Shown here: piece by piece, positions 1 through 64,000 of the stretch | Layout: every line of letters starts with the position of its first letter | How positions within the stretch are numbered: position 1 is the first letter of the stretch | IMG/VR virus record: IMGVR_UViG_3300001102_000006 | From: a virus | DNA: 64,000 nt | Direction: 5' to 3' (one strand) | Notes under the pieces: generated by a model | Databases searched by the model: none | Told to the model about the DNA's origin: nothing | What the model saw: only the letters and a program-made list of their open reading frames with translations | Program-made: the position numbers and the translations under genes

Positions 1-2682
1 CCGGCAGAAGAACAGCAAAAGCATTGCAAGAATGTGTGTAACGGCTGGAACGCCGTCGCCATTCATAACTTCTTCGATGATTTCATCGCGCGTCAAGCCT
101 GCAAACGGAAAGTCCGCCAACGTCTCCGAAACAATAAGCTCAATCGCCTGCGAAACTTCTTGTTCGGTTGGCTTGTCGTTGATTGCGGGGATGTCCAGTG
201 TGAGGTCCGGTGCGTAGAAAAGGCCGCTCTCGTGATATCCCGGCTCAGTGATCAGGTCTCCGTCTCGGGTAAATGCAGGGGACGTGATAAGGCCGCGTAG
301 CGGCGGATACACGGCATCTACATCGAAGAAGATTGTCTTCACGACATCATCCGGTGCTGACACGCCCCGTGTGCGCACTTGGTCGCCCATCATGGTCTGG
401 TGGTTCCATGTCGTGAACTGGTTCAACTCCGAAGCAAACTCGTCTTTCGTAAGAATGTGAATGTGCCACTTGCCTTGTGCGTTCTGACGTACCCGTGCTA
501 CCCCGTCCATGTAATGAAACAGTGACGGCTTTGCGGCGTTGTGAGCTTGGATGCGTTTTTCTGCCCATTCCACCATTTTCTTGAAGTCCCACATGTTTGT
601 CACGGGGTAACCTTCAAAATTCTCGATGTCTTCTGCGGCAGCTTCGCGTTCTTTCTGCTCACGCTCGCGTGCAACTTCCTTCCAGAGGCCGTTCACACCG
701 GCTTTGCCCAGTTCTGTAACTTCAACCAGCTTTTTGGTGATCGCCGCTTTTACAGCCGGATCGACATTGAGACGAAGCTGACGCTTCATGAATTTTTTGA
801 TGTCTTCCGCGCGCGTCCGGTCGCTAAACTTGGCAACTTCATCAACCACAGAAAATGGATCGTCCGCGTCAGCGGTCGGTTCCGGAGCTTCTTCGCTCTC
901 GTCCATCAGCAGAAATTCTTCGTCTTCTAGAACGCTTTCTGGAAACCACTCATCGGCAAGCATCTGCTGTAAAAATTCAAGTTTGTGTCGTCCTTTGCAC
1001 GTATCGTGATGACAAAAGATTGTCCAAACTTCTTGCTCGTTTGCGTGTGGATTCATCACCATGGTGGCGGTGCCGCCAGATGATGAGTGCTCGTGCTCGA
1101 AAGGACATTCAATGTGAATGGTGCCGTCGCGTTCTCCGCCTGCCGTCCGCACTTTGTCTGCTGCGTGCGCCTCAATGGCGTCTACCAACAGAAAACGTCC
1201 TTTAGCCTTCCGATGCCAATCGTTCAGTGAACGACCAGACTCTGGCATAAGGAACATTTCCCGCTCATTTCCACCTGATCCAGCAAGGAAAGGATCACCG
1301 TCTGGCTCACGCTCACGCACATATTTGGCTTTGGAATATGGCTCAATATCATCAAAGCTGAGCGGATTGCCCATAATGATGGCAGAATACCATTCCCCAT
1401 CTTTTGGGTGGCGTGGCGTGTAGAACAAACGGTTCACATCACAAGAGGCTGTATCAAAGTGTGCGTCGAGAATGTTACGACAAACACCCGCAACTTTGTC
1501 TGCCCAGATTTCTTTCCAGCCTGAAAGCGTTGGTGCGAGATCGGCAAGCTCAACCGGTTCCGCCAGCGGAATGACCACGCGGAATTTATCAATTGGCGGA
1601 GTCTTTAGGACGATCCGCATCCCGTCTTTTGTTTGCTTGCGTGCTTCAACAACTTCGACCTGAGAAATAAATTCCCGATCAAAACGCGTAGCGTGGTGCA
1701 GGCGCAGATATTCTTGGATTTGCGTTCGGTTTGGGGACTCATCGAGTTTCATCTTGCGCATGACATCATCATGCTTCAATTCAAACTCAGTTTTCCGGTG
1801 ACTGAACGTGGTGTAAACCGTCGCGAAGATTTCTTCTTCGACCAGTTTATCAAGAACGTGCTGCAAAGATGTGCCGGAGTCGATGTCGATCCCGATAGCA
1901 TACATCGTCTTGACTGCGCTGTCTTTGCGCGCGCCTTCGATGTTCTCCGATGGGACAATGGACGCCCCGTCCTTTGTCTTGCCCTCTGGGTGAACAGACA
2001 AGCCCCATTTCTCACCGTCGCCATTGATCCATTGGATCAACGACAATTCCGTACGATTCCAGTCACCGTCTCGCGTGCTGCGTCGGTTGTCGGCAGGATA
2101 CAGATCACCAGTCATAAAGACCATAGGCTGTTCGAGAAATTCTCCCAGCTTAATATCTGTATTTCCAAGAATGTCTGCGTCGTTTAGTTTCGAAGGTTCT
2201 TCCGAAGCTTCCGAAGGAGTCGTTGTTCCTCCTTCTTCATCCGCCACATCAGAAACTTCCACCGGAGTTTCCGGTACAGTTTCATCGCTTTTTTCATCTC
2301 TCATCGCCAAAAGTTCGGAGAGGAATTTGAGGTCCCCTCCTTGGTCTGCAAAAGTACGATCCGCGTCCATGGAAACGCAGGCATCCCAGTCTTGTGGAAC
2401 GTCATCAATGTGCGCAGGTTCTTCCAAAATAAAGACGCCCGCGTAGTCTTTGCCGTCACGTTGAATAAGCACATTTGCTTGATCCAGCGGCAACTGATTT
2501 GTCACAACAGCGTATGCTTTGTCGCCCACAGTGAGATCAACAAAAGCCCCCGGCAACTCTTTGTTCAGGGTGTTTTGATCAAAATTAGAAAGAAAGACCT
2601 CGATCTCTTGGTCGTCGGTAAATGCCGCAATAACCGTAACATCGTCACCAAAAACCGCGTCGAGAAAATCGTATCCGTTCAT
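1..2682 (-). CDS. Primase-like replication protein (AEP/RepB-type primase domain plus Zn finger); runs off the window start
   Basis: Long frame from ATG at 2682 (MNGYDFLDAVFG...), absent from the ORF track because it has no stop inside the window. Motifs IDIDSG, VYTTFSH, KFRVVIPL, DVNRLFYTP and HIECPFEHEH...FCHHDTC. Confidence 0.6.
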   Translation of the reverse strand, partial: MNGYDFLDAVFGDDVTVIAAFTDDQEIEVFLSNFDQNTLNKELPGAFVDLTVGDKAYAVVTNQLPLDQANVLIQRDGKDYAGVFILEEPAHIDDVPQDWDACVSMDADRTFADQGGDLKFLSELLAMRDEKSDETVPETPVEVSDVADEEGGTTTPSEASEEPSKLNDADILGNTDIKLGEFLEQPMVFMTGDLYPADNRRSTRDGDWNRTELSLIQWINGDGEKWGLSVHPEGKTKDGASIVPSENIEGARKDSAVKTMYAIGIDIDSGTSLQHVLDKLVEEEIFATVYTTFSHRKTEFELKHDDVMRKMKLDESPNRTQIQEYLRLHHATRFDREFISQVEVVEARKQTKDGMRIVLKTPPIDKFRVVIPLAEPVELADLAPTLSGWKEIWADKVAGVCRNILDAHFDTASCDVNRLFYTPRHPKDGEWYSAIIMGNPLSFDDIEPYSKAKYVREREPDGDPFLAGSGGNEREMFLMPESGRSLNDWHRKAKGRFLLVDAIEAHAADKVRTAGGERDGTIHIECPFEHEHSSSGGTATMVMNPHANEQEVWTIFCHHDTCKGRHKLEFLQQMLADEWFPESVLEDEEFLLMDESEEAPEPTADADDPFSVVDEVAKFSDRTRAEDIKKFMKRQLRLNVDPAVKAAITKKLVEVTELGKAGVNGLWKEVAREREQKEREAAAEDIENFEGYPVTNMWDFKKMVEWAEKRIQAHNAAKPSLFHYMDGVARVRQNAQGKWHIHILTKDEFASELNQFTTWNHQTMMGDQVRTRGVSAPDDVVKTIFFDVDAVYPPLRGLITSPAFTRDGDLITEPGYHESGLFYAPDLTLDIPAINDKPTEQEVSQAIELIVSETLADFPFAGLTRDEIIEEVMNGDGVPAVTHILAMLLLFFCR

Positions 2683-2906
2683 GTTCCATCCAATTTCTGT
2701 AGGCTTCCAACATACACAGGTGGTGCCCTTATTGCAAGCCCTTTAATCCTCGCGGGTCAAATCAGCTTGACGTAATTTTCGCTTGGTTTGCTGCCGTTTA
2801 CGTGCTTTTTGTGCTCGGCGCTCCTGACGATTGCGTGGCTCCGGTTCTTGTGTTTCGGCCCACATATTGTGTATGGACCGAAGCATGTCATCATCAGAGT
2901 GTGCCA

Positions 2907-4055
2907 TTAGTCGGAACGCTCGCCCCAGCCGTAGTCAACTACAACAGGGAATCGAGGCATACCATCTGGGGTTGGAGTAAAAAATCTTACTGTTGCCCAG
3001 TCCGGCGTGTTTCCGCTCTCAAAAAGCTCTTTGAGTTTTTCTTGTGTTCCGCGAACGCCTGCACCACACTCACGACCGTCCGGCAGTGCAAAGATAAAGC
3101 GCTTGACCATGCCAGCCCAGTTGCCGTTGCCTTCTTCTGTCCGAAGAACGTGGAATTCTTCGGACAAGAACTCCTTGCGTTTGAGTAGAGTTTTCGACCG
3201 CTTGTGTTCGTAACCGACATTGGGTAAGCGGATCATCTGACCTTCATAGCCTTCTTTGATCCACTCGGCGTACCACGTGTCGATCTGGTCGAAAGTTTCC
3301 GTGTACACGAAGTCCACAGTAATGACCATACTGTCTTTCCAGTCGGCCCAGCCAAATTCTTCGCCAAGCTTTCCAAGAATACACTGACGTTCGTAGGCGG
3401 TGGCTTCGTCCACGATGTCATAAACGTGATATTGAATCAGTCGTGCAGCTTTTTCAACATCTTCGGGTTTTGGTTTTGCTTTCCGGACCACAGATGTGAT
3501 CGTGTTGAAATCTTCGCGCAGTTCGTGATTGTAAAGCTCACCGTCGAGGATCAAATCGGGGTACAGATCGAATGCAGGACGCAGGGCATCAAAGATGTGG
3601 TCGCACGAAATGATCGGCTTGCCGGTGCGTGTCCAAAGGCCATCTGCGCGGGCAATGCAGCGAATGCCGTCAAGCTTAGGCTGCAAAACAACACCATCGC
3701 TGACGGAAACTTTTGTCTTTACCTTTTCCCAATCAGTCGCCAACATGGGCTTTGTGAAAGGAACATTGTCGATCTCGTTGATGTCCTCAAAACATCCTCG
3801 ATCTTTCTTTCGAACGTATAGTGCGGCAATTTCTGCGCGCGCTTGTTCTTCGGCGGTCGTGGCGTTGGCGCGACCGACATTCTTGGGTTCACAAAACGAC
3901 CAGCCGGATTCGACTTTCTTGCCATCTGTGATGCCAGACACGACTCGGTGCGCAAACACGTCACCGTCTTGCCCAAGCTGCATGGACCATTGACGGACTT
4001 CTCCGCCCACGCCTCGTTTGTAAAGCGGATCGTAGCTTTCGATCACCTGCATCAC
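2907..4055 (-). CDS. lig: ATP-dependent DNA ligase
   Basis: Motif I QPKLDGIRC, ILDGELY, YHVYD, EGYEGQMIR, KRSKTLLKRK, C-terminal OB fold ending MPRFP. Confidence 0.93.
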   Translation of the reverse strand: MMQVIESYDPLYKRGVGGEVRQWSMQLGQDGDVFAHRVVSGITDGKKVESGWSFCEPKNVGRANATTAEEQARAEIAALYVRKKDRGCFEDINEIDNVPFTKPMLATDWEKVKTKVSVSDGVVLQPKLDGIRCIARADGLWTRTGKPIISCDHIFDALRPAFDLYPDLILDGELYNHELREDFNTITSVVRKAKPKPEDVEKAARLIQYHVYDIVDEATAYERQCILGKLGEEFGWADWKDSMVITVDFVYTETFDQIDTWYAEWIKEGYEGQMIRLPNVGYEHKRSKTLLKRKEFLSEEFHVLRTEEGNGNWAGMVKRFIFALPDGRECGAGVRGTQEKLKELFESGNTPDWATVRFFTPTPDGMPRFPVVVDYGWGERSD

Positions 4056-4375
4056 AGGTGATCCTTTGCCATCGTACGAAGGTCCCCGGTCAATTCGGTG
4101 ACCTTTTCGGCAACGTTGTCAGTAGCGGATTTCTTGTTCTTGGCGTAGCTCGGGTCGATCAGGCGGATCATGCCGATTAGTGACCAACCAATAGTGGCAC
4201 AAATGAAGAACAGAATTCCCCACAAAGCCGTGTATCCGAGCGCTGCAAGAAACAGCCCAAGAACGCCAATCACCAATCCCGCAATTCCAAGGAAAAATGT
4301 GGTTCCCAGAATTGCAACGATCACTGCACCCACGATCTTATGGATCAGTGCAAAAGGCTTTACGTACCACTTCAT
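4052..4375 (-). CDS. Hypothetical membrane protein
   Basis: Long hydrophobic stretch; stop/start overlap with neighbours. Confidence 0.7.
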   Translation of the reverse strand: MKWYVKPFALIHKIVGAVIVAILGTTFFLGIAGLVIGVLGLFLAALGYTALWGILFFICATIGWSLIGMIRLIDPSYAKNKKSATDNVAEKVTELTGDLRTMAKDHL

Positions 4376-4638
4376 TCGACGTTCTCCTTCCCAAGCAAGG
4401 CGTCGAGCGCCTTCATGTCGTCCGCCGTCACCAATAGTGTGGCGGTGTTATCTCTCCCAATGCCGATTGTGACAACTTTGTAGGTCGGATCAATCAGATC
4501 AATACGCTGTGGAGCCGGTTGCGGTGTGCAACCCTCAATGAGAATGTCCAAGGCTTGAAGCTGTGCCCGTTCGCGGTTTGCAGCGTCAAGTTGTTCTTTA
4601 CGGTCCCGAACTTTTTCGGCAATGGTTTGCTGTGTCAT
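4372..4638 (-). CDS. Hypothetical protein
   Basis: GGAG RBS before MTQQ; overlaps the downstream gene. Confidence 0.65.
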   Translation of the reverse strand: MTQQTIAEKVRDRKEQLDAANRERAQLQALDILIEGCTPQPAPQRIDLIDPTYKVVTIGIGRDNTATLLVTADDMKALDALLGKENVE

Positions 4639-4701
4639 TCTGTCTCCATACAATAAAAATACGGGCGGTGCAAGAGAAAACTTGCGCCGCCCGTATTTAA
4701 T

Positions 4702-6099
4702 TTAGATTGCTGCCCGTTGACGGATGGTTTCAAAGTCGTCATCCACCTTGAGTACGCCGTCCAGATAGACGGTTCGCAACTGGTCCGCAATCCCGTGACC
4801 CATATTGGTAGGGATGTCGTCAATCCGGCGCGGAACGTACTCGCCGTCGATCAGCAATACAGCCTGACGGCCTCGCTTGGACTTCTTGCCTTGGTCGGTA
4901 ATCGGGTCTTTGTAGACATCCAACCAAACGCCATCGACTTCGACCGCATTGGCCTTCATGGCGTACTTGCAAGTGTCTCGATCAACTTTTTGAAGAAGAC
5001 CGCCGCCCATGCCCATGGCAAAGTTTGAGATAGAGATTTTGCGCTCCATCGCATTCATGCACAGGCGGGTCAGCGTTTCGACAGTCATGCCGTCGCCTTG
5101 AATGACACGGACTTGATCCGGCAAAACCTTGTAGCCTTTTGAGTTCACGGTGTAGCCAAATTGCTCCATCAGGATATCGATGATGTCCAGTGGCATTGTA
5201 GTGGGATCACCACTGTCCGGACGAACGACCAGCGCCCCTTCCCGTGCCAGCACAACATCTTTGAGTTCCTTGCCCCAGTATTCGCGGGTGGCCTTGAATA
5301 CGTTGTAGCTGTCGGACACGCAGGCGACAAGTCCTGTTGGATGCTTTTCGAGCAAGTTGCGGAACATGTCAAGCTCGCCGTCACGTCCCCAAGAAGTCAC
5401 AGTGCTGTGTTCCGTTGCAGGGATCGAGAAGCCTACAGGACCATCCGCATTGTAGTAGGACATAGCCCCAATCAATGCTTCAACCGTGTCGGTGCCCATG
5501 AAGTTGACAAGGTGCCCCAGTCCGCCCAGCATGGCGGCTTCGGAACAGGTCGCGCCGCGCGCGCCAAAGTCGTGAAGCTTAAATCCAATTTCTGCATCAG
5601 GATCATCGGCTGTCATCGCCAGACCGGCATAGATCACTTTCTTTGCCTTTCGGCTCAGCGATGCAACGGTAGAAGGGTACCAAACGGCGCGCAGCATTGC
5701 GGTCTCAACATAAGAAGTCAACCACGGGAAACGTGGGTCCGTGTTCACCACCTGCACTTGCGGAATTCCCGGCTGCGTGACGGTGCCTTCGGGCAGTGCC
5801 TTGATCTCGATAGGAAGCTTGCCGTTGGGCAGGCTGGCGATCTGCATCCAACCTTCGTAGTTGAATGGCATCCCGTGTGCTTCAAACAGCTTGCTTGCCG
5901 CCTGAACATCTTCGTGCGTGACCGGCGTCATCAGGTATTCTTTGATGAATGCTTGCAGTCCGAAGAAAACGACCTCATCAAATTCGCCGCCACGCGGCTC
6001 GATGTAGGACGAAACGCGTGTCGCGCCTTCGGGGTATTGCAGGAAGTGTGAAGCTTTGTAGCTGTCGGTACGGGTGATTGGGGTAAGTAGCTTGTGCAT
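4702..6099 (-). CDS. nadV: Nicotinamide phosphoribosyltransferase (NAMPT)
   Basis: TDSYKASH, LHDFGARG, SIPATEHS, CVSDSY, VRPDSGDP, IQGDG, GMGGGLLQ motifs; start moved to MHKLL after the AGGAG RBS. Confidence 0.95.
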   Translation of the reverse strand: MHKLLTPITRTDSYKASHFLQYPEGATRVSSYIEPRGGEFDEVVFFGLQAFIKEYLMTPVTHEDVQAASKLFEAHGMPFNYEGWMQIASLPNGKLPIEIKALPEGTVTQPGIPQVQVVNTDPRFPWLTSYVETAMLRAVWYPSTVASLSRKAKKVIYAGLAMTADDPDAEIGFKLHDFGARGATCSEAAMLGGLGHLVNFMGTDTVEALIGAMSYYNADGPVGFSIPATEHSTVTSWGRDGELDMFRNLLEKHPTGLVACVSDSYNVFKATREYWGKELKDVVLAREGALVVRPDSGDPTTMPLDIIDILMEQFGYTVNSKGYKVLPDQVRVIQGDGMTVETLTRLCMNAMERKISISNFAMGMGGGLLQKVDRDTCKYAMKANAVEVDGVWLDVYKDPITDQGKKSKRGRQAVLLIDGEYVPRRIDDIPTNMGHGIADQLRTVYLDGVLKVDDDFETIRQRAAI

Positions 6100-6146
6100 G
6101 AGAAAACTCCTTTCTCGGTTGTTGTCGCAGGGTCTATCCCTTTGAC

Positions 6147-7166
6147 TTAGATGCCCACCATCGTCTCGATGATGTCGTAGTGATCTTCGAACATAGCGTC
6201 CCGGCGAAGATTTGCAATGGGAACCCATTGCGCCTTTTCGGCGTCGTCCGAACCTTTGATCTTTGGCAATTCTTCTGTCTGCCGAAGCTCAAATTTGTAG
6301 GCGGTGGTAATTGTTCGCCCGCGCTGTGATCGGAAGGGGTCTTCAAAAACACGCCAAGAGCGTATGGAACCCTGCAAGACTTTATCCGGAACAGAGATGC
6401 GCGTTTCTTCGCGAAGCTCTCGAACCGCCGCTTCTCGCGAAGTTTCATATTCGTTGACGAACCCACCCGGAATAGCCCAAAGACCTTTCCCCGGCATAGC
6501 GCCACGTTTCACAAGAAGAATATGACCGGCCTGAACAACAACCGCGTCAGCGGTGAAGAAGGTGGGGGCATACGGAGCAACGGACCACTGCTTTTTGTAG
6601 TCTTGAATGAAATCGTGCTCTGCACAAACCTCTTTGTAGGCGTCCGTGTACCGCCAGTCACGCATAAACGCCTCAACTTCGACCGGTAGTCCGCGCGGCA
6701 TCCCGTTTGGATTGAAATATTCCCGGCGGATATCGGTCGCGTTCAGGTTGTCAAAATTGATGACTTCTTCGTGCTCCCACGTAGGGAAGGCTTTCAGGTA
6801 GAAGCTGGATGCATCTTTCGAATGCCCAATCAATCCAGTGCGAACTGGGTCAGGCGTGAACGGCGTGTTCGCCACGGTCATCGCACTCGACTGGACCCCG
6901 CCAATCCAGCGGTCCATGTTGTATGTGTGATCCACTTGGGGACAGAAGTGCAGACGACCTTGTTCCACCTCGTTCGGATAGACGCGGCTGATCATGTCGA
7001 TGCGTTCTTGCGTGGTAAACGGGTTTCGGGCACTGCGCGGCTGTTGGTCACTGCCTATCACAAGCGCGACTTTTCGTGCGCGTTGCAAAGCCGTATCCAC
7101 AACAAATTTGTGTCCCAAATGAAAAGGCTGGAATCGCCCAATAAAAGTCAAAACGTCATAATTCAT
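6147..7166 (-). CDS. nadM: Bifunctional NMN adenylyltransferase / ADP-ribose Nudix hydrolase (NadM-Nudix)
   Basis: IGRFQPFHLGH (HxGH), RNPFT, NATDIR and Nudix box PGGFVNEYETSREAAVRELREET. Confidence 0.95.
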   Translation of the reverse strand: MNYDVLTFIGRFQPFHLGHKFVVDTALQRARKVALVIGSDQQPRSARNPFTTQERIDMISRVYPNEVEQGRLHFCPQVDHTYNMDRWIGGVQSSAMTVANTPFTPDPVRTGLIGHSKDASSFYLKAFPTWEHEEVINFDNLNATDIRREYFNPNGMPRGLPVEVEAFMRDWRYTDAYKEVCAEHDFIQDYKKQWSVAPYAPTFFTADAVVVQAGHILLVKRGAMPGKGLWAIPGGFVNEYETSREAAVRELREETRISVPDKVLQGSIRSWRVFEDPFRSQRGRTITTAYKFELRQTEELPKIKGSDDAEKAQWVPIANLRRDAMFEDHYDIIETMVGI

Positions 7167-7198
7167 GTGAAAACTCCTTTCACGTTTTATGCTCTGAT

Positions 7199-7747
7199 CT
7201 ATTCAGAGACTTTGTTCTTACCTACTCTGTTTATCCAAGAAATAAACTCGGAAAAGTTCAATGTACTCTTTGCACGGTTACAAACATCGCAGCAAGGAAC
7301 CGTATTTTCCGATGTATATCCTAACTTGTTATCTTTTCTATCTATTCCATTAAACTTTATTTCCGACGACACATAACTGGAACGTGCCCGATCTCCGCAC
7401 ATACTATATTCAATGCCACAATAGTGGCAGGGGCTTTTCAACTTAGAATAAAATTCCTCATCAGAAACATCCCAGCGTAATTCTCTTGAAATTGCACCTC
7501 GTAAATATCTGTCTTTTACTCGACTTAAAACAGCCATCTCCGCGTTTTTTGATCGCCAAATTTTTTTAGACAGGCATCCACAATTCGGTGTGTGAAAGTT
7601 TTTTAAGTATTGTTTTCTTTTCTTTGTTGTTTTGCCACAACTACACTGACAAACGTACAACCATTCAGGCTTACCTTCGTATCCAACTACTGTTAGTTCG
7701 CCAATTTTAGAACCTAGTGTTATTTCAGAATGTTTCGGTGGCTGCAT
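7199..7747 (-). CDS. Free-standing HNH homing endonuclease
   Basis: CQCSCG, CHYCG, GIDRKDNKLGYTSENTVPCCDVCNRAK; visibly AT-rich relative to flanks. Confidence 0.85.
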   Translation of the reverse strand: MQPPKHSEITLGSKIGELTVVGYEGKPEWLYVCQCSCGKTTKKRKQYLKNFHTPNCGCLSKKIWRSKNAEMAVLSRVKDRYLRGAISRELRWDVSDEEFYSKLKSPCHYCGIEYSMCGDRARSSYVSSEIKFNGIDRKDNKLGYTSENTVPCCDVCNRAKSTLNFSEFISWINRVGKNKVSE

Positions 7748-7768
7748 GTATGCAATTTAACAAGAAAC

Positions 7769-8266
7769 TTACGCCATGTCAAGCGTAAAAATACTACATG
7801 GTTTACTGTTTTTTGTAACAGACACAACTTCTCCCCCTGTTCCGTCATCCAGATCAATGGCAGCACGAACGGCGTTTATGGGAGTCGCACCTGCGTGCAT
7901 AGCTCCCAAGGCAAAGCGTGCGCCGCTACCTATGGCTTCGAATTCTTTCCCCCATAGGGGTGATCCGTTACCATCCGCCGCGAAATACCAAAGCGGGCCT
8001 TTTCCATCATTTGGGGCAAGCAAAACAGTAATGCCCGAACTACCCGCGTCAAACTCCGGCGGTTCTTTGTAGAATTCATGCAAGGGTGTGTCGCCTTTAC
8101 CCAAAATCCAATCATACATAGGATGAGCAAACGGATACGCACCCGAAAAACCCATCATAAATCGATCAGTCTTGGCAAGCTTGGGGACACCGTAATTGAT
8201 GTCCCCAGACCATGAACCCATGGTGTCCGCCGCCATGACCCCATCGCGGTATGCAATTGTCGTCAT
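7769..8266 (-). CDS. HslV/proteasome-beta-like Ntn peptidase
   Basis: N-terminal MTTIAYRDGVMAAD, AIGSGARFALGAM, AAIDLDDGTGG. Confidence 0.8.
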   Translation of the reverse strand: MTTIAYRDGVMAADTMGSWSGDINYGVPKLAKTDRFMMGFSGAYPFAHPMYDWILGKGDTPLHEFYKEPPEFDAGSSGITVLLAPNDGKGPLWYFAADGNGSPLWGKEFEAIGSGARFALGAMHAGATPINAVRAAIDLDDGTGGEVVSVTKNSKPCSIFTLDMA

Positions 8267-8748
8267 GTGTTGAGCACCCGAATTTCGTTCCAGCCTTCGC
8301 CCAGCATAGGTTCTACCATGGAAGATTTCATCGATTCATCGATATGCGGTGGAATGACTTTGCCGGGACGTTGACGAAGACGCTGTTGACGCACGTCCTC
8401 ATCACACTGAACGACAATCAAAACCGTATAGTACGACGCTGGAATTTGTGTCAGAACACCCCGACGCTTTTTGCGAGTCAGGTTGGTTTGATCCCAAACA
8501 ATCGAGGTCTTGTCTTTCAACGCCTGCCGGAAAGCACTATTGACAGTGCCCGTGGCATCTTTGATCGCGTCAGGAAACGCCTCGGAATAGGTGATGCCTT
8601 TCCAGCGCGCAACGTCTTCGATCAAGTCATCCGTCGAAAGCTGGATGAAGCTAGAGGGGACAGACTGCCGAAAGGTGGACTTCCCGGAACCGGGAAGACC
8701 CATGAGCATGACAAAAATCGGGCCATTGTGTTTGATGGTATCGATCAT
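8263..8748 (-). CDS. P-loop kinase (polynucleotide kinase-like, AAA_33)
   Basis: GLPGSGKST, LSTD, VWDQTNLTRKKR; directly downstream of the RNA ligase. Confidence 0.85.
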   Translation of the reverse strand: MIDTIKHNGPIFVMLMGLPGSGKSTFRQSVPSSFIQLSTDDLIEDVARWKGITYSEAFPDAIKDATGTVNSAFRQALKDKTSIVWDQTNLTRKKRRGVLTQIPASYYTVLIVVQCDEDVRQQRLRQRPGKVIPPHIDESMKSSMVEPMLGEGWNEIRVLNT

Positions 8749-10007
8749 TCAAAGTCTCCTTTCTCTTTCCAAGCAGTCTCAAAGTTATTGAGATTTGCCG
8801 CCATAGCCACATTTTCTTTCATCTCCTGCCACTTGGTTTCAGAGACCAAGCCGCCGGTAATGACACGATCCGCCGCTTCCGAAGCGTCTGCAATTTTGCC
8901 GTCCCACATGGAGAAAACAAGAGAAGCTTCGAGACGGGTCATCGACTTGGCCCCCTGCGGGCTGATAGCAAACGACTTCTTGTCGTCGTAGCTCAGACGC
9001 GCGTCCTTGTAAAGAGCCGCAATGTCGTCCCGAAGCCGTTCAAAACACCACCAGAACCGCTTGATGTACGCTTCCACGTCCGCGCGGTCTTCCGCAGAGA
9101 CAAGAGGAAGAAGGTCGTCCACCGTGCCTTCACGAATTGCCGTCACCAGAGTCCGCTCCGTGCGGGACGCCTCTTTGACGCGGTGAAGCGTGCTATAGAT
9201 GTCCGTCTTGACCTTGGCGCGGTGACCGTTCTCCCATTGAATCACGATGCCTTCGTCCAAATCATCGCTTTCTTTGACAGCCGACAGGTAAACGGTCGGG
9301 TCGCCCTCGACAGGATCATAGGTGCGCACAGTCGGAATGCCGAACAGTTCCGCTTGGCGGTCAACTTGTTCGGGCGTCAGATACCAACCCTCACGGTTGT
9401 GTCGAATTGCCAAAAGAACCATGTCTTCGGCATATTCCGCCACAATGCGGTTGAACGGACCAACGTATTCAAACATTGGCGTCCAACCGTGTGAGATACA
9501 GAATTCTGCGAAGCCAACGTAGTCACGTTTGTCCCCGGCAACAAAGTCTTCGGCCCACATTGCCGTGTCCGTGATTCCCATCTTGGTTCCCCAGCGAATG
9601 CCCGCAGGGGTTGGCAAAGGGCGCACCATGGAGCCATCCAATTTGTCGAGGACCCAGTGACGTGCAGAGAAGTCCAGAACGCCTACGTCCATGTCTTCGC
9701 GTTCTCCCACATTGAAGAATTTGTGGAAGGGGCGAGACACAATGGCACCAGTTTCAGTGTCGAATGCAATTCCTCGGCACTCCCGGCGCACGGCGGCGCG
9801 CTGCCACTGAGACCGTGCATAAGCAATGTCCCACGGGTCATCGGATTTTGGGGCAGGAAAGGCAGGAAAAGTGTCATTGCCCATCTTGACATAGTTCACA
9901 AAGGTGTGCCCGCTGTCCTTCTCGACAACCCGGAAACAATCGGCGTCCACATGCACGCGAACATCGTCAAGGTGCTCAATGCGCGGAAATGAATAAGTGA
10001 CAGACAT
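8745..10007 (-). CDS. T4 Rnl1-like RNA ligase
   Basis: RECRGIAF, PFHKFFN, motif I DKLDGSM, TPMFEY, DEGIVI, KVK. Confidence 0.9.
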   Translation of the reverse strand: MSVTYSFPRIEHLDDVRVHVDADCFRVVEKDSGHTFVNYVKMGNDTFPAFPAPKSDDPWDIAYARSQWQRAAVRRECRGIAFDTETGAIVSRPFHKFFNVGEREDMDVGVLDFSARHWVLDKLDGSMVRPLPTPAGIRWGTKMGITDTAMWAEDFVAGDKRDYVGFAEFCISHGWTPMFEYVGPFNRIVAEYAEDMVLLAIRHNREGWYLTPEQVDRQAELFGIPTVRTYDPVEGDPTVYLSAVKESDDLDEGIVIQWENGHRAKVKTDIYSTLHRVKEASRTERTLVTAIREGTVDDLLPLVSAEDRADVEAYIKRFWWCFERLRDDIAALYKDARLSYDDKKSFAISPQGAKSMTRLEASLVFSMWDGKIADASEAADRVITGGLVSETKWQEMKENVAMAANLNNFETAWKEKGDFE

Positions 10008-10110
10008 GGGTTCCTCCTTTGTTAGTTGATTCTTGATACCTTGTTAGAACTGATTCGTCAACAAGAAAGGCCCGGAAAAACCGGGCCTTTGTTATCTTGT
10101 GCATACCGCG

Positions 10111-10353
10111 TCAGCGGTAAGGGTTGCCGTCTTTCAGCGCCTTGAGAACAGCGTTGATCTCGGCGGACATCAGACTGGAATCAATCAGGGCGTCTTGCAC
10201 CATGTCGATTGCGCCGTCGAACACGACTTCATCTTTTTGGTCGCCTTTGAGGCCGGATGCTTTGTCTTTCAGTGCCGTTGTTTGCTTGCTGATGGCATCG
10301 CCTGCGGTGTCTGCCAGTGCTGCGCCTCGGCGCAAAAGATTTCCAAGTGCCAT
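10111..10353 (-). CDS. Hypothetical protein
   Basis: AGGAG RBS, coding-like ORF. Confidence 0.6.
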   Translation of the reverse strand: MALGNLLRRGAALADTAGDAISKQTTALKDKASGLKGDQKDEVVFDGAIDMVQDALIDSSLMSAEINAVLKALKDGNPYR

Positions 10354-10354
10354 G

Positions 10355-10738
10355 TTACGTCTCCTTCGGTTGCGCACCGTTCATGGTGCCTTTGAGTTTA
10401 GCGATGATCCAAACCATCGCGCCGTTGATCCCGAGGTTTGCCATTTCATCCAGAAACAGCGTCGTGATCGAGAAGTCCAGCGCAATCACAAAGCCCTGTA
10501 TCGCCAGAAGTCCCCGTGCTGCCCACAGAAGGCCACGAGAGGCCAGATTGGGGTTGCTGCGCCGCAGGCGTTCGATCAGCCACAGAAGGGCACCACTGAC
10601 GCCCAGCGCCGCTAGTTCGTCAAAGAACAGGGTTTCCATGATGATGTCGGCGGCGATGATGAGGCCGTTGAAGCCGAGAAGAAGTCCCGCGATTAGCAGT
10701 GCGCCGCGCACCCACCAACGTCCTACCGACGCCGCCAT
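10355..10738 (-). CDS. Membrane protein with an internal two-fold repeat
   Basis: Hydrophobic segments; FFDELAALGVSGALLWLIERL vs FLDEMANLGINGAMVWIIAKL. Confidence 0.7.
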   Translation of the reverse strand: MAASVGRWWVRGALLIAGLLLGFNGLIIAADIIMETLFFDELAALGVSGALLWLIERLRRSNPNLASRGLLWAARGLLAIQGFVIALDFSITTLFLDEMANLGINGAMVWIIAKLKGTMNGAQPKET

Positions 10739-10915
10739 CAGATTGACTGCCAGCGGTGTGGCTTTTCAACCTTTGTCCCGGTCAGGACATAGCTGTAGGC
10801 CAAAACGAACAAGCGAACAGGGCGCATGATCGGGGAAAATTGGTAAAAGCGTTTCATGTGTTCCTCCTTATTTGTGTGGTGATGGGGCCGCGTTAGCGGC
10901 CCCGTCCGTGAGTGA

Positions 10916-11731
10916 TTACTGAATGGAGCGAATGATACTCGCAAAGCGCGCCAGTGCGGCGGGGTTTGCGGCGACCCAATCAGGGTTTGCGGCCCAGAAC
11001 GAACGCACTTCGATAGCGTCTTGCGAAACATTGCGCCAGCGTGCCGGGTGATCGATTTCGATGGTCGAGCGTGTGTAGAGAGCGCTGCGACCGAACTGGA
11101 AATCGTCAATGTCACGGTCGTCCAGTTCACCGAGTTCCCATCCCGCACCCAGAAGGGTTTGGATGATATCGGCGTCTGCCGAAGTCACGAGAATTGCCGC
11201 GTCGATCTCACCGAATTCAGCTTGGGTCGGTGCCAGAGCGAAAGGACCGAATACCGGTGTTGCCTCGGACCACGCAGACCCGTTGCCGTTCTCACCTTGC
11301 TCGATGCCCACGATGGTACGCCAGAAAAGCGCAGCGCCAGAGCCGATCTCGCCCACCAGAATGCTGTGGCTGGAGTCCAGATCATCCATTTCGTTGTAGC
11401 CGTCCGGCGGGAACAGGATGAAAGCGAATTCCTGTGCCGGGTAGGTCCCAACCGGTTGCAACGCGCAACCTTCGGAACGCATCTGAACCATGGCGTCGAT
11501 TTGCATGATGCCCAGTGGCGTATCGTTGTCGGCGCAGACAGACCGGGCGATGTCTTCGGAACCAGCAAAGTTCTCAGACTGCCAGCCGTCCCGGATTTGG
11601 GCAACAAAAGCGTCCGCGCGTGCGTCATATCCGCCGCCGTCGCGACCGGTGGCAATTGTTTGGGCCATGGCAGGCAGGGCCAGAGTGACTGCCGCAGCAG
11701 CCAGCACAAGTGTGCGAAGTTTCGTGATCAT
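10916..11731 (-). CDS. Secreted TAXI-type TRAP solute-binding-like protein
   Basis: Signal peptide, then IATGRDGGGY, AGSEDI, GIMQID and DL...ILVGEIGSG, which parallel TAXI motifs. Confidence 0.6.
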   Translation of the reverse strand: MITKLRTLVLAAAAVTLALPAMAQTIATGRDGGGYDARADAFVAQIRDGWQSENFAGSEDIARSVCADNDTPLGIMQIDAMVQMRSEGCALQPVGTYPAQEFAFILFPPDGYNEMDDLDSSHSILVGEIGSGAALFWRTIVGIEQGENGNGSAWSEATPVFGPFALAPTQAEFGEIDAAILVTSADADIIQTLLGAGWELGELDDRDIDDFQFGRSALYTRSTIEIDHPARWRNVSQDAIEVRSFWAANPDWVAANPAALARFASIIRSIQ

Positions 11732-11785
11732 GTGATCCTCCTTTTGGTTACGGTGTTTTTCGTATAAGTGATTCGTGGTGTGTTG

Positions 11786-12085
11786 TCAATCCAAATCTGT
11801 AAACCGAATTTTCACACCATCCTCGGCTTCGACCGTGAAGCCGGGTGTAGACGACTCCGGGTCTGCGGCGTATTCGTCTGCCCAACCTTCGGGTCCGCCC
11901 TCCCAGAAAATGAGAAACCCAAATTCCCCGTCTTCTGGTTTACGAAGCAATGCACGCCCACCATACACTTTGGCAGCTTCGTGGACGCTGCTCCAAAGAG
12001 CGTGTGCTGCATGAAATGCCGTAGTCATGTGTGACACAGCGATAAGGACCACAGGCTGATTCGTAACTGTAGCAACTTCAATCAT
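11786..12085 (-). CDS. Hypothetical protein
   Basis: ORF with RBS in operon. Confidence 0.6.
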   Translation of the reverse strand: MIEVATVTNQPVVLIAVSHMTTAFHAAHALWSSVHEAAKVYGGRALLRKPEDGEFGFLIFWEGGPEGWADEYAADPESSTPGFTVEAEDGVKIRFTDLD

Positions 12086-12443
12086 GTTGTTTGTTCCTTT
12101 CCCGGCTAAACCGCATTTTTTTGTTGCGGAGAAGCATGAATAATGGTAGTGAAAATGGAAACGATGTATGCCAAAATAGCAAATTCTCGTAATGGACCAT
12201 CGTAATGTAAACGATCTTTGCCATGTCCTCGGGAGATGCCAGCACGCGAACCGGTATCATTCGCTCTGCAAAAAGCTCTCCCTCATGTTCCCATTGTCCC
12301 TTAGCGGGCTGATAGATCGTAAGTCCGCCGCTGACCGCACGAACTTTTTCATCCCACGCCTTGTGGTGACGCATACGTACCGGCGTACCGTCATTCCATT
12401 GGCAAGGGACCAGAATTTCATACAAGTTTTTCTCAGAGGTCAT
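12078..12443 (-). CDS. Conserved-looking phage protein, possibly frameshifted near the C-terminus
   Basis: YEILVP...HHKAWDEKVRAVSGGLTI...ERMIPVRV; an alternative frame after HY gives EFAILAYIVS...stop. Confidence 0.55.
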   Translation of the reverse strand: MTSEKNLYEILVPCQWNDGTPVRMRHHKAWDEKVRAVSGGLTIYQPAKGQWEHEGELFAERMIPVRVLASPEDMAKIVYITMVHYENLLFWHTSFPFSLPLFMLLRNKKMRFSRERNKQHD

Positions 12444-12735
12444 CGAGAAGCCTCACAATTCGGTCGGCAGGAACTGCCCCGGCAACAGCGTCCATGACGC
12501 GTCCATCTACGAACAGGACGAACAGCGGAATCTGTTTGACCGCATACTTAGACGGGATATCTGGGTTCCCCTCAAGGTCGAACTTACCCATTGTGACCTC
12601 ACCCTTGAGTAGGGCTTTTACATGGTCGAATGTAGGTTCCGCCAGCAGAGATGGTCCGGCAAAATCCGCCTTGAACATCACCAAAAGTGGGCCAGATGTG
12701 TGTGCGTCAAAGTTTTCATCATTGAGTATAAGCAT
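12433..12735 (-). CDS. Thioredoxin-fold protein lacking both active-site cysteines
   Basis: Aligns to TrxA (LNDENF, FKADFAGPS in place of FWAEWCGPC, NPDIPSKY, QIP, AGAV). Confidence 0.85.
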   Translation of the reverse strand: MLILNDENFDAHTSGPLLVMFKADFAGPSLLAEPTFDHVKALLKGEVTMGKFDLEGNPDIPSKYAVKQIPLFVLFVDGRVMDAVAGAVPADRIVRLLDDL

Positions 12736-13166
12736 CAGAACAACGGTATCACTTCCTCTGGGTCCATGGCAGACAGTTGATTGACTTCGGATTCCCAAAA
12801 TACCCGCTTGCGTTCGGCGTTAGGGTCATCCGGGTTATCCCACTCAACATCACGCGCGATTGCCTGTTGGCGTCTCGCCTTCTGCAATTCGACTGCGGCT
12901 GTGCTGAGCATGATTACCTCCTGTGATTCGTTTCTACAACATATAAGGTTGACAGAAACGTGTCAACACGAAAAAGGGGCTTTCGCCCCTTCATCATCTA
13001 CTCGCCTGTGGTCCAGCTTCGCACTGAATCAAGAAAACCCGGCGCGCTGGTTATCGCCCCTTGGACGGTGTTTCGGGCCATATCACACGTGTTCGGCAAC
13101 GCCCAAACAATCATAGTCGCCGTGAACATGCCCAGCACAAAAAGAAAGATATTTTTCCACATGTCC

Positions 13167-13535
13167 TCATCCCTTCAAAAGTTGTGGGCGACCAGTTTGC
13201 AGTGCCCGCCGGTTCAAATCCTGTTGTTCGATCTGCCCCAGAATGACATGGTGGGCATCCTGAACCGCCAGAGCGATGTTGTCTACAAATGGCAGCATCT
13301 TCGCCCGCCCTTCGGGCGTCTTGGGGTCCGCACCAAATGCAGCAAACATGCGCAGGATAACAGGCTGGGAGGCTTGTTCAATGATTTGTTTGGGCTGCAT
13401 GCGCATCGCGGCGAGAACCTTTGCGTAGTCCGCCAAAACAGAAATGCTGTTGGTTCCAAAAACGTCACACAGCATGTCGCGAGAATCTGTAAATCCGGAT
13501 AGGACCACATCATCCACAGTTGTTTGTTCAGTCAT
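13167..13535 (-). CDS. Hypothetical protein
   Basis: ORF with RBS in operon. Confidence 0.6.
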   Translation of the reverse strand: MTEQTTVDDVVLSGFTDSRDMLCDVFGTNSISVLADYAKVLAAMRMQPKQIIEQASQPVILRMFAAFGADPKTPEGRAKMLPFVDNIALAVQDAHHVILGQIEQQDLNRRALQTGRPQLLKG

Positions 13536-13764
13536 TTTGATCTCCTTCGAGTTTGCTTTGCCCCAATTCGGTGACTTTATAGCTGGTTGTAAATCTGCGA
13601 TCTTTGGCGTTCACAACTTCAATTCCCCCAAATCGAAATAAGAGGGCTGCAATACGCTGATCTCCGCAGGGCATCAAGCGTTTATCTTGATTTGCGATGT
13701 CTTGAAGAACGCGTCTACTGCGGACGCTTTTAAGTGTGTTGTCCAGTGCTACCGACAATTTCAT
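13528..13764 (-). CDS. Hypothetical protein (possible winged-helix)
   Basis: Ends YKVTELGQSKL. Confidence 0.5.
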   Translation of the reverse strand: MKLSVALDNTLKSVRSRRVLQDIANQDKRLMPCGDQRIAALLFRFGGIEVVNAKDRRFTTSYKVTELGQSKLEGDQND

Positions 13765-13925
13765 TCAACCTGATTGTTGCAGTTACCGCTTCGTCAAATT
13801 CTTCACGGCAGGTGGATAGGTGTGTGCATTCCCAAAGTTGTTGAAATGTCATTCCCGAAAAGAACGCATTGCCAATTGCACTTCCCATGTAGGCGAAAGT
13901 GTCAATTTCAAAATCGGGGTCTAAA

Positions 13926-15074
13926 TCAGGCATTCACAACCATTTCCAAAAGATCGTCTTTCTCGGCTGTAAGGCCAGTTTCGATCCATATTTCTTTTGC
14001 ATCTTGCAGCGCTTTACCCATTTCTGGGCCGGGTTCAAAACCAAGCTGCATTAGATCGGCTGCCCGCACCGGGAATTGTGCATTCTCGCCACGCGCCGCT
14101 TCTCCGTGGCTCCATCCACCACAGCTTATTCTCAGCGCGTGTGCATCTTTTGCCACAAGCTTCCCATAAAGGTGCGTAGATACAGCAATTGGGTACTGCA
14201 TGTCAAGTGCTTCTGCAATTTTATCGAGATGTTTCTGCTCATTGTTTGCGTGAGGAAACGGAATTGCATTGCCGTGCAAGGCGTAAAAACGCCGTGTCCA
14301 GCTTGCGGAAAAAAGATTTGTCCGTTCTGCCATTTGCACAGCAAAGAAAGCTTTCATGTCGGCGTTAGGCAGAATTTCTTGCAGAACACCTAAACGGTTC
14401 ATTTCTGCAATAGCTTGAAATGGCTCAGGCAGATCAAGAATCTTTTTCAATTCAGACCAAACACGCTCTCCGCTGACAACCGTTGGCAGAGCGTACTTGT
14501 GCTTCCACGCCGCGTTAGCGGCGTCTGGGTGAAGCTCATCGATTCCGTATTTGGCGTGAAACCGAAACAAACGCATGATGCGAAGATAATCTTCACGGCA
14601 ACGCTGTTCGGCGTCCCCTACAAAACGTACTACGCCCTCCACGATATCATCAACACCTGTACCGGTGGGATCGTAAACGTTGCCACCTCGATCCATGTAC
14701 AGCGCGTTCATGGTGAAGTCTCGGCGCTGGGCGTCTTCTTCCATTGTCTTCGCAAACTCTACCGTGGCACGGCGTCCATCTGTGGCGACATCATAACGAT
14801 AGGTCGTCACTTCAAAAGTCTGATCACCTTTGCAAATTGTGATCGTGCCATGATCAATTCCCGTAGGATACGTCTTGAACCCGAACCACTTGAACATCTG
14901 CAAAAGCTTGTGTGGCGGAGCGTCCGTCGCAATGTCAATATCATTGCAGGGTACTTCCGCAATGGCATCTCGAACACAACCTCCAACCGCATAGGCTTCA
15001 AAGTTATGTTGTTCAAGAACCATGCAAGCTTCTTGAAACTCAGGCAGGGACAGCCATGGCGGAGAGAATTTCAT
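13926..15074 (-). CDS. cca: CCA-adding enzyme / class II tRNA nucleotidyltransferase
   Basis: VGGCVRD, DIDIAT, EVTTYR, RRDFTMNAL, EDYLRIMRLFRF, SGERVWSEL. Confidence 0.92.
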   Translation of the reverse strand: MKFSPPWLSLPEFQEACMVLEQHNFEAYAVGGCVRDAIAEVPCNDIDIATDAPPHKLLQMFKWFGFKTYPTGIDHGTITICKGDQTFEVTTYRYDVATDGRRATVEFAKTMEEDAQRRDFTMNALYMDRGGNVYDPTGTGVDDIVEGVVRFVGDAEQRCREDYLRIMRLFRFHAKYGIDELHPDAANAAWKHKYALPTVVSGERVWSELKKILDLPEPFQAIAEMNRLGVLQEILPNADMKAFFAVQMAERTNLFSASWTRRFYALHGNAIPFPHANNEQKHLDKIAEALDMQYPIAVSTHLYGKLVAKDAHALRISCGGWSHGEAARGENAQFPVRAADLMQLGFEPGPEMGKALQDAKEIWIETGLTAEKDDLLEMVVNA

Positions 15075-15466
15075 ATTGTTTTCCCTGTAACCAGTGCGTC
15101 AAGAAAATCAACAACGAGTTGATTGATCGTCGGCGCGCGTTCAGGCAATTGAGAAAGACCAGTTCCCAAGCCATCTGCCGGGATGATCAGTAGACGCCCG
15201 CGTGAGCGGGCATCGAATGCCTTGAGAAAGTCTTCTGTGATGATGGGTGAAATGCGTTCGAGATCATCATCCGAAAAGAAAGACGTTTCACGATTGTCCG
15301 GTGCCCACTTTGTAGCGATGCCGATTGCATTGGGTTCGCCGCGCATTGCGGCTGCTTGTCCGCCCATACCTTTACGGCGCACGTTGTCCCCAAACAGAAA
15401 CACTGCGTTCGGGTTGTTGCGCAGGTCGTCGCGCTCAATCCATTTCTGTGTGTAAATTTTCACCAT
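15071..15466 (-). CDS. Conserved phage protein (FLFGDN...GMGGQA family)
   Basis: FLFGDN, GGQAAAMRGEPNAIGIATK, DGLGTGLSQL motifs. Confidence 0.65.
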   Translation of the reverse strand: MVKIYTQKWIERDDLRNNPNAVFLFGDNVRRKGMGGQAAAMRGEPNAIGIATKWAPDNRETSFFSDDDLERISPIITEDFLKAFDARSRGRLLIIPADGLGTGLSQLPERAPTINQLVVDFLDALVTGKTI

Positions 15467-15575
15467 ATCATTGCTCCCACCACAACACCGGCACCAAACA
15501 CAAGTGCAAGGGCGGCAAAAACATACGGAGCGACGGGACCCATTGCCATGAGCATAAGACGGACGTAATCAAACA

Positions 15576-16277
15576 TCATGATGCTTTATTTTCCTCCATC
15601 CATTTAGTCGTTGCAGTGTTGATCAGGTCGAACAGGTCGTTCGGACGCTGGCGAGAATCACCTTGCACGACATTGATTTCTTCGCAGGTCAGGCCAAGCG
15701 GTGCCCAGACTTCATCGTTGTGCCCTACTGTGAGATTTGGAGTCCCGTAAAGAGCAGACTTGCGTGTCCATTCTTCCAGCTTGAAGGCGAGACGTGCTTT
15801 CGGTGTGTTGGCTTTGCCTTCTGCCCGAACATGCCCACGCATCATCGCACAGAAGACGAGGATGTCCCCGCACTTGTCACGCCATTCCGCAGTCTTGCGT
15901 TTGCCACGTTCCTGCATTCCAATGAGATCGGCCTGCCTCTTGATGATGTCACCGGCGACAGCAGCCGCATACGACATACTGCGCATGGCATCTTCGATAT
16001 CAAGTTCTTCGCGGTGCGTGTGAGGCTCACGCAGCGTGTACATTCTGCCCCAGTTCCGGCGATTCAAGGCGAAGTCGATGACCATATCGCCATCACAGTC
16101 GCGCTGATACTTCGCCTCAAGGATGTCTGCGAACACTTCTGAAAGCTCCCGCAGATCATCGTCTGTCACAGGAGGCCAACTGGCGTCCTGTTCCAGAATA
16201 GGATTCTCAAGGAAGGCTTTGACTTTGGTAACAACCGCGTCCGCAGTTGGGCCTTCGTAATTCAGTGGCTCGGGCAT
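15576..16277 (-). CDS. Hypothetical protein
   Basis: AGGAG RBS and its own promoter. Confidence 0.65.
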   Translation of the reverse strand: MPEPLNYEGPTADAVVTKVKAFLENPILEQDASWPPVTDDDLRELSEVFADILEAKYQRDCDGDMVIDFALNRRNWGRMYTLREPHTHREELDIEDAMRSMSYAAAVAGDIIKRQADLIGMQERGKRKTAEWRDKCGDILVFCAMMRGHVRAEGKANTPKARLAFKLEEWTRKSALYGTPNLTVGHNDEVWAPLGLTCEEINVVQGDSRQRPNDLFDLINTATTKWMEENKAS

Positions 16278-16439
16278 GTGGGTCTCCTTCTGTGGGTTTC
16301 CCTACAGATACGAGTTCACCAACGATTCGTCAAGCCCAAAAGGAGAAGTTCTGGATGGTCATAATAGATCGAATGCGGCACTGTGATGAGGCCAATAGAC
16401 GCCGCCACGACAATCAGATAGCTAACAATCACACGCATA

Positions 16440-17042
16440 TCAGACCTCCAAGTCAAGGTAACTGTTGATACCAAGGCACACAAATCGCGTACCATTGACC
16501 ACACGGTCCACATCCTCGTGCCAGTGCCCGAAGACCCATGTCTCAGGCTGATGCCGCTGGAACATGCCTTCCAGCGCCTCTGCGGTGCGTGTCTTGTACT
16601 GCTTCTTGCTGGTGCCTGCGATAAAGAAATCTAACGCCACAGACGTGGGGCAGTCATGCGTCACGACAGTTTTTGGTTTGTGATAGACCATGAGTTCGTG
16701 CATGCGTACTAACTCAGAAGTGGAAAGTTCTTCGTCGTACCACCAGTTCAAACCGGGTGTTCGGATGCTGTGATCGATTGACCAAGCCCCGCCAATGTAG
16801 AGGATGCCGCGCTCATCGTAAGTGCCGTCCTCAATATATCCGACACGCTCTTTGCAACGTCCCGGATCGTCGTGATTGCCACGAATGAATTTATGTTGCC
16901 CGTCTTTGTGCAACTCGTCCACAAACTCGTCATCTCGGATGAAACCGATTCCAAAGTCCCCTACCTGCACGCTTTCTGTTGCCCCTGCAATCAAAGGCAT
17001 GTAGCTATATAGGTCTCCGTGAATATCACCGATCAGTCGCAT
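16440..17042 (-). CDS. Calcineurin-like metallophosphoesterase
   Basis: GDIHG, VGDFG, RGNHD, VTHDCP, FGHWH. Confidence 0.92.
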   Translation of the reverse strand: MRLIGDIHGDLYSYMPLIAGATESVQVGDFGIGFIRDDEFVDELHKDGQHKFIRGNHDDPGRCKERVGYIEDGTYDERGILYIGGAWSIDHSIRTPGLNWWYDEELSTSELVRMHELMVYHKPKTVVTHDCPTSVALDFFIAGTSKKQYKTRTAEALEGMFQRHQPETWVFGHWHEDVDRVVNGTRFVCLGINSYLDLEV

Positions 17043-17068
17043 TTGTCACATTTCTTTTGTGGGGCTAA

Positions 17069-17575
17069 TCACTTAGCCCGATTGAGTATCTTGCGCAATG
17101 CTTCGGCGTTTCCGCGCGCATCATCCAAGGCGTTGTGGGTGTGTTTGGTGTCACGCAGGCGCTTCCACTTAGAAGCTGCCCCGACCTTGCCCTCAAGACC
17201 GGCGTAAAAATCACCAATGCGGCGCATGCTCCAACCCATTGGGTTACCGTCTGTGTACAACCACAGGTATCCATTGACAAATTGCCAATCAAAGCCGGGA
17301 TTGTCTGACCAAACCGGAATTCGTTTGCCGCCGTAAGTTTCCCGAAGCCAGCGATTGAAGGCGAGAACACCAACGCGAGGATCAGGATACTTTTGGATCG
17401 TGCTTTCGCTCAATCCGATTGCTTCGAGCGCGCGGGGATCAATGTCCCGACCTTCAAGCGGACGCATTTCCGCGTAAAAATCATTTCCTTCCAGATCGAC
17501 AGCGCCGATCTGGATCATTGAGTGCGTCATGGCGCTTCCGCCAGTAGCCTCTACATCTATAACAAGTCCATTCAT
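17069..17575 (-). CDS. DEDDh 3'-5' exonuclease (Rv2179c-like exoribonuclease)
   Basis: IDVEATG, DNPGFDWQF, HTHNALDDA. Confidence 0.88.
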   Translation of the reverse strand: MNGLVIDVEATGGSAMTHSMIQIGAVDLEGNDFYAEMRPLEGRDIDPRALEAIGLSESTIQKYPDPRVGVLAFNRWLRETYGGKRIPVWSDNPGFDWQFVNGYLWLYTDGNPMGWSMRRIGDFYAGLEGKVGAASKWKRLRDTKHTHNALDDARGNAEALRKILNRAK

Positions 17576-17606
17576 GTGCCCGTCCTATCATGCAGAGATT
17601 GAGATG

Positions 17607-18251
17607 TCAAGCGTAAACCGCTTCATCCTGCGCCTGCGCTGCCAAATGCTCCGCCAACACCCCAGCAAATTGTTCTTTGCTCATTTTGGAATATGCCTTG
17701 CGGACACCGGGCAAGCGCATGGTTTGGACGACAGAAACCTTACGGGGTGCCTCATCGAAAACCTTGCGGACGATACAGGGCAATTGATCGTACGCTTCCA
17801 TTTCAGCCGCTGCAACACGTTTCAAAAGATTAGACATTTGGCACCTCCACTTTGGCAAAATCATTGCGAACAACGTGTTCTTCGTCGGTCACACGAAAAT
17901 TTCGGTTCCTTTTCAGTATGCGCACGAACATGCTTTTTGCTGTGAAGCGCGAAACCACACACAAGCGGGATTCTGCGTTGCGACCTGTTGTGCTGTAAAA
18001 GATGTGATCACCTACGACCACATCCTTCCCGAGAAAGTCTTTCATACTGGTGCGCATCAGACAACCACCCCATTCAAAGCGTTGCGAGCGCACGTCTTAC
18101 CGAAGGGATAGCCACCCAGATCATCGTGGCCTTCCGGGATGTCATCGTGATCCGCGACGTATTTGTCATCGGTATTGTCGTAAACAAGCCAGACCGTCTT
18201 CGTCGGGTCCAGTGTTCGTCCGCAGCAGTGGCAAGTAAGTCTCTCGGTCAT
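17607..18251 (-). CDS. Three small hypothetical ORFs (17607-17840, 17830-18057, 18057-18251)
   Basis: Tightly coupled ORFs with RBS. Confidence 0.55.
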
Positions 18252-18324
18252 GGGTTCCTCCTTGTAGCTTGTCTCTACACTAAGCCACCCATGACCGATT
18301 CGTCAAGACCTTTTTTGCTCTATC

Positions 18325-19137
18325 TTACTTTTCGAATATGAACGCAGTACGATCCTCTAGCCCTGCCCAGTCTACGGCTTGGCGTGTGATTTGTGTACGT
18401 GTGACCAGATCATTGCGTGGTGGGCGGTGGTCAGCGGGGATGGCGGTCCATTCGCGTTCGGTGAGCTTACGTTCTACTGTCTCACGGTAGAAGGTTCGGC
18501 CAAAGCGATCTTCGGGAGACACCACTTGATAGAAGTCCGGACCACCCGCGTCGATGACTGCTGCTATTTGCTCAGCAGAACTCAGTCCCTGCATCTTTTT
18601 GTGGCTCATATGTGATCGAGCGAAAGAAGATACTGCATTCTTTCTGGCGTCGAGAAAACGCCACAAAACAGTGTTTGCTGCTTCCATCTGGCTTGGAACA
18701 TTCCAAACACGGCAATCAAAATGAGGGCATGCGCGCACAGCAAGCGAGCGCGTATTGTCGCTCTGCTTCACAAGCTCGACAGCAAATTTACTGCTGGCCA
18801 TGCCTGCGAGCACACTGCAAAGCTTCTGTGTTCGCCCATCAAAAAGCATCTGTGCCGCCGGGTTTTCTTCCCGATCTACATACCAAACAAGTGTGATTTC
18901 GTCTGATTGCGTGTAGCCGATACTTGCATGGGTCTCACGCACAAGGTGCGCGGTTGTAGCGTCCATTACGGCTGTTACGCGCTTGTCAAACGGCTTCTCA
19001 AAAGGCTTGGTGAACTTGGAGAAAGACCGCCCGTCAATACGTGCAACCACAGGCAGGGTGGTATCCAGCCGCCGATGGGCTTCGACGCCTTCGTATTCTT
19101 TCATGCGGTCGCCTAAATCGTCTTTACTCATCATCAT
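18325..19137 (-). CDS. thg1: tRNA(His) guanylyltransferase-like protein (Thg1/TLP)
   Basis: RIDGRSFSKFT, YTQSDEI, FDGRTQKL, FDCRV, DARKN. Confidence 0.93.
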   Translation of the reverse strand: MMMSKDDLGDRMKEYEGVEAHRRLDTTLPVVARIDGRSFSKFTKPFEKPFDKRVTAVMDATTAHLVRETHASIGYTQSDEITLVWYVDREENPAAQMLFDGRTQKLCSVLAGMASSKFAVELVKQSDNTRSLAVRACPHFDCRVWNVPSQMEAANTVLWRFLDARKNAVSSFARSHMSHKKMQGLSSAEQIAAVIDAGGPDFYQVVSPEDRFGRTFYRETVERKLTEREWTAIPADHRPPRNDLVTRTQITRQAVDWAGLEDRTAFIFEK

Positions 19138-19510
19138 CCTCCCTGTCCAAACAGTCCTTCATTCGGTAGTAAATATCCCCTACCTTGTCCCACGACGCAT
19201 CGTGCTCAAGGCGTCGGCACAGCGTCTCCATTTCAGATGAAGACAGCATCATCGTGCCACTGTCTCCCGGAGAAGACCGTGCATAGTGCCGCCAAATTTC
19301 AGAAACCAATTCACGCATCACGCGAACAATCTCATGCGTCATACCATGAAACATGTCGGCGTTGATCTTCATGTATTGCTCGGAATGATGGCGTAATGCA
19401 CATTCACCAATTTGTCCTTGGCGTTCGAAGTCATCATGATTCTTCATGCACTGTCGCATGTCGGCGTCCGTCATCTCTGTGTGGATATACTCGCGAAGTG
19501 TCAGCATCAC
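19124..19510 (-). CDS. Hypothetical protein
   Basis: ORF in operon. Confidence 0.55.
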   Translation of the reverse strand: MMLTLREYIHTEMTDADMRQCMKNHDDFERQGQIGECALRHHSEQYMKINADMFHGMTHEIVRVMRELVSEIWRHYARSSPGDSGTMMLSSSEMETLCRRLEHDASWDKVGDIYYRMKDCLDREDDDE

Positions 19511-19917
19511 AGCCCCATCATCTTTGCCATGTCAGACTTGGCTTGATCAGTCACGGTGGGTTTCTTTGTCGAACGCCGGTTGGGTCCACGCACTTCACCC
19601 TTGCCCGCGTAGCGGGGCATGTGAGAGCACACGTCATCCAGTAGCTTCTTGCGGGCGGCAGCGGAATACGCCGCGCGGCTGCCTTTGGCAAAATCAGAGC
19701 GTGTGGTGTATTTGGACGCTTCGGCCCGGATCAGGTCTTCTGTCCACACAAAACGTGCAGAAAACATATGCGCACACGCGTCTTCCAACCAGCCTCGGCG
19801 GCGAGCGGTCATGTAGGCGTGATTGTCCTTATCATGAAAGTCACCAGCAGTTTGATAGTTGGAGGCCCGTTCCATGACCATCTCTTTGGTCCATTTTGTA
19901 TATTGCCGTTTGGCCAT
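19507..19917 (-). CDS. Small protein with two tandem DNA-binding-like repeats (homing-endonuclease-associated type)
   Basis: WTKEMVMERASNY...AY..ARR.GWLEDACAHM repeated as WTEDLIRAEASKY...AY.AARKKLLDDVCSHM. Confidence 0.6.
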   Translation of the reverse strand: MAKRQYTKWTKEMVMERASNYQTAGDFHDKDNHAYMTARRRGWLEDACAHMFSARFVWTEDLIRAEASKYTTRSDFAKGSRAAYSAAARKKLLDDVCSHMPRYAGKGEVRGPNRRSTKKPTVTDQAKSDMAKMMGL

Positions 19918-19965
19918 ACACTGTCCTCCTTATGATTCGTTTGGGTTTTTCGTTCAACCTTACTT

Positions 19966-21113
19966 CTATTGCGAATTCATGAGGATGTCAAGGGCCTGCG
20001 TTGCGTGTGGCCTAAAAGCCGCTTTACCGGCGTCAGTGTAGGGTAGATGCAACATCGTCGTCGCTGTACCGTCGCCCTTCAAGTTGTACTTGACGGAGAA
20101 CTGATCGTGCTTTGGTGCGCCTTTTACGGTCACAGCGATGTTTGCGCTACTAACCTTGGGTTCTTCCCCATTCCAATTGATCCAGCAATGTGAATTGTCG
20201 TCAACAAATATTGGGTCCAAAACGTATTGTTCCGCAATTCCTTTGAGCTTCTGGAACATGCGATACTTAATTAGCGGCTCTCTTTCTTTCTTAGATTGCC
20301 ATTCTTTCTTACATTCGTCAGAACAGAATCCCGCCCCAAAGAAAGTGCCGCAAGGCGTTTTGTTTTCGTATTCTTCTTCGTCTTCATACATCTCGGAATT
20401 AACACGAACGCCACAATTCGTGCAATCAGTCCACCAGCCCATCCAAATCATTTCCGCCATCGGAATAGGCTTGCCTTGATAAACATCTAAAGAAGGCTCC
20501 CGGCGGACACGTAATCCGCCGAATTCACCGTCTGTCAATTCACCTGCCGCAATACGGCGCGCTTCGACATTACTATCGGCGTAAACGACAGTTCCCGAAT
20601 ATTCTCCCGAAAGTTCCTCAACGGCTGTGTATGCTTTCATCACCATCTCCGCGCCATTTTCAATTCGTATTCATCAATAATATACGAAACATCGACGGCT
20701 GGGATATGCAGCGAGAAACGATAGTTCTGTGAAAACAATTCCTCCATCCAGCGCATCTCAATTGCACCTTGTTGTTGAATACGAGCAAAAGGCCAAGCAC
20801 CGTTGAATATGTCCTCAGATACACGTCCAATGGCTGCGGACCATGGTGGGGACCCAAACATATCCGCAATGGGGCGGTGCATCTCACGCGCTGCGTGTGC
20901 AGCGGACTTATCTATCAAATGCTTCATGTAGTCCGAAGGTGCCTCAATGGCCACGCTTCGAGACCGGTGGCGCAGATTGTCATTTTCCGCCTCAAGCCGC
21001 GCTACACGGCGTTTTTCATCGCTCTGTTCTTTTGCTTCACGAGCTTGTCGAAGCTGCTGAGCTTTGCGAAAGTTCTTTTGAATTTTCTCTTGTTTTGCAG
21101 CATTCGAAAGCAT
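19966..21113 (-). CDS. Two hypothetical ORFs (19966-20646 with CxxC pairs; 20640-21113)
   Basis: Overlapping stop/start. Confidence 0.55.
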
Positions 21114-21884
21114 GTTATTCCTCTTTGTCGTCAGAAATTGAAAAGACTGCGGGTTGCCCCGTGCGTACGCATGTGCGCAGACCAGCGATTATTTGCTCCG
21201 TACGCATGCGTTCAACGTGTCGCGCAATGCTGTCAGGCATTGCGTATGACGCTTCTGCAAGTCGCCCACTTTGGACGAATTGTTCCAGCAAATCTGCCAA
21301 CGCCCCCGCGTCAGCGGGCATGATGACGCCATCATCGCTCATGTGAAACAGCATGACCAGCAAGGGATCATCAGGCGTTTTGTTCCAGCGCCCCATTGCG
21401 TTGTCTTCGGTCAGCCCTTCTAACGGCAGAATCGGTGCCTCAAAAGAAACTCCATCTACTGTCTGCAACTCCATTGTGTATCCGGCAGCGCGCGCGACAA
21501 GTGCTCGCCATTGCAGGAACGCCATCGGGCTTCCCGTATCAGCAGTCCAGCACCCGTTTGAAATCTCAAGCTGGGCCATGTGCATCATACCAATCGTGAA
21601 GAACGCCAACCCAATCGATGCCGGTGCCATCAAGGTAATGCTCAGCGTTGGCAAATGCCCACTTGTGAAATGCCTGTTGCTGATCGGCGTCAAGTTCTGC
21701 GTATTCTTGCTCAACAATCAGCGTATCGCAAATATCTTCGAGAACGTCTTGCTGTGCTCCATATCGGTTCGCAAGGGTTTTTGTCAGTTCGGGCATGGTG
21801 GACCTCCTTTTGATTCGCTCTTGTTCAACGTAACAGGCTTGCCTGCATACTGCAACGGAAAAGGGCCTCCGCAGAGGCCCCAAA

Positions 21885-22604
21885 TCACTGAACGATTTCG
21901 TCTTCTTTGGCCACCATCGCCTGTAAGTCTTGACGTTGATCGGGTTCTTTGAGGCAGTAACCCCGCCCCCACACAGTGGAAATCAAACCGTCCGCGCCTG
22001 CTTCTGCGAGTTTTTTGCGCAGTTTACAGACAAAAACGTCCACAATTTTGACTTCGGGTTCATCCATGCCACCATACAAATGGTTCAGGAAGTGTTCTTT
22101 TGTGAGCGTAGTGCCTTTGCGCAGCGAAAGAAGTTCGACCATGCCGTATTCTTTGCCGGTCAGGTGTACCGGAGCGCCATACACGGTCGCGCTCTTTGCA
22201 TCCAGATCAACGACAAGGGGTCCGGTCTCGATTGTGGCGGATGAATGTCCTTTCGACCGGCGTACAACCGCCGTAAGTCGAGCAAAAAGCTCCACACGAT
22301 GGAAGGGAAGACCCATAACATCGTCAGCGCCTTCGGACAGAAGGGCGGCTGTTTCATCCGGATCGACAACGTTAACAAGGCACACGACTGGCGTGTGGAT
22401 GCGTGAGTTGCGTAGCCGGGTCAAAGTTTCTCGGGAGCCAAAAACGCCCAAGTTCATCAAGATCACATCATAGTCATATAGCGATGCCAGATCAAACGCT
22501 TCGTCAGCGGCGTCGGCAATGTACGGATTGAACCCCTTGCTGGACAAGGACATTTCAAGCAGGTTCGCCCGAGCAAGATTGTTTTCTACAACGAGGATTC
22601 GCAT
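21885..22604 (-). CDS. ctrA: CtrA homologue with a degenerate (non-phosphorylatable) receiver domain
   Basis: C-terminal HLTGKEY.M.ELLSLRKGTTLTKE.FLNHLYGGMDEPE.KI.DVF.CKLRKKL...TVWGRGY is nearly identical to CtrA; receiver has ENN for EDD, N at the D51 position and GLPF for TKPF. Confidence 0.93.
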   Translation of the reverse strand: MRILVVENNLARANLLEMSLSSKGFNPYIADAADEAFDLASLYDYDVILMNLGVFGSRETLTRLRNSRIHTPVVCLVNVVDPDETAALLSEGADDVMGLPFHRVELFARLTAVVRRSKGHSSATIETGPLVVDLDAKSATVYGAPVHLTGKEYGMVELLSLRKGTTLTKEHFLNHLYGGMDEPEVKIVDVFVCKLRKKLAEAGADGLISTVWGRGYCLKEPDQRQDLQAMVAKEDEIVQ

Positions 22605-22654
22605 TGTCTTCTCCTAGATATTTCAAGGGGGTGTAACTCAGTTTCTGCGTCTTG

Positions 22655-22669
22655 TCAAGCTCTTTTTAA
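22655..22669 (-). promoter_or_regulatory. Near-consensus CtrA box (TTAA-N7-TTGA) overlapping the -35 of the ctrA-like gene
   Basis: Minus strand GGTTAAAAAGAGCTTGACA. Confidence 0.5.
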
Positions 22670-23071
22670 CCTATCAAGTTCTCGAACTTCATCGACAATG
22701 CTTTGGACAAGGTAGTCAACCATGTAGGCCAGCGTCTCGTCGGCTTCACGGTTTACCGGCACCCCCAATGATTCACATATGGCTCCGGCGACATGCACAC
22801 TCTCGTGCGCCACAATCCCAATTCGTGGATTGGGCTGATTGAACAGAATGTAAAAGTAGGGAAGACCAGCGTCATTAAATATGGCACCGGCTTCCGCGTT
22901 AGCGGTGTCACTGAAATCTTCATCATCCAAGCGAATAGAGAAATTCTTTTTCGCGTAGCGAACAAAGTCTTTCCGAGAAAAGAAAACACCAACATCTGTT
23001 TTGAAGACATCAAGTGTAATCCCGAAAAGAGGTGCCTCGGGCTTTTTGAGTTTCAGGGCGTGTGTGCTCAT
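22655..23071 (-). CDS. Hypothetical protein with HExxH motif
   Basis: IVAHESVHVAG...EADETLAY. Confidence 0.55.
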   Translation of the reverse strand: MSTHALKLKKPEAPLFGITLDVFKTDVGVFFSRKDFVRYAKKNFSIRLDDEDFSDTANAEAGAIFNDAGLPYFYILFNQPNPRIGIVAHESVHVAGAICESLGVPVNREADETLAYMVDYLVQSIVDEVRELDRLKRA

Positions 23072-23203
23072 CGAATTTGAAGTCCACCCAGACACGAACG
23101 TGTGTACGTATCCCAGTGTCCTCCTTCAATCTCACATTTCAGGATGTACGCCGAACTGATGACGAACATCAGCAGGCACACAATTCCAAGTGCGTACCAA
23201 AAC

Positions 23204-24538
23204 TCACGCATTAGTATATACACGTGCTGCCGTTTGGGCGTAGATCGTCGCCAAGGCGAACACCTCTGCACGTTGGCTGGGGTTGATATTGTCTTCCATA
23301 TCCATTTGAAGGCGCGTTGCCGCGTGACGCATTGCTGCATCGGTGATCTCGGCGGCTGTGTCGCAGGCGCGCTGCATTTTGGTTTTGTGCTCAGATGCCA
23401 TGTCTATCTCCTAATGTCGTGGCCACATGAGAAGGACACGTGGTGAATTTTCCTGTGTCTCTGCCCATTCATCGTCAGTCATGTCCGCGTCAGCGGCGTC
23501 CCAGTTTGGGTCGTAAATATCCTCGGCGTCTTCGACACGAATGCCAATATCCGCACCCTCTGCCACACTGTATCCGTTGCCCTCCGGGTCTTTTTGCATC
23601 CAAACCTCCATATCATCAGGAAGTTGAGAAAGGACGGCTTTTAGCTGGGCAACGTTCATGTGGGTCTCCTTCAATGGTTCAGTGTATTTACGACGATTCG
23701 CGCGTCAGGTCAAGGGCGGTGCATACCTGTCCATTTCCGCTTGCGCGGCTTCAAGACGTTCTTTTGCCCGATCAAACCGGCGCACGCGCTCAAGTTCTGC
23801 AACCGCTTCCATCTCCGCCTTGGCTGCGGCAGAAATATTCAGGTGAGGCCAACGCTTGAACCACGCAATTTCATCCGATGTCGTCATAGACGGCTGCCCG
23901 TTGAACATGGAAGAAACGTGCGCCTTCATAGCGTGTTCATCGGCAAAGATCATGATGTCTTCATCGCCATCATCATATTTTCCCTGATAGTGCCATTGCG
24001 TGGCGTCGTGACGGTTGGACTTCAATTCAATATCAAACGGATTGCACGAGTGTGGAATGCCGGGACCTGTGGAAAGAACAAACGTGGGGTCTTCCCCAAT
24101 CAGGCGCTTGAAGTCGCGGACCCACTGGAACCGGCGTTCCAAAGCGCGGGCTTCCCCTTCAATTTCCTTGCGCATAGTTTCCATGTTTTGCTCTGTAACA
24201 CGCAGTTCCGTTCGCGCTGCGCCGATCTGCGAATTCAATTCGTCCAGCGCGGATTTTTTCTCCGCAACTGCTGCGGCGGTTTCGGCGTGTATTTTCCGCA
24301 CCCACGGTGTGCGTGACAGCTTAGCCAGCGGGATAGGGATCATATGATCTGCGACTTCTTCGTGCTCATCGAAGTCATCGCCGTGGTAGCTTGTGGTTTG
24401 GATAATAATGATTGGTGACACATACCCATGCTCACCTGCACGGTGGTCAAAGTAGTAATTGGTGCCATCCTGCGTGTAAACCGTATCACCTTTTTGGAAG
24501 TCGCGGTTGACAGCTTCGCCATTTGGAAACGTGCTCAT
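23204..24538 (-). CDS. Hypothetical ORFs (23204-23401, 23411-23659, 23705-24538 coiled-coil)
   Basis: RBS-preceded ORFs. Confidence 0.55.
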
Positions 24539-24671
24539 TTGTTTGTTCTCCTTTCGGTCCTTCCGCGTCTGCCATAACACATCCAGCATGGCTTAAACGT
24601 CAGAGGTTGTATTGTTTTGATGTGGCATCCCGTTCCATGGCAGGCCCAGCAAATTGAAACCACATACTCTT

Positions 24672-25124
24672 TCATATGCGTTCGCCACCGGGTTTCAATC
24701 GTACCGGGGCATCCGCCGGATCACAAGGATGATGTCCATGTGTGGCAAAATACTTGTCCCGCTTGATCAATTTGTTCTTCACCCAGAAGCCCCAGCGTCG
24801 GCGGGGTCGTCCTGCAAGCAAGATTGTAATTGTTCCCGGAACCACGTCGATGACGGCGTGTCGATAGCTGGCGGGGCGATATCGTATTGCCCCCGGTCCC
24901 AATCGAGCGTCCCCGTTTTCTGATCTATCGGTATAACCGCCTTTGACGACGAACGTCCAGAACCATTGGGGGTGGTCATGCATATGCCGAGCATCGTCGT
25001 CGGCGTGCCACTCGTGAACCCGCAAGGTCCAGCCGTTTCGAAATCCAAAAACACTTCTGTGAAAATACGGGCATTCTGACAGTCCACCGGGTTGCCTCCA
25101 TAGAAAAACAAAAGGGTTACGCAT
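24672..25124 (-). CDS. Cupin-fold protein
   Basis: RVHEWH..DD.RHMHDHPQWF...KGGY, RPASYRH. Confidence 0.7.
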   Translation of the reverse strand: MRNPFVFLWRQPGGLSECPYFHRSVFGFRNGWTLRVHEWHADDDARHMHDHPQWFWTFVVKGGYTDRSENGDARLGPGAIRYRPASYRHAVIDVVPGTITILLAGRPRRRWGFWVKNKLIKRDKYFATHGHHPCDPADAPVRLKPGGERI

Positions 25125-25596
25125 AGTGATCACAGCGCTTGCACTGATCGAGAACATCTTGGCGTGCCAACATCCCATCAGTGGCAGTATTCTGGTCTCG
25201 GCAAAGTACCCATTCAGAAAGGCCGTAGCGGTTTTCTTCGAACACATACATCTGCACATGCCGACCGGTGCTGCCTTCTTCAACCGGATAGCTCAAAAGA
25301 AAGCGTTGTGAAAGAACTTCCCATGCAGTTTCAGCATCAACAAACCAGCCCTCGAAATGCCCACGCAAGCAATTCCCAAGACGGAACTGCGTATCTTCTG
25401 GCTCCCATGCCACAGACATTTCAGTATAGCCACGCGGTGCTTCGGGTAGGGCCAACTTGAGAACATGCGTCATGCCCAGATCGACATCCCCGTCATACTT
25501 ACGTATGCCCAAGATGCGCGCCTCGTGTTGTCCGGCGGGCTTGCCATCATTTGTGTCCCACCAAACGGGCCATAAATCTCCTACTTTCGGGTACAT
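25117..25596 (-). CDS. Hypothetical protein
   Basis: AGGAG RBS before MYPKV. Confidence 0.55.
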   Translation of the reverse strand: MYPKVGDLWPVWWDTNDGKPAGQHEARILGIRKYDGDVDLGMTHVLKLALPEAPRGYTEMSVAWEPEDTQFRLGNCLRGHFEGWFVDAETAWEVLSQRFLLSYPVEEGSTGRHVQMYVFEENRYGLSEWVLCRDQNTATDGMLARQDVLDQCKRCDHYA

Positions 25597-25649
25597 GCGG
25601 GTCTCCTTGTTCTGATTTACCTGCACCTTACATTCGAGATAATGATTCG

Positions 25650-25940
25650 TCAAGGACGAAATGGCATCAATCCACTGACCACAAACTGAGGCATATCATC
25701 GATCCAGATGTCCACTTCTTCGCCTTCCAGCTTCGCCATCTCCTGCTTGCTGCGTCGTGCGCAATAGATCACACGGTCACACAGGCGGTGATATCGTTGG
25801 TCTTCAATAGGTTCTTCGGCATACCGAAAGGTCGTGCCTATGATTCGAAAGCCTTTTCGTTTTAGCAGCGACATAGCTCCGAACCATGCATCCGGATCAG
25901 TCGTGAAAGTATCGTCATAGTCCAGTCCAATTGTGTGCAT
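25650..25940 (-). CDS. Small HAD-superfamily protein
   Basis: GLDYDDT motif I and IWIDD motif IV. Confidence 0.7.
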   Translation of the reverse strand: MHTIGLDYDDTFTTDPDAWFGAMSLLKRKGFRIIGTTFRYAEEPIEDQRYHRLCDRVIYCARRSKQEMAKLEGEEVDIWIDDMPQFVVSGLMPFRP

Positions 25941-25944
25941 CAAT

Positions 25945-26463
25945 TCACTTCCACCAATGTACAGGCCCCGCCTGTATGATTCCACAGGGAAGGTCTTGCC
26001 CACCCATTTCAAACTTGTCCTCGACACGCTCATATGAGGGCCACAGAGACAGGTCAACGTTCTGTTCCTGCACCAGTGCCACAACCGTGCCGCCATGCCT
26101 CAGAAAGCGCTGTGCGTGCTGTATGTGGTCATCTGAGCGCGCAGGTGGGCACATGATCACCGCATCAAACATCGGAAGCTCCGCCGGGACATTCCGCCCA
26201 GCGCCATCAGGTTTCCACGGCTTGATGTCCAAAAAGTTTCTACGATAAGTGCGTTCACAGTCGTGCGCTTGCAACTCGCGATGCAGGTCCGCATTCAATT
26301 CAATCGAAATGACGCGTCGTGTGAATTCGTAGATCACTTTGACCATGCCACCAGAGCCTGCGCTGGGTTCGAGGACACGCATATCGGGGCGGATGCCTGC
26401 CATCTCGCACATCCGGCGCGTCAAGTGTTCAGGTGCCCGCGTAGCGGGGAGCGATCTTGTCAT
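25945..26463 (-). CDS. Class I SAM-dependent methyltransferase
   Basis: VLEPSAGSGG, IELN, NFL, FDAVIMCPP. Confidence 0.75.
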   Translation of the reverse strand: MTRSLPATRAPEHLTRRMCEMAGIRPDMRVLEPSAGSGGMVKVIYEFTRRVISIELNADLHRELQAHDCERTYRRNFLDIKPWKPDGAGRNVPAELPMFDAVIMCPPARSDDHIQHAQRFLRHGGTVVALVQEQNVDLSLWPSYERVEDKFEMGGQDLPCGIIQAGPVHWWK

Positions 26464-27095
26464 GTGAAGACTCCCAATTGCGTGAGAAGTGTAAGCGCCG
26501 AATCCTGCTTTCGCCGCGTCGGTGCAAATGTTCTGCCCAGCGCTGTGTGGAGCGCCACTGCGTGGCGGACCTGTGCCAGTGTGGGAGGCACATCACCTTT
26601 TGCCACATTGCACGGCACGCATGCGGGCATGGTGTTGTTTTCGAGAGAATATCCCTCAGATTTTGGGAAGACGTGATCTCGTGTCGTCTGGCTAAACGGA
26701 ACTTTCTTGCCGCAAAGGTAGCAGCACTTATTATTTCCTACCCAGAGAATGTGGAGATTTAATCGTTTGTTGATCGAGCGCTTCTGCGTGCGTCGAGTCG
26801 TCTTGCCTAGCCCATTGCGAAGTTGCTTGGCATGCTCACAGATGCTGATGTAGATCGACTTCGGTATTGGAAATTGAACGGAAGGAAATAATTCCAGTAC
26901 GCCCTCTTTCGACAAATAGAAGTTTGCGGGGCGACCGATTGCAAAGGATGCAATCTCGTCCCAGTTAATGGTCCGCCGGGATAGATTCGAACTACCGACA
27001 CCCCGTGCTTCATAAGAAGGCTCGCTTGCGGCGCTATTGTCAGTCGTGCTTTGTACTCCGACCATGGTACCAGAACTAGCTAAGGACGTTCCCAT
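26460..27095 (-). CDS. HNH endonuclease; its start lies inside the tRNA-Phe insertion
   Basis: CCYLCG, TRDHVFPKSEG, NTMPACVPCNVAKG; GGAGG RBS 8 nt before the ATG at 27095. Confidence 0.8.
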   Translation of the reverse strand: MGTSLASSGTMVGVQSTTDNSAASEPSYEARGVGSSNLSRRTINWDEIASFAIGRPANFYLSKEGVLELFPSVQFPIPKSIYISICEHAKQLRNGLGKTTRRTQKRSINKRLNLHILWVGNNKCCYLCGKKVPFSQTTRDHVFPKSEGYSLENNTMPACVPCNVAKGDVPPTLAQVRHAVALHTALGRTFAPTRRKQDSALTLLTQLGVFT

Positions 27096-27202
27096 GATTG
27101 TTTCCTCCACATTTCTTATCGTTGCGCAGACCCGACGCTAATCAGACCCTTTTTCACAAACTCCATTTCTAACGGGTGCTCTACCAACTGAGCTACCGGC
27201 GG
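26969..27202 (-). tRNA. tRNA-Phe(GAA) interrupted by a 158-nt insertion in the anticodon loop (exons 27202-27171 and 27012-26969)
   Basis: 5' CCGCCGG-TA-GCTC-AGTTGGTA-GAGC-A-CCCGT-T and 3' TGAAGC-ACGGG-GTGTC-GGTAG-TTCGAAT-CTATC-CCGGCGG-A-CCA; 32+44=76 nt with all stems pairing. Confidence 0.88.
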
Positions 27203-27327
27203 ATATAGTAGGTTCACCCTCCGTGACGAACAAGCGCCCTGCCGAGTGTTGCCGTGAACCCTGTCCCAGTGATGGCAACGATCTGGGATGAGACTTACCT
27301 AAACGATGGTAAGTGATTCGTCAAGGG

Positions 27328-27804
27328 CTAAACACCCAAAACCGCAGAAAGTGTCGAAAAGCTTTTCGCATACTTTGCGTTCAGTCGTTCCCGACGCTCT
27401 GCATCCATGCCTGACTTGTCGCCGGACATGTTTGCCATGTTGTCGGCCCACTTCACCTTGATTGCGGCGCGGTTGCCGCTGGAAATGATGCGAAGAATGT
27501 TGCCCTCGTAGGTCAGTGAACGATCTTTTGTGAGCAGGCCAACAATTTCCGCCACGCTGTCACCAAACTGATCCGCAATGTCTTGCAAGGTGAATGGCGT
27601 GTCTTCGACAACATCGTGCAGCAGTGCCGCAATGATCTCATCTTCGGTCGCGTGGTTTGCGAACGGACCATTTGCCACCGTCTCCGCAACTTCCAGCGGG
27701 TGCGTGTAGTATGGGCGTGCGCCGTAACGCTGCTCACGGTGCGCGACAACACAGAATTCAAAAGCTTCGGCTACCCGTGGAATGCGTAAGAAAAGCTGCA
27801 TCAT
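27328..27804 (-). CDS. HD-domain RelA/SpoT-type (small alarmone) hydrolase
   Basis: H.EQRY...PYYTHPLEVA, AALLHDVVEDT, VKWADNMANM. Confidence 0.85.
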   Translation of the reverse strand: MMQLFLRIPRVAEAFEFCVVAHREQRYGARPYYTHPLEVAETVANGPFANHATEDEIIAALLHDVVEDTPFTLQDIADQFGDSVAEIVGLLTKDRSLTYEGNILRIISSGNRAAIKVKWADNMANMSGDKSGMDAERRERLNAKYAKSFSTLSAVLGV

Positions 27805-29629
27805 TCCACCTCCAAGGGAGCCGCACACTGGGCCATGCTGCCGTCAGGCATGTGTCGGTGTATCGGGACACCGCCCGCGCGCAGGCAGGCGTCTCTGTCG
27901 CGCTGCCACGCATTGTCGTGCGTCATTGCGTCAGACACCATCCACACCATACCGCCGACCAATACAACGATCACGAATATTGCAAAGGGGCGGGGATCAA
28001 GCATCTTCGTACTTTGCTTTGAGCCGCGCCAGTTCTGCCAGTTCCGCATCCATTGCAGCCTGTTTTTCGGCTTGGGTCATAGCGGATACGATGGCTTCCG
28101 CGTCAGTGCGTGCTTGGTCGATCCATGGCGGCATGACAAAAGTCATCTCAGCCTCAGATTTGAAGACTTCACCCGCATGTGCCCATGCTCGCCAAATGTC
28201 CCCGCTTTCCTCGCCGGAACCATCGAGTTGGAAGATAACACCGGGGTGATTCTTGCTCACCTGCGCTGCGTGATTTTCCCAGTCATACCACTTGGCCTCA
28301 TGAATCTCGAACGTGTTGTGTCCGGTCATGTCGACGCTATATCCAGACGTTTCAGCCAAATCTTTGGCCGCAGCTTGGGCGGCGGCGATGCTCTTGCTGG
28401 TCGCCTCGACTTCGAAATGTGTGTAATATCCCATGGGTTCCTCCTATGCAGGTTTCGCCATATTGGTATCCGATTCGCTTACGACAGTCAAGCCACTACT
28501 TACGTCCTTTGCAGACATAAGCATAGCCAACACCACGATTGGCGTGTTGATCACTTGCTCATATGTGAGGTTGAGGCGGCGGGCGAGTTCTTGAAAATGG
28601 CGTTCGGTGTGCTCTGGGTTGCGCATATTGATTCTCCTTTGTTGTTTCTAAGGAGAACATGGCACACAGATTTTAGCGGATCAAGAAACAGATACCTAAG
28701 ATTTTAATCCAAGGCATTCGATCACAAATTCGGGCCATTTGTTTTCGACGTAATCTTCTTCAAGATCGGTGTTCTGCCGCATCCAATTGCGCACTTGCAT
28801 CCCTTCCCGGAAATGAACAGGATGTCCAATGCCCGTAGTAGACGGAATTACCAAGGGAATTTCGCCGTATTCAATCCACCATTTGGAAAACAATTGTACA
28901 CCGTCTTCTCCCAACCATTGGACAAAATCTTTCTTTGTCTGTTCCTCAATTTGAGGCCAGTGCATGACTTTGTATTTCAGGTGGTCTCCGATCTGGGCGG
29001 CGGCAGCGCAATTCGCTTTGTCTTTGCCGTAAGTCGTAACGGATTCCCACCCGTCATCACCAACAACGCGACCAATGATAATTATCTGGTCGTAGCCATG
29101 GTCTTTGGCGACTTTCTCGGCGGCTGAAATAGGAATATCTTTCATTTGTAGGCCCAAATCCTTGCTTGTTTCTCCGGGCCTAAATCTTCTACGTAATTCA
29201 TGGCCTCGTTGAACGTGTAGGTTCCAATACCGGAATCATTCACGTCGATCACATAGCCCTGTGCGTTCGGACGCCAGAAGCCGTTCTCTGTGCGAATATG
29301 CACGAAAAGTTGTTGCTGCCACCAGATGGCGCGCTCACTGTCAGGATAGCGTTGAAAATAAGCGGGGCGGACCCAACAGAAGCCCTTCCACTCTCCAATC
29401 AGTGTGCGGCGGCTCATCGCTTGTCCCTCTTGAATACTGTGCAGTCAAGGCCCCCGTGTTCACACGTACACCCCATGCACCTTCCGGGTTCCCAACCGGG
29501 CTGTGCCGCCAGCCATCCAGAACGGAATGCATCCGCCAAGATGTTCGGCTCATTCGCGGGCATGCCATGACAGATCAGGGCAGATTGAATTTCAGGTGTG
29601 TTGAAATTCGGGTTGTTGTGCATACTCAT
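27801..29629 (-). CDS. Run of small hypothetical ORFs (27997-28434, 28444-28626, 28696-29145, 29142-29417, 29414-29629)
   Basis: Coupled ORFs with AGGAG RBS. Confidence 0.55.
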
Positions 29630-29656
29630 GGGTTCCTCCTGTTCTAGGATATAACC

Positions 29657-30295
29657 TTAATGCATGTATAACGACGATTCGTCAATACCATTCTTGTGAA
29701 TTTCTCCGTGCATCCAATGTGTGTCAGTCTGGACGTGATTGGGTCGCACAAACTTCGCAACACTCACGCCGAAGTCATCATAGTAAAATTCGTCTGCAAC
29801 ACGAACAACAAAACCCTCGTGCCCTTCTTCGTGTAGTGCCGCAATTTTAACCGGGTCCCACTGTCCATTATATAGAACCGGAACCGTGTCCATGTTCAGT
29901 CTAATGCACCAACCACGTGTATCTTTCCACGACAAACACACATTGTCAGGGTTCCACACAGAAATGAGCGGCAGATACGTGGATAGTTGCGTATAGGCGA
30001 TTGAATGTTGCGCATACAGATTCTCTGCGCAAACTCGATAGCCATTTTGAAGGAGATAAGAACGGCGTGTCCAATAGTTCTTGGCCCAATCTCGTGTCCA
30101 ATGCGTTCGCCCGTCTATGCTCCGGGCGTGCGTGCCGCCGTCAGAGTATCCCGTGAAGTTCTCGCCGTCCATTTTTCGTGTGACAACAACGCGTTTGCCG
30201 TCGAAATGTGACGTATCTTTTAGCACACGATCATCGTTCGTAGCTCCGGGGGAGGACGGCAAGTGTGGTGTGCGGGGATATTTATGTCGTTGCAT
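29657..30295 (-). CDS. Second RNA ligase (small Rnl2-like family)
   Basis: KYPRTPHLPSSPG, VTRKMDGEN, HARS, CAENLYAQHSI, HEGFVVR, AKFVR. Confidence 0.85.
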   Translation of the reverse strand: MQRHKYPRTPHLPSSPGATNDDRVLKDTSHFDGKRVVVTRKMDGENFTGYSDGGTHARSIDGRTHWTRDWAKNYWTRRSYLLQNGYRVCAENLYAQHSIAYTQLSTYLPLISVWNPDNVCLSWKDTRGWCIRLNMDTVPVLYNGQWDPVKIAALHEEGHEGFVVRVADEFYYDDFGVSVAKFVRPNHVQTDTHWMHGEIHKNGIDESSLYMH

Positions 30296-32636
30296 ATGCG
30301 TGGTCTTCCTTTTCTGACCACGATTCTACACCACCCGGAATGATCTTGTCAATACGACTGTGCGGATAAAACACACCGGCAATCTTTGCACCATACTGAC
30401 CCGCGTTTTTCAGAAAGCCTTGTGCCGCTTCACGATGAACGTGCTCGACTGACATCATCCAGTCGTCTCCGAAAAAACGATCCTCAGATTCAATCTTTCG
30501 GTAAAGCTGCGTGCCATCGTCCAATATGACAACGAAACACTGCTTGCGGTAGTTTATTGTGCGCGGCTCGCGTGGCTTTGAAAAGTCCCACACTTTCTCC
30601 GCTTCCATCGGGCACCAGAACCAATGAAGGCGCGCTTGCCAGCGTTGAAAAAATCCTTCGGGCTTCTTCATTCTGATAGCTCCAATCCGTAGTCTTGCAA
30701 AACATCAAGAATTGCATCAAGCAATTTGACTTCTGCGTCTCCCATAGCTTCATCGTAAGCTTCCATGGGAGAACCACCCCGGTCAGCCGGTGAAAAGTCA
30801 GCCCACTTCACAATCTCTTTGTCGTATTCCTGAATTGCCTCACGGCAACGCTTTTGAATATCCCAGCGAACTTTGTGGCGCATGACAGGCGTTGCTTGTA
30901 GTCGAGAAACCAGCTTGGCGAATTCTTCTTCGACGCGAATTTTCGCGTATTCCAAACTGTTTTCACTTACATGCACCATCGACCCGTCCGAAGAAGTCCA
31001 TGGGAGCGTACAATCGTAGCTGTCGTATTCTTTCCACGACTTCCATTCAATGCGAATTACGCCAAACGGTGTTGTCGTTTCAACGTGATCGTAATAGGAA
31101 TGTACGCCGTCTCCTTCGCGATGATCAGACCATTTCATGGCGCATATTCCGATACTTTGCAATTTCAAGGGCTTGCTGATACCGCTCCCTTTCATGGGGT
31201 CCGGCGTAGAAACTGGGGCGAGAGAAGGGATGGAACAAAATTACTCCGCCCCATCCATGCAGACATTGTGGTGCCGCGCCACGCCCTCTGAAAATGACCA
31301 TCAGGTCGTCATAATAAAGAACCGGTGGGCGGCGCGTTGCTATTTTGGTGGGATGCTTTTCACGCATCCGTTCCATGTCTGCAAAGGCCGCTCGATCATT
31401 TTCACAGATGACCATGACATTGATGCCACGGTCAAGATATGCTTGTATTTCAGGCTCCATCATCAGGTCGGTCCTCCGGAGGTGGCGCGTTGCCATAATG
31501 TTCATACCGATAGGTTTCCCCATCAGCATCTTTGAAAGTCAGATCGTCCAGAGGGCTTGGAGGCATGGTCCATGTCTTACCCACAAGGGCCGCGTGAGCG
31601 GCAACGTAGTGCTCCATCAAAATGTAGGGCTGCGACACCATGTTCGCTGTCTTCCACTGTGGACCAATGTCAAATCCAAATGCTTCGCACGTCGCGCTGT
31701 AAGCGTGTACGAACGGGTCGAGCGCCGCGCGAAGTTTGTCAATCTCATTGGCAGCGTCTTCCAGCAGTTGTGGCGCTGTTTTCGATTGGCAGGTGCGGGC
31801 GACCATGCGCATGTCGTCGGTATCCACCGGGGTAAATGCATCAATGTCTTCTTGGGTAATCATTTCATTCCTCCTTCTCAATCTTTTGATATTGTCGAGT
31901 GCATTTCATGGTGGATTTGTTGTCTTCCAAAGCAACAGCAAATTCCACAGGCCACAACCGTACAAAAGGAACACCATCCAATGCAATTTCTTCAACACCA
32001 TCCGGATATACCGACGAGGAAAAGCGGTGAATGTTGGTGACAATTTCTCGCCGGTTCAGCCCGCAGGTCTCAATGATAATGTTGTCATAGTCGGCGGCGA
32101 GCGCTTTACTTATGTCGTCGGCAGCGACTTCTTTCGGATCAGAGAAAGCATCGATATCATCGGCAGTAATCATGATCGAACTTCCTCATAACAAAAGACC
32201 AGCGCATACAATACACGGTCGGCTTCGGGTTCTGTCAAACACGTAGCGAGAAGATTGTCGTGGACAATACCATCAGACACTTCTCCATCAACCTCGTAGA
32301 TATTCCATTCTTCGCCCACAGCGTCATATTCTTTGTAGAACATCGTACTGGTATTCATGGCGTGCTCGGGATCGTACATTAGCGTCCTCCTAAAAAGGAA
32401 ACGACACCGGTCAGGGTTTCGCTGATCGGCTTATTTATTGGATAGGTTCCCACTGGGGAAAACCCATGAACTTGCAACATGCAATCCTTTGGACCCATGC
32501 CCTCAACAGCAAGACCTTTTTCAACAAGAGCACGTAAGGGACGGTTGCGTTGTCCACGCGCCCATCCACCAGCTTCTACAAACCCGTGGGTCCGCAGTTT
32601 ATAAAGCCACTTTCTTTGCGCGCGCGTAAGTTTCAT
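30282..32636 (-). CDS. Run of small hypothetical ORFs (30282-30671, 30668-31195, 31125-31529, 31450-31863, 31865-32173, 32170-32379, 32379-32636)
   Basis: Coupled ORFs; no recognisable motifs; some starts uncertain. Confidence 0.5.
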
Positions 32637-32680
32637 ACGTTCCCTTTGAAGTGAGGGCCGCGTTAGCAGCCCTCTGTTCT

Positions 32681-33769
32681 TTACATCCAGAAGTCGGCGG
32701 CGTCTTCCAGAACAACGGTCGTGGTGCCATTGAGGCTGGTGTCGGTGATGTAGAGGTCATCGCCCTGCACCGATGCCGACAGGCTCGACGTGCCATTGAT
32801 CAGCGCATCCAACTGGTTTTCGTTGTTGACGGACGTGCCTTGGAGGACCAAGAAGTCGTAGCCCGTGTCAACGACATTGTTGCCTTGCATCTCGGTCCAG
32901 TCGAAGTCGGTAATCACCAGAGTGCCGTCATCATTGGAACCATAGACGTTGTAGGTGTTGCCGCCGTTGGCCAGAGAACCGTTCCCAGTCACAGTGACCG
33001 TGGAATCATTCTGTGCAGAGAAGTGAAATTCGTCCTGACCAATGCCCAGATCAACCAGCTTGTCGCCGTTGCTTGTGGCAAAGACTTCATCGTCGCCCGC
33101 GCCTGTGCTGATCACATCGTCACCCGCGTAGGTGTTCACAACGTCATCGCCCGCGCCCGTGGTCACGTTCTCGACTTCGTTGATGTCATCCGCGCCCCAA
33201 ATGAATGCGGATTCGAACTCACCCAGCGCCGACACGTCGATGGTATCAGAGCCGCCGCTGTTGGAGATGGAGACCCAGCCCTGCGCGTCAGTCGCCGCCA
33301 CAGTCACAACGTCATCACCAAATCCGGTATCGAACACAGCACCTTCCCAAGCACTGTCACGGTCGATTTCGATGGTGTCCTGACGCGCCGTGCCTTCGTC
33401 GCCACTGGCCTCGTAGGTCACAAGGGACTCACCCAGATCGAGCGTCGGTGCCAGACCTTCAAGGCGGATTTCACCCTGACCGTCCCACGAAAACACAACA
33501 TCATTGCCGTCGATGGTGTAGGATGTGCCGATTGCCGACCAGCCCAGATCGCCTGTGGCCTCGATGTCGAGCATCGCTTGCTGGAAGTCCGCGACCGAGG
33601 ACAGGGCTGCAAAGCCGCCGTCAAACGGGATATAGAGCGTGTCCGCGCCCAGTTCAAAGTTCACGATGTCATAGTCTTGGTAGCTGGTGACCGTGTTGCC
33701 CGTCCACGTCTGCGGATAGATGTAGAAATCTTCGGCGGTGCCATTGGTTCCGGTAACAGTGTTCGTCAT
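32681..33769 (-). CDS. Acidic RTX/hemolysin-type Ca-binding repeat protein
   Basis: TGFGDDVV, GGSDTI, TGAGDDVV, AGDDVI, TGAGDDEV, LGIGQDEF repeats; very acidic; own promoter and terminator. Confidence 0.8.
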   Translation of the reverse strand: MTNTVTGTNGTAEDFYIYPQTWTGNTVTSYQDYDIVNFELGADTLYIPFDGGFAALSSVADFQQAMLDIEATGDLGWSAIGTSYTIDGNDVVFSWDGQGEIRLEGLAPTLDLGESLVTYEASGDEGTARQDTIEIDRDSAWEGAVFDTGFGDDVVTVAATDAQGWVSISNSGGSDTIDVSALGEFESAFIWGADDINEVENVTTGAGDDVVNTYAGDDVISTGAGDDEVFATSNGDKLVDLGIGQDEFHFSAQNDSTVTVTGNGSLANGGNTYNVYGSNDDGTLVITDFDWTEMQGNNVVDTGYDFLVLQGTSVNNENQLDALINGTSSLSASVQGDDLYITDTSLNGTTTVVLEDAADFWM

Positions 33770-33832
33770 GTGTACGTCTCCTTTTGATTCGTCGTCACCT
33801 CTCTGTGATGACACACGCAGGTTTACAGGGTC

Positions 33833-34183
33833 TTACTCGATGCCGTCAAGAGGCAAAGATTCCCTATATTTCATGTACGAATTCATGTATCCGATGATGT
33901 TGTCCCGCCCCACCGGATTCTGTGAGTGGACGTAGTAATCGAACCCTTCCGGAAAGGTGTATTCCGTATGCATATCCAATTCGCACAGATACTTGGCGAC
34001 TATGTGACCGTTCCCGTTGGGGATCAAATCGCCCAAGTCATGATCAAAACTGACAAACACCGGCATGCCGTGTAGCTCGATCAGATCGATCACTTCTTGG
34101 TGCGTGCGTGCAATCTTCCACTCACGACCATCATCCGGCGGAAAACGTTCGTCATCCAGAAAAAGAGACCAGACTGCCATCAC
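33833..34183 (-). CDS. Cyclic-phosphate-processing receiver-like domain protein
   Basis: LFLDDERFPP, WKIART, VSFDHDLG, NG, YVHSQNPVG. Confidence 0.75.
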   Translation of the reverse strand: MMAVWSLFLDDERFPPDDGREWKIARTHQEVIDLIELHGMPVFVSFDHDLGDLIPNGNGHIVAKYLCELDMHTEYTFPEGFDYYVHSQNPVGRDNIIGYMNSYMKYRESLPLDGIE

Positions 34184-35888
34184 TCAGGCTGCGTGCAGAA
34201 GCACTCATACAGAATATGGATGGGCAGCGCATCAAATTCTTCGATCTTTGTGCGTCCGGAAACCACGTGCCCCGCCAAAGCCATGAATTCGTCTTTGGTC
34301 ATGTCGGGGTAGAATACCGTCATAAGCACACGGGCGAGGTCGAACGTTGGTGACTTCACCCCCGCAACGCGCATCAGGCAGATGTGAAAAAGACCGCCTT
34401 CTTCAAGGCGTGCAATCTCATATCGATAACAATCCCCCATATCCGAAGGATCACCTTCTTGTGCGATGTGGTTGTTTGCAGCCTCGACCGCTTGCTCCAC
34501 TCTGGCGCAGAACGTTTCGTAGTCTAGAACCATTTTAGGCATCAATATCTCCTAGCATTGTCCGCAGTATCCTTCGGGATGCCCGCATGTATCACATATT
34601 TTACGCCTTTTTGGGGCGGGCTTCTCGATTGGATCACCAAACAGCCAATAGGGTTTGCCACAGTCCACAATATCGCGTGCTTCTGATTCGGTCAAGCCCC
34701 GTTTTAAGGTCTCATAATCGGTGGGGCCGCAGCAATCATGGCGTCGAATTTGTAGCGCATAGTGCCCGTCTTTGTAGATGTCTGGGCGAAGTATCAGGTC
34801 TGCCATCAACCAATCCTCTTAGCTGTCAAACATCCGCGCATGAATTCTTGATCGCTTGCGCTGTCGCCCGCGTAGCGGGCAGAGATGACGCTATCCTTTG
34901 CCGCCTCGGCGTCACGTGCATGCACCGCACCAAAGTCTTCGGTCATGGGGTTTCCTTCCATGCCGGATGCGAGATAGTAAAGAGTGACGTGGTAGACAGA
35001 CATCAGCGAAGTTTCCATTGTTGTATTGCCGGGTTCTCACACATGGTGGGTTCTTCGTCCCGCTCCAAACGAATCTTTACGCCGCAGGTTTGGCACCGCC
35101 ACTTGGAAAATAGGTGGGACAGGGTTTTCTCCGCAACCCACGAACAATTCCAATCGCGGCTCATTCTTCCACGTATCCCGTGCCATTGCACCGCTCGCAG
35201 TCATCAGTTCCATTGTCCCAGTGTGGGTGCCATTGAATGTATCCGCGTCCACGACATGGTGCGCATTCAACCTTCCGCGTTGGGCGGTCGCCAGCCATAT
35301 AGGGGTAAGCGTCTGCATCAGCCTGCGTCAGCAGGTTAGCACCACAGTTTGGGCAAGGCTTGTCAACCATGTCCCATGTCAGTTCCGGATGCACTTCGAG
35401 ATGCATGCAGCCCTTGGCGTCACACTTGAGATAGTGGACCATCTTTCCACCGACCGGGAGCTTTGCAGCAAGGTCAGGGTATAGTCTTTCGACAGCCTTC
35501 ATGGCGAGCATACGCAGAGCGTCAGCAGGTACTTCGGGCGGACAAAACGCGATGGTTGCAAGGGTGGCAGAAGCCGCCGTTAGGCGGTCGTCTTCGGTCT
35601 TTGTCACGGCATGTCCTCCGTAATGATAAAGGGAATCGGCTTCCACGCCATGCCATCCACACGCTCAAACTTCTTCTGAAATTCATGTAATGCACGTGTG
35701 AAAATGATCACCGGGCCGTACAATGGCGCATATTGGACCTGCAAAGAAACATCGGATGCGCTCAGGCTGTGCGAACGAACCATGTATTGATCACCCGTTT
35801 TCAGGTTGCGTGCAATCACACCTTGCGGTACGTGTTCGGCAGCGAGACGCATGCGCGTCTGCAACTCTTTCTGTGTGGCGCGACTCAT
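34180..35888 (-). CDS. Small hypothetical ORFs (34180-34545, 34552-34809, 34806-35018, 35161-35607 with CxxCxGxG Zn finger, 35604-35888 DUF1653-like)
   Basis: CAPCRGRG...CERCNGTG; QVQYAPLYG..IFTR. Confidence 0.5.
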
Positions 35889-36042
35889 AGCAGGCCCATA
35901 TCAGTCAAGGCCGCAAAGCCAATTCCAATTCCCAGAAAAACGGGCAGCACCTTAAAGAAAAGCGCGGACATGATGTTGGGTGTTCCCATGATCACGCCAA
36001 TTGCAACGAGATAGGCGGCACCTGCGAGTGTGACATATTCCA

Positions 36043-36894
36043 TTATTCAAGTCCTCCCTTGTATGGTTGGATGATCGCCTGCACCAGCGGCATCTGTGCA
36101 ATGCGTTCGCGATTGATCGCATCGTAGTCATACTTCCCTTCCGGGAAATCTCGATCTTGCGGACACTCTGTTGAGCGGTCACCAGCAAGCCATTCCTTGC
36201 GCGCCGTTTGGTATGGTTCGTTGTATGTGTCATCGTGGTGCAGGAACCACAGAAACGGATTGGCGCGCCACTTGGGAAGAAACGTTCCGTTCTTGCGCAG
36301 CCGTTCCATGTTGAAAATCAAAGCTTCGCGGCAGTCATGGTCCCCGGTCCACGTTTTCACATCGTCTTCATCGAAATGAAATCCGCCAGAAGACGTGCAG
36401 GACCAGTAATTCAGATCGGCATTGGGGACCCAGTTGTAATAGACCTTGCCGCCATTGACGGAATATCCGTCTTCTTTTTTACCGCCGTGGGTGTCAAAAC
36501 AGAGAACAAGTCCATATCCCCGATGGACATAGACGAACATGATCTCATCGTAATCCCACATACGTGACTTGAAAGGAAATTCTCCCGCCAATTCAAACCC
36601 GTAACCCGTGATGATATCGACGTATCGATCCAGCTTATTGCTGAACGTGGTGTCGCCGCGCTCCGTCAGAACTGCGTCTTTGCGCGCGCCGTGCATCTGC
36701 ACAAAAGCCAATCCCGAACCAAGGGTTTCGGGACCCATGCTTTTTCCCGTAAAATCTTCTGCCGAAGCAAGTGGATCATGGCGCAGCAGCGCATCCACGC
36801 CTTCGTCGCTGACATCAATAGGTGGCGTTTTGAGGTCCGCGCCAACCATTCCAATGAGGGTGTTGAGCGGCAGTTTGTCGAGGGTATCGGACAT
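36043..36894 (-). CDS. Hypothetical protein
   Basis: 283-aa ORF with GGAGG RBS. Confidence 0.6.
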   Translation of the reverse strand: MSDTLDKLPLNTLIGMVGADLKTPPIDVSDEGVDALLRHDPLASAEDFTGKSMGPETLGSGLAFVQMHGARKDAVLTERGDTTFSNKLDRYVDIITGYGFELAGEFPFKSRMWDYDEIMFVYVHRGYGLVLCFDTHGGKKEDGYSVNGGKVYYNWVPNADLNYWSCTSSGGFHFDEDDVKTWTGDHDCREALIFNMERLRKNGTFLPKWRANPFLWFLHHDDTYNEPYQTARKEWLAGDRSTECPQDRDFPEGKYDYDAINRERIAQMPLVQAIIQPYKGGLE

Positions 36895-37169
36895 GCGGGC
36901 CTCCTATGCGAGAATGATCAAAAGAAAGACGACGATGACAACGAGTTCCCATGGGAAATCATTTGGGGGTGGGGCGTATGACATAGCATCCTCCTGATAT
37001 TCAATCTGTTTCTGTTGATAGCCGTACTCACCATACGACTGTATTTCTTCATCTGACATCCCCGCAGACAGGATCAACCGGTCTCCAATCTTGGAGAATA
37101 TCGGCCCCACCACAGCACGTGGAGGTGGGGCGCGAAAGTCAACGGTTCCGTCCGTGTGGACGTAGAAGA

Positions 37170-37586
37170 TCATTCCACCGCGCGACCTGCTTCAAGCACG
37201 GGCACACCGGCTTCGGTCGGGATATAGATGATCTGTCCAGCGTTGCCGGATTCTTCCAACATGCGGATATAGAGGTAGCGCAAATACGCCTCGGGACCGC
37301 CCAAACCTTCTGCCAATTCTTCGTTGGCGCGGGCCGCAAATTCAGCGCGCGTCAGTTCGGCTTGGCCTTCGAGTGCAGCAGCATCAGCGCGTGCCTGTGC
37401 TTCCTCAACGCGAACTTGCCGCGAGAATTCAGCTTCGGCAAGGACAGCGCGACCACTTTGCTCTGCGCCCCAGACCTGTACGTGCTTCCATGCGTAGTAA
37501 ACGCCACCGACGCCTGCGACTGCGATGCCGAGGGCGACAGTAATGCCCAGAATAAATGCAGGGGTTTCCCACCAATCGTTTCTCAT
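37170..37586 (-). CDS. Membrane-anchored SPFH-like (membrane protease subunit-like) protein
   Basis: N-terminal TM, then EAYLRYLYIRMLEE...IIYIPTEAGVPVLEAGR. Confidence 0.6.
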   Translation of the reverse strand: MRNDWWETPAFILGITVALGIAVAGVGGVYYAWKHVQVWGAEQSGRAVLAEAEFSRQVRVEEAQARADAAALEGQAELTRAEFAARANEELAEGLGGPEAYLRYLYIRMLEESGNAGQIIYIPTEAGVPVLEAGRAVE

Positions 37587-37618
37587 GTGTTTCTCCTTTT
37601 ACGAGGCGTTTTTGCCTA

Positions 37619-39388
37619 CTATCCAGTTGTGTTGACGACGATCAGGCGTGCATGCGTTTGCAGCACATCAGCGATTGTCGGGTGATATTTTTGAGCGAGC
37701 GCCGCGAATTGTGACGCCTCAAACCCTGTGAGTTCGACCAGTTCAAAGCTGTCATACCAGCAATCAATACTCGCCAAGCGTAGGCCAACGCCGCCGGTTT
37801 CGTACCCGAATTGGAATTCGTTGATATAGTCATCCTCGAATTCGTAGTCCTTTCCAAGAACCGGATCAGGCAAAGAGATTTGAACGCCGCCGCTCAATAC
37901 CAATACGCGGTGTGATTCATTCACCTCGCGCTCATATGGTTCTCCCGTCATCTCATTGTAACGGGTGACTTTGCGCGGCGTCTTGGCGTACACAAACGGC
38001 ACGCCATACATCACGGTTGCAGAAGGATCGACGCCCATCAGCTTGCCATCGCAGCGATAAGCATGTGTCCGCCACCCATCAGGATGAAAATCAAAAATCC
38101 CCATCCAATAAGATTCCAAAAGTCTCCCATACAGCCTCCTACAGCAGTGCTTCCGCGTCTGCCTTATTCGTGTGAACGGACAGCACAGTCTTTGTGACCT
38201 TGCCCATGAAATGGACGATCTCGACTAGTGCCCATCCGCGTTTGTGCTTCTCGACCCTCCGCTGACCTTTCGGTAGCGGATGGGTGCGAGGGCGAACCAT
38301 TTGTACCGGTGACACCGGCTGGACCATGTTCGGGTTCATCAGAACCAGAGAACGAAGCCGTGGATCACGCCGACAGGCGGGACGAACGTGCCGATGATGC
38401 CCAGCGTGATCTGTCCGCCAGTCGCACCGAGGTCCGATGCAAGGGTCTGAACGATCCAGATGACGTGCGTCAGCCATGCGCCGAGGACAGCGAAGAAGAA
38501 TGCGATAACAGCCAGAAAGCCGCCAAGGCCGAGTTTTTCCGAAAGTGACATGTAAGAACCTCCTAATGATTCGTTGTTGATGAGACCTATGTATCAGGTC
38601 AAGAAGTTGCGCGCAACCTATAATCTGTATGTTTGTCGCATGAAGGGCATATCGTCCTCACTTTTGACGTTGACCAGACAGGCATTGACCCACGTCTTAT
38701 CACCGGACGGCAACGTTCTCATGTGTCCCCGGCGATAGTGCGGGCGCGGTGATTTACCGTCACCGGTATCGCGGCTGTCGCCGCGTTGATAGGATCGAAG
38801 GGCTGTGAAATAGTTGTTGTCGGGCTTATGATATCCGGCACGATACACGCGCTTGCCTTTTGCTTTGGGAGGCGTTGTTTGCCATCCCACGCCTTTTGTA
38901 TTCAGCACAGAGACGAGATTGTAAATCACCGACCGCATCGAAACGGTTTCGTCTTCGGATGATTGCCGAATTGGCTCCATATCTTTGTCAGAGAATACGG
39001 TAATGCCTATAATCAGAAAGCCTTCACGTTCATGCGTGAAAGAAATAGCGCATACTTCTCCAATCTCATGGGTATAGAAAACCAACACGCTATAGCGGTG
39101 CAAATTCTCTTTCGATTGAAAAGTGACCAGCCACGGTTCTTGGAAAGGCAGAGACGCAATTCCTTCTTGGAACAATTCCATTCCCAAATAGGCTGTGTCA
39201 ATAAAACTCTGGGGGTCCTGTTTTCCCAAATCAAATACACGGCCCGTTAGGGCCGATTCAATTAGCAATTCATTTGTGCCAATGAATAGATCATTCGGCA
39301 GCATGAATTCCAATTCTTTCAATGCCCCGAATAGAGGCTTAGGCTGCGCCAATTGCGACAGGAATACTTTTTGATTTGCAATGAACAT
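37619..39388 (-). CDS. Hypothetical ORFs (37619-38119, 38339-38551 membrane, 38618-39388 with PRPHYRRGH motif)
   Basis: ORFs with RBS. Confidence 0.55.
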
Positions 39389-40683
39389 CAGACAATCCTC
39401 ATAGCCTTTGCAAGCGGGCTTTCTTCTACTTCGAATTCATATAGGGGTATGCCTCTATCCCAACCCGTGAATTCGGCATTGTGGAAAGTGTTGAGGGGTA
39501 GAAAGCCATTATCGCCCGCGTAGCGGGACTTGGGATCACGTCCCGCGATGTAATCAATTGCCCGTGGCAATGCCCACGTTCCGCGTGCATTCCGTCCTTT
39601 TACAGTGAGAGCACGTGCCAACGTGTCCGTCACATTCATGTCGATCCATTTGATCCCAGTGACATCCAGTCGCCCAATCGGATTATACTGCCCGTCAAAC
39701 CTTACTGGTCCGCGCTGTTTTTCATCTGACAGAAAGAAAGACGGCGGCAAGAGGTCAGACACTTCTGCCCATACCGGTTCAATGTCGAGTTGATCTTGTA
39801 TCTCATAGATAAAGGCGGGCATGCGTCCGACCCACACGAAAGCGTGGATGAAAGGGTCTTTGTCCAAAGCAACCCAAATGGTTTCGTTCTCTAACCCGTC
39901 TTCGGCGCAACCTTTACACGGCATTGACGTACGCAGAGAATTGTGGTTTATCACTTGCTGCGTGCCACACGTCAGACATTCATATGTGTTTTCGACCACG
40001 TGCCGAAAGCCGCGTTCCCGTCCTTGCATCGCTTTGACAGTTTTGCGCGGGCGACACGTTTGGCACAGTGTCTGTCCAACTCTTTTATCCAGCCGCTCCC
40101 GAATGTATTGTGGACGCATCCAAACATCGTGACCGTTTTCACAAACCAAATGCATCTCATCTTTTTGTGAGACCCACGCCGAGTCATGTGCGATATAGCA
40201 GCCCACAACATTTGGATGCAGAAGTTTCTGTGCTTCAAGCTGCGCCGCCAAGTTCTCACGTGAAGCAAGCCGCCGCGTCTCAATTACCATCTCATCGACA
40301 TCAAGTCCGGCGAGCATTCGCATCTGACGATACAATGCATTATACCAACGCTGTGTCTCGTAAGCGATTGCACTTAATGACGGCACGTGTTTATATAGGT
40401 AACTATCCGTCACATCCCGTGCCAGCGCATCCCCCATCTCCGTGAACACAGCAACAATCACATCGGTTTGCACTTTATGCCGCGCGCTACGCGCGTGTCT
40501 ATAGAGTGTCTTGCCGGTGCGTTGCCAGTTCTCCAACACGTCATCTGGCATATCTTGACCTGTGTGAGGCACACCGACCTCGACACATATCTGCGCACCG
40601 CTGCGCATTGGGTGGTTAGAAGCAAAGTCGGTACAGGCAAGCTTAGCAACACCTATGGCGAATCGTTGTACGGCGTATGTCAT
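39388..40683 (-). CDS. Zn-ribbon-containing hypothetical protein
   Basis: CENGH, CQTC, CLTCG, CKGC; preceded by a CtrA box. Confidence 0.6.
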   Translation of the reverse strand: MTYAVQRFAIGVAKLACTDFASNHPMRSGAQICVEVGVPHTGQDMPDDVLENWQRTGKTLYRHARSARHKVQTDVIVAVFTEMGDALARDVTDSYLYKHVPSLSAIAYETQRWYNALYRQMRMLAGLDVDEMVIETRRLASRENLAAQLEAQKLLHPNVVGCYIAHDSAWVSQKDEMHLVCENGHDVWMRPQYIRERLDKRVGQTLCQTCRPRKTVKAMQGRERGFRHVVENTYECLTCGTQQVINHNSLRTSMPCKGCAEDGLENETIWVALDKDPFIHAFVWVGRMPAFIYEIQDQLDIEPVWAEVSDLLPPSFFLSDEKQRGPVRFDGQYNPIGRLDVTGIKWIDMNVTDTLARALTVKGRNARGTWALPRAIDYIAGRDPKSRYAGDNGFLPLNTFHNAEFTGWDRGIPLYEFEVEESPLAKAMRIV

Positions 40684-40707
40684 GGGGCATCCTTACATGC
40701 AGGTCGG

Positions 40708-40722
40708 TTAAGACTAAGTTAA
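40708..40722. promoter_or_regulatory. CtrA box TTAA-N7-TTAA
   Basis: TTAA GACTAAG TTAA, 25 bp upstream of the 40683 start. Confidence 0.55.
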
Positions 40723-41188
40723 GCCAGAGACCATTATTTCTGTTGATAGATTTTGAACAAGCGGCGGCTCAGGCGGACACTCTAAACAAAATAGGGTCCA
40801 ACCCGGTGATCTTGGGCAATGCAGTATGTTATATTTACGAAAGTAACGCCTCACCCGGTGATCTGATATGCGCACCGCAGGCTCTCTTTATTACCAATTC
40901 ATTTATTTTTATTATGACTCTCTCTGAAAGAATCTAGGTTTCTTACTTAAATATAACAATTCTATTTGTACAAGTCTACCGGGTAACGGGTTACTTTGGT
41001 GAAAATAACTGCTCGGATTTGAGGCACTTACCGGTCGCATAAATACGACAGTATTTCGGTTGACATGCGCAAAGGACCTGTGGTAGTGGTGCGTGGTCAC
41101 GTGACGAATCGTGAGGAACAATGGATGGCTGCGTTTCCTTACACCCGCGTCAGCGGGTGATGCAGTCTTCTGTGGATATGGAGATAGA

Positions 41189-42268
41189 ATGACTGATCAG
41201 TCTATGGATGAGCGCGTTAGCGCTCTCGAAGAAAAACTTGATGAACAGAACAAGGTTCTGCTCGCAACAGCGATGATGGTGCTGGGTGCAATCGACAACG
41301 CAAAAGAACAGGCAGAGAAGGATGACCGGTCTTTCGAAGAAGTTGGGAAGATTCTTGAGAACCATAAAGATTCGATTGAAGCTCTCGCAAAGATGAGCAC
41401 GCTTCGTCAAGAAGGCACCGACAATCGTCTTCAAGAATTGACTGATGCTCTGACCGGTATTGAAGAACAGATCGATTTCTTGTGCATGTCTCTCGATGAG
41501 ACTGATGATGTTGCTGAAAGCAACGTCGATGAAACGGCGGACGCAATCGAAACCCTGCGTGCCAATGTCAATCTGATGGCGAACGGCCTCGCTGCTTACA
41601 TCAAACATCACACGGACTTGCATGAATCAATGGCAGGTGTGATTGGTGATATGGGTGAAGCTGTCGATCAACTGTCCACAGATTTTTACGACCCCGAAGA
41701 TGTTGACGATGGTTCCGGTGCCCTCGCTGCCGATGATGACGGTGTTGTTTTCGTGTCCGGTGCCGCAGACTTTGACGGCCTGATGGATGATCTGCCCGTG
41801 GAAGAACCTGATGCGACGATCATGCGTCTAAGTCCTTCGGAGTTCGATGAAGAATTCGATGCAGACAGCGTTCCGCCCGAAGCAATCGAAACGATGCTCG
41901 AAATTCAGGCCGATGCTGTTGGTGTCATGTCGTTGGAATTCGACGGTGACTTGGAAGATCGCGAAGAAGCGCTGCTTTCAATCTACCAGATGCTGGATGA
42001 AGCTGCGCAGGGCGGAGGCTACGATGAAGTTCTCATTGAAGACTTCCGCACGCTGATCACAAAAGGCGGAATGGAATTCCTGACCCAAGCAACGCACATG
42101 GCACCTCCGGGTTTCATTTCTTCGTCGCTGGGCATGATGGCGGAAGCCGAGATTGATGACGATGAGCCGGGTGTCTATCTCGTTGCACTCAGTGACACGC
42201 GGGATTTGATTGAAGTCTGCGCTGCACTCTATCTGATCAACTGCGCGAAGAACAACATCCAGCCGTAA
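41189..42268 (+). CDS. Highly acidic coiled-coil hypothetical protein
   Basis: GGAG RBS before MTDQ; D/E-rich heptads; own terminator. Confidence 0.7.
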   Translation: MTDQSMDERVSALEEKLDEQNKVLLATAMMVLGAIDNAKEQAEKDDRSFEEVGKILENHKDSIEALAKMSTLRQEGTDNRLQELTDALTGIEEQIDFLCMSLDETDDVAESNVDETADAIETLRANVNLMANGLAAYIKHHTDLHESMAGVIGDMGEAVDQLSTDFYDPEDVDDGSGALAADDDGVVFVSGAADFDGLMDDLPVEEPDATIMRLSPSEFDEEFDADSVPPEAIETMLEIQADAVGVMSLEFDGDLEDREEALLSIYQMLDEAAQGGGYDEVLIEDFRTLITKGGMEFLTQATHMAPPGFISSSLGMMAEAEIDDDEPGVYLVALSDTRDLIEVCAALYLINCAKNNIQP

Positions 42269-42291
42269 TTTAACGGACAGGACGTATAAAG

Positions 42292-42317
42292 AAGGCCCGC
42301 TAACGCGGGCCTTTTTG
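42292..42317 (+). terminator. Intrinsic terminator with TAAC loop
   Basis: AAGGCCCGC-TAAC-GCGGGCCTT then T tract. Confidence 0.8.
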
Positions 42318-42390
42318 TTTGTGAACCGCATGCTGTTGACATGTGACAATTTGTATTGCACAATGCCCATTGAAAATCTAGGTAAAAGTC

Positions 42391-42966
42391 ATGCCCACAT
42401 ACCCACCTCGCCCCACGTGGAACCATCCAGACGCAAAAGCACTCGCTGCTGTGGAAATTCGTGATGACGTTCATAATTGGACGCAGGAGGCAGGTGTGTC
42501 CGTTGACAATGATCGCGAGTTTCTTGCGCTCATCACACTGGCAATGATGGAGTCACCAGACGCATACTGGACAGGACGCTATATCGAAAGCTTCTTGGAT
42601 TGGCCAGTCGATGCTGTTCTCGTGAATATCTTTGATTCCGCTTTCCGTCGATTGAAGTTTCTCAAGACGCGCCTCGTCCATGACTGGGTGACGAAACACG
42701 CTGTCCGCTTTCCTGCCAAAAAAGGTCAAGGTGTTATTGCTCGCATTGGTGACTTAGAAGTCAAAGTGAAGATCGAAGACATTGTTTTGCGCGAAGCCGC
42801 CGCTTACGGTGAACCAATAGGCAAGCCCGGAAAGAAAATTCGTGTGCATGCCGAAGAAGTTTTGCAGGTCATATCCTTGGGTTCTTCCAGCAAGGGACCC
42901 AATGATTTTCCAACAGGGGGTACCCCTGTCGCCTCAGCAAAAACAAAAGAGGCACGCGTAGCATGA
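42391..42966 (+). CDS. Hypothetical protein
   Basis: First ORF of the packaging operon. Confidence 0.6.
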   Translation: MPTYPPRPTWNHPDAKALAAVEIRDDVHNWTQEAGVSVDNDREFLALITLAMMESPDAYWTGRYIESFLDWPVDAVLVNIFDSAFRRLKFLKTRLVHDWVTKHAVRFPAKKGQGVIARIGDLEVKVKIEDIVLREAAAYGEPIGKPGKKIRVHAEEVLQVISLGSSSKGPNDFPTGGTPVASAKTKEARVA

Positions 42967-42985
42967 AAGAAACGGTTGGATTGAT

Positions 42986-43507
42986 TTGACTGTCATTGTA
43001 GGTATTGACCCCGGCAATAGTGGTGCGTTGGCGTTCTTGGATTACGAGAGCGCCATCATCCGTATTGTGGACATGCCAACTTTCGAGTTTACGACAACAA
43101 AGAACCGAACAGAGATCGATCCACATACGATCACTGATGTAATGCGGGCGCACGATATTGAGCACGTTTACATGGAAGAAGTCTTCTCGTCTCCACAGAT
43201 GGGGGTGACTTCCGCTTTCAACTTTGGTCAGGGCAAGGGAATGATCCGTGGCGTTGTAGCTGCGTTGGGTTATCCGATGACTCAGATCAAACCGGCCAAA
43301 TGGAAAAAGGATATGCATGTCCCCGCCGACAAGAAAGCAGCAGTTGCACGTGCATCCCAACTAATTCCCGGCGCAGCCTCGTGTTTCAAGGGACCTCGTG
43401 GAGGAACTTTGGATGGTAGAGCGGAAGCTGCACTACTCGCGCTTTACGGCGCGCTTGAACTGGGACGAAACCCGACGCGTCCTTTAACCATGGCTACAGG
43501 AGACTGA
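42986..43507 (+). CDS. ruvC: RuvC-like Holliday junction resolvase
   Basis: IVGIDPG, VYMEEV, SAFNFG, KPAKWKK, DGRAEAALLA. Confidence 0.85.
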   Translation: MTVIVGIDPGNSGALAFLDYESAIIRIVDMPTFEFTTTKNRTEIDPHTITDVMRAHDIEHVYMEEVFSSPQMGVTSAFNFGQGKGMIRGVVAALGYPMTQIKPAKWKKDMHVPADKKAAVARASQLIPGAASCFKGPRGGTLDGRAEAALLALYGALELGRNPTRPLTMATGD

Positions 43508-43590
43508 AATGCCATACAAAGGTGGAAAGAAGAAAGGCGGGAAAAAGAAATGACCCGCATCGATCCAATCATCATCTAAAGGAAAGTACA

Positions 43591-43956
43591 ATGGTCAAGA
43601 CAGAAGCAGAAAAGCGCGCACGCCTCGATAGCGGAAGCGTTCCGAAAGCTCCAATTCGTCACGGACAGTCCGCAAAGACAATGGGTGGCGGCACGCCAAC
43701 TCGTTCCGTTTCGTCGCCTCCCGGTCGCGGTAAGCGTTCCGCATCGGTCGGCAAGTAAACAATGTCCGACGCCGAGTTAGACAACGAGAAACATGAGATG
43801 TTTGCCCGGTGTGTTGCCGTTGGTAACGATCCTTATGTTTGTCGTTTCGGCGTCGGAATGTCCCGTGAACGGACAGCGGCAGAACTTCTCGCTAAGCAGA
43901 AGATTGTAAAGAACCGCATACAATATTTGAAAGAAGCTCATGCCCTGTCTGGATAA
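43591..43956 (+). CDS. Two small hypothetical ORFs (43591-43758 basic; 43762-43956)
   Basis: Coupled ORFs upstream of terS. Confidence 0.5.
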
Positions 43957-44485
43957 CCCAAAGCACGAAGCGTTTGCAGGACACCTCGCCCGAGGTTTGT
44001 CCCAGTCTAAGGCGTATACGCAGGCGGGTTACAATCCGAACCCGGCAGGTTCTTCTCGACTGGCGAATAGCCCAGCAGTTATCGCACGTGTCGAAGAACT
44101 CAAAGATGAGATCGCATCAAAAATCGATCACGCTATGCAGGTCACAGACGAAGAAACGTTTGGGTCTCTTGCTGATCTGGGTATCACAATTGAATATATC
44201 GCTCGGCGGTACAAAGAATTGTCCGCTGCTGCCGAACAAGCGGGGCAATATGCGCCTGCAATCAATGCTATCGACAAACTGGAAAAGCTTCTGGATATTT
44301 CGGGACGCGCCGGTTCTGATGGTGACGATGAGGCAAACTCCCCCAAAATTGCCATCAGCCAAGTCAATGAAATGCTTGGCAATGTGACCGAAATGCTGAA
44401 AGCCGCCAAAGATTCTCCTGAGATGATCGACGTTACTCCGGCAGAAGAAACTCCAAAGGAAATCACGGATGATCACACTTCATGA
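43940..44485 (+). CDS. terS: Terminase small subunit
   Basis: LDNPKHEAFA.HLARGLSQSKAYTQAGY HTH; overlaps terL. Confidence 0.75.
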   Translation: MPCLDNPKHEAFAGHLARGLSQSKAYTQAGYNPNPAGSSRLANSPAVIARVEELKDEIASKIDHAMQVTDEETFGSLADLGITIEYIARRYKELSAAAEQAGQYAPAINAIDKLEKLLDISGRAGSDGDDEANSPKIAISQVNEMLGNVTEMLKAAKDSPEMIDVTPAEETPKEITDDHTS

Positions 44486-46109
44486 GCGCAAAGAGTATCG
44501 CACAGCGATTGCTCAGTTTGACAAATACATTGAAGTAGTTGACGAAGCTATTCTTCGTGGTAAGCCTTTAGACCCGGCAATGGCTGCGGGTTTGTTGGCA
44601 ATGACAAACACGTCTGACTTACACAACCAGTTGAAAGCACTCAAAGCTGTTCGAGATCAGATTGACGCACAGTATGATGCAGAACTTTTGCACGCCGCGC
44701 CTTTCCGCTTTTCCCCATTCTGTGAGTATATGTCACGCCACGAACCCCCGGCGATGCACCATGAATTTCTGATCGACCACATGGAACAGGTGCATAACCG
44801 CGACATCATGCGATTGGCTATCTCTATGCCTCCCGGTTCAGCAAAAAGCACCTATGCTTCAAAGCTGTTTCCAGCATGGCATCTCGGTCGTCGTCCGAAT
44901 GATCGTTGGCTGCAGGGCGCACACACACAAACATTTGCCAAGGACCAATTGGGTAAACCTGTTCGCCGCATTGTTTCTGATCCACGGTACCGTGATGTGT
45001 TTCCAGAGATGGGACTATCGGCTGGGTCTGCTGCTGCTGATTTCTTTGAATTCACCGGGGGTAAAGGATCGTACAAAGCGGTTGGCGTTGGCGTGGGTAT
45101 TTCTGGTTTCCGCGCAGAGATTGGCGCAATCGATGACCCTGTTGCTTCTCGTGAAGACGCCGAAAGTCCCACAAGTCGCCGTAAACTACACGCTTGGTTT
45201 GAGGATGACTTCTCGACCCGACCAATGCCGGGTTCTCCCATCTACATTGTTGCCACACGCTGGCACGAAGATGATTTGATCGGACACGAACTTTCAAAGA
45301 TGAAAGAAGGCACGTCTGATTATGATTGGGAAGTTATCAATGTCCCCGCCATTGCAAAGGAAGAAGACCCACTTGGTCGTGAGGCTGGTGAGGGTCTTTG
45401 GCCCGAAGTTTTTGGAACAGATTGGTACCTCGCAAAGAAGCGCGGCATTACAGGACGTTCGTGGAATTCTTTGTATCAAGGCGAACCGACTGATGAAGAA
45501 GGCGGCATTCTGAAACGCACAGATGTGTCTCGCTGGACAACAATGCCGCGCGACCGTGTGCGGAGTGATGGGACAATGGTAGACAAGGTGGTCAAGAAGA
45601 TCAGTTTGTCCGTTGACTTGGCGGAAAAAGCAAATCAACGTGCCGACTTCTCGGCGGCGACCGTGTGGATTGAAACGTTTGATCGCAAACACTATCTTGT
45701 GCATGCCTCACGTATCCGGAAAGAATTCAACGACCAAGTGAAGTGGATTGAACACCTCGCAAAGTCGTGGAATGTTCATCAGGTTTTGGTGGAAGATCGC
45801 GGCGCTGGTACACAATACATCCAAGTGCGTAAGGAACAACCGGGTTTTGCCCCGGTCATTCCTATTGCTACAAAGCAACAGTCCAAAGACTTCCGCTTCG
45901 ATGGTGTCACTCCGATGTTTGCTGCCGGAGAAGTATTCCTTCCTGAAAGCGGCAACGACTGGATCGCGGACGTTGAGAATGAACTGTTTGTCTTCCCCAA
46001 CGGCAAGAACGATGACTACGTTGACAGCGTGTCACAGTATTTGGCATACGCCCGCGCAGGTGGCGGACGTGTCCGAGGCACGGCGAAGGTTAACTCCGGA
46101 TTTGGATGA
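44469..46109 (+). CDS. terL: Terminase large subunit
   Basis: Walker A MPPGSAKST, GAIDDP, VATRWHEDDLIG, SVDLA, VEDRGAG, FPNGKNDDYVDSVSQ. Confidence 0.93.
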   Translation: MITLHERKEYRTAIAQFDKYIEVVDEAILRGKPLDPAMAAGLLAMTNTSDLHNQLKALKAVRDQIDAQYDAELLHAAPFRFSPFCEYMSRHEPPAMHHEFLIDHMEQVHNRDIMRLAISMPPGSAKSTYASKLFPAWHLGRRPNDRWLQGAHTQTFAKDQLGKPVRRIVSDPRYRDVFPEMGLSAGSAAADFFEFTGGKGSYKAVGVGVGISGFRAEIGAIDDPVASREDAESPTSRRKLHAWFEDDFSTRPMPGSPIYIVATRWHEDDLIGHELSKMKEGTSDYDWEVINVPAIAKEEDPLGREAGEGLWPEVFGTDWYLAKKRGITGRSWNSLYQGEPTDEEGGILKRTDVSRWTTMPRDRVRSDGTMVDKVVKKISLSVDLAEKANQRADFSAATVWIETFDRKHYLVHASRIRKEFNDQVKWIEHLAKSWNVHQVLVEDRGAGTQYIQVRKEQPGFAPVIPIATKQQSKDFRFDGVTPMFAAGEVFLPESGNDWIADVENELFVFPNGKNDDYVDSVSQYLAYARAGGGRVRGTAKVNSGFG

Positions 46110-46902
46110 ACGCATCAAGAGAGCAGCGAAGCATAAGTTTAGCTGATCGTGTTGGCCATTCCATTTTCTTCTCGTATTCTTCGAGTCCCATTTCTTCGGA
46201 CAGCAAAAGTCCGATAATGGTTTCAAGAAAAGCGCCTTGCAATCGCCACAAAACCACAGCAATTTCGTCGTCAGACTCAAGAAAGTCGGTGACAGAGACT
46301 TTTCCAGCCGATATGCAGAACGTTTCCCAGTGCATGAGAATGTCGAGCGCCGCGTCCACGTGCTTTGTTTCAATTTTGAAGCCCTGACGACGCCGACCCA
46401 ACGCGAAGATCATCTCACTTTTTTGGCTGTATGAGGTGAGATATCCGGTACGTTGGTAACGGACCCGCGTTGGAACTGCGCGGTCCGAAGAACCCGACGC
46501 TTGTTTCTTTGCGGCATATCGCAAAATGTCCTTACCTTCGTGTGTGCGGTAAATGGCATCAGACGCCAACAGCGCTCCGATTGCTTCGGCAGGAATTGGT
46601 TCGACAACTCGACCAGAACGTGCGTCGATCACGCCCGCAACAGAAAGATCGCGCGACACCACAAAAGTATGGTGTGTCGTTTGCGCTCGGGTCAGCATGG
46701 CATCAAGGGATTGTTGCTTGAGTGTCGTTTTCCCTTTCTCACGCAACTCCATATAGTGATCGAAAACTGGGTCTTCGCGCATATCCTCAACCTTGCGGGT
46801 TTGTCGCAGAATGGTGGAGGGCTGAACGTCCTTTTCGCGGGCGACCTGTCTCATCGACTTGCCGCTCACATGTTCTTCGTAGCTGTCAATAGCCTCTTGC
46901 AC
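46090..46902 (-). CDS. gafA: GafA-like (DUF6456) GTA activator homologue
   Basis: N-terminal SMRQVAREKDVQPSTILRQTRKVEDMREDP parallels GafA HTH; RVRY; C-terminal GLEEYEKKMEWPTRSAKLMLR parallels GLE.AEKR.GWSARSGK.VLR. Confidence 0.7.
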   Translation of the reverse strand: MQEAIDSYEEHVSGKSMRQVAREKDVQPSTILRQTRKVEDMREDPVFDHYMELREKGKTTLKQQSLDAMLTRAQTTHHTFVVSRDLSVAGVIDARSGRVVEPIPAEAIGALLASDAIYRTHEGKDILRYAAKKQASGSSDRAVPTRVRYQRTGYLTSYSQKSEMIFALGRRRQGFKIETKHVDAALDILMHWETFCISAGKVSVTDFLESDDEIAVVLWRLQGAFLETIIGLLLSEEMGLEEYEKKMEWPTRSAKLMLRCSLDAFIQIRS

Positions 46903-46911
46903 TTGCTTCTC

Positions 46912-47454
46912 CTAACTCTGTTTGGCTTTCATGTCGGAACCGTAGAACTTTGCTTTGTTCCAGAATTCGACGCTTGCCATATTTACACGATAGCCTGCGG
47001 CTGCATTCATGTGGGAGATGTGCGACAGAAATTCCTGCGCAAGCTCGGCACTATGTAGAAGCGACAGACTTTGGATGATCCGGCATACCCGGAGATGATT
47101 GTGGTCACGATGTGACAGCACCAAAGGCTTGCCCACGTCACCACTGTAGAAGCGCCGCATGTATTGGTTGGCGCGAATGAGTTTGTCTTGGGCCGCAGCA
47201 TCGACGCGGATGCTTTCGACATCATCCCACGTAAGCACAGGAGAGTCAGGCTGGCAAGCCGAAGGCGTCATGGTCGGGAACATCCACTGGATCAGTGTAT
47301 GGTACCTTTCAAATTCGGAATGGGGCATACCATACCCACCACCATCCGGATAAGCGGTGCCGTCTTCGGGTGTCCGCACAATCTGATGGATGTAGTAAGG
47401 AGCGTCCGGATGCATGATCTCGCCGCGCAGAAATTTGTGTACGTTACTCGCCAT
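46912..47454 (-). CDS. Opioid growth factor receptor (OGFr)-like domain protein
   Basis: HTLIQWMFP...PVLT, DHNHLRVCRIIQSL. Confidence 0.75.
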   Translation of the reverse strand: MASNVHKFLRGEIMHPDAPYYIHQIVRTPEDGTAYPDGGGYGMPHSEFERYHTLIQWMFPTMTPSACQPDSPVLTWDDVESIRVDAAAQDKLIRANQYMRRFYSGDVGKPLVLSHRDHNHLRVCRIIQSLSLLHSAELAQEFLSHISHMNAAAGYRVNMASVEFWNKAKFYGSDMKAKQS

Positions 47455-47980
47455 GGGTGTCCTCCGCTTTGTATGATTCGAAGTTATAGCCGATTGTCTC
47501 GTTGAACACAACCTCCCTTCCGCTGTCATTGAGAATTACCCAGACAGTCCACTTACCATTGATTTCGGCGGAGCGCAGAACGACACCAAGCGTTCCCTTG
47601 GACACAGGCACGAAACCCTTGGTCCCATCAATCTTGACATTTTTCCGCCGGTTGAATTTGAACGGTCCCCACTTACAGGGAACATAAGTGCCGTAGCATT
47701 TCTGTTCGTAGATCGCTGCGAGGCAGTTTGCAGTGACGCGAATGATGCGGCCTTTGTAGTATTCAGCGTGACCATCACGCGGCTCGTCGTGATCTGGAAC
47801 CCGGCTGATCTCAGCCCAATGTGTTGCCCGGAACCGGCGCGGATCACCCTGCCAACCAACCCGAGTGTTTCCGGACGGGCTATCGACTTGAAGAAATTTC
47901 ATCGTTTCCTGATGTCCACGATGCCCGACAATATACGTGCCGCTTTTTGTTGGTGGGGTAGTTAGTGGGGTCCAATTCAT
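47444..47980 (-). CDS. Hypothetical protein
   Basis: W.P...PP.KSGTY...THWAE N-terminal module. Confidence 0.55.
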   Translation of the reverse strand: MNWTPLTTPPTKSGTYIVGHRGHQETMKFLQVDSPSGNTRVGWQGDPRRFRATHWAEISRVPDHDEPRDGHAEYYKGRIIRVTANCLAAIYEQKCYGTYVPCKWGPFKFNRRKNVKIDGTKGFVPVSKGTLGVVLRSAEINGKWTVWVILNDSGREVVFNETIGYNFESYKAEDTHGE

Positions 47981-48881
47981 TCGTCATCTCCTTCATCCAA
48001 ACACTTCTCACAGGCGTTGCAAGACCAGCAGTAACGGCAGCCGCAATCGCTCCCACCGCAGTCGCAGCAGTCATATACATTGTCGCAGTCACAATCGTCG
48101 TCCATCGTTCGCCCTCCAAATTTTGCTTAGCCTTACATCTATATGATTCGTTATGGTCCGTCAACAGGAAAATGCTTGACAAGATGTGACAATTTGTGTT
48201 AGACATGTTGGGCCAGATAGGCTCATCTGGTGTTCCTCCTTCAAACTGTCCCGGCTTCGCGCCGGGACTTTTTTCGGGACCCACCGATATCGATCTACCG
48301 GGTGGGGAGGGCGAAAAAGGGATTGTAGTAGCGGGAAAGAAACCTGAATCCCTGAGATACCCATTAAGATCGCCAGTAGCTTTCCCATTTCCTCCCACAC
48401 CATACCACCCATTCCCAGCAGCCGCCGGGAAAGTTAAGAGTATGTGAAGATGTAAGCCCTGCGTAAATTTGGCAGACCTTCATTCTTTCTCTCGGACGAT
48501 TTGTTTTTTCAAAATTGCATCACCATCTCAGCCCAAAATGAGATGTGACAATTTAGAGACCCAGTTTAATCGATTCGCCGGGTGGGTCACGAATCACAGT
48601 ACCCGAATCGTGTGAACATCTAACTAACTGATTTTGCTCAATTTATTTTGTCACATCTCAATTATTGACGTGACAATTTGCCTGAAACGTCACATTTAGG
48701 CTCCGACAAGCCCTGATTTGCCCCCGACACAGGCGAATCAGGGCTTTTTGTCTGCCGGGACCCACCATGATTCGAGATGGGGGCACGGTACTAATTTTGC
48801 TGATGTTGACTTTTTCTACGCTGACGAGTTTTTATTATAGAGATGCGTTGTTTATTAAACTTTTCGCTGTAGCGTATAAAC

Positions 48882-49514
48882 ATGGAAATCAAAGAAATCC
48901 TCGGCTCGGGAATAGAGTCCGTGTACGCCTATCACTTCCCATCTGATGAAACAGATACGATCTGGCCTATCAAAATTGGAAGAACACGGGGTAACCCGAT
49001 TGATAGAATTCGTAATCAACAAGCATCAATGAAAGAAACGCCTGTTATCGGCGTTGTTTGGCGTACAGCCAATTCTTTTTGGTTGGAGAAAGAACTTCAT
49101 GTGTCTTTTTGTGATCGCAAGCTTGACACGTTTGGCAACGAATGGTATGAGACAAACTATGATGAGATAAAGAGGGCGTGCCAAATCCAAGCACGTACCG
49201 GGGATAAGATTGTAAGGGACCCGCGACAATTAGGAGCCGCCTTACGGCGGTTTCGAACACAACGTCAGATGACCCAATCCGAACTCAAAGACGATACAGG
49301 ATTGAGACAGGGGACCCTATCGAATCTGGAAGGGGGTGGGGCCTCAAAGCTACAAACTGTGATGTCTGTTATGGCGGCATTGGATTTGGAGATGATTATT
49401 CGTCCCAGACAAAAGACTGAGTACCATGACGGCAACCCTGACAGCCTTCCAACCGGTACATTCGACCCATCCAGCGTTCTCGCAGATTACGATCCCGCCA
49501 ATAAAGGACGATAG
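48882..49514 (+). CDS. GIY-YIG-like (T5orf172-type) domain fused to a HipB-like XRE HTH
   Basis: VYAY...IKIGRT...RIRNQ...LEKELH...GNEWY; LGAALRRFR...TQSEL...GLRQGTLSNLEGG. Confidence 0.7.
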   Translation: MEIKEILGSGIESVYAYHFPSDETDTIWPIKIGRTRGNPIDRIRNQQASMKETPVIGVVWRTANSFWLEKELHVSFCDRKLDTFGNEWYETNYDEIKRACQIQARTGDKIVRDPRQLGAALRRFRTQRQMTQSELKDDTGLRQGTLSNLEGGGASKLQTVMSVMAALDLEMIIRPRQKTEYHDGNPDSLPTGTFDPSSVLADYDPANKGR

Positions 49515-49520
49515 AGCCAC

Positions 49521-49907
49521 ATGGTCAAACGAAGAAACCCAGAATGGTGGCACGTTGATAGTCAAGGTCGTAAGATCGGATACATGTGGCCCGAGGACAT
49601 GCTTACCTCCATCGAGTCGATCTGGGGTCACCGCAAAGGCATAGAAGGCTTCTCCCGCTACGCGGGCTTCAACCGTACATCAGTTGAGAAGTGGTGCCGT
49701 GGTCAGAACCCCATCCCACGCCACGTGGCGCTGCTGGTCTTATCACTTGAGAAGCTGGTTCATCGTTGGATCAAGCCGGGTGGTGACGCATACAGACGGC
49801 CAACGGAGCTATCCCATCGGCGGGACTTCCCTAAGCTCGATCCGTCATGGCTGCCGGATGAGACGAAGCGTCTGTTTGCGCTTGACATGGTAAGAGAGAT
49901 CAAATAG
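49521..49907 (+). CDS. Small HTH-like protein
   Basis: FSRYAGFNRTSVEKWCRGQNPIPRHVALL. Confidence 0.6.
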   Translation: MVKRRNPEWWHVDSQGRKIGYMWPEDMLTSIESIWGHRKGIEGFSRYAGFNRTSVEKWCRGQNPIPRHVALLVLSLEKLVHRWIKPGGDAYRRPTELSHRRDFPKLDPSWLPDETKRLFALDMVREIK

Positions 49908-50084
49908 GTATCAGGTGTTCGCAGCGTTTTGGGTTTCCGCTGTGACGCCTCCTGCCTCGGCAGCGCCTCCTGTTCCTCATGGCAGTTGATGGCGCTGCCG
50001 GGGTCCTTTTCTCACCCGCTGACGCGGGCACATGAAAACAAGAAACCTATTGACATCATCAAACGAATCAGGTATACGGTAATC

Positions 50085-50178
50085 TCTGCTCGATAGGGGA
50101 GCTTCCTTGTTCAATCCCCTGCCTCAGACTGGACCGCCTTGCTGGGTTTCCCCCTTTCCACAGCAGGGCGGTCTTTTT
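50085..50178 (+). ncRNA. Candidate small RNA with a 13-bp terminator stem and C/U-rich loop
   Basis: TTGACA(50050)-17-TATACG promoter; no ORF; GACCGCCTTGCTG/CAGCAGGGCGGTC then T5. Confidence 0.5.
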
Positions 50179-50406
50179 CGTTTCACACATTCTGCAACGT
50201 TTATCCGTTAGGCTGATGGCTTAACGATCCGCTGGGACAGCCAAGTCTCTTGGCTGTCTAAAGTTGGAGAAGCCCGCGTTAGCGGGTCAAATATGGCCTG
50301 TTACTCCGGCTTATCGACTGTAAGCGGTAAAAGATTGCCGGTTACGCCTGAGCCGCCCGCGCAATCGTCGCACGATAAATGAAACGAATAGGTGCTGCTT
50401 CACTTT

Positions 50407-50553
50407 TTGTTTTGACGATCTCTCATTTTTGTTCTGGTGATCAATCATTTTTGTTTTGACGATCTTCCATTTTTTGATACGAGATTGTTTTGACGATTGA
50501 TCATTTTTTCTATCGCACACGCACGCGCTCTGACGAGAGTTTGTTTTGACGAT
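50407..50553. repeat. Four exact TTGTTTTGACGAT repeats (50407, 50451, 50485, 50541)
   Basis: Direct reading; T-rich non-coding context. Confidence 0.85.
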
Positions 50554-50663
50554 CAGCCGTTTTTACGTTTGCTCATTTTTTCTATAGCGAAAAAGTTGTT
50601 TTCGTCTGGCGCGTGTACGCCCCGGAGAAAAAATCTATTGAAACAAAGCCGCGTTAACCTTTT

Positions 50664-50741
50664 GAAAAAGAACAGAGTCCGCACTCCTAACCCGTCCCCT
50701 ACTCGCCCGGTGTCCGCCGCGCTTTCCTGACCTCACATTTA
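50664..50741 (-). ncRNA. Repeated small RNA, copy A
   Basis: TTGCGA-17-TAATCT promoter, TGTGAGGTCAGGAAAG, hairpin, AGTAGGGGACGGG, terminator. Confidence 0.65.
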
Positions 50742-51046
50742 GATTAGATCATTGCCCAGTGATTCGCAAGGGCTAAAATAGGCGTCTTACAGATCAGACA
50801 TTTCAGCCTCGCACCGCGCTAGACCACTAAGGCCCGCTTACAGTAACGGCACGACTCCGCGTGCTATCCTGCGCCTATCTCTAAGCTATCGCCTGCGGTT
50901 TGATTCGTCAAGCGATATAAAGGCGATTGCCGCGATACCGACTCCAACGGCAAGAAACAACGCCGCCAAGGGATTCCACATGGTCACCCATACGTTACAG
51001 AATGCCCCGATTGACATCCCCGCCCATAAATACGCGCGCCCTGTCA

Positions 51047-51278
51047 TTAGAAAAGCCCCCCGATACCATACCAAACGAAAGCGCCGAACAATGCCCAGCC
51101 CGCGCCCAGCATAACGCAATCAATCGCCTTTTCGGTGGCGATGGAAAGCGCGCGCCGTGCGGGTGACATCGCGCGCAATTGTGCCTCGCGCAAGCGCCGC
51201 GCCGTGCCTGCTACGTTCCACTTGCCATAGTCGATTTGCGCGTCAAGTGTCTCTTTCAATTGTGCTGCGGTCTGCATT
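51047..51278 (-). CDS. Hypothetical protein with C-terminal TM
   Basis: AAAGGG RBS before MQTAA. Confidence 0.5.
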
Positions 51279-51350
51279 GTGATTCCCTTTCTTTGATAAC
51301 CCTTTGTCGCATGATTCCCCGTGCCAGTCAATAGAAAATTTGCGCAACCT

Positions 51351-51366
51351 TGTTTCACGTGAAACA
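51351..51366. other. parS: parS centromere palindrome 1
   Basis: TGTTTCACGTGAAACA, exact consensus. Confidence 0.9.
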
Positions 51367-51419
51367 ACGCACGCAAAAAGACCCGCTAACGCGGGCCTTT
51401 CCTTTGCAATTGCGTGGCG

Positions 51420-51737
51420 TTAGATTGCCACGGCTTCCCCGCCTGCGGCGGTCAATTCGACCAGCCAAACGGGTTTGCGACCGCGACCGGACCACGTAAG
51501 CGATTCGTCATCGGGGTGCCGGAATTTCGGCGCGGCGGGATGCACGCGCTTGGCGTTCGGGAAAACATCCTTGACCGTGAAACCGTGCGACTCAATCAAT
51601 TCGATTGCAGCATCCTTGCACGCGGCAAGCCGTTCCTTTTCGACCTGCGGGGCCAGCTTTGCAGCATCGGCGGCAAGCGCCTTGAGCGCGGCGGGGTCCA
51701 TGGTGGAAAGGTCAATACCGTGGGTTTGGGTTGTCAT
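51420..51737 (-). CDS. hns: H-NS family nucleoid protein (HvrA-like)
   Basis: IDLSTMDPAALKAL N-terminus; PKFRHPDDESLTWSGRGRKPVWL DNA-binding motif. Confidence 0.9.
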   Translation of the reverse strand: MTTQTHGIDLSTMDPAALKALAADAAKLAPQVEKERLAACKDAAIELIESHGFTVKDVFPNAKRVHPAAPKFRHPDDESLTWSGRGRKPVWLVELTAAGGEAVAI

Positions 51738-51910
51738 GAAAAAAGTCTCCTTGGGTTTGTGGCGTTGTTCGCCGTTTCGATAAAACAGTTATTGCATGGG
51801 AAAAAACGATTCGCAAGACAAAAAAGCAAGGTAAGCCAAAATTTTTATCCTTGCATCGGCTTTGCCCCTATGTCATAAGGTATGCATCGCAACGCCAAAA
51901 AGGAATCGGC

Positions 51911-52672
51911 ATGACAAAATATAGCTACATCGGAAACCTGATCCGCGTCGGTGGTGACGCAAAAACCGTCAAAGGTAACAAGGGCGGCAAGTATGTCACC
52001 GGCATTATGTATTTGATCCCGTGGAAACATGTTATTGAGGGTAAGCGCGTCAACGTCTGCCCCATGGCTGAAACCGCCGGTTGCCTTGACGGTTGCCTTG
52101 TGACCGCCGGACGCGGGCGCATGTCAAACGTGCATGCGGGCCGCATGCGCAAAACGGAATGGTTTGCAAGTGACCGCGCCGGATTCATGGCCCAGCTTGT
52201 CAAAGATTGCGCGGGCCTTGTGCGCTACTGTGGCAAGCGCGACGTGCGCCCCGCCCTGCGCCTTAACGGCACGTCTGACATTCGGTGGGAGTCGATCCCA
52301 TGCGAGCGCGACGGGCAAACGTTCCCGCATATCTTTGCGGCATTCCCTGAAATTCAGTTTTACGATTACACAAAGATTGCGAATCGTGACGTTGAGTCGA
52401 TCCCCAACTATGGCCTAACCTTTTCCTATAGTGAGGCGAATCCAGCCTATGCAAAACAGGTTGCAATTGCCCGCGCCAAGGGAATGAATATTGCGGTTGT
52501 TTTCCGCAAGAAAGAAAACATCCCGCCGCGCTTTCTTGACCGCGACGTGATAGACGGTGACGAAACCGATATGCGCTTTCTTGACCCGCAAGGCGTTATC
52601 GTGGCCCTTTACGCCAAGGGCAAGGCAAAGCAAGACGACTCCGGCTTTGTCATTGATTCAATCGCGGCATAG
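51911..52672 (+). CDS. Phage gp88-like (radical-SAM-like) protein
   Basis: CPMAETAGCLDGCL..AGRG, RLNGTSDI.WE, FYDYTK, LTFSYSE, IDGDETDMRFLD. Confidence 0.75.
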   Translation: MTKYSYIGNLIRVGGDAKTVKGNKGGKYVTGIMYLIPWKHVIEGKRVNVCPMAETAGCLDGCLVTAGRGRMSNVHAGRMRKTEWFASDRAGFMAQLVKDCAGLVRYCGKRDVRPALRLNGTSDIRWESIPCERDGQTFPHIFAAFPEIQFYDYTKIANRDVESIPNYGLTFSYSEANPAYAKQVAIARAKGMNIAVVFRKKENIPPRFLDRDVIDGDETDMRFLDPQGVIVALYAKGKAKQDDSGFVIDSIAA

Positions 52673-53037
52673 GAAAGGAAAAAACATTCAACTAATCACA
52701 ATCGGAATCCTAGTGGCCCTTTACGTTGTTCTAGGTCACTTCTAAACTAGGCGGGGGGAATCATCCCCCGCCACAAAACAGAAAGGCAAAACCCATGGCC
52801 AAAGATAGCAGAAACGAAAAGCACGAAAACCGCGACCGCAAGCGCGACCGCGACGGGGTGCAAGCTAAGCGCCGCGATGCACGCCGCGCCAAGGCAAAGC
52901 GCCGCGCGTTTGAGGCAAGCGGAAAGCACCGCTAAGAAAGTGAAGGCTAGGCGAATTTTTTACTTGCGAATCGCCTAGCCGCATGCGATAAACAGTTATC
53001 GAAACGGCGCAACGCCACAACCCGAGGAACCTAAAAC

Positions 53038-53364
53038 ATGACACGCAATTTTGACCCCGCCCTGATGTCCTTCCTGCCGCAAAGCGTTGTTGACGCTGAA
53101 TTGAAAGCGCGCGGCGCGCAGATCACAACCGTGACGTTCGCCAAGAAAAGTGGCGAAGTGACAACCCGCACGGGCATGCCCAAAGTTTACAAGCGCCGCG
53201 TGGGTGGCGAAAAGGGCGCGATTGCCGCCGCCGCCCTGCGCGACAACGGCAACGTGTTTTTTGACTACACAAACCCCGAAGGCAACGCCGCCGGAAACAA
53301 GGGCTTTGCGTTTAACAAAGGCCGCGTGATTGCCATTGGCGACTCCGGCAAACATCCCGCCTAA
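53038..53364 (+). CDS. Hypothetical early protein
   Basis: Promoter, GAGG RBS; TVTFAKKSGEV.TR. Confidence 0.65.
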   Translation: MTRNFDPALMSFLPQSVVDAELKARGAQITTVTFAKKSGEVTTRTGMPKVYKRRVGGEKGAIAAAALRDNGNVFFDYTNPEGNAAGNKGFAFNKGRVIAIGDSGKHPA

Positions 53365-53413
53365 GCGGGCGCGGCGCGCTAGGACCGTTTCGACTGGGAA
53401 AGCGCGCCGCCAT

Positions 53414-53429
53414 TGTTTCACGTGAAACA
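53414..53429. other. parS: parS centromere palindrome 2
   Basis: TGTTTCACGTGAAACA, 19 nt upstream of TTGACA. Confidence 0.9.
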
Positions 53430-53478
53430 AGGTAGCGGTAAATTACTATTGACACCGGACCCCGAATCACTCTAATCT

Positions 53479-53556
53479 AAATGTGAGGTCAGGAAAGGCG
53501 CGCCGCCCGCGCCAAGTATGGGACGGGTTAAGAGAGCGGAGTCCGTTCTCTTTTTT
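53479..53556 (+). ncRNA. Repeated small RNA, copy B
   Basis: TTGACA-18-TAATCT promoter, same motifs, terminator GAGAGCGG-AGT-CCGTTCTC then T6. Confidence 0.65.
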
Positions 53557-53636
53557 GTTTCCAACGTTTGAACGGATTCCTGCGACCCTCGCGTCCCCTA
53601 CTTGATGCTGTCGGCATCTTTCCTGACCTCACATAT
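53525..53636 (-). ncRNA. Repeated small RNA, copy C (convergent on B)
   Basis: TTGCGA-17-TAAGGT promoter, TGTGAGGTCAGGAAAG, GATGC-CGACA-GCATC hairpin, AAGTAGGGGACG; 3' end uncertain. Confidence 0.55.
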
Positions 53637-53770
53637 ACCTTAGCCGCGCGTTGCGTGATTCGCAAGAGAAAAAAATTTCGTTTGACCTGTTTTTTGTGTT
53701 GCGAATCGTTCGGGAATATGGGAAAACAGAATCACGGAAACACAAACAGACACCTAGAGAGGTTCACACA

Positions 53771-54679
53771 ATGACTTATAATCGTTACATGAAGGGCATG
53801 AGCAACGGCGGCAACATCTTTTGGGATGGCGCAACCCCGCTTGGCAATGATGAATTGCAGCGCGCCGTGCCGTCGCTTTTCGCCACCGAGGCCCACGAGT
53901 CGCGTTCTGACCGTTTCGTGCCTATCCCTACCGTCAACGTTCTGGACGGCTTGCGCGCCGCTGACTTTATGCCCGTGATGGCACAACAGGCCCGCACGCG
54001 CATTCCCGGCAAGGCCGCTTATACGCGCCACATGATCCGCATGCGCCACCGTTCGCTGACCAATACCGCCGGGGAAGCGTTCGAGGTTATCTTGACCAAC
54101 GCCAATGACGGCACCGCCGCCTATAAGATGATTGCGGGCATTTTCCGCTTTGTCTGCACCAATGGGCTGTTTACCGGGGAAGCGTTTGACACGGTATCCG
54201 TTCGCCACGCTGGCAAGTCTGTCATTGATGACGTTCGCGATGGCGCGGTGAATATGCTTGACATGGCCCCCCGCGTGCTGGACTCGGTTGAACAATTCAA
54301 GGGAATCACCCTTGACCGTGATGAGGCCCTGACCTTTGCAGAGGCCGCGCACCGCGTGCGCTTTGCCAACGCATATGAGGCTGACCCGGAAAACCCCGAC
54401 GCCTTGCCCACGTTGAACCCTAACGCCTGCCCCGTGCAACCGCTGGACCTTTTGCGGGCACGTCGCACCGCTGACAAGACTCCGACGCTGTGGAGCGCGT
54501 TCAATATCGTGCAGGAAAACACCGTGCGCGGCGGGCAGCGGGGAATCATCCAAGGCACCAACGGCAAGGCACGCCGCGCCAAGGTGCGGGAAGTCAAGGG
54601 CATTGCGCAAACCACGGCACTGAATCAAGCCCTTTGGGACCTGACCGAAAAGATGGCGGATATCAAATGCGCCGCCTAA
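53771..54679 (+). CDS. DUF932 family protein
   Basis: SRSDRFVPIPT, YTRHMIRMR, LTNANDGTAAYKMIAGIFRFVCTNGL, TLWSAFNIVQEN, LNQALW. Confidence 0.88.
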   Translation: MTYNRYMKGMSNGGNIFWDGATPLGNDELQRAVPSLFATEAHESRSDRFVPIPTVNVLDGLRAADFMPVMAQQARTRIPGKAAYTRHMIRMRHRSLTNTAGEAFEVILTNANDGTAAYKMIAGIFRFVCTNGLFTGEAFDTVSVRHAGKSVIDDVRDGAVNMLDMAPRVLDSVEQFKGITLDRDEALTFAEAAHRVRFANAYEADPENPDALPTLNPNACPVQPLDLLRARRTADKTPTLWSAFNIVQENTVRGGQRGIIQGTNGKARRAKVREVKGIAQTTALNQALWDLTEKMADIKCAA

Positions 54680-54767
54680 ACGACAACCCCCGGCGTGGCA
54701 CGATCCGCGCCGGGATTGCCTTTGCGGTCCTGACCTACGCCTTGCTAGTGATTGGACTCGCCTTGTA

Positions 54768-55096
54768 AAAGAAAAGCCCGCTAACGCGGGCTTTTTGCTT
54801 GCGAATCATTTGAAAGGATGCGATAAATAATTATCGAAACACAAACCCAATGGAGGCCAAAATGGCTGATACTACTTCTCTCGAATATTACCTTTCACCT
54901 GAATACGCTGCTAAGTATGCAGCAGAACAAAAGGCTTTAGAGGAAAGCCGGGGAAGGGTAGCCCTAACAAAGCGGCGCAATTGGGAAGCGCTGCACGGGG
55001 AACCCGCCCCTCGATGGATGTGAAAGAAAAGCCCGCTAACGCGGGCTTTTTGTCTTGCGAATCATTTGAAAGGGTGCGATAAATAATTATCGAAAC
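54768..55096 (+). repeat. Near-identical ~73-bp terminator-plus-promoter cassettes (54768-54840, 55023-55096)
   Basis: AAAAGCCCGCTAACGCGGGCTTTTTG(T)CTTGCGAATCATTTGAAAGG(A/G)TGCGATAAATAATTATCGAAAC. Confidence 0.85.
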
Positions 55097-55116
55097 GCTA
55101 AACAAGGATAGCAATC

Positions 55117-55365
55117 ATGGCCCTCAATCTCACACAAGCGCAAATCAATGATCTTTGGGAAAAAGGTTACCGCCCTTATGAGATTTACACGAAAAACCCC
55201 GCGCCGGTTGAATACTATGGCGAACAAAAACAGGCGGGCGAAATTGGCGGCTGGGATATCAAGTTTGTTTTCGCGCGCCGCGAAACGCTGGAAACCTTCC
55301 CTTTCTTTGATTGCGTGATAGGGCAAGACGCGGTTTATTCCTGCACCGAAATTCACCACGGTTGA
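55117..55365 (+). CDS. Hypothetical early protein
   Basis: Own promoter, AAGGA RBS, terminator. Confidence 0.65.
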   Translation: MALNLTQAQINDLWEKGYRPYEIYTKNPAPVEYYGEQKQAGEIGGWDIKFVFARRETLETFPFFDCVIGQDAVYSCTEIHHG

Positions 55366-55415
55366 CAAACAAAGAAACCCTGCTAACGCGGGGTTTCTGA
55401 TTCGTTCCGCGCGCT

Positions 55416-55487
55416 AAAAAAGAGAACGGACTCCGCACTCCTAACCCGTCCCCTACTTGGCGCATCCGCCTTTCCTGACCTCACAAA
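55416..55487 (-). ncRNA. Repeated small RNA, copy D
   Basis: TTGCGA-17-TATGGT promoter, same motifs, GGCG-GATG-CGCC hairpin, terminator with T6. Confidence 0.65.
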
Positions 55488-55604
55488 TACCATACCGCGA
55501 CCCTAAACGATTCGCAACACAAAAAACAAGGCAACGGTAAATTATTATGCTTGCGAATCGCCTGCACATATGCGACAAAGGGTTATCAAGGAAAGGAACC
55601 CACA

Positions 55605-56156
55605 ATGTTTGATGCAATCGAAACTCGCGACGTTGGCGAATTCACTGTCAAGGTTATCCCTGACGATTCCGGCTCGGCTGAAAGCCCTCGTGATTGGGCA
55701 CCGCTCGGAAAATTCTTTGGCTTTCACAATCGCTATGCGTCACCTGATAAGCCCCCGGCACAAGACCCGCAAGAGGCGCGCGCCATTGCCGAACGTGGCG
55801 ACAATATTTGCCTGCCCGTGTGGATGTATGACCATTCCGGCACGTGCTACCGCGCGGCGGAAACAAACCCGTTTTCCTGCCCTTGGGACTCCGGTTGCTT
55901 TGGGTTTATCTACATCACGCGCCGGGAAGCCCGCAACATTTTTGGCTGGGCGCGAATCACTGAGGAACGCCGCCAGCAAGTGCTGCAACACCTCAAGTCC
56001 GAAGTCAAGGAATATTCGGCATGGGCCAATGGGGAGGTTTACGGCTTTGTCGTGGAAGACTCCGAAGGTGATGAGGTGGATTCTTGCTGGGGCTTTATCG
56101 GTGATCCTGAATATGCCATGGAAGCCGGAATCGACGCGGCGGGGTGCGCGGCTTGA
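55605..56156 (+). CDS. Conserved-looking phage early protein
   Basis: ESPRDW, PVWMYDHSG, CPWDSG, W.NGEVYGF, DSCWGF. Confidence 0.65.
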   Translation: MFDAIETRDVGEFTVKVIPDDSGSAESPRDWAPLGKFFGFHNRYASPDKPPAQDPQEARAIAERGDNICLPVWMYDHSGTCYRAAETNPFSCPWDSGCFGFIYITRREARNIFGWARITEERRQQVLQHLKSEVKEYSAWANGEVYGFVVEDSEGDEVDSCWGFIGDPEYAMEAGIDAAGCAA

Positions 56157-56418
56157 GCACTGCAAACATGCTGCGCACGTTATTGGCGTGCGCAGAACGC
56201 CCCGACGATAAACGCCTGAATTCGCACCTGTCAGAGTCTGACATTGCTGAAACAATTCGCCTTGCAATCGAGTGTCTGGAAACAGAACAATTCAAGGCGG
56301 ATGAATCGGAAAAGTTGCGCGCCGTGCTAGTCGATCTATCACGCGCCGCCATTGCAACGGACTCGCCTGAATTCGTGGCAATCCCCGCCGCTACGTGGCA
56401 AACCTTGCTGGACTCCAT

Positions 56419-56434
56419 TGTTTCACGTGAAACA
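56419..56434. other. parS: parS centromere palindrome 3
   Basis: TGTTTCACGTGAAACA, in a 47-bp block matching copy 2 at 46/47 positions. Confidence 0.9.
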
Positions 56435-56519
56435 AGGTAACGGTAAATTACTATTGACACCGAACAACGAATCGCCCTATAAAGGGTTATCGAAACAACA
56501 AACCCAAAGGAACGAAAAA

Positions 56520-58082
56520 ATGGGCACTCGCGCTGCATACACCTTCAAAGATGACACTGGCGTTTTCCACGTCTATAAGCACTGGGATGGATATCCCACG
56601 GGCGCGGCAATGCACCTGAAAGCTACGCTGGAATCCGGCAAGGCTTGGGCACTGCCCCGCTATGAAGCGGATGAATTCGCCGCCGCGTTTATCGCTGCAA
56701 ACAAAGATTCGGACGGCGATATTCGCTTGCTGAAAAGCCCCCGTAAAGTTGGCGACATTGAATTCGCCTATACCGTATGGCAGGCGGGTGATGGCGAATT
56801 GATGATCCGCGTGCAATCCGTCAATAACTGGGATAAGTGGCAGGCGGAAACCCTGTGGCGCGGCAAGCTGGCAGAATTCCTTGATACCGGCGCGGAGTCC
56901 ATCGAATGAAACCCCTTGTCCTATTCCTCACCATATGGGGCGCTGACGCGCCCCACGATGGCCCAATGGTCTACGTCATGGGCGGAAACCTGACGCCGCA
57001 AGCCTGCACCGCTGGCATGGTTGCCCTTGATCGTATGGCAACGCTTGTGGGCGGGTCTGTATCGTGCGAGTTTGACCTTGCAGAACCCCACGACTCACCC
57101 GATGCACCGCTAGTGCGCTTCCCCGCTTGTGAGTATGAGGACTCCACCAATTGCATATGGAATGCGCAAGAACGGGGTAACGGTATCGGGCAATCCTTTT
57201 ACAACGTCTATGGCGATGTGTTGCCCATTGACTGGAACAACGAATCGCAATAACATCTAAGATGTGACAAAACGAAACCCAAAAGAAAGCCAAAGCTATG
57301 ACCCACGCCCCGACCCTGTTACCAACGCAAGGCACCGCAATTCAGATGGCGGATGTCTATTTCAATCTACACCGGGGGGTGTGGTCCTGCCGTTCGCGCA
57401 AAACAGGGCGAGTCGAGCATCACGCCCGTGCCGTTGTTTCGCTCGATCCTGTCGCCATGGTGGTGCAGCAAGCGGGCCGCGCCAAGGTATGCCGCACGGG
57501 GCAAAAGAATGTGCATGCATTCGCCCGCATGGCGCTGGGCGTTGTATCCGATGACGTGCAGGGCTGGGCTGATTATGCCAATGCAATCCCCGGCCTTGTG
57601 CGCCTGTCATATTCCCCTACCTATGCGGGGCACTTCTATCGTGTCGATACGAAAGAACCTGTGACCCACGTGCAGGGGCTGTATATGCTGGCCCCCTGTG
57701 GTGCGCCGCCCCGCGTGCTGGCCTATCTGTAAGATGTAGGGCAGGGCAAAATTACTATTGACCCTGCCCCACGAATCACCTATAACAGTAGGTATAGGAA
57801 CACAGACACACAAGGACAGAGACAATGGCATCCATCGACACATACATCTACATCGAGCACAACGGCACAGAGTATGAGTGTGCTGTCACTGTGGAAGGTG
57901 ACGTTAGCCATGGTGGCAGCAACAGCTATGGTAGCGATGAGCCTGAATGGACAGAGGTGGATGACGTGACCGTATACAACGCACGTGGCAAGCGCGTGAG
58001 CAAGCGCCTGATGGATAAGATTGATGCAAAGCAATGGGATCACATGACAGACCTGCTAGTCGAGGCTGATGCAAGCTGGTGA
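56520..58082 (+). CDS. Early hypothetical ORFs (56520-56909, 56906-57253, 57298-57732, 57825-58082)
   Basis: Promoters and RBS; VYKHWDGYP; VYFNLH. Confidence 0.6.
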
Positions 58083-58346
58083 TGACAAGTCAAGTGTGTT
58101 GCGATGATGTGATCGCAACACACAAAGAAAAGACTTGACAAAATTAAAAGGGGAGGGACCCAACGGGGGGACGGGGGTAGGGGTGATTCGCGCGCGTAGT
58201 AGCTGTGTGCTAGGCCAAGACCAACTTTGGGTTGTGGTAGCTGTCGGCACCTGTTAGACCAACCGGGGGACCCAGCCAGAAAACAGACCCCCCACCCCCT
58301 ATTGAAAAATCGGCTCTACAAAAATTTCATATTTTTCAATATCAGG

Positions 58347-58361
58347 TTAACAGAGTATTAA
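58347..58361. promoter_or_regulatory. CtrA box TTAA-N7-TTAA(C)
   Basis: GTTAACAGAGTATTAAC, intergenic, upstream of 58458. Confidence 0.6.
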
Positions 58362-58457
58362 CAAATCTGGACCGGGACAAGAACATACCGTAAAATAAGG
58401 TACTTGACACAAATTTATCTGTACGTTACATTCACAAGACACAACGCAGGAGGACCC

Positions 58458-58970
58458 ATGAAGATCATCGGCGCACATGTGAACAAGGCTGACGCCTCTG
58501 ACGTAGCACGTAAAGTCAAGAGATGCATCAGGCAGCTACGCCTCAAGCAATACGAACTGAATATACCCGCTGACGCGGGCACCATCGCAACACAAATTCT
58601 CCACGTCAGAAGCACTCCGGGTATCCTGTCCAGAGGCGGTGCCAACACTCTAAAGATCAACCTTGCATACTGGCAGTCTGGAAGGCATATGTGGACAGAG
58701 TATAAGAGATTTGACAAGGACCCAATCATTGGACGCATAATGGTCAATGACGCTGATGATTCTCTGTGGTGTTTGGTTGCACACGAAGTAGCCCATCACG
58801 TTCAATACCGGTACTGTCCGCGCGTAGCGCGATTCAGTGCTCGGTCATCTAAGCCGTATACCAAACCACATGGATATTGCTTTCAGGATGTGTACCGGTA
58901 TCTTCGGCGCGATCTGATCAATCCGATGATTGAGAACAAGCGCGTAAGCCTTACGAACGGCAGATTGTAA
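58458..58970 (+). CDS. HExxH (SprT-like) hypothetical protein
   Basis: LVAHEVAHHVQY...KPHGYCF. Confidence 0.6.
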   Translation: MKIIGAHVNKADASDVARKVKRCIRQLRLKQYELNIPADAGTIATQILHVRSTPGILSRGGANTLKINLAYWQSGRHMWTEYKRFDKDPIIGRIMVNDADDSLWCLVAHEVAHHVQYRYCPRVARFSARSSKPYTKPHGYCFQDVYRYLRRDLINPMIENKRVSLTNGRL

Positions 58971-59196
58971 GCGCGTCAGTCTGGGAGGTTCCGTCTAGGT
59001 CGGCCCGCACTCACTTTTCGTTTGACATGCCAAAAGACATCTGGTACGCATATGGTCTAAGGAGAAAATCATGGTCACAATCACTGTCACAGGTTTCTGG
59101 GGTGCCGTCATGTTCGGCGCAGGTGTTGCTCTCGGCGGAATGCTTGTCGGTATCGGCATCGGTATTCTTGGATTGATCCTCGGCGTAAACCGGTAA

Positions 59197-59649
59197 ATGG
59201 GCTGGGCTGTCGGATATGACGTTGGCTGGCAGCGGGACATCGGTTACGGTGTTCCGGCGCTCTGCGATCACCCTGAATCGGATGAAGTGATCGACCGAGG
59301 TCTTGCCTATGTATGCGGCGGAGACGTTTATGGCGGGGAACACGGCTGCGGTCTGTTCTTTTCCAGCAAACATCTTTTCTATGTTCGGAATGAAGATTTG
59401 CCGGACGGAGAGAAGTGGTCGCCGCAGCTATGTGAACGATGCGCCAAAGGCTTTCAGTTGCTGGGAACCGATGGGGAATACAAGGAAGACCCGCCTGAGC
59501 CGTTCACGCCAAAACCCGATACCTTGGAATGGATTACGCACAAGATGAATTGCCCATCGTGGGCAGACTGGCGCGATAAGCATCCATCCTTCGTTGAAGA
59601 ACACGCGGATAAGATCGATCCTGATTGGAAACGAGATGAATACGACTGA
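59197..59649 (+). CDS. Hypothetical Cys-rich phage protein
   Basis: RDIGYGVPALCDHP...IDRGLAYVCG...GCGLFF. Confidence 0.6.
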   Translation: MGWAVGYDVGWQRDIGYGVPALCDHPESDEVIDRGLAYVCGGDVYGGEHGCGLFFSSKHLFYVRNEDLPDGEKWSPQLCERCAKGFQLLGTDGEYKEDPPEPFTPKPDTLEWITHKMNCPSWADWRDKHPSFVEEHADKIDPDWKRDEYD

Positions 59650-59970
59650 CGAAGAAGTCACTGGCTACTACATGCCCGAAATCGATGAGGAAGAACTGAG
59701 ACGTGATCGACCCAAAAAACCCAAAACAGATAAAAGACGCCGCGCGCAAATTCGTGCGACCGCTGGTATGGTCGGACGGAGAGTTTGACGGAAACCCAAC
59801 TGGCGAATGGTATGCGTATGGTGTATCCGAGCACGTCATCTACAAAGACGGAAAGCTCTTTGCCTACTGGTCCGAAGGTGAGGGGCCAAAATACGATACG
59901 CTGATTGAGGCGCAAGAAGCGGCAAACGAAAACCACGTATCTGAGGTGATGCGTCTTTTCAATTGGATGA

Positions 59971-60312
59971 ATGATGATTGAACTTTTTCTTTTGCTGGTG
60001 TTCGGGCACTTTATGGCAGATTATGCCTTTCAATCCGAATTCATGGCATTGGGAAAGAACCGCCACGATCCGCTACCGAATGCGCCATGGTATCATCTTC
60101 TGTTCGCTCACTCCGCAATCCACGGTGGCATCGTCGGGATCATTACCGGATACTGGATCATAGGTCTTCTTGAGTTCGCTTGCCACATGGTCATTGACGA
60201 TCTACGCTGTGCGAAACGACTGACCTACACACAAGACCAGATGCTGCATGTCGGATGTAAAGTTGTATGGGTCTCGATCACTGTTGTTATAGGTCTTCCA
60301 GCCTTTCTATAA
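59971..60312 (+). CDS. DUF3307 family membrane protein
   Basis: GHFMADYAFQ, LFAHSAIH, HMVID, DQMLH. Confidence 0.8.
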   Translation: MMIELFLLLVFGHFMADYAFQSEFMALGKNRHDPLPNAPWYHLLFAHSAIHGGIVGIITGYWIIGLLEFACHMVIDDLRCAKRLTYTQDQMLHVGCKVVWVSITVVIGLPAFL

Positions 60313-60657
60313 AAAAGATGACCCTTTCTCAAAAAAGTTGTTGACATGCCGGATCACTTAACGTATGTATGTCTCATCAACGAAGCGGGATGCCTACTTG
60401 CCCGCAGACGCAACGCCAACATGGAGGCGACAATGACAAAACGATTTATCACGCCTCTGATGGCGACACACTCCCCCTTGCAACCCATTCCGGGTTCAGG
60501 TTATCCAGACACGCGAGAGATCATGCCGGTGCATCGGAAGCATCGGCCCGGTATCCCGGACATAGATTGTCCATCGGTCCCCGCCAGTTCGAATTCGAAT
60601 ACCGAACTCCAACTGGCCTAAGTGCTCTCCGAATGCCCCGGCAAAATGCCAACACAT

Positions 60658-60733
60658 GGGGCCTTCGTCTAGCGGTCTAGGACGCCTCCCTTTCAAGGTG
60701 GAAACGCGGGTTCGAATCCCGTAGGCCCTTCCA
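60658..60733 (+). tRNA. tRNA-Glu(TTC)
   Basis: Cloverleaf, CT-TTC-AA loop, GGTTCGAATCC, encoded CCA. Confidence 0.92.
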
Positions 60734-60754
60734 AAATTTAATAGAGAGGTACAT

Positions 60755-61033
60755 ATGGACCTTCTCAATCTGCACCCTCCAATGCCCGAGGGCAAGGAAC
60801 ATCTCGTCTATCGCGACTTTCCAAAAGTGCGCAAAGGACTGTTTGATTGGTTTCTTGAACAGCTTGAACCGTATGAGCTTGAGGTCTTGACCTACGCTCA
60901 ATACGAAACCGAACACGGGCTTCTTGCCCGAGGACAGATTTGGGTTAACCCTGACGGGTTAGCGCTATTGCCAGAAGCCCTTGAACGGGATATGGCTAAA
61001 CTAATCGCTGCGGGTCATATTGATCCGGAGTGA
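60755..61033 (+). CDS. Hypothetical protein
   Basis: GAGG RBS; lies between tRNA genes. Confidence 0.6.
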   Translation: MDLLNLHPPMPEGKEHLVYRDFPKVRKGLFDWFLEQLEPYELEVLTYAQYETEHGLLARGQIWVNPDGLALLPEALERDMAKLIAAGHIDPE

Positions 61034-61058
61034 GGGGTTCGCCCCGCGCTCTTTGACA
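61034..61058 (+). promoter_or_regulatory. rrn-type boxB/boxA antitermination-like element
   Basis: GGGG-TTCG-CCCC hairpin followed by CGCTCTTTGACA. Confidence 0.55.
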
Positions 61059-61271
61059 ATTTGGTGTTCTGAACGTTGCTCCACGGATGTGGGTTAAACA
61101 ATACGGCAATGTGCGCTGATAGGGGCCTCCCAACGGGGGTTATCCGATGACCGGCGTCCCTTACGGGGAACAATTATTTGGCGCGCATCCGGGATATTCC
61201 TGTGTTCGTTTCCGTGTTTGCCTCCTTAGTGCTTTGGCACTTCTCGGATGCGCACCTAATGATTGTTCTAT

Positions 61272-61343
61272 CGAGACATGGTATGGTGGGTGTAGGTTGC
61301 GCAACCTCTCACGCGGATGGTTCAATTCCTCCGGTCTCGTCCA
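61272..61343 (+). pseudogene. Degenerate tRNA-like gene, anticodon unassignable
   Basis: CGAGAC/GTCTCG acceptor, GGTTCAATTCC T-arm, TCCA end; poor D-arm and irregular anticodon arm. Confidence 0.5.
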
Positions 61344-61478
61344 AAATTAGCGGAATCACGAGGTTCTTGGCACAGACGCCCCAACGTCCCTGCCCTGATA
61401 CTGGTCGTGCCGTTGGATTGGGGTCCACGAGAGTTCCCGTCTGTAAGTCGGGCATAAAATACTCAAGTTTTCTTATTT

Positions 61479-61554
61479 GTGTCTGTGGTGATGCTGGTGC
61501 CCACATCGGATTGAAGTCCCGAAGATGAAGGTTCGATTCCTTCCGGACACACCA
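61479..61554 (+). tRNA. tRNA-Phe(GAA) with G37
   Basis: GTGTCTG/CGGACAC acceptor, TTGAAGT loop, GGTTCGATTCC, ACCA. Confidence 0.85.
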
Positions 61555-61679
61555 ATACTACGTGCTGCTGAACAAGTGGCACCAACTTTGCAAGGTTCAT
61601 TCGGGAGCGTGGTGGCGCTTGACTGGAACCAGTCTGGATCAGATGACGTAAAATATGCCCTTGCAACTTCCACCGCTTT

Positions 61680-61751
61680 TGTGTCACCGCATGGTGCGGA
61701 CATCGGTCTCATAAGCCGAATGACTGGGATCGTTACCCAGTGACACAACCA
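61680..61751 (+). tRNA. Atypical tRNA with CAT anticodon (Met/Ile2)
   Basis: TGTGTCA/TGACACA acceptor, TCGGT-CTCATAA-GCCGA, T-loop ATCGTTA, short D-arm. Confidence 0.65.
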
Positions 61752-62180
61752 AATAAATGGTACTGTCCAAAGATACCGGGCAGCTAAGACGCCGAGAGAG
61801 GGAGATCGGTAGTGCCGAACGCTTGACACAACAGACGAATCGTTCTATACGACACACAACACGGAGCAGCGGGGAAACGTCCTGATCCCCAGTGGTGAGG
61901 TTGTGTGCAGCCGAGGCTAAGCTAATGACATAGGAACTTACCGAGATGCCGGTCAACGCCCGCTATCGGACAAAACTATGATCAAGCTGATCGTCTCCGC
62001 AGGAGCCGCCAAGCAATAACACAAAGCATGGGCGTGACTTGGTTGGTTGAGAGGAACCAACACTTTTTTCTGAGGCGCATCCCCCGACCAAAATAGAGGC
62101 GGTTTAGGGACCGTTCCGATCCCTAGTCGGACGAGGTGTATCACCAAGCGAGGCGGGGTGCGCCTGAGAAAGAAGTGATT

Positions 62181-62270
62181 GACGTGGTGACGGAGCGGTA
62201 ACGTGCCGGATTGCAAATCCGAGACACTGGGTAGCACCAGTCGTGGGTTCAAATCCCACCCACGTCTCCA
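62181..62270 (+). tRNA. tRNA-Cys(GCA) with a long variable arm
   Basis: GACGTGG/CCACGTC acceptor, TTGCAAA loop, 20-nt variable region with ACTGG/CCAGT stem, U73, CCA. Confidence 0.85.
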
Positions 62271-62323
62271 TTAAATAGTAACCTTTCAGTGGTCTTATTG
62301 GCTTAGCTGAAAAGGATACTCCG

Positions 62324-62644
62324 ATGAAAAAGCTCCTACTCGCCGCAGCAGCGGTTATTGCCCTGTCTGTGACGCCATTTGCTGTTGCTGCACAACAGCA
62401 AAACTGTGGACCACGAGAAGTTGTCGCAGAACGACTTACGGATAACTACGGCGAAACGCGTCAAATGCGTGCCTTGGGAGCGAACAACACTCTTGTCGAA
62501 GTCTGGGCCAGCACAGAAGGCAGCGACCCTACGGGGTCTTGGACTATCACTGTTACTCGCCCTAACGGGGTCACGTGTTTGGTTGCATCCGGACAGGCGT
62601 ATGAAGCGCTGAGTGAATCTCTGGTTGAGGGCGACCCAACTTAG
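62324..62644 (+). CDS. Small secreted protein of a conserved alphaproteobacterial type
   Basis: Signal peptide; CGPRE...L..NYGE...VEVWAS...GSWTI..T.PNG.TCLVASG. Confidence 0.7.
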   Translation: MKKLLLAAAAVIALSVTPFAVAAQQQNCGPREVVAERLTDNYGETRQMRALGANNTLVEVWASTEGSDPTGSWTITVTRPNGVTCLVASGQAYEALSESLVEGDPT

Positions 62645-62654
62645 GAACCTTACC

Positions 62655-62930
62655 TTGGAATATTTCGCCGTTATTCGAATTGCTTTCGGGCAGTACATTC
62701 TGACTGTTTCAGAGACCGAGCGATCTTGGTCAGACACTGACATCGCTGTTCGCGCCGAGCGCTTGCAACAAGAAATTGCGTCCCAAGATTGGGTTCGCGT
62801 CATGGACACTTCGATGCAAATTCGGAATGACTCCATCCAGTGCATGTTTACAGAGACCTATTCGGTCGAGAACGATGTCGTCGCGCTGGTCAGCACGGAC
62901 GGACTGCCTACTTTCAATACTGCATATTGA
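62655..62930 (+). CDS. Hypothetical protein
   Basis: ORF between 62644 and the DUF2793 gene; start uncertain. Confidence 0.45.
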   Translation: MEYFAVIRIAFGQYILTVSETERSWSDTDIAVRAERLQQEIASQDWVRVMDTSMQIRNDSIQCMFTETYSVENDVVALVSTDGLPTFNTAY

Positions 62931-62933
62931 TCC

Positions 62934-63281
62934 ATGGCAGACACACCGAATTTGAGCTTGCCGCTAATTGCGGCGAGCCAAGCACAAAAGCATGTGACTG
63001 CTAATCAAGCCACACTCGGTCTTGATGCACTGTCACAGCTTAGCTGTATTGATCGGAACCTATCGGCTCCGCCGGGATCACCCGGAAACGGTGATACCTA
63101 CATCGTCGGATCATCACCTACGGGTGCATGGGCCGGACAAGCGAATTCCGTCGCCTATTTCTACGGCGGCGCATGGTATTTCTATCCTCCGAAAGAGGGA
63201 TGGATTGCATACCTTCAAGACGAAACAACCTACCGGGCCTTTAATGGAACGAGTTGGGTTCTTCTTTCAACGCTAATATAG
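62934..63281 (+). CDS. DUF2793 domain protein (GTA/phage tail-associated)
   Basis: TPNLSLPLIAASQAQKHVT.N.A...LD, PP..P..GDTYIV...PTGAWAGQ...A....GAW....PKEGW. Confidence 0.85.
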   Translation: MADTPNLSLPLIAASQAQKHVTANQATLGLDALSQLSCIDRNLSAPPGSPGNGDTYIVGSSPTGAWAGQANSVAYFYGGAWYFYPPKEGWIAYLQDETTYRAFNGTSWVLLSTLI

Positions 63282-63286
63282 CGTAA

Positions 63287-63362
63287 CAGGGTGTAGCTCA
63301 GTTGGTAGAGTGCCGGTTTTGGAAACCGGAGGCCGTGGGATCGTGACCCACCACCCTGACCA
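63287..63362 (+). tRNA. tRNA-Pro(TGG)
   Basis: Cloverleaf, TTTGGAA loop, atypical T-loop ATCGTGA, ACCA. Confidence 0.88.
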
Positions 63363-63365
63363 TTT

Positions 63366-63441
63366 TGCGGGTTAGAGAAGTAGTTATCTCGCCATCCTCA
63401 TAAGGTGGAGATCGTTGGTGCAAATCCTTCACCCGCAACCA
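63366..63441 (+). tRNA. tRNA-Met(CAT), fMet-like
   Basis: TGCGGGT/ACCCGCA, CTCATAA loop, T-loop TGCAAAT, ACCA. Confidence 0.82.
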
Positions 63442-63446
63442 ATAAT

Positions 63447-63558
63447 TCGATGTTTTTTGAGGTACACCAGCGCTTCGCGGAGAGGCGGTGAAGGTCATGC
63501 TTTGCAAAACCAAGGAACATGACGCCTTGGTAGACTGGTGTCTCACAAAAAACATCGA
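63447..63558. ncRNA. Unassigned multi-stem structured RNA
   Basis: TCGATGTTTTTT/AAAAAACATCGA and ACACCAG/CTGGTGT closing stems with two internal hairpins. Confidence 0.4.
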
Positions 63559-63596
63559 ATAGCCATTGACATGGGCGACCAAGTTGCCTATGTCTC

Positions 63597-63968
63597 ACCT
63601 TACACACGTTCATCTGCAAAGCGGATGCATTTCTGGACCGGGGGGCAGTACCCCGCGCCTCCACCATAATAGCGTCAGTCTGACGAGACGTTCTGAGAAG
63701 GTTTGTTGGGAAGTCATGCCCTGATGGATTGGAGAACAGACGCTATTTTGATGGGGGCGATATAGGATCGACAGGATGAATAAGTAGAGTGGCGTGTCGG
63801 CGTAGCCTCACCGTTATCGGGGACAGGACGAAAGTCTGAACTTTACAAATGCAATCGACATGAATGCACTTGTTGCTTCCGCTGCAAACGATGACTTCGC
63901 GCCTCGCGAAGTTGCAATCGCAGCCTAAGCACTTGGGGTCCGGAGGTACCTAGCAACAGAAACCTCCA
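63597..63968 (+). ncRNA. ssrA: Circularly permuted two-piece tmRNA
   Basis: Acceptor piece ending CGCCTCCACCA (63666) precedes coding piece starting GGGGGCGATATAGGATCGAC (63753); G3:U70 pair; tag ...ANDDFAPREVAIAA-stop; outer ends approximate. Confidence 0.92.
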
Positions 63969-64000
63969 ACCTACCCACTTACCTACAAACATACTAAAGG

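Follow-up and report, generated by a model that had tools for sequence, protein, structure and literature searches.

Promoters of mobile elements that respond to Dam (GATC) methylation (phage Mu mom, IS10 pIN and P1 cre, for example) carry an orphan-methylase site within their -35 or -10 region, which makes their output follow whether the element is methylated and, by extension, where it stands in replication. They rely on another methylase and another site than those considered here, and methylation acts there via either a repressor (OxyR) or a direct effect on the binding of polymerase rather than through a sigma70-bound m6A reader. The GcrA/CcrM sigma70 promoters of Caulobacter crescentus (PcsM, with Gm6AATC at -22 to -18; PmipZ; cckA) share with those described below a GANTC in a YGAKTCK/TGATTCG flank (PMC4647560, PMC9976885), the box being single and asymmetric in a sigma70-type core whose -35 contains TTGAC and whose -10 is weak. 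The GcrA box consensus is TGATTCG, or more broadly YGAKTCK, and the preference of GcrA for methylated DNA in filter binding was only 1.4- to 1.7-fold (PMC4647560). Published GcrA boxes lie at -20 ± 1, -30 ± 2 and +5 to +30, and the 10-bp step between the upstream positions was explained by the box having to lie across from RNA polymerase (PMC9976885). Among phages, phiCbK encodes a full-length GcrA (gp222; PMC3556154), in line with the original prediction's statement on CbK-like phages, and has about 19 copies of GANTC adjoining a TTGACA -35. Other alphaproteobacterial phages carry promoter sites for a different host cell-cycle master regulator and motif (CtrA, TTAA-N7-TTAA), linking infection to host physiology (Mascolo et al., 2022; PMC9437464). 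When the same study applied a GcrA matrix to phage genomes, no positional asymmetry was reported, so that an architecture of the present type went unseen at that level of analysis. We found no published description of the GANTC-box promoter architecture reported below in phages.

The window, i.e., the whole 64,000-nucleotide stretch analysed here, belongs to a metagenomic phage which, judged by sequence similarity, is distantly related to the 147-kb roseophages DSS3P8, MD18 and RcXuper. Its terminase was 65–69% identical to those of DSS3P8, MD18, RcXuper and RpAliso, and about 36% identical to that of its more distant kin, the phiCbK-like phages. The window phage is a marine alphaproteobacterial phage of unknown host. 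In keeping with a cell-cycle link, genes for a CtrA-type response regulator, a DUF6456 (GafA-like) protein and an alphaproteobacterial tmRNA are present in the window. Gene calls were made with our own heuristic.

The original prediction had placed GANTC in promoters at 19 coordinates, always as YGATTCG and in fixed geometries. All 19 contained GAATC/GATTC in the claimed context and read CGAATC followed by A or G in promoter orientation (YGATTCG on the complementary strand). The motif matches the published best GcrA site (TGATTCG/YGAKTCK; PMC4647560), as had been proposed. When a -10 was assigned 16–18 nt downstream of the -35, GANTC was centred at -28/-29 in 17 promoters (52377 included), where the box is fused to the -35 as TTGACGAATC (class A) or TTGCGAATC (class B), and at -18/-19 in 10, where it lies in the spacer 3–4 nt 5' of the -10 (class D). 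About 14 further sites were found, for a total of about thirty promoters with a CcrM site (Table 1). They include five spacer-type sites, a GGAATC variant and three TTGCGAATC copies, two of them paired divergently with a promoter of the original list; the third, at 52377 (+), is inside a gene without a -10 and is probably not a promoter. A third class (n = 7), absent from the original prediction, has CGAATCR 1–2 nt (8 nt at 47480) 5' of the ribosome-binding site within 5' leaders; in the five with a clear promoter it is centred between about +5 and +26. Transcription starts, and hence all box positions relative to them, are predictions (±1–2 nt).

Table 1. CGAATC-box sites of the window. "New" marks sites additional to the original prediction; all leader boxes are also additional. 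Centre, predicted position of the GANTC centre relative to the transcription start.
Position	Strand	Class	Arrangement	Centre	Remarks
10033..10061	-	A	TTGACGAATC, 17 nt spacer, TATCAA	~-28	upstream of RNA-ligase operon
16305..16333	-	A	TTGACGAATC ... TATCTG	~-28	
18277..18306	-	A	TTGACGAATC ... TAGTGT	~-29	
25625..25653	-	A	TTGACGAATC ... TAAGGT	~-28	
27296..27324	-	A	TTGACGAATC ... TAGGTA	~-28	
29657..29685	-	A	TTGACGAATC; CATTAA or TAAGGT		-10 ambiguous
50883..50911	-	A	TTGACGAATC ... TAGCTT	~-28	
50741..50769	-	B	TTGCGAATC ... TAATCT	~-29	predicted to drive small-RNA copy
51788..51816	-	B	TTGCGAATC ... AATAAC		upstream of H-NS-like gene
52964..52992	+	B	TTGCGAATC-N14-TGCGATAAA	~-29	
53637..53665	-	B	TTGCGAATC		new; divergent from 53699(+); predicted to drive small-RNA copy
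53699..53727	+	B	TTGCGAATC ... GAAAAC		upstream of DUF932 gene
54799..54827	+	B	TTGCGAATC-N14-TGCGATAAA		terminator immediately 5'
55055..55083	+	B	TTGCGAATC-N14-TGCGATAAA		terminator immediately 5'
55489..55517	-	B	TTGCGAATC		new; divergent from 55551(+); predicted to drive small-RNA copy
55551..55579	+	B	TTGCGAATC-N14-TGCGACAAA		
11761..11789	-	D	TTGACA-N9-CGAATC-N3-TATACG	~-18	new
23685..23713	-	D	TTGACC-N8-CGAATC-N4-TAAATA	~-19	new
28463..28491	-	D	TTGACT-N9-CGAATC-N3-TACCAA		new
48136..48164	-	D	TTGACG-N9-CGAATC-N3-TAGATG		new
50050..50078	+	D	TTGACA-N9-CGAATC-N3-TATACG		
53449..53478	+	D	TTGACA-N9-CGAATC-N4-TAATCT		predicted to drive small-RNA copy; parS-like palindrome upstream
56454..56483	+	D	TTGACA-N9-CGAATC-N4-TATAAA		parS-like palindrome upstream
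57228..57256	+	D	TTGACT-N8-CGAATC-N4-TAACAT		new
57758..57786	+	D	TTGACC-N9-CGAATC-N3-TATAAC		
61823..61851	+	D	TTGACA-N8-CGAATC-N4-TATACG		tRNA region
51303..51331	-	D-like	TTGACT-N8-GGAATC-N4-GACAAA		new; C of box lost; parS-like palindrome upstream
12924..12930	-	leader	CGAATCA, 1 nt 5' of AGGAGG	~+5	promoter TTGACA-17-TATGTT at 12966
19933..19939	-	leader	CGAATCA, 2 nt 5' of AGGAGG	~+21	promoter TTGACA-17-TAGAAG at 19991
21811..21817	-	leader	CGAATCA, 2 nt 5' of AGGAGG	~+7	promoter TTGCAG-17-TACGTT
33785..33791	-	leader	CGAATCA, 2 nt 5' of AGGAG	~+26	promoter TTGACG-18-TAAACC
38567..38573	-	leader	CGAATCA, 2 nt 5' of AGGAGG		promoter assignment ambiguous
41105..41111	+	leader	CGAATCG, 2 nt 5' of AGGAAC	~+13	promoter TTGACA-18-TAGTGG at 41060
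47474..47480	-	leader	CGAATCA, 8 nt 5' of GGAGG		gene junction within operon; no clear promoter found

Non-coding DNA was enriched 9-fold in the box relative to dinucleotide shuffles. In its 12.8 kb, YGATTCG/CGAATCR occurred 36 times, whereas 300 shuffles gave 3.95 ± 2.2 and never more than 12; CGAATC/GATTCG occurred 39 times (7.4 expected) and GASTC 10 times (18 expected). Of the 65 non-coding GANTC sites, 36 were YGATTCG, 24 of them TGATTCG. The words TTGCGAATC (10 copies) and TGACGAATC (9 copies) were among the commonest 9-mers of the window, in which TTGACGA[C/G/T]TC was absent and TTGCGA[C/G/T]TC occurred twice. Coding DNA held 112 GANTC sites, fewer than the 155 ± 8.6 expected from synonymous-codon shuffling, with no clear depletion of YGATTCG under our gene calls (9 observed, 10.6 expected). 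The -10 elements were weak (TAnnnn or GAYAAA), with the A at -11 kept in 26 of 27, and, of these promoters, an E. coli-type consensus scan recovered only that at 57228 (+). GANTC-box promoters were present in 18 of 48 scanned upstream regions and seem to be the predominant promoter type that can be recognised in this phage.

The motif and its offsets were kept across the roseophage relatives despite differing upstream operators. DSS3P8, MD18, RcXuper and RpAliso had 12, 7, 24 and 16 copies of TTGCGAATC, respectively, and 0–1 of the other N-variants; the offset from TTG to CGAATC had a peak at 3/4 in each of the four and another at 13/14 in all but RpAliso, which has few. The motif was enriched 1.5- to 6.7-fold in their non-coding DNA, and was purged from coding DNA in a graded manner (synonymous-codon shuffle), with YGATTCG at 0.04–0.46 of expected, YGAKTCK at 0.28–0.65 and other GANTC at 0.67–0.89, an order that parallels the ranking of GcrA sites.

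The reading we favour, with somewhat better than even confidence, is that these are host-GcrA-assisted, CcrM-methylation-sensitive sigma70 promoters. What the sequences show directly is the identity of the motif, its enrichment, geometry and orientation, its conservation across the family and its removal from coding DNA, while methylation, GcrA binding, activation and transcription starts are inferred. Each sigma70-type promoter would carry a single GcrA box, namely a CcrM site (GANTC) of the high-affinity variety YGATTCG. Host CcrM would methylate its adenines, and the methylated box would be read by the small DNA-binding domain which host GcrA, seated on sigma70 domain 2 of RNA polymerase, carries on a flexible linker. 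Polymerase binding and opening would thereby be helped at promoters with a weak -10, and weak -10 elements do fit promoters that depend on an open-complex-promoting factor. The box could be reached at about -29 (over the 3' end of the -35), at about -19 (directly 5' of the -10) or in the transcribed leader, the two upstream places being separated by one turn of the helix and predicted to lie on the side of the DNA that faces away from polymerase. The predicted positions coincide with the published GcrA positions, a match absent from the original prediction, although some -18 boxes are 1 nt beyond -20 ± 1. In contrast to C. crescentus, the promoters are located on a phage genome, where methylation and GcrA dependence are inferred; the box at -29 forms part of a fixed composite word, TTG(A)CGAATC, and further conserved modules flank it, namely an upstream palindrome near -50, the extended -10 TGnGAYAAA and a conserved leader.

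As the original prediction had noted, no gcrA or ccrM was visible: neither GcrA (PF07750) nor a CcrM-type methylase (PF01555) was listed for window positions 1–56 kb, and neither was found in 35 kb of extra flank, with about 44 kb of the genome unseen. Small ORFs at 56–64 kb were checked for GcrA solely by tblastn with the GcrA-like protein of MD18. A gcrA was likewise not seen in four of five roseophage relatives, only MD18 having a GcrA DNA-binding domain. This domain shares about 71% identity with the Caulobacter domain of known structure, and R33 and G38 of the m6A pocket are retained (PMC5887438). Domains 72–84% identical to this copy occurred in more than 500 genomes, the best 80 being nearly all Rhodobacterales; by homology, such domains are widespread in this order, and the host factor would be available. 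No CcrM-type methylase was found in the five relatives or in the 99 kb of the window phage examined, and fast-replicating phage DNA might therefore be under-methylated. The original interpretation was supported in every part testable by sequence and literature, the response to methylation and GcrA remaining an inference.

CGAATCR could instead be the site of another trans-acting factor, phage-encoded or a non-GcrA host protein, that activates or times these promoters without any role of methylation, the overlap with GANTC being incidental. We consider this unlikely, though still a serious possibility given the lack of gcrA in the phage DNA examined and the existence of small uncharacterised HTH proteins. 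One of these, a 117-aa HTH_23/sigma70-r4-like protein encoded 23 kb left of the window, has no similarity to GcrA. MD18 mostly has the flank CGAATCT (AGATTCG), with A in place of the consensus Y, and in phiCbK the context differs as well (GTCGTGAATCTTGACA), with GANTC upstream of the -35 (centre about -38) in a flank, AGATTCA, that ranks lowest for host GcrA (PMC4647560). However, the site is the top GcrA consensus at exactly the three GcrA positions, and the single, asymmetric box lacks the repeat that a dimeric regulator would require. Depletion of all four GANTC variants, not CGAATC alone, from coding DNA also indicates that GANTC itself is the unit under selection. Leader boxes keep a constant distance to the ribosome-binding site and not to the promoter; this could reflect an RNA-level role and counts against the GcrA reading, as does the merely moderate depletion of GANTC in coding DNA.

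Direct reading of CGAATC by host RNA polymerase, as an extended -35 or spacer element needing neither accessory factor nor methylation, seems improbable. The box of classes A and B does overlap the -35 hexamer, TTGACG is close to the Caulobacter -35 consensus (TTGACGS), and in the relatives the class D box immediately adjoins the extended -10 TG. Yet the same heptamer, in one orientation, is found at two sites 5' of the start that are spaced 10 bp from each other, and in the transcribed region as well; no single polymerase surface could reach them all, and other N-variants after TTGAC/TTGC are essentially absent. A separately tethered reader is favoured over direct sigma contact because the identical oriented 7-mer stands at differing places relative to the -35 and -10. 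Restriction avoidance (HinfI-type GANTC enzymes) combined with shared ancestry of duplicated promoters, with no regulation at all, is hardly credible. Coding-DNA depletion of both GANTC (moderate, 0.57–0.83) and CCNGG (stronger) is its typical signature, and several class B promoters are near-identical paralogues (e.g., 54799 and 55055). Avoidance, however, predicts depletion everywhere, not enrichment outside genes; classes A and D share little sequence beyond -35, box and -10, and motif and offsets persist across phages at only 65–69% terminase identity, with different upstream operators. Under the favoured reading of GcrA-assisted promoters, phage gene expression is probably tied to the DNA-methylation and cell-cycle machinery of the host.

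The window belongs to a large tailed phage, whose terminase is 65–69% identical to those of DSS3P8, vB_RpoS-V10, RpAliso, DSS3_MAL1, MD18, and RcXuper, roseophages with genomes of 146–150 kb; with phiCbK-like Caulobacter phages, terminase identity is about 36%. At the DNA level, matches were confined to short intergenic blocks. The G+C content of the 64-kb window was 51.8%. It encodes a permuted alphaproteobacterial tmRNA and five tRNAs, so that an alphaproteobacterial host is almost certain. The stretch was present in three DNA runs of one algae metagenome study (2016), no RNA run in the sequencing-run search contained it, and an exact 40-mer search of viral and metagenome contigs gave no match. 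The window is part of a JGI contig of 142,936 bp (BBAY65_10000040, JGI 3300001200). The unseen ∼44 kb of the 143-kb genome probably comprises the structural module and more tRNAs.

All 19 GANTC coordinates in the original prediction were correct when checked against the sequence, and each site read CGAATC followed by A or G in promoter orientation (YGATTCG on the other strand; hereafter, the box), as had been claimed. The commonest 9-mers of the window included TTGCGAATC (10 copies) and TGACGAATC (9 copies), and after TTGAC or TTGC, GANTC variants with another central base were nearly absent. Comparison of non-coding with coding DNA, which had been proposed as a check, showed YGATTCG to be enriched in the former and GANTC to be reduced in the latter, the split being based on heuristic gene calls made in this analysis. 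YGATTCG occurred 36 times in 12.8 kb of non-coding DNA, against 3.95 ± 2.2 expected from 300 dinucleotide shuffles (maximum 12), and accounted for 36 of the 65 non-coding GANTC sites (24 being TGATTCG). Similarly, CGAATC/GATTCG was observed 39 times against 7.4 expected from dinucleotide shuffles, while GASTC was, if anything, depleted (10 vs. 18 expected). In coding DNA, GANTC occurred 112 times vs. 155 ± 8.6 expected under synonymous-codon shuffling; depletion of YGATTCG itself was not clear (9 vs. 10.6 expected), partly because several promoters overlap ORF calls. Maximal-order Markov k-mer statistics were unsuited to the box, its signal being absorbed by sub-words. The tRNA T-arm GGTTCGAATCC (window 60713, and tRNA genes of the relatives) contains CGAATC, inflates non-coding GANTC counts and needs masking in any genome-wide count.

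With the -10 hexamer placed 16–18 nt after the -35 and taken as spanning -12 to -7, 27 promoters carried the box between -35 and -10, and five to seven more carried it in the leader. All box centers were counted from predicted starts, with an uncertainty of ±1–2 nt, as no starts have been mapped. On this basis the two fixed geometries originally described hold: GANTC was centered at -28/-29 in seven TTGACGAATC (class A) and ten TTGCGAATC (class B) promoters, in which the box is fused to the -35, and at -18/-19 in ten spacer-type promoters (class D) of the form TTGAC-N8-9-CGAATC-N3-4-TAnnnn. At these promoters it lay within ∼40 bp of the predicted transcription start. A sigma70-type core is only tentatively indicated: the -35 read TTGAC(A/G/C/T) or TTGCGA, the spacer was 17 ± 1 nt, and all but one of the 27 promoters had A at -11, but the -10 elements were weak (in the TTGCGAATC class TGnGAYAAA, otherwise TAnnnn). 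When 50–58.5 kb was scanned strictly for E. coli-type promoters, 7 matches were returned vs. 5.7 in shuffles and a single box promoter was recovered; such a scan is uninformative for -10 elements this weak. Several sites had been missed (Table), among which the TTGCGAATC copy at 52377 is probably not a promoter. Excluding tRNA T-loops, oriented CGAATC was found in 18 of 48 scanned upstream regions of at least 45 nt, making box promoters a major promoter type of the window, but not the sole type; the promoter of the CtrA-like gene has no GANTC box.

A third class, which the original prediction did not mention, had CGAATCR 1–2 nt before the ribosome-binding site at seven places (8 nt at 47480). 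A good upstream TTGAC(A/G)-17/18-TAnnnn promoter was found for five of the seven, placing the box at about +5, +7, +13, +21, and +26. Since the distance is fixed to the ribosome-binding site and not to the promoter, action at the RNA level remains possible, and these boxes may act at either the DNA or the RNA level.

Features of the window and its left flank (strand after the position for cluster sites).
Feature	Position	Strand	Remark
Class B TTGCGAATC promoter	53665	-	divergent; missed originally
Class B TTGCGAATC promoter	55517	-	divergent; missed originally
Class D promoter	11789	-	missed originally
Class D promoter	23713	-	missed originally
Class D promoter	28491	-	missed originally
Class D promoter	48164	-	missed originally
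Class D promoter	57228	+	missed originally
GGAATC variant	51331	-	missed originally
TTGCGAATC	52377	+	inside gene, no -10; missed originally
Cluster sites outside promoter geometry	48577-, 48590+, 48604+, 48734+, 48774-		
Small-RNA-like unit	50664-50741	-	
Small-RNA-like unit	53479-53556	+	
Small-RNA-like unit	~53560-53636	-	
Small-RNA-like unit	55416-55487	-	
GCGATAAATAATTATCGAAAC element	52985-53005, 54820-54840, 55076-55096, 56475-56495		
CtrA/OmpR-type response regulator	21885-22604	-	Pfam: Response_reg only 31 bits, Trans_reg_C strong
DUF6456 (GafA-like) protein	46090-46902	-	Pfam
H-NS-like protein	51420-51737	-	
PvuII-type endonuclease domain protein	L042:1-431 / L043:10611-11150		left flank

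Comparison with the complete genomes of DSS3P8, MD18, RcXuper, and RpAliso revealed 12, 7, 24, and 16 copies of TTGCGAATC, respectively, with 0–1 copies of each other N-variant. The elements in these relatives follow the order GCTTSAAGC, a 9-bp palindrome at about -50 (at times in the spacer too), an A/T-rich stretch, TTGCGAATC, 14 nt, TGnGACAAA, the leader ACCGAAACG (26–30 copies per genome in MD18, RcXuper, and RpAliso) and the ribosome-binding site. In a second frequent form, CTTGCA-N8-CGAATC-(N)-TGnCAnAA, the box directly precedes an extended -10. Over the five genomes (the relatives and the window phage), the distance from TTG to CGAATC had sharp maxima at 3/4 in every genome and at 13/14 in all but RpAliso, which had few of the second kind, so that the 10-bp step between box positions is also present in the relatives.

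The methylation site preferred by GcrA is TGATTCG and, more broadly, YGAKTCK (Haakonsen et al., PMC4647560), in agreement with the preference originally invoked. In the relatives, YGATTCG was 1.5- to 6.7-fold enriched in non-coding DNA, while coding DNA held YGATTCG at 0.04–0.46, YGAKTCK at 0.28–0.65, and other GANTC at 0.67–0.89 of the synonymous-shuffle expectation, a graded removal that follows the GcrA site ranking. Depletion of GANTC could be ruled out as a unique signature, CCNGG and TANTA being depleted equally or more. CCNGG was the most depleted palindromic pentamer in coding DNA of four of the five genomes and the third in MD18, at 0.45–0.63 of the synonymous-shuffle expectation (z -8 to -21, five genomes), which suggests that restriction at CCNGG or CCWGG is being evaded. 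As CCNGG depletion exceeds that of GANTC in four of five genomes, the latter is by itself weak evidence; what is informative is how coding DNA differs from promoter DNA, and that this difference is graded.

Sites of GcrA-regulated promoters are "narrowly centered around -20" or spread from +2 to +30 (PMC4647560). Wu et al. (PMC9976885) placed GcrA boxes at -20 ± 1 and -30 ± 2 in the -35/-10 spacer, or at +5 to +30 downstream, attributed the 10-bp step to the need of the GcrA DNA-binding domain for the face opposite RNA polymerase, and used a cryo-EM scaffold with Gm6AATC at -22 to -18. The phage boxes match those of GcrA promoters in sequence, in being a single asymmetric copy, and, from predicted starts, in each of the three positions. 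One brief oriented word at -29, -19 and in the leader is expected if the domain that reads it is held by a long, flexible tether, but not if sigma or the alpha subunit contacts it directly. That the box is an intrinsic polymerase element seems improbable, as its three positions would remain unexplained. Chance recognition of CGAATCR by some other factor cannot be ruled out and is the least unlikely of the alternatives, but it would require a coincidence in both sequence and position. Restriction avoidance combined with promoter duplication is very hard to sustain, being contradicted both by the non-coding enrichment of the box and by class A and D promoters, which are dissimilar outside their functional elements. 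GcrA/CcrM-type promoters on this phage family are a well supported inference, albeit an entirely computational one in which methylation, GcrA binding, activation and transcription starts are all inferred.

The original observation that no gcrA or ccrM is visible in the window held for the listed genes of 1–56 kb. PF07750 (GcrA) was missing from the gene lists of window 1–56 kb and the 34.6 kb to its left, and PF01555 (CcrM-type methylase) from those of the 99 kb covered; in both cases ∼44 kb of the 143-kb genome is unseen. Likewise, a Pfam scan of all window ORFs of at least 250 aa found no PF01555 methyltransferase, tblastn with the MD18 GcrA-like protein found nothing in the window or left flank, and a PF01555 gene was absent from all five complete relatives examined. 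Among five relatives, only MD18 had a GcrA-like sequence, consisting of just the 45–53-aa DNA-binding domain (record 108218-108589; L006:1501-1872) fused in frame to a ∼70-aa protein whose counterparts in DSS3P8, RpAliso, and RcXuper lack the domain. It is ∼71% identical to the solved Caulobacter domain (PDB 5YIU), and of the m6A pocket residues, which include R33, I37, and G38 (PMC5887438), R33 and G38 are kept and I37 is replaced by L. The same domain occurs at 72–84% identity in >500 bacterial genomes, the best 80 being nearly all Rhodobacterales; for binding of the box by GcrA and stimulation of transcription, this wide and well conserved distribution is the sole evidence, and it is indirect. 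The boxes of MD18, the sole relative with the domain, mostly read CGAATCT. The simplest reading is that these phages as a family depend on the GcrA and CcrM of the host, methylation and GcrA binding again being inferred.

A 117-aa protein (L044:11695-12048) encoded ∼23 kb to the left of the window has an N-terminal HTH (HTH_23, sigma70 region-4-like) and is a candidate phage transcription regulator. It had no detectable similarity to GcrA and was rejected as an analogue, its Pfam matches being generic HTH and its best solved relative RacA (E 0.07). Adjoining the DNA polymerase gene, ∼15 kb left of the window, is a 179-aa protein with a PvuII-type restriction endonuclease domain, near which no methyltransferase was listed.

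As originally stated, CbK-like phages encode GcrA homologues: phiCbK has its own full-length GcrA (gp222 type; PMC3556154), whereas none was found in the 99 kb examined here. phiCbK (JX100813) carries ∼19 copies of (t)GTCGTGAATCTTGACA (e.g., 19458, 22401, 30470, and 33217), in which GANTC directly precedes the -35, centered at about -38 and thus one further helical turn upstream than the window boxes. Its flank, AGATTCA, is the lowest-ranked for host GcrA, in contrast to YGATTCG in the window.

Other elements accompany the box promoters. Between divergent gene blocks, a ∼0.8-kb non-coding region (48136-48780) holds a CGAATC/GATTCG cluster along with repeats GGGACCCACC/GGTGGGTC and AGATGTGACAATTT; DSS3P8 has a comparable cluster of ∼9 sites at 139.1–140.0 kb. 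Possible roles of the cluster are those of origin, terminus or regulatory hub. At 51351, 53414, and 56419, ∼50 nt upstream of promoters 51331-, 53449+, and 56454+, lies the parS-like palindrome TGTTTCACGTGAAACA, in the position of the relatives' GCTTSAAGC (28–45 copies per genome); the upstream operator has been exchanged within an otherwise unchanged promoter architecture. Directly 3' of each of four box promoters lies one of a set of paralogous small-RNA-like units (TGTGAGGTCAGGAAAG ... AAGTAGGGGAC), which are conserved in DSS3P8, RpAliso, and RcXuper; Rfam matched only tRNAs and the tmRNA in the window and gave no family for the four units. GATAA-N4-TTATC followed by CGAAAC (GCGATAAATAATTATCGAAAC) lies over the -10/start of class B and some class D promoters, and an operator function or a conserved 5' end is possible for this element, as for ACCGAAACG in the relatives.

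GcrA and CcrM form the epigenetic module of the alphaproteobacterial cell cycle, whose regulon, to our knowledge, has been described only for chromosomal genes. A search of the accessible literature library found no paper on GANTC/GcrA boxes in phage promoters or roseophages, and a scan of phages of Alphaproteobacteria with a GcrA matrix reported no positional asymmetry (Mascolo et al., 2022, PMC9437464). A speculative reading, which we regard as possible but doubtful, is that DNA methylation gives the phage an internal timer, or a sensor of the host's state, without a regulator of its own. As a timer, fully methylated virion DNA would let early and middle GcrA-box promoters fire on entry, and replication outrunning CcrM would leave boxes hemi- or unmethylated and shut the class down. 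Alternatively, expression might be licensed only in host cells at a GcrA/CcrM-positive cell-cycle stage. The receiver-defective CtrA-like phage protein might in turn raise host ccrM expression. On this reading, the host cell cycle would be epigenetically coupled to a whole family of marine roseophages.

If, in this family of abundant marine roseophages, most early and middle promoters contain the best GcrA box, each genome would offer ∼30 natural promoter variants with the box at -29, -19 or in the leader, a series suited to testing a sigma70-tethered m6A reader at different distances, and the cultured pairs DSS3P8/Ruegeria pomeroyi, MD18/Phaeobacter inhibens, and RcXuper/Rhodobacter capsulatus allow a direct test. 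On the same condition, phage expression would depend on host methylation and cell-cycle state, as perhaps would the outcome of infection.

Follow-up and report, generated by a model that had tools for sequence, protein, structure and literature searches.

Elements that point to host cell-cycle regulation recur along this stretch of phage DNA, which raises the question of whether they form a single kit for taking over the CtrA, CcrM/GcrA, ParB and GafA network of an alphaproteobacterial host, as the first-pass annotation proposed, or whether each stands for itself. The window (the whole 64,000-nucleotide stretch that was analysed) covers about 44% of the ~146-kb genome of a DSS3Φ8-like (ΦCbK-related) siphophage with a roseobacter-group host, from a marine, algae-associated metagenome; a recorded contig of 145,870 bp contains its protein P0123. 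The terL product was 65-69% identical to those of DSS3P8, V10, RpAliso, MAL1, MD18 and RcXuper, and terL also relates this group to the ΦCbK-like phages. A tmRNA of the alpha type was present. The ORF directly upstream of terL was considered as a gafA-like gene and rejected, as it matched the PHROG small terminase subunit and its syntenic counterparts, RcXuper_206 and RpAliso_212, carry terS annotations. For comparison we used five complete relatives (DSS3P8, RpAliso, MAL1, MD18 and RcXuper).

Table 1. Coordinates of genes, promoters and candidate regulatory sites in the window.
Feature	Coordinates	Strand	Evidence or context
27 sigma70-type promoters with strand-specific CGAATC(A/G)	10052-61841		motif at fixed positions
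Promoter type TTG(A)CGAATC (n = 17)	e.g. 16333, 18306, 25653, 27324, 29685, 50769, 51816, 52964, 54799, 55055, 55551		
Promoter type TTGAC-N8-10-CGAATC-N2-4-TAnnnT (n = 10)	11789, 23713, 28491, 48164, 50050, 53449, 56454, 57228, 57758, 61823		
ctrA*, CtrA-derived OmpR-family regulator	21885-22604	-	degenerate receiver, conserved winged-helix DNA-binding domain
CtrA-like box, one mismatch, TTAA-N7-TTGA	22655-22669	-	overlaps -35 of ctrA*
Exact TTAA-N7-TTAA	40708-40722		25-39 nt upstream of start codon of 431-aa gene 39388-40683(-)
Small terminase subunit	43940-44485	+	PHROG terminase small subunit, E 2e-11
Large terminase subunit (terL)	44469-46109	+	Pfam Terminase_6N/6C
gafA-like gene, 270 aa	46090-46902	-	N-terminal HTH, central region, C-terminal DUF6456 motif
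CtrA-like site, one mismatch, TTCACATACTCTTAA	48434-48448	-	~270 nt upstream of gafA-like operon promoter
parS 1, exact TGTTTCACGTGAAACA	51351-51366		19 nt upstream of TTGACT (51326-51331, minus strand)
H-NS-like protein, 105 aa	51420-51737	-	Pfam Histone_HNS, E 2.2e-12
parS 2	53414-53429		19 nt upstream of TTGACA (53449); spacer CGAATC; predicted promoter of small terminated transcript
parS 3	56419-56434		19 nt upstream of TTGACA (56454); spacer CGAATC; predicted promoter of gene 56520-56909
Triple half-site, 11-bp register, TCAA-N7-TTAA-N7-TTAA	58336-58361		~45 nt upstream of TTGACA at 58405
DUF2793 gene, 115 aa	62934-63281	+	Pfam E 3.8e-27; inside tRNA cluster

The product of ctrA* has OmpR-type domains, is 54-58% identical to cellular CtrA overall and scored 280 bits against the NCBIfam CtrA model, compared with 112 for the next family. 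Identity to cellular CtrA was 74-77% in the DNA-binding domain and 39-46% in the receiver, where E7/N8, N51, V and L replace D/D, D51, T/S and K, leaving none of the phospho-residues; the CtrA* clade of four metagenomic relatives has in common the changes D51N/S and K-to-L/T/V and a 2-aa loop deletion. Judged by these replacements CtrA* cannot be phosphorylated, which bears out the phosphorylation-independent CtrA first proposed for this gene. In Rhodobacter capsulatus, transcription of gafA requires unphosphorylated CtrA (PMC9638019). A possible role for CtrA* is to mimic unphosphorylated CtrA or to compete with CtrA~P, and its main targets would be TTAA-N7-TTAA sites of the host.

CtrA boxes had also been proposed at three phage promoters, and this was not supported. 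Boxes in the window were not above chance: exact TTAA-N7-TTAA occurred twice against 0.45 expected (at least two were reached by 6 of 100 shuffles), and at up to one mismatch there were 7 against 14 expected. The second half of the box at ctrA* is the -35 hexamer itself, and its TTAA was not kept in two relatives (L014 and L015), which have CTAA or TGAA there instead; most likely the box consists of no more than an A-rich upstream stretch and the -35 hexamer. The exact box at 40708 had no equivalent in the orthologous intergenic region of L021, a relative that likewise had no CtrA box ahead of ctrA* or ahead of the gafA-like gene, and none was found in 69.7 kb sampled from three other CtrA*-bearing phages. 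A conserved CtrA site was not found at the gafA-like promoter. The site further upstream of that operon was identical in L024, an exact TTAACATATTCTTAA in L023 and without counterpart in L021; it is weak evidence because a probable -10 region overlaps it, and as a semi-conserved TTAA site it would fit a phage-internal link from CtrA* to gafA. The best single candidate for a CtrA site in the window was the triple half-site, to which one of the two exact boxes belongs. Since both exact boxes are intergenic, the phage may have a small number of genuine CtrA* targets. In ΦCbK-like phages, vB_BsubS-Delta and other alphaproteobacterial phages, too, early genes are tied to a cell-cycle regulator of the host ('lytic deferment'; Mascolo et al. 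2022, PMC9437464). Host CtrA reads dense intergenic clusters of TTAA-N7-TTAA in those phages, which encode no CtrA, whereas the present phage has boxes at chance frequency and a CtrA of its own.

The GafA-like gene expected beside terL was confirmed, convergent with terL and overlapping it by 20 nt, an arrangement identical in L021, L023 and L024. Its product scored 27.2 bits for DUF6456, barely above the Pfam threshold (cut-off 26.3), and aligned over its full length with HTH+DUF6456 proteins. It belongs to the family of R. capsulatus GafA (N-terminal DnaA-like HTH, central region and C-terminal DUF6456), at 270 aa compared with 382, and, unlike GafA of the GTA system, involves no GTA structural cluster in the phage. 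GafZ, the counterpart of the C-terminal part of GafA, is an antiterminator (bioRxiv 10.1101/2024.11.20.624540). The phage protein may serve the phage itself as an activator or antiterminator of late genes, likely the ancestral role of GafA.

The combination of CtrA* with a GafA-like protein is not new, being known from roseophage RDJLΦ1, in which gp38 is a homologue of GafA/rcc01865 and gp37 a 'ctrA' comprising only the DNA-binding domain (Hynes et al. 2016, PMC5026251). Like the phage studied here, RDJLΦ1 carries a GafA-family protein and a non-phosphorylatable CtrA-derived protein. Homology to gp38 extended along the whole GafA-like protein (24% identity, E 4e-12), and gp37 shared 55% identity with the DNA-binding domain of CtrA*. 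RDJLΦ1 is a member of an unrelated genus, Xiamenvirus, and has a 63-kb genome in which the two genes are adjacent, whereas in the window they are 24 kb apart with the gafA-like gene fixed beside terL; the receiver is wholly missing from the RDJLΦ1 CtrA, whereas CtrA* keeps the full-length fold with every phospho-residue replaced. Both genes also occur together on one 87-kb contig, of which the 38 kb sampled held no exact parS. CtrA* and the GafA-like gene are a lineage-specific module, inherited together, and the only elements of the set that repeatedly co-occur.

The proposal that many sigma70 promoters contain CcrM-type GANTC sites proved stronger than claimed. GANTC was depleted in the window overall (179 against 277), with a twofold intergenic density, and CGAATC(A/G) made up 31 of the 51 intergenic GANTC sites. 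There were 17 copies of TTG(A)CGAATC where 1.6 were expected and 10 of TTGAC-N8-10-CGAATC where 0.17 were expected, and five further copies of CGAATC lay 1-8 nt ahead of a ribosome-binding site; orientation was strictly strand-specific in all three classes (17:0, 10:0 and 5:0 relative to inverted copies). The element lies at about -29, at about -20 or just past the likely transcription start, the commonest class fusing it to the -35 hexamer (TTGCGAATC or TTGACGAATC) at about -29. Each of the five complete relatives had 10-28 copies of TTG(N)CGAATC, compared with 0-1 of a control pattern. Early and middle promoters, as predicted here, are of host sigma70 type with an asymmetric CGAATC(A/G), found throughout the phage group. 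By its letters this motif is TGATTCG, the published GcrA-preferred methylation site; the consensus for GcrA is TGATTCG/YGAKTCK, and its sites have their centres at -20 or between +2 and +30 (Haakonsen et al. 2015, PMC4647560). Transcription from these promoters may depend on CcrM methylation and on GcrA, the sigma70 cofactor of the host. No GcrA gene was found within the window; among the five complete relatives a GcrA gene was found only in MD18 and a CcrM-type methylase in none.

The phage has the same extended methylation motif in sigma70 promoters as the Caulobacter GcrA regulon, with classes at about -20 and just downstream of the start; unlike in that regulon, its dominant class sits at about -29, fused to the -35 hexamer. 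Since -29 is not one of the two Caulobacter GcrA positions (PMC4647560), CGAATC could have another reader, as an extended -35 or spacer element for a phage transcription factor, a sigma-like protein or a particular host sigma, the GANTC within it being coincidental. Such a reader would account for the asymmetry and strict orientation of the motif, its fusion to TTG and its retention across phages of three host genera, but we consider it unlikely: the 7-mer is the top-ranked GcrA site (TGATTCG/CGATTCG), the two minor classes occupy the two published GcrA positions, GANTC is sparse in coding and enriched in intergenic DNA, and GcrA homologues are encoded by MD18 and by ΦCbK-like phages (PMC9437464).

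The parS sites noted at first were confirmed, as three exact host-type 16-mers. Exact copies numbered three in the window, three in L024, three in DSS3P8, two in MAL1 and one in RpAliso (with two more at one mismatch), each preceding a TTGAC or TTGCGAATC promoter by 19-30 bp. Flanking sequences differed between the phages, but across four to five of them the spacing to the -35 was 19-21 or 29-30 bp, a difference of one helical turn. From these matches, the parS module is present in part of the phage group, at predicted early-region promoters. No ParB box II motif was found within the window and no ParB_N domain in the five complete relatives, parS carriers included, so the parS-binding protein would have to be the host's, though a ParB, methylase or GcrA gene of this lineage is possible outside the 44% covered by the window. 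Host ParB may be loaded at phage parS and could then modulate those promoters, be titrated or be used for partition. As with RK2 KorB/OB and partition-site silencing in P1 and N15, where the partition protein doubles as a transcription regulator, a ParB-family site lies at a fixed promoter distance on a mobile element; those elements have their own ParB/KorB and their own site sequences, whereas the phage has the universal chromosomal parS.

Alternatively, proximity to promoters is incidental: episomal phage DNA would ride host ParAB into both daughters in a carrier or pseudolysogenic state, or, as a sponge, replicating phage DNA would draw ParB together with MipZ away from the origin of the host, blocking segregation and division. 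A cluster of three perfect centromere sequences without a phage ParB would fit, as would an RcXuper gene in the syntenic region that is annotated as an immunity repressor, by which the phage group may be temperate-capable. Exact host-type parS also occurred on at least 119 IMG/VR contigs, 26 of them with at least two copies, and the fetched flank contained a ParB box II motif in just 2 of the 119, which suggests that orphan parS is of general use to phages. We nevertheless find a non-transcriptional role improbable, because a pure centromere or sponge would not need a fixed spacing to the -35 despite differing flanks, and L023 retained the promoter with parS altered at two central positions.

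The remaining two genes are probably independent additions to the phage. The H-NS homologue stood on its Pfam match; homologues adjoin GP88 in L023 and L024, and another was present in MD18. For DUF2793 the gene stood and its regulatory part did not: PHROG matches were confined to the N-terminal 112 positions of profiles that are 220-640 positions long and include tail-fibre families, and the domain is a structural one of tail fibres and no regulator (PMC5026251).

Most of these parts do point to the alphaproteobacterial CtrA, GcrA-CcrM, ParB and GafA network; the inference that integrates them failed on the CtrA boxes and on co-conservation as a set, co-occurrence among the complete DSS3Φ8-like isolates examined being no better than chance. 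CGAATC promoters were present in all five complete relatives and parS in three (DSS3P8, RpAliso and MAL1), which had no CtrA*, GafA-like, H-NS or DUF2793 gene; MD18 had H-NS and GcrA and lacked parS, RcXuper had only the CGAATC promoters of the set, and CtrA*, the GafA-like gene, DUF2793, ParB and a CcrM-type methylase were found in none of the five. The speculative circuit, a co-adapted kit in which host cell-cycle state is sensed through GANTC methylation and ParB at early promoters before CtrA* overrides it by switching on the GafA-like activator and, through that, the late programme, has in its favour that every element maps to the same host network, that unphosphorylated CtrA activates gafA in R. 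capsulatus, that two unrelated phage lineages carry CtrA* together with the GafA-like gene, that in the window, L024 and L023 the gafA-like operon region is preceded by a TTAA-type site, and that parS and the GcrA-type motif share early promoters, but it is the least probable reading, given chance-level CtrA boxes here and none in the sampled CtrA*-bearing relatives, parS and CGAATC promoters without the other genes, the contig with CtrA* and the GafA-like gene but no exact parS in the sequence sampled, and the structural nature of DUF2793. Because related phages hold the elements in different combinations, we lean towards a mosaic, its modules separate and each linked to host regulation, rather than one co-evolved circuit, the new parts being promoter-linked orphan parS sites and GcrA-consensus promoters.

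The large terminase of the window shared 65-69% identity with those of Roseobacter phage DSS3P8, Ruegeria phages V10 and RpAliso, DSS3_MAL1 (MAL1), Phaeobacter phage MD18 and Rhodobacter phage RcXuper, all of them ~147-kb siphophages; ΦCbK-like phages were more distant matches. At the DNA level, a megablast search with 10 kb of the window against 50,697 phage records returned no relative. The window's GafA-like protein, a short protein with a DUF6456 domain, was recorded on a contig of 145,870 bp, and window DNA was present in sequencing runs from an algae metagenome and in no RNA sequencing run. The window is therefore ~44% of a new DSS3Φ8-like phage with a marine Rhodobacterales host. Its G+C content was ~51%, and its short genes were tightly packed and ran in long blocks of one orientation. 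It carried five tRNA genes and a permuted alphaproteobacterial tmRNA; between 46 and 64 kb, Rfam matched only the tRNAs and the tmRNA, and the small transcripts had no match. A large RNA-repair and tRNA toolkit spanned positions 13926-34183, including a Thg1-like enzyme and a CCA-adding enzyme identified by synteny with metagenomic relatives (loci L014-L016). An HNH endonuclease gene lay where the first-pass annotation had placed a split tRNA-Phe. By position and length, a 256-aa gene corresponded to genes in two metagenomic relatives (L021, 15902-16693; L024, 17554-18324) whose precomputed annotation is PF26125 AcrVA2-like; for the window protein, Pfam gave no match at E 0.01.

Features of the window (one position denotes the start of a site; strand is given where assigned)
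Feature	Position	Strand	Remarks
CCA-adding enzyme	13926-15074		
Thg1-like enzyme	18325-19137		
ctrA*	21885-22604	-	239-aa OmpR-type regulator
HNH endonuclease	26460-27110	-	Pfam HNH_5
HD-domain protein	27328-27828		RNA-repair/tRNA toolkit
RNA ligase	29657-30295		RNA-repair/tRNA toolkit
Cyclic-phosphate-processing receiver domain	33833-34183		RNA-repair/tRNA toolkit
256-aa gene	38618-39388	-	
Exact TTAA-N7-TTAA	40708		
ORF abutting terL	43940-44485		Small-terminase matches
Large terminase (terL)	44469-46109		
gafA-like gene	46090-46902	-	Convergent with terL and overlapping it
OGFr_N-like-domain protein	46912-47529	-	
Non-coding block	48170-48400	-	~200 nt, minus-strand sense
parS	51351		Exact 16-bp palindrome
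H-NS-like gene	51420-51737	-	PF00816 C-terminal DNA-binding domain, residues 70-100, 46.9 bits, E 2.2e-12
parS	53414		Exact 16-bp palindrome
Short parS-linked transcript	53479-53560	+	With paralogues
parS	56419		Exact 16-bp palindrome
Candidate triple CtrA half-site	58336-58361		11-bp register
Exact TTAA-N7-TTAA	58347		
DUF2793 gene	62934-63281		115-aa ORF inside tRNA cluster

GANTC sites had been reported in many sigma70 promoters of the window, and the pattern proved both sharper and stronger than stated. GANTC was depleted overall (179 sites vs 277±17 expected), but its density was doubled between genes (5.1 vs 2.4 per kb, p about 1e-5), where 31 of the 51 sites read CGAATCA or CGAATCG, that is, TGATTCG or CGATTCG on the other strand. 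The motif occurred fused to the -35 hexamer as TTG(A)CGAATC (17 copies vs 1.6 expected), within the promoter spacer as TTGAC-N8-10-CGAATC-N2-4-TAnnnT (10 vs 0.17 expected), and in a third, leader class of about five sites lying 1-8 nt before a ribosome-binding site. Orientation relative to the inverted motif was absolute in all three classes (17:0, 10:0 and 5:0). Each of the five complete relatives (DSS3P8, RpAliso, MAL1, MD18 and RcXuper) carried 10-28 copies of TTG(N)CGAATC, compared to 0-1 for the control, concentrated in early regions.

GcrA, a sigma70 cofactor, prefers methylated TGATTCG, or more broadly YGAKTCK, and sites in its regulon are centred at -20 or at +2 to +30 (Haakonsen et al., PMC4647560). 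A promoter dependent on GcrA and CcrM was taken to have a high-ranked YGAKTCK at either of these positions (about -20, or +2 to +30) and no more than 40 bp from the transcription start. The same 31 intergenic sites had the motif, and the ten spacer-type and about five leader-type sites would have the position, judged by likely starts. The spacer class fits the -20 position of the GcrA regulon and the leader class the downstream position; in contrast, the commonest class in the phage, with its 17 sites at about -29 fused to the -35 hexamer, occupies a position not described for that regulon (PMC4647560). No CcrM-type methylase was encoded by the five complete relatives, of which only MD18 had a GcrA-like gene. 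With the MD18 protein as query, tblastn found no GcrA, either in the window or among the loci of CtrA*-bearing relatives, and motif screens of the window returned neither a GcrA motif nor a convincing methylase. From motif and position, we infer that the CGAATC promoters depend on CcrM and GcrA: they would be host sigma70 promoters that use methylated TGATTCG together with GcrA, which would couple transcription of the phage to the cell's CcrM/GcrA state.

A second class of host-type sites accompanied promoters. The 16-bp parS palindrome TGTTTCACGTGAAACA occurred three times in exact form, against a shuffle mean of 0.43 even with up to three mismatches allowed, and all three copies preceded a TTGAC(A/T) hexamer by 19 nt. 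Exact or one-mismatch copies were found in DSS3P8 (three), MAL1 (two), RpAliso (one exact and two with one mismatch) and the close metagenomic relative L024 (three), and none in MD18 or RcXuper; in the metagenomic relative L023 the promoter was kept and the parS had two central changes. Every parS was followed, 19-21 or 29-30 nt on, by a TTGAC or TTGCGAATC promoter in differing flanks, the two spacings being one helical turn apart. The five complete relatives had no ParB_N domain, and the 64-kb window (~44% of the genome) had no ParB box II motif. As judged by these motifs, the sites are orphan, host-type and promoter-linked, a stronger case than the first-pass annotation had made for them. 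Beyond this group, the exact 16-mer was present on at least 119 IMG/VR viral contigs with G+C from 0.30 to 0.72; among those listed, 26 had 2-5 copies, and of the 119 loci only two showed a ParB box II motif in the flanking sequence retrieved. Orphan parS may thus be a wider phenomenon, though single matches in so large a collection can be chance. Literature searches for host-type parS in phages found nothing relevant, which is weak evidence of novelty.

We postulate that ParB-CTP clamps of the host are loaded onto the three parS copies and that ParB influences the linked promoters, since the helical phasing is conserved. Two alternatives are live: the sites could titrate ParB, or ParA could partition the phage DNA through them. 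Some of the parS-linked promoters led into short transcripts with a conserved 'gaggtcaggaa' near the start, found in the window, DSS3P8 (loci L004 and L005), RpAliso (L009, L011 and L013) and MAL1 (L012). The window copy ended in a terminator-like hairpin, and the start, kept across the phage group, was that of a small-RNA family described in the first-pass annotation. In the Ruegeria phages, inverted GCTTGAAGC/GCTTCAAGC repeats flanked parS-linked promoters (DSS3P8 L003-L005, MAL1 L010 and L012, RpAliso L009 and L011); these repeats, absent from the window, are candidate operators for a phage repressor.

The window also encoded CtrA*, a regulator with a degenerate receiver that was 54-58% identical to cellular CtrA over its full length. 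It scored 280.5 bits against the NCBIfam CtrA model NF045991, with the next family at 111.8 bits and the equivalog cut-off at 350 bits; by sequence it is clearly CtrA-derived and not an equivalog. Identity to cellular CtrA was 74-77% in the DNA-binding domain and 39-46% in the receiver. There, E7/N8 replaced the acidic pair, D51 had become N51, the switch Thr/Ser was V and the conserved Lys was L; a two-residue loop deletion accompanied these changes. The same losses, with N or S at position 51, were found in four metagenomic proteins (P0003, P0004, P0005 and P0007) encoded in the same gene neighbourhood, indicating that CtrA* forms a stable clade and is not a decaying copy. With all phospho-residues of the receiver replaced, the suggestion that this is a phosphorylation-independent CtrA was well supported at the level of sequence. 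Other relatives found in IMG/VR were RDJL-type or partial matches only.

From the conserved DNA-binding domain alone, CtrA* would be expected to bind TTAA-N7-TTAA. CtrA boxes had been proposed at three promoters, and as a class they were not supported. The window held two exact boxes vs 0.45 expected, a count of two or more being reached in six of 100 shuffles, and seven boxes with one mismatch vs 14 expected. The box over the -35 of ctrA* read TTAA-N7-TTGA, its second half being the -35 hexamer itself, and the two relatives with sequence there had CTAA and TGAA. No exact box occurred in 69.7 kb sampled from CtrA*-bearing relatives, and the five complete relatives had 0-1 per ~147 kb, not above the control pattern. 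The window showed no local enrichment of intergenic TTAA-N7-TTAA of the kind that marks the control regions of Mascolo et al. 2022. The best single candidate for a CtrA site was the triple half-site. A TTAA site upstream of the gafA-like operon region, common to the window, L024 and L023, was rejected as a conserved box as it overlapped a probable -10 element and was missing in L021. CtrA* would most likely act on host CtrA sites, because its DNA-binding domain is nearly unchanged and sites on the phage are not enriched, and could either mimic unphosphorylated CtrA or compete with CtrA~P. In Rhodobacter capsulatus, transcription of gafA needs unphosphorylated CtrA (PMC9638019).

A GafA-like activator beside terL had likewise been proposed, and a gene of this family was indeed found there, in a convergent arrangement shared with L021, L023 and L024. 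Its product passed the DUF6456 (PF20057) cut-off narrowly, at 27.2 bits vs 26.3 and over residues 234-264 only; a relative (P0125) scored 48.4 bits, and the C-terminal motif GLExxEKxMxWxxRSxK was invariant in the alignment of these proteins (A2). Proteins annotated as DUF6456 are GafA homologues according to Sherlock and Fogg (PMC9638019). An exhaustive phmmer search returned 97 matches, many of them 300-400-aa proteins aligned in two stretches; all ten matches scanned had DUF6456 and seven of the ten also an N-terminal HTH. Residues 3-57 matched dozens of HTH+DUF6456 proteins 300-400 aa long at their N termini (40-57% identity), placing at the N terminus the DnaA-like HTH that characterizes the GafA family, with support from a match to PHROG 31864. 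The protein aligned with these end to end, from the N-terminal HTH through a central block with invariant Y129 and R170 to the C-terminal motif, while being ~110 aa shorter than GafA, in which the central region (residues 87-212) binds the RNA polymerase omega subunit (PMC9638019). By alignment it is a genuine but shortened family member (270 vs 382 aa). On the simplest reading, it would activate late genes of the phage itself or act on them as an antiterminator; in Caulobacter, GafZ, which corresponds to the C-terminal part of GafA, is an antiterminator (bioRxiv 10.1101/2024.11.20.624540). The ORF abutting terL was rejected as the GafA-like gene because it had no Pfam or NCBIfam match, matched small-terminase PHROGs and was syntenic with annotated terS.

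Two neighbours of the gafA-like gene were also conserved. A protein with an OGFr_N-like domain always directly preceded it, in the window and in L021, L023 and L024, and may be its functional partner. Just upstream of the operon promoter, the non-coding block was highly conserved in the same four genomes, though their GafA-like proteins were only 34-84% identical; without an Rfam match, it is a candidate small RNA or leader.

The H-NS homologue of the first-pass annotation was confirmed by its Pfam match; L023 and L024 had homologues in the corresponding position, and MD18 had one too. The DUF2793 domain was present too, but it is structural and not regulatory. The PHROG profiles matched, some of them for tail-fibre families, were 220-640 positions long and were covered over their N-terminal 112 positions only. 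The domain was absent from the five complete relatives, and DUF2793 occurs in the tail-fibre protein Rcc00171 of RcGTA (PMC5026251). Pfam and PHROG scans of ~50 ORFs between 22.6 and 63.3 kb revealed no further regulators.

These elements had been read as one integrated kit for hijacking the host CtrA, CcrM/GcrA, ParB and GafA circuit. Most of the underlying observation stands, but the inference of a single kit does not hold up, since the elements were not conserved together as a set in the complete or metagenomic relatives. DSS3P8, RpAliso and MAL1 had CGAATC promoters and parS, and lacked CtrA*, the GafA-like gene, H-NS, DUF2793 and GcrA; RcXuper had CGAATC promoters and none of the others. 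MD18 (MT270409.1) combined CGAATC promoters with an H-NS homologue (23573-23686) and a protein consisting of an N-terminal GcrA domain only (108218-108436), and had no parS, CtrA*, GafA-like or DUF2793 gene; members of the group have thus taken up different host cell-cycle regulators. L024 had the GafA-like gene, H-NS and three parS, and L023 the GafA-like gene, H-NS and one degenerate parS. For the 114-kb and 87-kb contigs with CtrA*, co-occurrence was judged from 20-38 kb of each; the 87-kb contig had CtrA* and the GafA-like gene, and in the 38 kb examined neither an H-NS match nor an exact parS occurred. CtrA* and the GafA-like gene were thus the only pair to recur. A CtrA and a GafA-like gene also lie side by side in an unrelated roseophage, RDJLΦ1: its gp37 comprises just the DNA-binding domain of a CtrA protein, and gp38 is a full-length homologue of the window's GafA-like protein, a pairing already pointed out by Hynes et al. 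2016 (PMC5026251).

That alphaproteobacterial phages listen to the host cell cycle is known from the CtrA boxes of ΦCbK-like phages and the GcrA homologues of ΦCbK (PMC9437464), and the CtrA/GafA pairing has a published precedent, in the CtrA fragment beside a GafA homologue of RDJLΦ1, to which the window adds a new case. Its further contribution is a whole phage group with the GcrA-preferred methylation motif at fixed, oriented promoter positions; in the searches made, no description was found of phages that lack ParB and carry perfect host centromere sites phased next to their early promoters. Both the promoter-linked orphan parS and the promoters with the GcrA consensus appear to be new. 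The window's phage is known only from a metagenome, but DSS3Φ8 and its host Ruegeria pomeroyi DSS-3 can be cultivated, making the questions of parS and promoter function directly testable. A broader model, which we regard as speculative and rather unlikely to be right, is that the early programme of DSS3Φ8-like phages is gated on two host proteins that they do not encode: ParB would act as a co-regulator at perfect parS sites that lie two or three helical turns ahead of early promoters, with parS on replicating phage DNA draining ParB from the host origin, and GcrA would read CcrM-methylated TGATTCG in the promoters; in one lineage, the pair of a non-phosphorylatable CtrA and a GafA-family protein would reproduce the GTA axis and may be its viral ancestor. 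A phosphorylation-blind CtrA and a GafA-family protein inherited together in a second, unrelated phage lineage strengthen the idea that the CtrA-GafA axis of GTAs has viral roots.

Follow-up and report, generated by a model that had tools for sequence, protein, structure and literature searches.

A phage-encoded CtrA-like regulator with a conserved receiver domain that appears to have lost its phospho-switch

Introduction

CtrA is a central regulator of the Alphaproteobacteria, in which it governs the cell cycle, motility, quorum-sensing-linked differentiation and gene transfer agents (GTAs). Among the systems described so far, roseophages of the RDJL-phi-1 type encode GafA together with a CtrA that has no receiver but keeps its activator domain (Fogg 2019, PMC6363796), so that the precedent for a phage CtrA-like gene that an earlier reading of the present locus (the original prediction) had suspected is real. 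At the gafA promoter of Rhodobacter capsulatus, CtrA that is not phosphorylated binds TTAAC-N6-GTAAC with a Kd of ~55 nM; in the same species, the non-phosphorylatable CtrA D51A raises GTA transfer, and a model has been proposed in which gafA is switched on by unphosphorylated CtrA (PMC6363796). The atypical OmpR-family regulators ChxR, HP1043/HsrA, GlnR and CosR act independently of phosphorylation and are typically constitutive dimers formed via part of alpha4-beta5-alpha5 (PMC3960148, PMC8345958, PMC12632262). On the phage side, host CtrA sites control genes of pili- and flagellotropic alphaproteobacterial phages, an arrangement described as 'lytic deferment' (Mascolo et al. 2022, PMC9437464), and Roseobacter denitrificans escapes flagellotropic RDJL phages by mutating the CtrA phosphorelay (Li et al. 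2026, PMC13392355).

Here we describe a CtrA-like gene found in a stretch of viral DNA of 64,000 nucleotides (IMG/VR record IMGVR_UViG_3300001102_000006; the whole stretch is called the window below). Its product, P0001, keeps both domains of a response regulator, and the coordinates of the gene and of the features related to it are collected in Table 1. A literature search, which was not exhaustive, returned no description of a phage CtrA of full length whose receiver is dead yet conserved.

Table 1. Positions of the CtrA-like gene, its domains, its expression signals, the candidate CtrA-type boxes and the GafA-like gene in the window
Feature	Position	Strand	Details
CtrA-like gene (protein P0001)	21885..22604	-	239 aa + stop codon; ORF and translation, Pfam, NCBIfam
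Pseudo-receiver domain, residues 1-117	22254..22604	-	N8, N9, N51, V77, V96, L99 and a 2-residue deletion after position 51
OmpR/CtrA-type winged-helix DNA-binding domain, residues 118-222	21939..22253	-	Trans_reg_C at residues 143-218
Variable C-terminal tail, residues 223-239	21888..21938	-	last residues EDEIVQ; clade comparison, low pLDDT
Promoter-like site	22630..22658	-	-35 TTGACA at 22653-22658, 17-nt spacer, weak -10 TACACC at 22630-22635
Shine-Dalgarno AGGAGA, strong	22610..22615	-	upstream of the CtrA-like gene
Terminator-like hairpin with T-run	21852..21881	-	directly past the stop codon; terminator scan, 8 pairs of which 6 G-C
Exact box TTAAC-N6-TTAAC	40707..40722	-	intergenic, 23 nt upstream of the start of ORF 39388-40683
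Box TTCAC-N6-TTAAC	48433..48448	-	upstream of the operon 48398 to 46090, whose last gene is GafA-like
Exact box TTAAC-N6-TTAAC	58347..58362	+	intergenic, 41 nt upstream of ORF 58404-58970
GafA-like gene	46090..46902	-	270 aa; DUF6456, homology to RDJL-phi-1 gp38

Results

Domains and residue changes of the CtrA-like protein

Both domains of the OmpR/PhoB response regulators (PF00072 and PF00486) are found in P0001 above their gathering scores, the receiver marginally (Response_reg, 31.4 bits against a cut-off of 30.2) and the winged helix with 66.7 bits against a cut-off of 26.2 (Trans_reg_C). The best NCBIfam model is that of the Rhodobacterales CtrA (NF045991), which P0001 matches with 280.5 bits without reaching the cut-off of 350, and the runner-up is PhoP with 111.8 bits. 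Since the score lies below the cut-off and the phospho-switch residues are gone, P0001 falls outside the CtrA equivalog; judged by its sequence, it fits the class of atypical OmpR/PhoB regulators with a pseudo-receiver.

Alignment with bacterial CtrAs reveals the substitutions D8N, D9N, D51N, S79V, Y98V and K101L in canonical CtrA numbering. In the numbering of P0001 itself the acidic pocket reads ENN at residues 7-9, whereas V77, V96 and L99 correspond to canonical S79, Y98 and K101, respectively, and the PD of GLPDM, the two residues immediately following position 51, are deleted. In the 116 nearest homologues outside the phage clade described below, D8, D51 and K101 are retained without exception and Y98 in all but one (115/116); the pattern in P0001 is not due to chance, because the first three of these residues are intact in every one of them. 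The motifs on which the original prediction was built (ENN, ILMNLG with N51, valine at the switch position, GLPF and the C-terminal EDEIVQ) are all present in the translation and the alignment, and Y98V, at the aromatic switch residue, and the PD deletion are changes that it had missed.

The two halves of the protein have diverged to different extents. The receiver is 42% identical to those of bacterial CtrAs, as against ~74% among the bacterial CtrAs, while the DNA-binding domain shares 72% identity with bacterial CtrAs, as against ~81% between bacterial CtrAs of different orders. The core of the recognition helix (DVFxCKLRKKL) is invariant in an alignment of 14 sequences. The earlier description of the winged-helix half as nearly unchanged is roughly right. 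Taken together, the alignments indicate that P0001 descends from CtrA, that all six of its phospho-switch residues have been replaced, and that it should not be phosphorylatable at the canonical site, with the CtrA-type DNA-recognition helix intact.

Phage lineage and genome context

The window belongs to an uncultured relative of DSS3-phi-8 of ~146 kb; its contig (145,870 bp) originates in an algae-associated metagenome, and a trace of it is seen in seawater. It encodes a large terminase, a DNA ligase, an RNA ligase, a nicotinamide phosphoribosyltransferase, an NMN adenylyltransferase-Nudix protein, a CCA-adding enzyme, a Thg1 homologue and five tRNAs among mostly small ORFs on one strand, which is the gene content of a large phage. 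Its terminase shares 65-69% identity with those of DSS3P8 (host Roseobacter), vB_RpoS-V10 and RpAliso (Ruegeria), DSS3_MAL1, MD18 (Phaeobacter) and RcXuper (Rhodobacter), phages with genomes of ~146-150 kb. The phage context of the CtrA-like gene is given by the terminase together with synteny, and with CtrA as the best NCBIfam model this bears out the description of the gene as phage-borne and derived from CtrA.

A CtrA homologue is missing from all five cultured DSS3-phi-8-like genomes searched, in which Thg1 and one neighbouring gene, used as positive controls, were matched, and the equivalent interval of DSS3_MAL1 holds small hypothetical genes only. Megablast of 15 kb against cultured phages gave no match, and tblastn against 50,697 phage records found no full-length CtrA-like gene except on a probably bacterial fragment of 4 kb. 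The neighbouring ORFs at 22655-23095 and 21115-21717 have no homologues in the same five phages and no Pfam match.

A clade of phage homologues under purifying selection

Large protein searches recovered five relatives of P0001 that stand above the mass of ordinary CtrAs, with full-length identities of 91% (P0002), 64% (P0003 and P0004) and 61% (P0006), and with 52% identity over the receiver for the fifth (P0122). Those relatives whose context is known lie on syntenic phage DNA, on contigs of up to 114-120 kb and 87 kb, where they have the same Thg1, RNase T, CCA-adding and thioredoxin genes as neighbours. In a tree of the six clade members and 27 bacterial CtrAs, P0001 and its five relatives form a single clade (SH-aLRT 100) on a long stem (length 1.65), which lies outside the sampled Rhodobacterales and Sneathiella CtrAs, the forks themselves being left open. 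A metagenome scan with receiver-specific patterns yielded canonical CtrAs only, at 39-46% identity, and no further clade member.

D51 (replaced by N or S), Y98 (by V) and K101 (by L, T or V) are missing in all six clade members, which also have the two-residue deletion after position 51 in common. The acidic pocket, on the other hand, varies within the clade (ENN, DND, NGD or NDD), as does the Ser/Thr switch position (V, T or A), and the decay at these positions is lineage-specific. Since the loss of D51, Y98 and K101 and the deletion are clade-wide while the pocket and the Ser/Thr position are variable, the phospho-switch was lost before the clade diversified, with the other catalytic residues drifting from then on.

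Relaxed selection across both domains was looked for and was not found. In the closest pair, the window gene and L008, pN is 0.050 against a pS of 0.65 in the receiver and 0.029 against 0.70 in the DNA-binding domain, values at which synonymous sites are nearly saturated (pS 0.65-0.70); for distant clade pairs this saturation makes dN/dS unreliable. The reading frame is intact in all six divergent members. These comparisons indicate that both domains are under strong purifying selection and that the dead-receiver state of the clade is conserved and selected, so the coordinated inactivation of the receiver that had been proposed for the window gene holds across the clade.

The C-terminal tail is the fastest-evolving part of the protein, being 56% identical in the closest pair as against 92-95% for the domains. 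In three of the six clade members the last two residues are TA, NA or RA, and the sampled bacterial CtrAs end mostly in AS, AA or GA. Stabilisation through the loss of an AA-type degron, as the original prediction had proposed from the EDEIVQ end, finds no support, since the tail differs between clade members and half of them do end in Ala.

As a separate observation, CtrA-like genes without D51 are also seen in other phage-like contexts, at the IMG/VR loci L013, L016, L018 and L019. P0124 is a further CtrA-like protein without D51, whose gene adjoins DUF3310 and GapR-like genes; P0214, likewise without D51, is encoded on a short contig of small ORFs that offers too little to judge, and P0216 also lacks this residue.

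Predicted structure and dimer face

The AlphaFold2 model of P0001 consists of a (beta-alpha)5 receiver with a pLDDT of 85-94 followed by a winged helix (mean pLDDT 83.6), the tail being of low confidence. The predicted receiver could be superimposed on that of Brucella CtrA (4qpj_C) with a TM score of 0.93 at 1.3 A. Its fold matches include PrrA, PhoP and DrrD, and HP1043 (2hqr) and CosR are among the sequence or fold matches. In the model, the receiver fold is thus predicted to be kept without a phospho-accepting Asp (N51), as in the atypical regulators of the ChxR/HP1043 type.

The alpha4-beta5-alpha5 face is the one used in active OmpR/PhoB dimers. When residues 1-120 were folded as two copies, the score was 0.53 against 0.16 for the best control, a mark attained by 21 of 30 proteins whose solved structures are pairs and by none of 23 whose solved structures are single chains, though this may reflect the memory that the model has of solved OmpR/PhoB dimers. 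The predicted homodimer interface is formed by residues 70-119, that is, by this same face. Since such a pass can stem from solved relatives that the model remembers, we count the homodimer as consistent with the other evidence only. The residues that are invariant in the clade cluster on the dimer face (T85, L88, L89, G92-V96, P100, H102, E105, L106, A108, R109, R115 and R116), and helix alpha4 of this face has a clade-specific sequence (T85, L88, L89).

Expression signals of the gene

In all five clade genes for which upstream DNA is available, TTGACA is invariant and is followed at the same spacing by TAnAnn, whereas the flanks diverge. The promoter-like site was missed by a consensus scanner because its -10 element is weak. 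With this conserved site in front of it and a terminator behind it, the gene looks like a transcription unit of its own, which would be read by the sigma-70 polymerase of the host. A run search found no RNA run containing the locus. Autoregulation was considered in view of a one-mismatch box over the -35 element (22655-22669) and rejected; the first half-site of this box is absent in L001 and L002, and the conserved upstream feature is for that reason taken to be the promoter and not the box.

CtrA-type boxes and the GafA-like gene

The exact extended box TTAAC-N6-TTAAC occurs twice in the 64-kb window, against an expectation of 0.06, and none of 100 shuffles reached two. With the pattern relaxed to TTMAC-N6-TTAAC, which was done after the sites had been seen, there are three boxes against 0.13 expected (in 64 kb of ~146 kb). 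All three candidates are intergenic and lie on the strand of the downstream gene. Neither the general CtrA box TTAA-N7-TTAA with up to one mismatch (7 observed, 14 expected) nor the half-site TTAACCAT (1 observed, 1.4 expected) is enriched, and it is the exact extended box alone that is over-represented in the window. The five cultured relatives without the CtrA-like gene have a single TTMAC-N6-TTAAC box in 742 kb.

A sister phage contig (L103, from the same run series as L008) keeps a box at both of the sites that it covers. The box at its positions 16210-16225 matches the position of the 40707 box, with flanks that are 69% identical, and at 8470-8485 it has the same 16-mer as the 48433 box. 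Because the entire region around the latter is conserved (89% identity), the 48433 box cannot be read as a specific footprint. This box lies 34 nt before the start of the operon at 48398, or 45 nt if the start is the ATG at 48387, which is preceded by a Shine-Dalgarno sequence.

The last gene of this operon encodes a protein that matches DUF6456 with 27.2 bits (Pfam cut-off 26.3) and RDJL-phi-1 gp38 with a BLASTP E-value of 8e-15. It is missing from the five cultured relatives searched, and a word search for relatives of its product returned the protein of the window and one other only, that of L103 (84% identity). The GafA-like gene is probably a partner or target in a regulatory cascade. The suggestion that the phage CtrA might drive GafA-type genes is made plausible by this gene and by the conserved CtrA-type box in front of its operon.

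Discussion

Based on the features described above, the CtrA-like protein of the window probably acts as an always-on or uncoupled version of the host CtrA. More specifically, we hold it reasonably probable that P0001 is a phosphorylation-independent CtrA-type transcription factor that would be freed from dependence on the host CckA-ChpT phosphorelay. We infer its non-phosphorylation, dimerisation and DNA binding from the alignments and the predicted model. The pseudo-receiver would now serve as a permanent dimerisation module, so that the protein would bind CtrA-type boxes (TTAAC-N6-TTAAC) upon synthesis. Its targets would be a few phage promoters, including that of the operon with the GafA-like activator, and probably CtrA-regulated promoters of the host as well. 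The phage programme would in this way become independent of the phosphorylation state of host CtrA.

The exchange of Asp for Asn at the phospho-site usually inactivates canonical regulators and locks their receivers in the inactive state, which counts against an activator. It speaks instead for a dominant-negative competitor, which would occupy CtrA boxes or form mixed dimers with host CtrA without activating, shut the CtrA regulon of the host (motility, GTA and quorum-sensing-linked genes) and repress some phage promoters. Such a protein, having the same recognition helix as CtrA, should compete for the same sites; helix alpha5 of its dimer face is still CtrA-like, and the perfect box at 40707 lies so close to the start codon that its position fits repression better than activation. 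However, the GGMDEPE loop between helices 2 and 3 of the winged helix is invariant in the alignment with bacterial CtrAs; in OmpR-family activators this loop touches RNA polymerase, and a pure blocker would not need it. The clade-specific helix alpha4 argues for a homodimer over mixed dimers. Moreover, a DNA-binding domain without receiver, as in RDJL-phi-1, would suffice for blocking, yet the receiver is strongly conserved. On balance, we regard a competitor as unlikely.

The strong purifying selection over the whole receiver, beyond the dimer face, might alternatively reflect a regulated pseudo-receiver or a decoy of the phosphorelay, which either docks ChpT or CckA and thereby titrates or inhibits them, or senses another signal, for instance a small molecule or a partner protein, by which DNA binding is switched. 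Helix alpha1 has A13, E17 and L20 in common with CtrA; the receiver-like protein Osp of the Rhodobacterales inhibits CckA directly (PMC9430884), and reviews list pseudo-receivers that are regulated by ligands or partners (PMC12632262). Nevertheless, the loop after position 51, on the active-site surface expected to face the phosphodonor, is two residues shorter and the acidic pocket has been lost. An intact CtrA DNA-binding domain, which is under even stronger constraint than the receiver, would be superfluous in a decoy, and no adjacent partner gene is evident, the neighbours being without Pfam match. This makes either variant quite improbable. A functionless passenger gene of host origin in decay, which the score below the equivalog cut-off, the receiver barely above its Pfam cut-off and the absence from five cultured relatives might suggest, is effectively refuted by the intact frame in six divergent members, a pN far below pS in both domains, the conserved promoter-like site and terminator, and the confidently predicted fold.

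Returning to a phosphorylation-independent regulator that acts through a permanent dimer, we tentatively suggest a wider scheme, which we consider possible though doubtful. An uncoupled CtrA, a GafA-like activator and boxes for the former would together give the phage a self-contained CtrA-to-GafA cascade as in gene transfer agents, with which it would run part of its own programme, and perhaps CtrA-regulated genes of the host, whatever the state of the host phosphorelay, the relay that Roseobacter hosts mutate to escape flagellotropic phages (PMC13392355). Since phage lineages have uncoupled CtrA from phosphorylation in different ways, by deletion of the receiver in one case and by a receiver that is kept but dead in the other, this is perhaps a recurrent counter-strategy, and the cascade may show, in a phage of today, the kind of phage circuitry that gave rise to GTA regulation.

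A conserved CtrA of phages that cannot be phosphorylated would be a natural experiment on the roles of the CtrA receiver apart from accepting phosphate, and it also addresses how phages take over, or escape, a master regulator of their host. The presence of a GafA-like gene and cognate boxes in the same genome bears on a phage origin of the CtrA-GafA control of GTAs. Even as a plain constitutive regulator, P0001 would be a clear-cut addition to the pseudo-receiver class, which is poorly understood, and one with a known DNA motif.

Comparison with known systems

P0001 resembles bacterial CtrA (NF045991; 4QPJ chain C) in its two-domain architecture, length, recognition helix and receiver fold, and differs from it in being encoded by a phage, in the replacement of the phospho-switch at six of six positions, in the two-residue deletion and in a tail without the conserved A/S end. 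As in the phages studied by Mascolo et al., CtrA-type sites at phage promoters would tie expression to CtrA. However, those phages rely on the CtrA of the host and have their sites densely packed in one region, whereas the phage of the window brings a probably uncoupled CtrA of its own and has three sites in 64 kb. With ChxR, HP1043, GlnR and CosR the protein shares the OmpR type and a degenerate receiver, but these are bacterial chromosomal proteins that are kin of CtrA at the family level only (22-24% identity); P0001, unlike them, appears from its sequence to be a recent CtrA derivative, carried by a virus and aimed at the DNA sites of CtrA.

The nearest counterpart is gp37 of RDJL-phi-1 (151 aa), which like P0001 is a phage CtrA winged helix beyond phosphorylation control with a GafA homologue in the same genome. 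gp37 matches P0001 over residues 147-222 only (BLASTP E 8e-27, 55% identity over 82 residues): RDJL-phi-1 has deleted the receiver, whereas P0001 keeps it as a conserved pseudo-receiver. The ctrA gene of RDJL-phi-1 adjoins gafA, gp37 being just downstream of gp38, while the two genes of the window are 24 kb apart. RDJL-phi-1 is a 63 kb Xiamenvirus, and the phage of the window, of ~146 kb and DSS3-phi-8-like, belongs to an unrelated lineage. Thus, a phage CtrA uncoupled from phosphorylation was already known from RDJL-phi-1, and the form with a conserved pseudo-receiver is a new structural variant of it.

CtrA-like genes without the phospho-acceptor Asp outside the clade of the window

CtrA-like genes that lack the phospho-acceptor Asp are also present outside the clade formed by the window protein and its five relatives, viz., in the IMG/VR loci L013, L016, L018 and L019 and in the Logan contigs L104 and L105. 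The substitution is D51N in L013, where the conserved Lys is lost as well, and D51E in L016, while the proteins of L018 and L019 are very degenerate; the CtrA-like protein P0124 combines D51N with a long C-terminal extension. The neighbours of these genes are typical of phages and include a DNA methylase, DUF2800, a DnaA_N/HTH_36 protein, DUF3310 and a GapR-like gene. The occurrence of such genes outside the clade of the window and in phage-typical surroundings suggests that CtrA has been uncoupled from phosphorylation repeatedly in phages. CtrA genes whose phospho-site is apparently intact are found on four viral-classified IMG/VR contigs (L010, L011, L012 and L014, the last with Glu at position 51), and these may be either phage genes or host DNA at the edge of a prophage.

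Genes and intergenic region around the CtrA-type box

The perfect CtrA-type box at 40707 precedes the start of a 431-aa ORF and lies at the left edge of an intergenic region (Table) that may act as a hub for promoters or as an origin of replication. The homologue of the gene directly downstream of this ORF in the sister phage contig L103 has a Pfam AcrVA2-like match (PF26125) and, given the box upstream of the ORF, the window gene could be an anti-defence gene under CtrA-box control.

Table. Features of the window
Feature	Position	Strand	Remarks
Nicotinamide phosphoribosyltransferase	4702-6228		Half of NAD salvage pair
NMN adenylyltransferase-Nudix	6147-7166		Other half of NAD salvage pair
ATP-dependent DNA ligase; RNA ligase	Within 2907-10007 / 13926-19137		Auxiliary gene sets
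CCA-adding enzyme	13926-15074
Thg1	18325-19137
Gene downstream of 431-aa ORF	38618-39388	-	Homologue L103:17554-18324
Intergenic region	40684-41110		AT-rich, 427 bp; minus- to plus-strand gene switch
GafA-like gene	46090-46902	-	DUF6456, 27.2 bits
H-NS-type protein	51420-51737	-	Histone_HNS C-terminal domain, 46.9 bits
Five tRNA genes (Glu, Phe, Cys, Pro, Met)	60658-63441		Block preceding tmRNA call
Permuted (two-piece type) tmRNA	63571-64000	+	ARAGORN call; incomplete, continues past window end

Auxiliary genes, H-NS-type protein and GafA-like gene

The two auxiliary gene sets (2907-10007 and 13926-19137), to which the NAD salvage pair, the two ligases, the CCA-adding enzyme and Thg1 belong, are common to the window and the contigs of its relatives, and the H-NS-type protein is also found in L103 (5543-5860). 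The GafA-like gene, which was not found in the five cultured DSS3-phi-8-like phages searched, forms a convergent pair with the large terminase gene in the window and is homologous to gp38 of the roseophage RDJL-phi-1, the GafA homologue that adjoins a receiver-less CtrA (gp37).

What the first reader, a model, noticed from the sequence alone, without database searches (positions are those of the whole stretch)
26460..27202. tRNA-Phe split by a 158-nt anticodon-loop insert that is not group I or II and carries the start of an HNH gene
Seen: 5' exon 27202-27171 (32 nt) plus 3' exon 27012-26969 (44 nt) rebuild a 76-nt cloverleaf with Phe features (GAA, GUGUC variable loop, A73, CCA). Every possible junction gives a GAA anticodon, and GAA is repeated at both insert ends. 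The U32/U33 junction gives UUGAAG, the same as the intact tRNA-Phe at 61479. The insert is too short for a group I intron and has no usable terminal G, does not start GUGYG, and shows no clean bulge-helix-bulge. It holds a GGAGG RBS and ATG (27095) whose frame reads through the 3' exon into an HNH nuclease. Inference: either a protein-spliced tRNA intron, possibly joined by the phage RNA ligases, or a switch in which tRNA maturation destroys the HNH message, or a tRNA-scaffolded guide/decoy RNA for the HNH.
Basis: partly seen in the sequence, partly recalled or inferred. Interest (0 to 1): 0.9.

Follow-up and report, generated by a model that had tools for sequence, protein, structure and literature searches.

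The report
Split phage tRNA-Phe, unclassified structured intron
A phage phenylalanine-tRNA gene is interrupted in its anticodon loop by a conserved 158-base structured insert that matches no known self-splicing intron and also holds the start of a nuclease gene; unannotated relatives sit in cultured Caulobacter, Brevundimonas and Rhizobium phages, so how bacterial viruses handle such tRNAs can now be tested at the bench.

Summary
On the minus strand, 27202-27171 and 27012-26969 rebuild a 76-nt tRNA-Phe(GAA) cloverleaf around a 158-nt insert.

It is not a decayed gene. Six metagenomic phage relatives keep all 21 cloverleaf pairs (126/126 cells), with 5 compensatory pairs. Exons are 82-90% identical and the insert 52-67%. 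The insert keeps its length (155-158 nt) and has covarying helices of its own.

Rfam finds no group I or II intron even at E<=10. No splice junction offers the U(-1)/omega-G pair. There is no bulge-helix-bulge motif.

The HNH reading frame must start inside the insert and read through the 3' half, and this holds in every relative. A small SAM-methyltransferase gene always follows.

That methyltransferase led to unannotated split tRNA-Phe genes (152-215-nt inserts, no HNH) in phages CcrColossus, CcrPW, Bajun and RHph_Y1_11.

Whether and how the insert is removed is unknown, because no RNA data were listed. My best guess, at 0.4, is a real intron removed by an endonuclease and a ligase, so that tRNA maturation excludes HNH translation.

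This scan has reported ribozyme-less tRNA inserts in other phages before. A later check priced protein-mediated joining for one of them at 14/100.

The parts
27296..27324 (-). Promoter-like site: TTGACG (27324-27319), 17-nt spacer, TAGGTA (27301-27296). It is the phage's recurrent TTGACGAATC type.
   Evidence: Read. TTGACGAATC occurs 7 times in the window, all on the minus strand, against 0.27 expected. The same TTGACGAATCAC..TAGGT lies upstream of the split tRNA in L002, L004, L006, L012 and L013.
27203..27290 (-). Structured leader of about 88 nt between the promoter and the tRNA. It is present only in the window clade.
   Evidence: Interleaved helices: 27287-83/27269-65, 27279-74/27253-48 and 27261-54/27217-10. 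The last has 2 compensatory pairs against L006. A variable hairpin is replaced by a different one in L002. The leader is absent in L012 and L013. No Rfam match.
27171..27202 (-). tRNA-Phe 5' half: acceptor 5' strand, D arm, anticodon-stem 5' strand and U32.
27013..27170 (-). 158-nt insert between nucleotides 32 and 33 of the anticodon loop. Closing helix 27161-27155/27030-27024. Hairpin about 27147-27130. Helix 27097-27092/27067-27062 encloses the ATG. CUUC (27019-27016) can pair with the anticodon plus G37.
   Evidence: RNAalifold and pair counts. The closing helix is 42/42 cells paired with 4 compensatory pairs. Length is 155-158 nt in all relatives. No Rfam family at E<=10.
26969..27012 (-). 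tRNA-Phe 3' half: Y33, GAA, G37, C38, anticodon-stem 3' strand, GUGUC variable loop, T arm, acceptor 3' strand, A73 and CCA. It is also codons 29-42 of the HNH frame counted from ATG 27095 (residues 34-47 in the 216-residue numbering).
26460..27095 (-). HNH endonuclease reading frame (211 aa counted from ATG 27095). The HNH motif is at about 26723-26592.
   Evidence: Pfam HNH_5 2.4e-8 and PHROG HNH families. Homologues of 91-49% identity. The conserved region from W50 onward has no in-frame start after the tRNA, so translation must begin inside the insert.
25945..26463 (-). Small SAM-dependent methyltransferase-like gene (172 aa; LEPSAGSGG and CPP/NPP motifs). Its start overlaps the HNH stop (ATGA).
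   Evidence: It follows the HNH in every tRNA-bearing locus and is absent from L003. Homologues in CcrColossus, CcrPW, Bajun and RHph_Y1_11 sit right after split tRNA-Phe genes. The AlphaFold model (pLDDT 83) best matches TrmN, ErmE, TrmI, Dim1 and Trm11, at TM 0.56-0.62.

Best explanation
This is a functional, intron-split tRNA-Phe(GAA) gene that doubles as the 5' end of a messenger RNA.

It is transcribed from its own TTGACGAATC-type promoter. The precursor folds into a full cloverleaf. A structured rod of about 158 nt emerges between nucleotides 32 and 33 of the anticodon loop. The rod holds the ribosome-binding site and the ATG of the HNH gene, and the ATG lies within a conserved helix. 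The HNH frame then runs through the tRNA 3' half into the nuclease, and a translationally coupled small methyltransferase follows.

Each transcript therefore has two exclusive fates. It can be translated while unprocessed. Or it can be matured, by 5' and 3' trimming and removal of the insert, into a 76-nt tRNA-Phe, which destroys the HNH message.

The insert does not match the group I or group II models. I infer that an endonuclease (host or phage, not identified) cuts it out and an RNA ligase reseals the anticodon loop. Candidate ligation routes are the phage's own kinase, phosphoesterase and Rnl1-type ligase, or RtcB in the CbK-like phages.

Shown: the anatomy, selection on the cloverleaf and on the insert's helices, the absence of known ribozyme signatures, and the frame overlap.
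Inferred: that the insert is removed at all, the exact junction, and that proteins do the removing.
For: Cloverleaf under purifying selection: 126/126 cells paired, and 5 compensatory pairs spread over the acceptor, anticodon and T stems. Exons are 82-90% identical while the insert is 52-67%, and the HNH falls to about 30%.

GAA, a purine at 37, A73 and an encoded CCA are kept in all four phage groups. This includes copies where no reading frame constrains them.

The insert has covarying helices and a fixed length.

No group I or II hit at E<=10, and no U(-1)/omega-G pair at any of the 8 possible junctions (rule taken from bioRxiv 10.1101/2020.01.27.920355).

Frame overlap is conserved in all 6 relatives. 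It recurs independently for the methyltransferase of RHph_Y1_11.

The window encodes an Rnl1-type ligase next to an AAA_33 kinase, a metallophosphoesterase, a CCA-adding enzyme and a Thg1-like enzyme. The ligase operon has the same promoter type as the split tRNA. Bajun, CcrColossus and CcrPW all encode RtcB.
Against: No RNA evidence: no RNA run was listed.

No endonuclease candidate was found. PF01974 (tRNA-splicing endonuclease) is absent from the four cultured phages that carry a split tRNA and from MD18.

The ligase kit is not specific to this gene. MD18 has Rnl1 and a PF09414 ligase but no split tRNA, and RHph_Y1_11 has neither ligase nor RtcB.

Position 33 varies (U, C, and A in one Bajun copy), which is unusual for a decoding tRNA.

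The phage already has an intact tRNA-Phe at 61479-61554.

Conserved single-stranded blocks in the insert are not expected for a passive protein-spliced intron.

A later check in this scan priced 'proteins join the halves' for another phage tRNA insert at 14/100.
Confidence: 0.4

Rival explanations
1. The insert is never removed. The cloverleaf is a tRNA-like module built into the 5' end of the HNH/methyltransferase message, or a natural tRNA scaffold for the inserted RNA. It would serve as an RNase P/3'-end processing signal, a stabiliser, a PheRS- or methyltransferase-binding site, or a translational control element. No decoding tRNA-Phe is made.
For: The downstream frame starts in or upstream of the insert in two unrelated gene contexts: the HNH here, and the methyltransferase in RHph_Y1_11. 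The ATG is sequestered in a conserved helix. Position 33 is not fixed as U. An intact tRNA-Phe already exists. No splicing enzyme or ribozyme was found.
Against: The anticodon GAA, R37, A73 and encoded CCA are conserved even in CbK-like copies that no reading frame covers and whose methyltransferase has its own start. All four arms of a canonical tRNA are kept, which is more than RNase P or a stabiliser needs. Tandem duplicates in CcrColossus and Bajun look like tRNA gene arrays.
Confidence: 0.3
2. The insert is a new, compact self-cleaving or self-splicing RNA that is absent from Rfam. If it only cleaves itself, the phage or host ligase would do the resealing.
For: The insert has conserved length, covarying helices and several invariant unpaired blocks: ACGAUAG, GUGGNGGAAAC, AGUACAAA, GACAAUA and CUUCUUA. 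Heal-and-seal enzymes or RtcB accept the 2',3'-cyclic phosphate and 5'-OH ends that small ribozymes leave.
Against: The insert folds no better than shuffled sequence (z +2.3). Much of the conserved sequence is explained by the ribosome-binding site and the overlapping frame. Inserts of the window type and the CbK type are not alignable. No Rfam ribozyme family was hit at E<=10.
Confidence: 0.17
3. A dead tRNA gene was disrupted by a selfish insertion. The matching halves are simply inherited from whatever intact tRNA-Phe gene was invaded in each lineage.
For: An HNH homing-type nuclease is attached. The phage has a second, intact tRNA-Phe. Earlier notes of this scan describe endonuclease inserts that may kill phage tRNA genes.
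Against: There is not one mismatch in 126 stem cells, across lineages whose HNH proteins are only about 30% identical and whose inserts are about 55% identical. Exon, insert, HNH and methyltransferase diverge together. No intron-less allele was found in viral contigs or in the DNA runs laid on the locus. HNH-free versions exist in cultured phages.
Confidence: 0.08
4. It is a divergent group I intron that the Rfam model fails to see.
For: The Rfam Intron_gpI seed held no bacterial sequences when Williams wrote, and a dedicated model found 20% more tRNA introns. The CbK-type inserts (about 200-215 nt) are of the right size, and four of five end in G if the 3' exon starts at A32.
Against: No hit at E<=10 in searches of 1.2 kb and 0.56 kb. 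158 nt is below the smallest group I tRNA introns I know of (about 200 nt, from memory). No junction gives U(-1) with omega-G. The window type offers U(-1) without omega-G, and the CbK type offers omega-G with G(-1). The rod-like consensus fold has no P3-P7 pseudoknot.
Confidence: 0.04

Closest known systems
Group I introns in bacterial and phage tRNA anticodon loops, some carrying homing endonuclease genes (for example cyanobacterial tRNA-Leu(UAA), Azoarcus tRNA-Ile, Synechocystis tRNA-fMet with I-Ssp6803I; reviewed in PMC3984707 and bioRxiv 10.1101/2020.01.27.920355)
   Same: An intervening sequence sits in the anticodon loop of a bacterial-type tRNA gene and is associated with a homing-type nuclease. 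The exons keep a perfect cloverleaf.
   Different: There is no catalytic core by covariance model and no U(-1)/omega-G pair. The insert is only 158 nt and folds as a rod. The nuclease frame is not nested in the intron: it starts in the intron and runs through the 3' exon and beyond. The insertion point is between nucleotides 32 and 33.
Protein-spliced tRNA introns of Archaea and Eukarya (EndA/Sen endonuclease plus RtcB or Trl1 ligase; PMC4090602, PMC3400036)
   Same: A ribozyme-free intron lies in the anticodon loop. An intron segment can pair with the anticodon. The ligase chemistry is available: kinase, phosphoesterase and Rnl1-type ligase here, and RtcB in the CbK-like phages.
   Different: There is no bulge-helix-bulge, and the intron is not at 37/38. 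No EndA-like gene was found in the cultured relatives. The host is a bacterium. The intron is long, conserved in sequence and protein-coding at its 3' end.
Phage T4 tRNA repair (PrrC anticodon nuclease countered by Pnkp and Rnl1) and free-standing homing endonucleases in phage tRNA clusters (T4 SegB, T5 HNH nickases). From my own knowledge; SegB is also cited in earlier notes of this scan.
   Same: The phage encodes an Rnl1-type ligase beside a polynucleotide-kinase-like gene, enzymes that reseal a tRNA broken in the anticodon loop. An HNH gene lies next to a phage tRNA gene.
   Different: In T4 these enzymes repair damage rather than remove an encoded insert. T4 and T5 endonuclease genes lie between tRNA genes and do not overlap one.
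Ribozyme-less endonuclease inserts in phage tRNA genes reported earlier by this scan (tRNA-Asn, Ile, Pro, Thr; notes e1-144097, e1-4745615, e1-1940879 and others; unpublished AI notes)
   Same: A phage tRNA is split in the anticodon loop with no detectable ribozyme. The insert has rod-like ends and can pair with the anticodon.
   Different: Those inserts are 430-490 nt and almost entirely endonuclease ORF. Here the insert is a 158-nt RNA with only the first 28 codons of the nuclease frame. Relatives carry no nuclease at all, and a methyltransferase is the constant partner.

Membership tests
tRNA-Phe | Cloverleaf of 7/4/5/5 base pairs formed by the two halves | tested here: met
   126/126 cells paired in 6 sequences, 5 compensatory pairs, and 34-48% paired in slid controls.
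tRNA-Phe | Phe identity marks: GAA anticodon, A73 and a 3' CCA. The GUGUC-type variable loop and bacterial D arm are also kept. | tested here: met
   Read. blastn joins both halves to annotated phage tRNA-Phe genes.
tRNA-Phe | Canonical 7-nt anticodon loop with U33 after joining | tested here: inconclusive
   Joining at 32|33 gives U-Y-GAA-G-C. Position 33 is U in 5 lineages and C in L004 and L006/L007. It is C in RHph_Y1_11 and A in one Bajun copy. The junction itself is not observed.
Group I intron | Catalytic core (P3-P9) recognisable by covariance model | tested here: not met
   No Intron_gpI hit at the gathering score or at E<=10 on 26300-27500. None in the CcrColossus copies either.
Group I intron | U (rarely C) at position -1 and G at omega for some junction in the anticodon loop (98.5% of 5292 tRNA introns, Williams 2020) | tested here: not met
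   I checked the 8 possible junctions on the sequence, and none pairs U/C(-1) with omega-G. The rule was read.
Group II intron | GUGYG 5' end, domain V, size over 400 nt | tested here: not met
   The insert starts AGAAA and is 158 nt. No Rfam group II hit.
Archaeal/eukaryal protein-spliced tRNA intron | Bulge-helix-bulge (3-nt bulges 4 bp apart) or position 37/38 | tested here: not met
   The consensus fold puts the insert between nucleotides 32 and 33. It emerges as a helix with a one-sided 3' bulge, and there is no 3-4-3 motif.
Archaeal/eukaryal protein-spliced tRNA intron | A splicing endonuclease (EndA/Sen, PF01974) available | tested here: not met
   PF01974 is absent from Bajun, CcrColossus, CcrPW and RHph_Y1_11. 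It could not be tested for the rest of this phage genome or for the hosts.
Archaeal/eukaryal protein-spliced tRNA intron | An RNA ligase able to join tRNA halves | tested here: met
   Rnl1-type ligase, AAA_33 kinase and metallophosphoesterase in the window. RtcB in three CbK-like phages. Presence only; not specific to the split tRNA.
HNH endonuclease | HNH motif over Pfam threshold | tested here: met
   PF14279 at 34.2 bits (cut-off 27.5) and PF01844 at 28.3 bits (cut-off 21.4).
Mobile (homing) intron | Intron-plus and intron-minus alleles of the same gene in related genomes | tested here: not met
   No joined tRNA-Phe of this type in IMG/VR. No intron-less joint in four DNA runs. The polymorphism seen is of the whole tRNA-plus-methyltransferase block (L003 lacks both).
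RNase III-excised intervening sequence (as in 23S rRNA) | Both cut sites in one duplex with a 2-nt 3' stagger | tested here: inconclusive
   In the window type, an alternative pairing (G30:Y33, U31:A-1, U32.U-2, A+1:U-3) gives a 2-nt stagger. In the CbK type the same construction gives 1 nt. There is no covariation to test it.
tmRNA-like tRNA-mRNA hybrid | tRNA-like domain without an anticodon arm, and an internal tag frame ending in a stop | tested here: not met
   Full D and anticodon arms are present. The frame has its own ribosome-binding site and runs past the 3' end. Rfam places tmRNA only at 63562-63970.

The most novel reading that the evidence does not exclude
Phages of Alphaproteobacteria own a tRNA-splicing route unknown in Bacteria. 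A structured intron between nucleotides 32 and 33 of tRNA-Phe would be removed either by protein enzymes (an endonuclease plus Rnl1/Pnk or RtcB) or by a new small ribozyme. This removal would act as a switch: each transcript becomes either a tRNA or the message for a nuclease or methyltransferase. The conserved small methyltransferase would act on this tRNA or its precursor.
Probability: 0.35. Interest if true: 0.9.

Novelty: new variant of a known kind. Interest (0 to 1): 0.8.

Why it matters
Every tRNA intron described in Bacteria and their viruses is a group I ribozyme (PMC3984707; bioRxiv 10.1101/2020.01.27.920355). Enzymatic tRNA splicing is treated as a trait of Archaea and Eukarya.

Here a split tRNA with none of the group I marks is kept under selection across at least four phage groups. 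If it is spliced, either RNA ligases of the repair type (Rnl1/Pnk, RtcB) have a housekeeping splicing substrate in phages, or a new ribozyme class exists.

The overlap of a reading frame with a tRNA 3' half is also an unusual gene-expression switch.

Because copies sit unannotated in cultured phages of Caulobacter crescentus, Brevundimonas and Rhizobium, the question can be settled with a Northern blot or tRNA-seq.

It also shows that standard tRNA finders and phage annotations miss these genes.

Tried and rejected
Searches that found nothing useful:
- Rfam at the gathering score and at E<=10 gave nothing at the locus.
- blastn of 2 kb against cultured phages gave no match. With E<=10, only generic tRNA hits appeared.
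- Exact patterns in IMG/VR: the 5' half, the 3' junction and the joined tRNA all gave 0 hits. A leader 18-mer gave 2 chance hits inside unrelated genes.
- The loose 5'-half pattern gave 120+25 loci that are ordinary tRNAs. nhmmer with the element profile found none of them.
- The HNH profile in IMG/VR and JGI gave no further tRNA-bearing loci.
- More distant HNH relatives P0009 and P0011 lie on contigs too short to inform.
- 80 IMG/VR methyltransferase relatives: only the CcrPW copy has a split tRNA.
- RNA runs: none was listed. Contigs of four DNA runs showed no intron-less form.

Ideas tested and set aside:
- The four sRNA paralogues of note e1-5344000 are unrelated to the leader.
- The weak YrlA hit in CcrColossus spans the 3' half of copy 1 and the 5' half of copy 2. 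Their acceptor strands are not complementary, so it only reflects tRNA likeness.
- Hammerhead idea: CUGAUUAG in the window hairpin is one base off the core and is not conserved in L012 or L013.
- RNase III stagger idea: not consistent between insert types.
- Anticodon-intron pairing (CUUC/GAAG): invariant, but a 4-mer is expected by chance in 44% of shuffles, so I do not use it as evidence.
- The 'leader plus insert equals a permuted group I core' idea was dropped, because L012 and L013 lack the leader.
Full report
WHAT IS THERE. On the minus strand, 27202-27171 reads acceptor 5' strand, D arm, anticodon-stem 5' strand and U32. After 158 nt, 27012-26969 reads Y33-GAA-G37-C38, the anticodon-stem 3' strand, a GUGUC variable loop, the T arm, the acceptor 3' strand, A73 and CCA. 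ARAGORN and Rfam list five other tRNAs and a tmRNA in the window but miss this gene. GGAGG (27108-27104) and ATG (27095) lie in the insert. The frame runs through the 3' half to TGA at 26462-26460 and carries an HNH motif.

CONTEXT. The window is a phage. TerL is 65-69% identical to the DSS3P8-like roseophages DSS3P8, vB_RpoS-V10, RpAliso, DSS3_MAL1, MD18 and RcXuper. There is no DNA-level match among cultured phages. The split tRNA lies just after an HD-domain gene (27828-27328). It sits behind a TTGACGAATC..TAGGTA promoter-like site of a type that recurs 7 times on this strand against 0.27 expected (lead from note e1-5344002). No terminator-like site separates the tRNA, the HNH and the next gene.

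IS IT A LIVE GENE? A protein search with the HNH frame found five homologues of 91, 84, 61, 57 and 49% identity. An HMM search found two more at roughly 30%. I fetched their contigs. All but one spell the tRNA 3' half inside their N-terminus (..SYEARG.G.S....RT..), and all of those carry the matching 5' half at 155-158 nt distance.

Across the six distinct sequences, every one of the 21 cloverleaf pairs forms in every sequence (126/126 cells). Sliding the 3' partners gives 34-48%. Five pairs changed on both sides:
- acceptor 4:69 (C-G, G-C, A-U);
- acceptor 5:68 (C-G, A-U);
- anticodon stem 28:42 (C-G, A-U, G-C);
- T stem 50:64 (G.U, U.G);
- T stem 52:62 (A-U, G-C).

Exons are 82-90% identical where the insert is 52-67% and the HNH about 30%. 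The amino-acid changes these substitutions cause in the overlapping frame are non-conservative (V>D, S>G, L>P), so the constraint is on the RNA. A decayed tRNA hit by a random insertion is therefore very unlikely. Repeated invasion of fresh intact genes is also unlikely. Exons, insert, HNH and the downstream gene diverge together. No intron-less allele turned up in IMG/VR or in four DNA runs laid on the locus.

THE INSERT. It keeps its length (155-158 nt) and folds as an irregular rod on top of the anticodon stem.
- A 7-8-bp closing helix at +10..+16/-18..-12 has a different sequence in each lineage (GUUUGUG/CGCAAGC, GAUUGCG/CGCAAUC, GGAUACGU/ACGUAUCC, GUUAGUG/CGCUAAC). It is 42/42 cells paired with 4 compensatory pairs.
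- There is a side hairpin.
- A further helix (27097-27092/27067-27062) encloses the start codon.

Thermodynamically the insert is unremarkable (z +2.3 against shuffles). Invariant unpaired blocks exist. Part of them is explained by the ribosome-binding site and the overlapping frame.

Rfam gives no hit of any family at E<=10 on 26300-27500. By the exon-based rule of Williams (bioRxiv 10.1101/2020.01.27.920355), none of the eight possible junctions combines U/C(-1) with omega-G. The insert does not start GUGYG, and no 3-4-3 bulge-helix-bulge can be drawn. 'GAA at both ends' is not conserved, because L012 starts AGAUUU. The base at position 33 is U or C (a synonymous third codon position in the HNH frame). 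So a junction at 32|33 gives a loop of U-Y-GAA-G-C. A junction one base earlier would give A-Y-GAA-G-C. The junction cannot be fixed from sequence.

THE READING FRAME. The HNH protein is conserved from W50 onward, including in the homologue that has no tRNA. In the window there is no in-frame ATG, GTG or TTG between the CCA end and W50. The only starts lie in the insert: GTG 27110, ATG 27095 and ATG 27065. GTGGAGGAAA..CATG is invariant in the four closest lineages. In L012 and L013 the ribosome-binding site is weaker and the called starts differ, but the frame still begins in the insert.

L003, a syntenic relative (HD gene then HNH), has neither the tRNA nor the next gene, and its HNH starts 1 nt after the HD stop. 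So the nuclease does not need the tRNA. In tRNA-bearing phages its translation depends on an unprocessed precursor.

THE CONSTANT PARTNER AND A WIDER FAMILY. A 172-aa SAM-methyltransferase-like gene (26463-25945; LEPSAGSGG and CPP/NPP motifs) follows the HNH in every tRNA-bearing locus and is missing from L003. The AlphaFold model (pLDDT 83) best matches RNA methyltransferases TrmN, ErmE, TrmI, Dim1 and Trm11, but only at TM 0.56-0.62. An RNA substrate is therefore plausible but not shown.

tblastn with this protein found homologues in four cultured phages:
- In Brevundimonas phage Bajun, Caulobacter phage CcrColossus and Caulobacter phage CcrPW, the methyltransferase gene is preceded by an unannotated gap of about 680 nt. 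Each gap holds two tandem split tRNA-like genes with inserts of about 200-215 nt. They carry the same ..A|UGAAGA.. 3' junction, T arm, A73 and CCA.
- CcrColossus and CcrPW differ by a compensatory acceptor pair.
- In Rhizobium phage RHph_Y1_11 a single split tRNA (insert of about 152 nt..A|CGAAAA..) lies inside the annotated methyltransferase frame. That frame starts just upstream of the 5' half and reads through everything. No start codon follows the CCA.

The exons are homologous to those of the window, and the inserts are not alignable. Rfam again finds no group I intron. None of these copies has an HNH, and ARAGORN misses them. So the ancestral unit looks like promoter, split tRNA-Phe, methyltransferase. 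The HNH is a later insertion that took over the read-through start.

WHAT COULD PROCESS IT. The window encodes:
- an Rnl1-type RNA ligase (10007-8745) overlapping an AAA_33 kinase (8748-8263), behind the same promoter type;
- a metallophosphoesterase;
- an RNase T-like exonuclease;
- a CCA-adding/poly(A) polymerase family enzyme;
- a Thg1-like enzyme;
- a PF09414 ligase.

This is a complete heal-and-seal set for tRNA broken in the anticodon loop (role known from T4 Pnkp/Rnl1; my own knowledge). Bajun, CcrColossus and CcrPW encode RtcB. This is consistent with cut-and-ligate splicing but not specific to it. MD18 has the ligases without the split tRNA. RHph_Y1_11 has none of these ligases. No EndA-type endonuclease is present in the cultured phages. 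No RNA-seq run holding the locus was listed, so whether a joined tRNA exists remains untested.

VERDICT. Non-group-I status and the tRNA-versus-message conflict hold. The guide-RNA idea does not fit the HNH-free relatives.

Best explanation (0.4): a genuine intron removed by an endonuclease and a ligase, with maturation and translation mutually exclusive.
Rivals:
- an unspliced tRNA-like leader or scaffold (0.3);
- a new small ribozyme (0.17);
- a dead gene (0.08);
- a missed group I intron (0.04).

This scan has already noted ribozyme-less endonuclease inserts in other phage tRNA genes. A later check there priced protein-mediated joining at 14/100, which is why I keep the splicing claim below one half. 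What is new here:
- the short, RNA-only insert;
- a frame that crosses the 3' exon;
- the methyltransferase link;
- copies in cultured, tractable phages.

I found no paper describing any of this in the library searched.

Noticed in passing
window 27203-27290 (-): A structured leader of about 88 nt between the promoter and the tRNA, present only in the window clade (window, L002, L004, L006/7). It has three interleaved helices forming a double pseudoknot topology, with compensatory changes, plus a hairpin that is swapped for a different one in L002. It is more conserved than the flanking genes, has no Rfam match, and its function is unknown.
   Followed up: partly
window 8263-10061, 13926-19137, 29657-30295 (-): A dense tRNA repair and maturation kit: an Rnl1-type ligase overlapping an AAA_33 (Pnk-like) kinase, a metallophosphoesterase, an RNase T-like exonuclease, a CCA-adding/poly(A) polymerase family enzyme, a Thg1-like 3'-5' polymerase, and a PF09414 RNA ligase. 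There is also an ATP-dependent DNA ligase (2907-4055) and NAD salvage genes (4702-7166).
   Followed up: partly
L160 about 1414-1952 (CcrColossus JX100810 about 241460-241998); L161 (CcrPW MH588545 about 251190-251740); L159 1383-1940 (Bajun ON529858 about 53586-54143): Two tandem, unannotated split tRNA-Phe(GAA)-like genes, with inserts of about 200-215 nt, in the gap upstream of a gene annotated 'putative rRNA methyltransferase', 'DNA modification methylase' or hypothetical protein. All three phages encode RtcB.
   Followed up: partly
L162 1764-2483 (Rhizobium phage RHph_Y1_11 MN988558 62183-62902): The annotated 'DNA methyltransferase' ORF has an N-terminal extension of about 80 residues that is the translation of a complete split tRNA-Phe (both halves plus an insert of about 152 nt). 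The 3' half is read in the same frame as in the window's HNH (..GVASSNLASRT.. versus ..GVGSSNLSRRT..).
   Followed up: partly
window, 7 sites on the minus strand (10052, 16324, 18297, 25644, 27315, 29676, 50902): TTGACGAATC (a -35 box fused to a GANTC site) occurs 7 times against 0.27 expected. One copy drives the split tRNA and one sits 45 nt upstream of the Rnl1-type ligase gene.
   Followed up: partly
L012 155-178; L013 about 2939-2958: In the two distant relatives, the AUG at the position of the window's start codon opens only a 5-7-codon mini-frame. It ends in the conserved GAGUAAUUAAC, right where the HNH frame offers a UUG. This looks like termination-reinitiation coupling instead of direct initiation.
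   Followed up: no
run X5, record 5: A 281-nt seawater contig matches only the tRNA 5' half (27172-27203). It continues with a different sequence that begins with AAGGAG..ATG. It may be another insert variant, but it could not be fetched as a locus.
   Followed up: no
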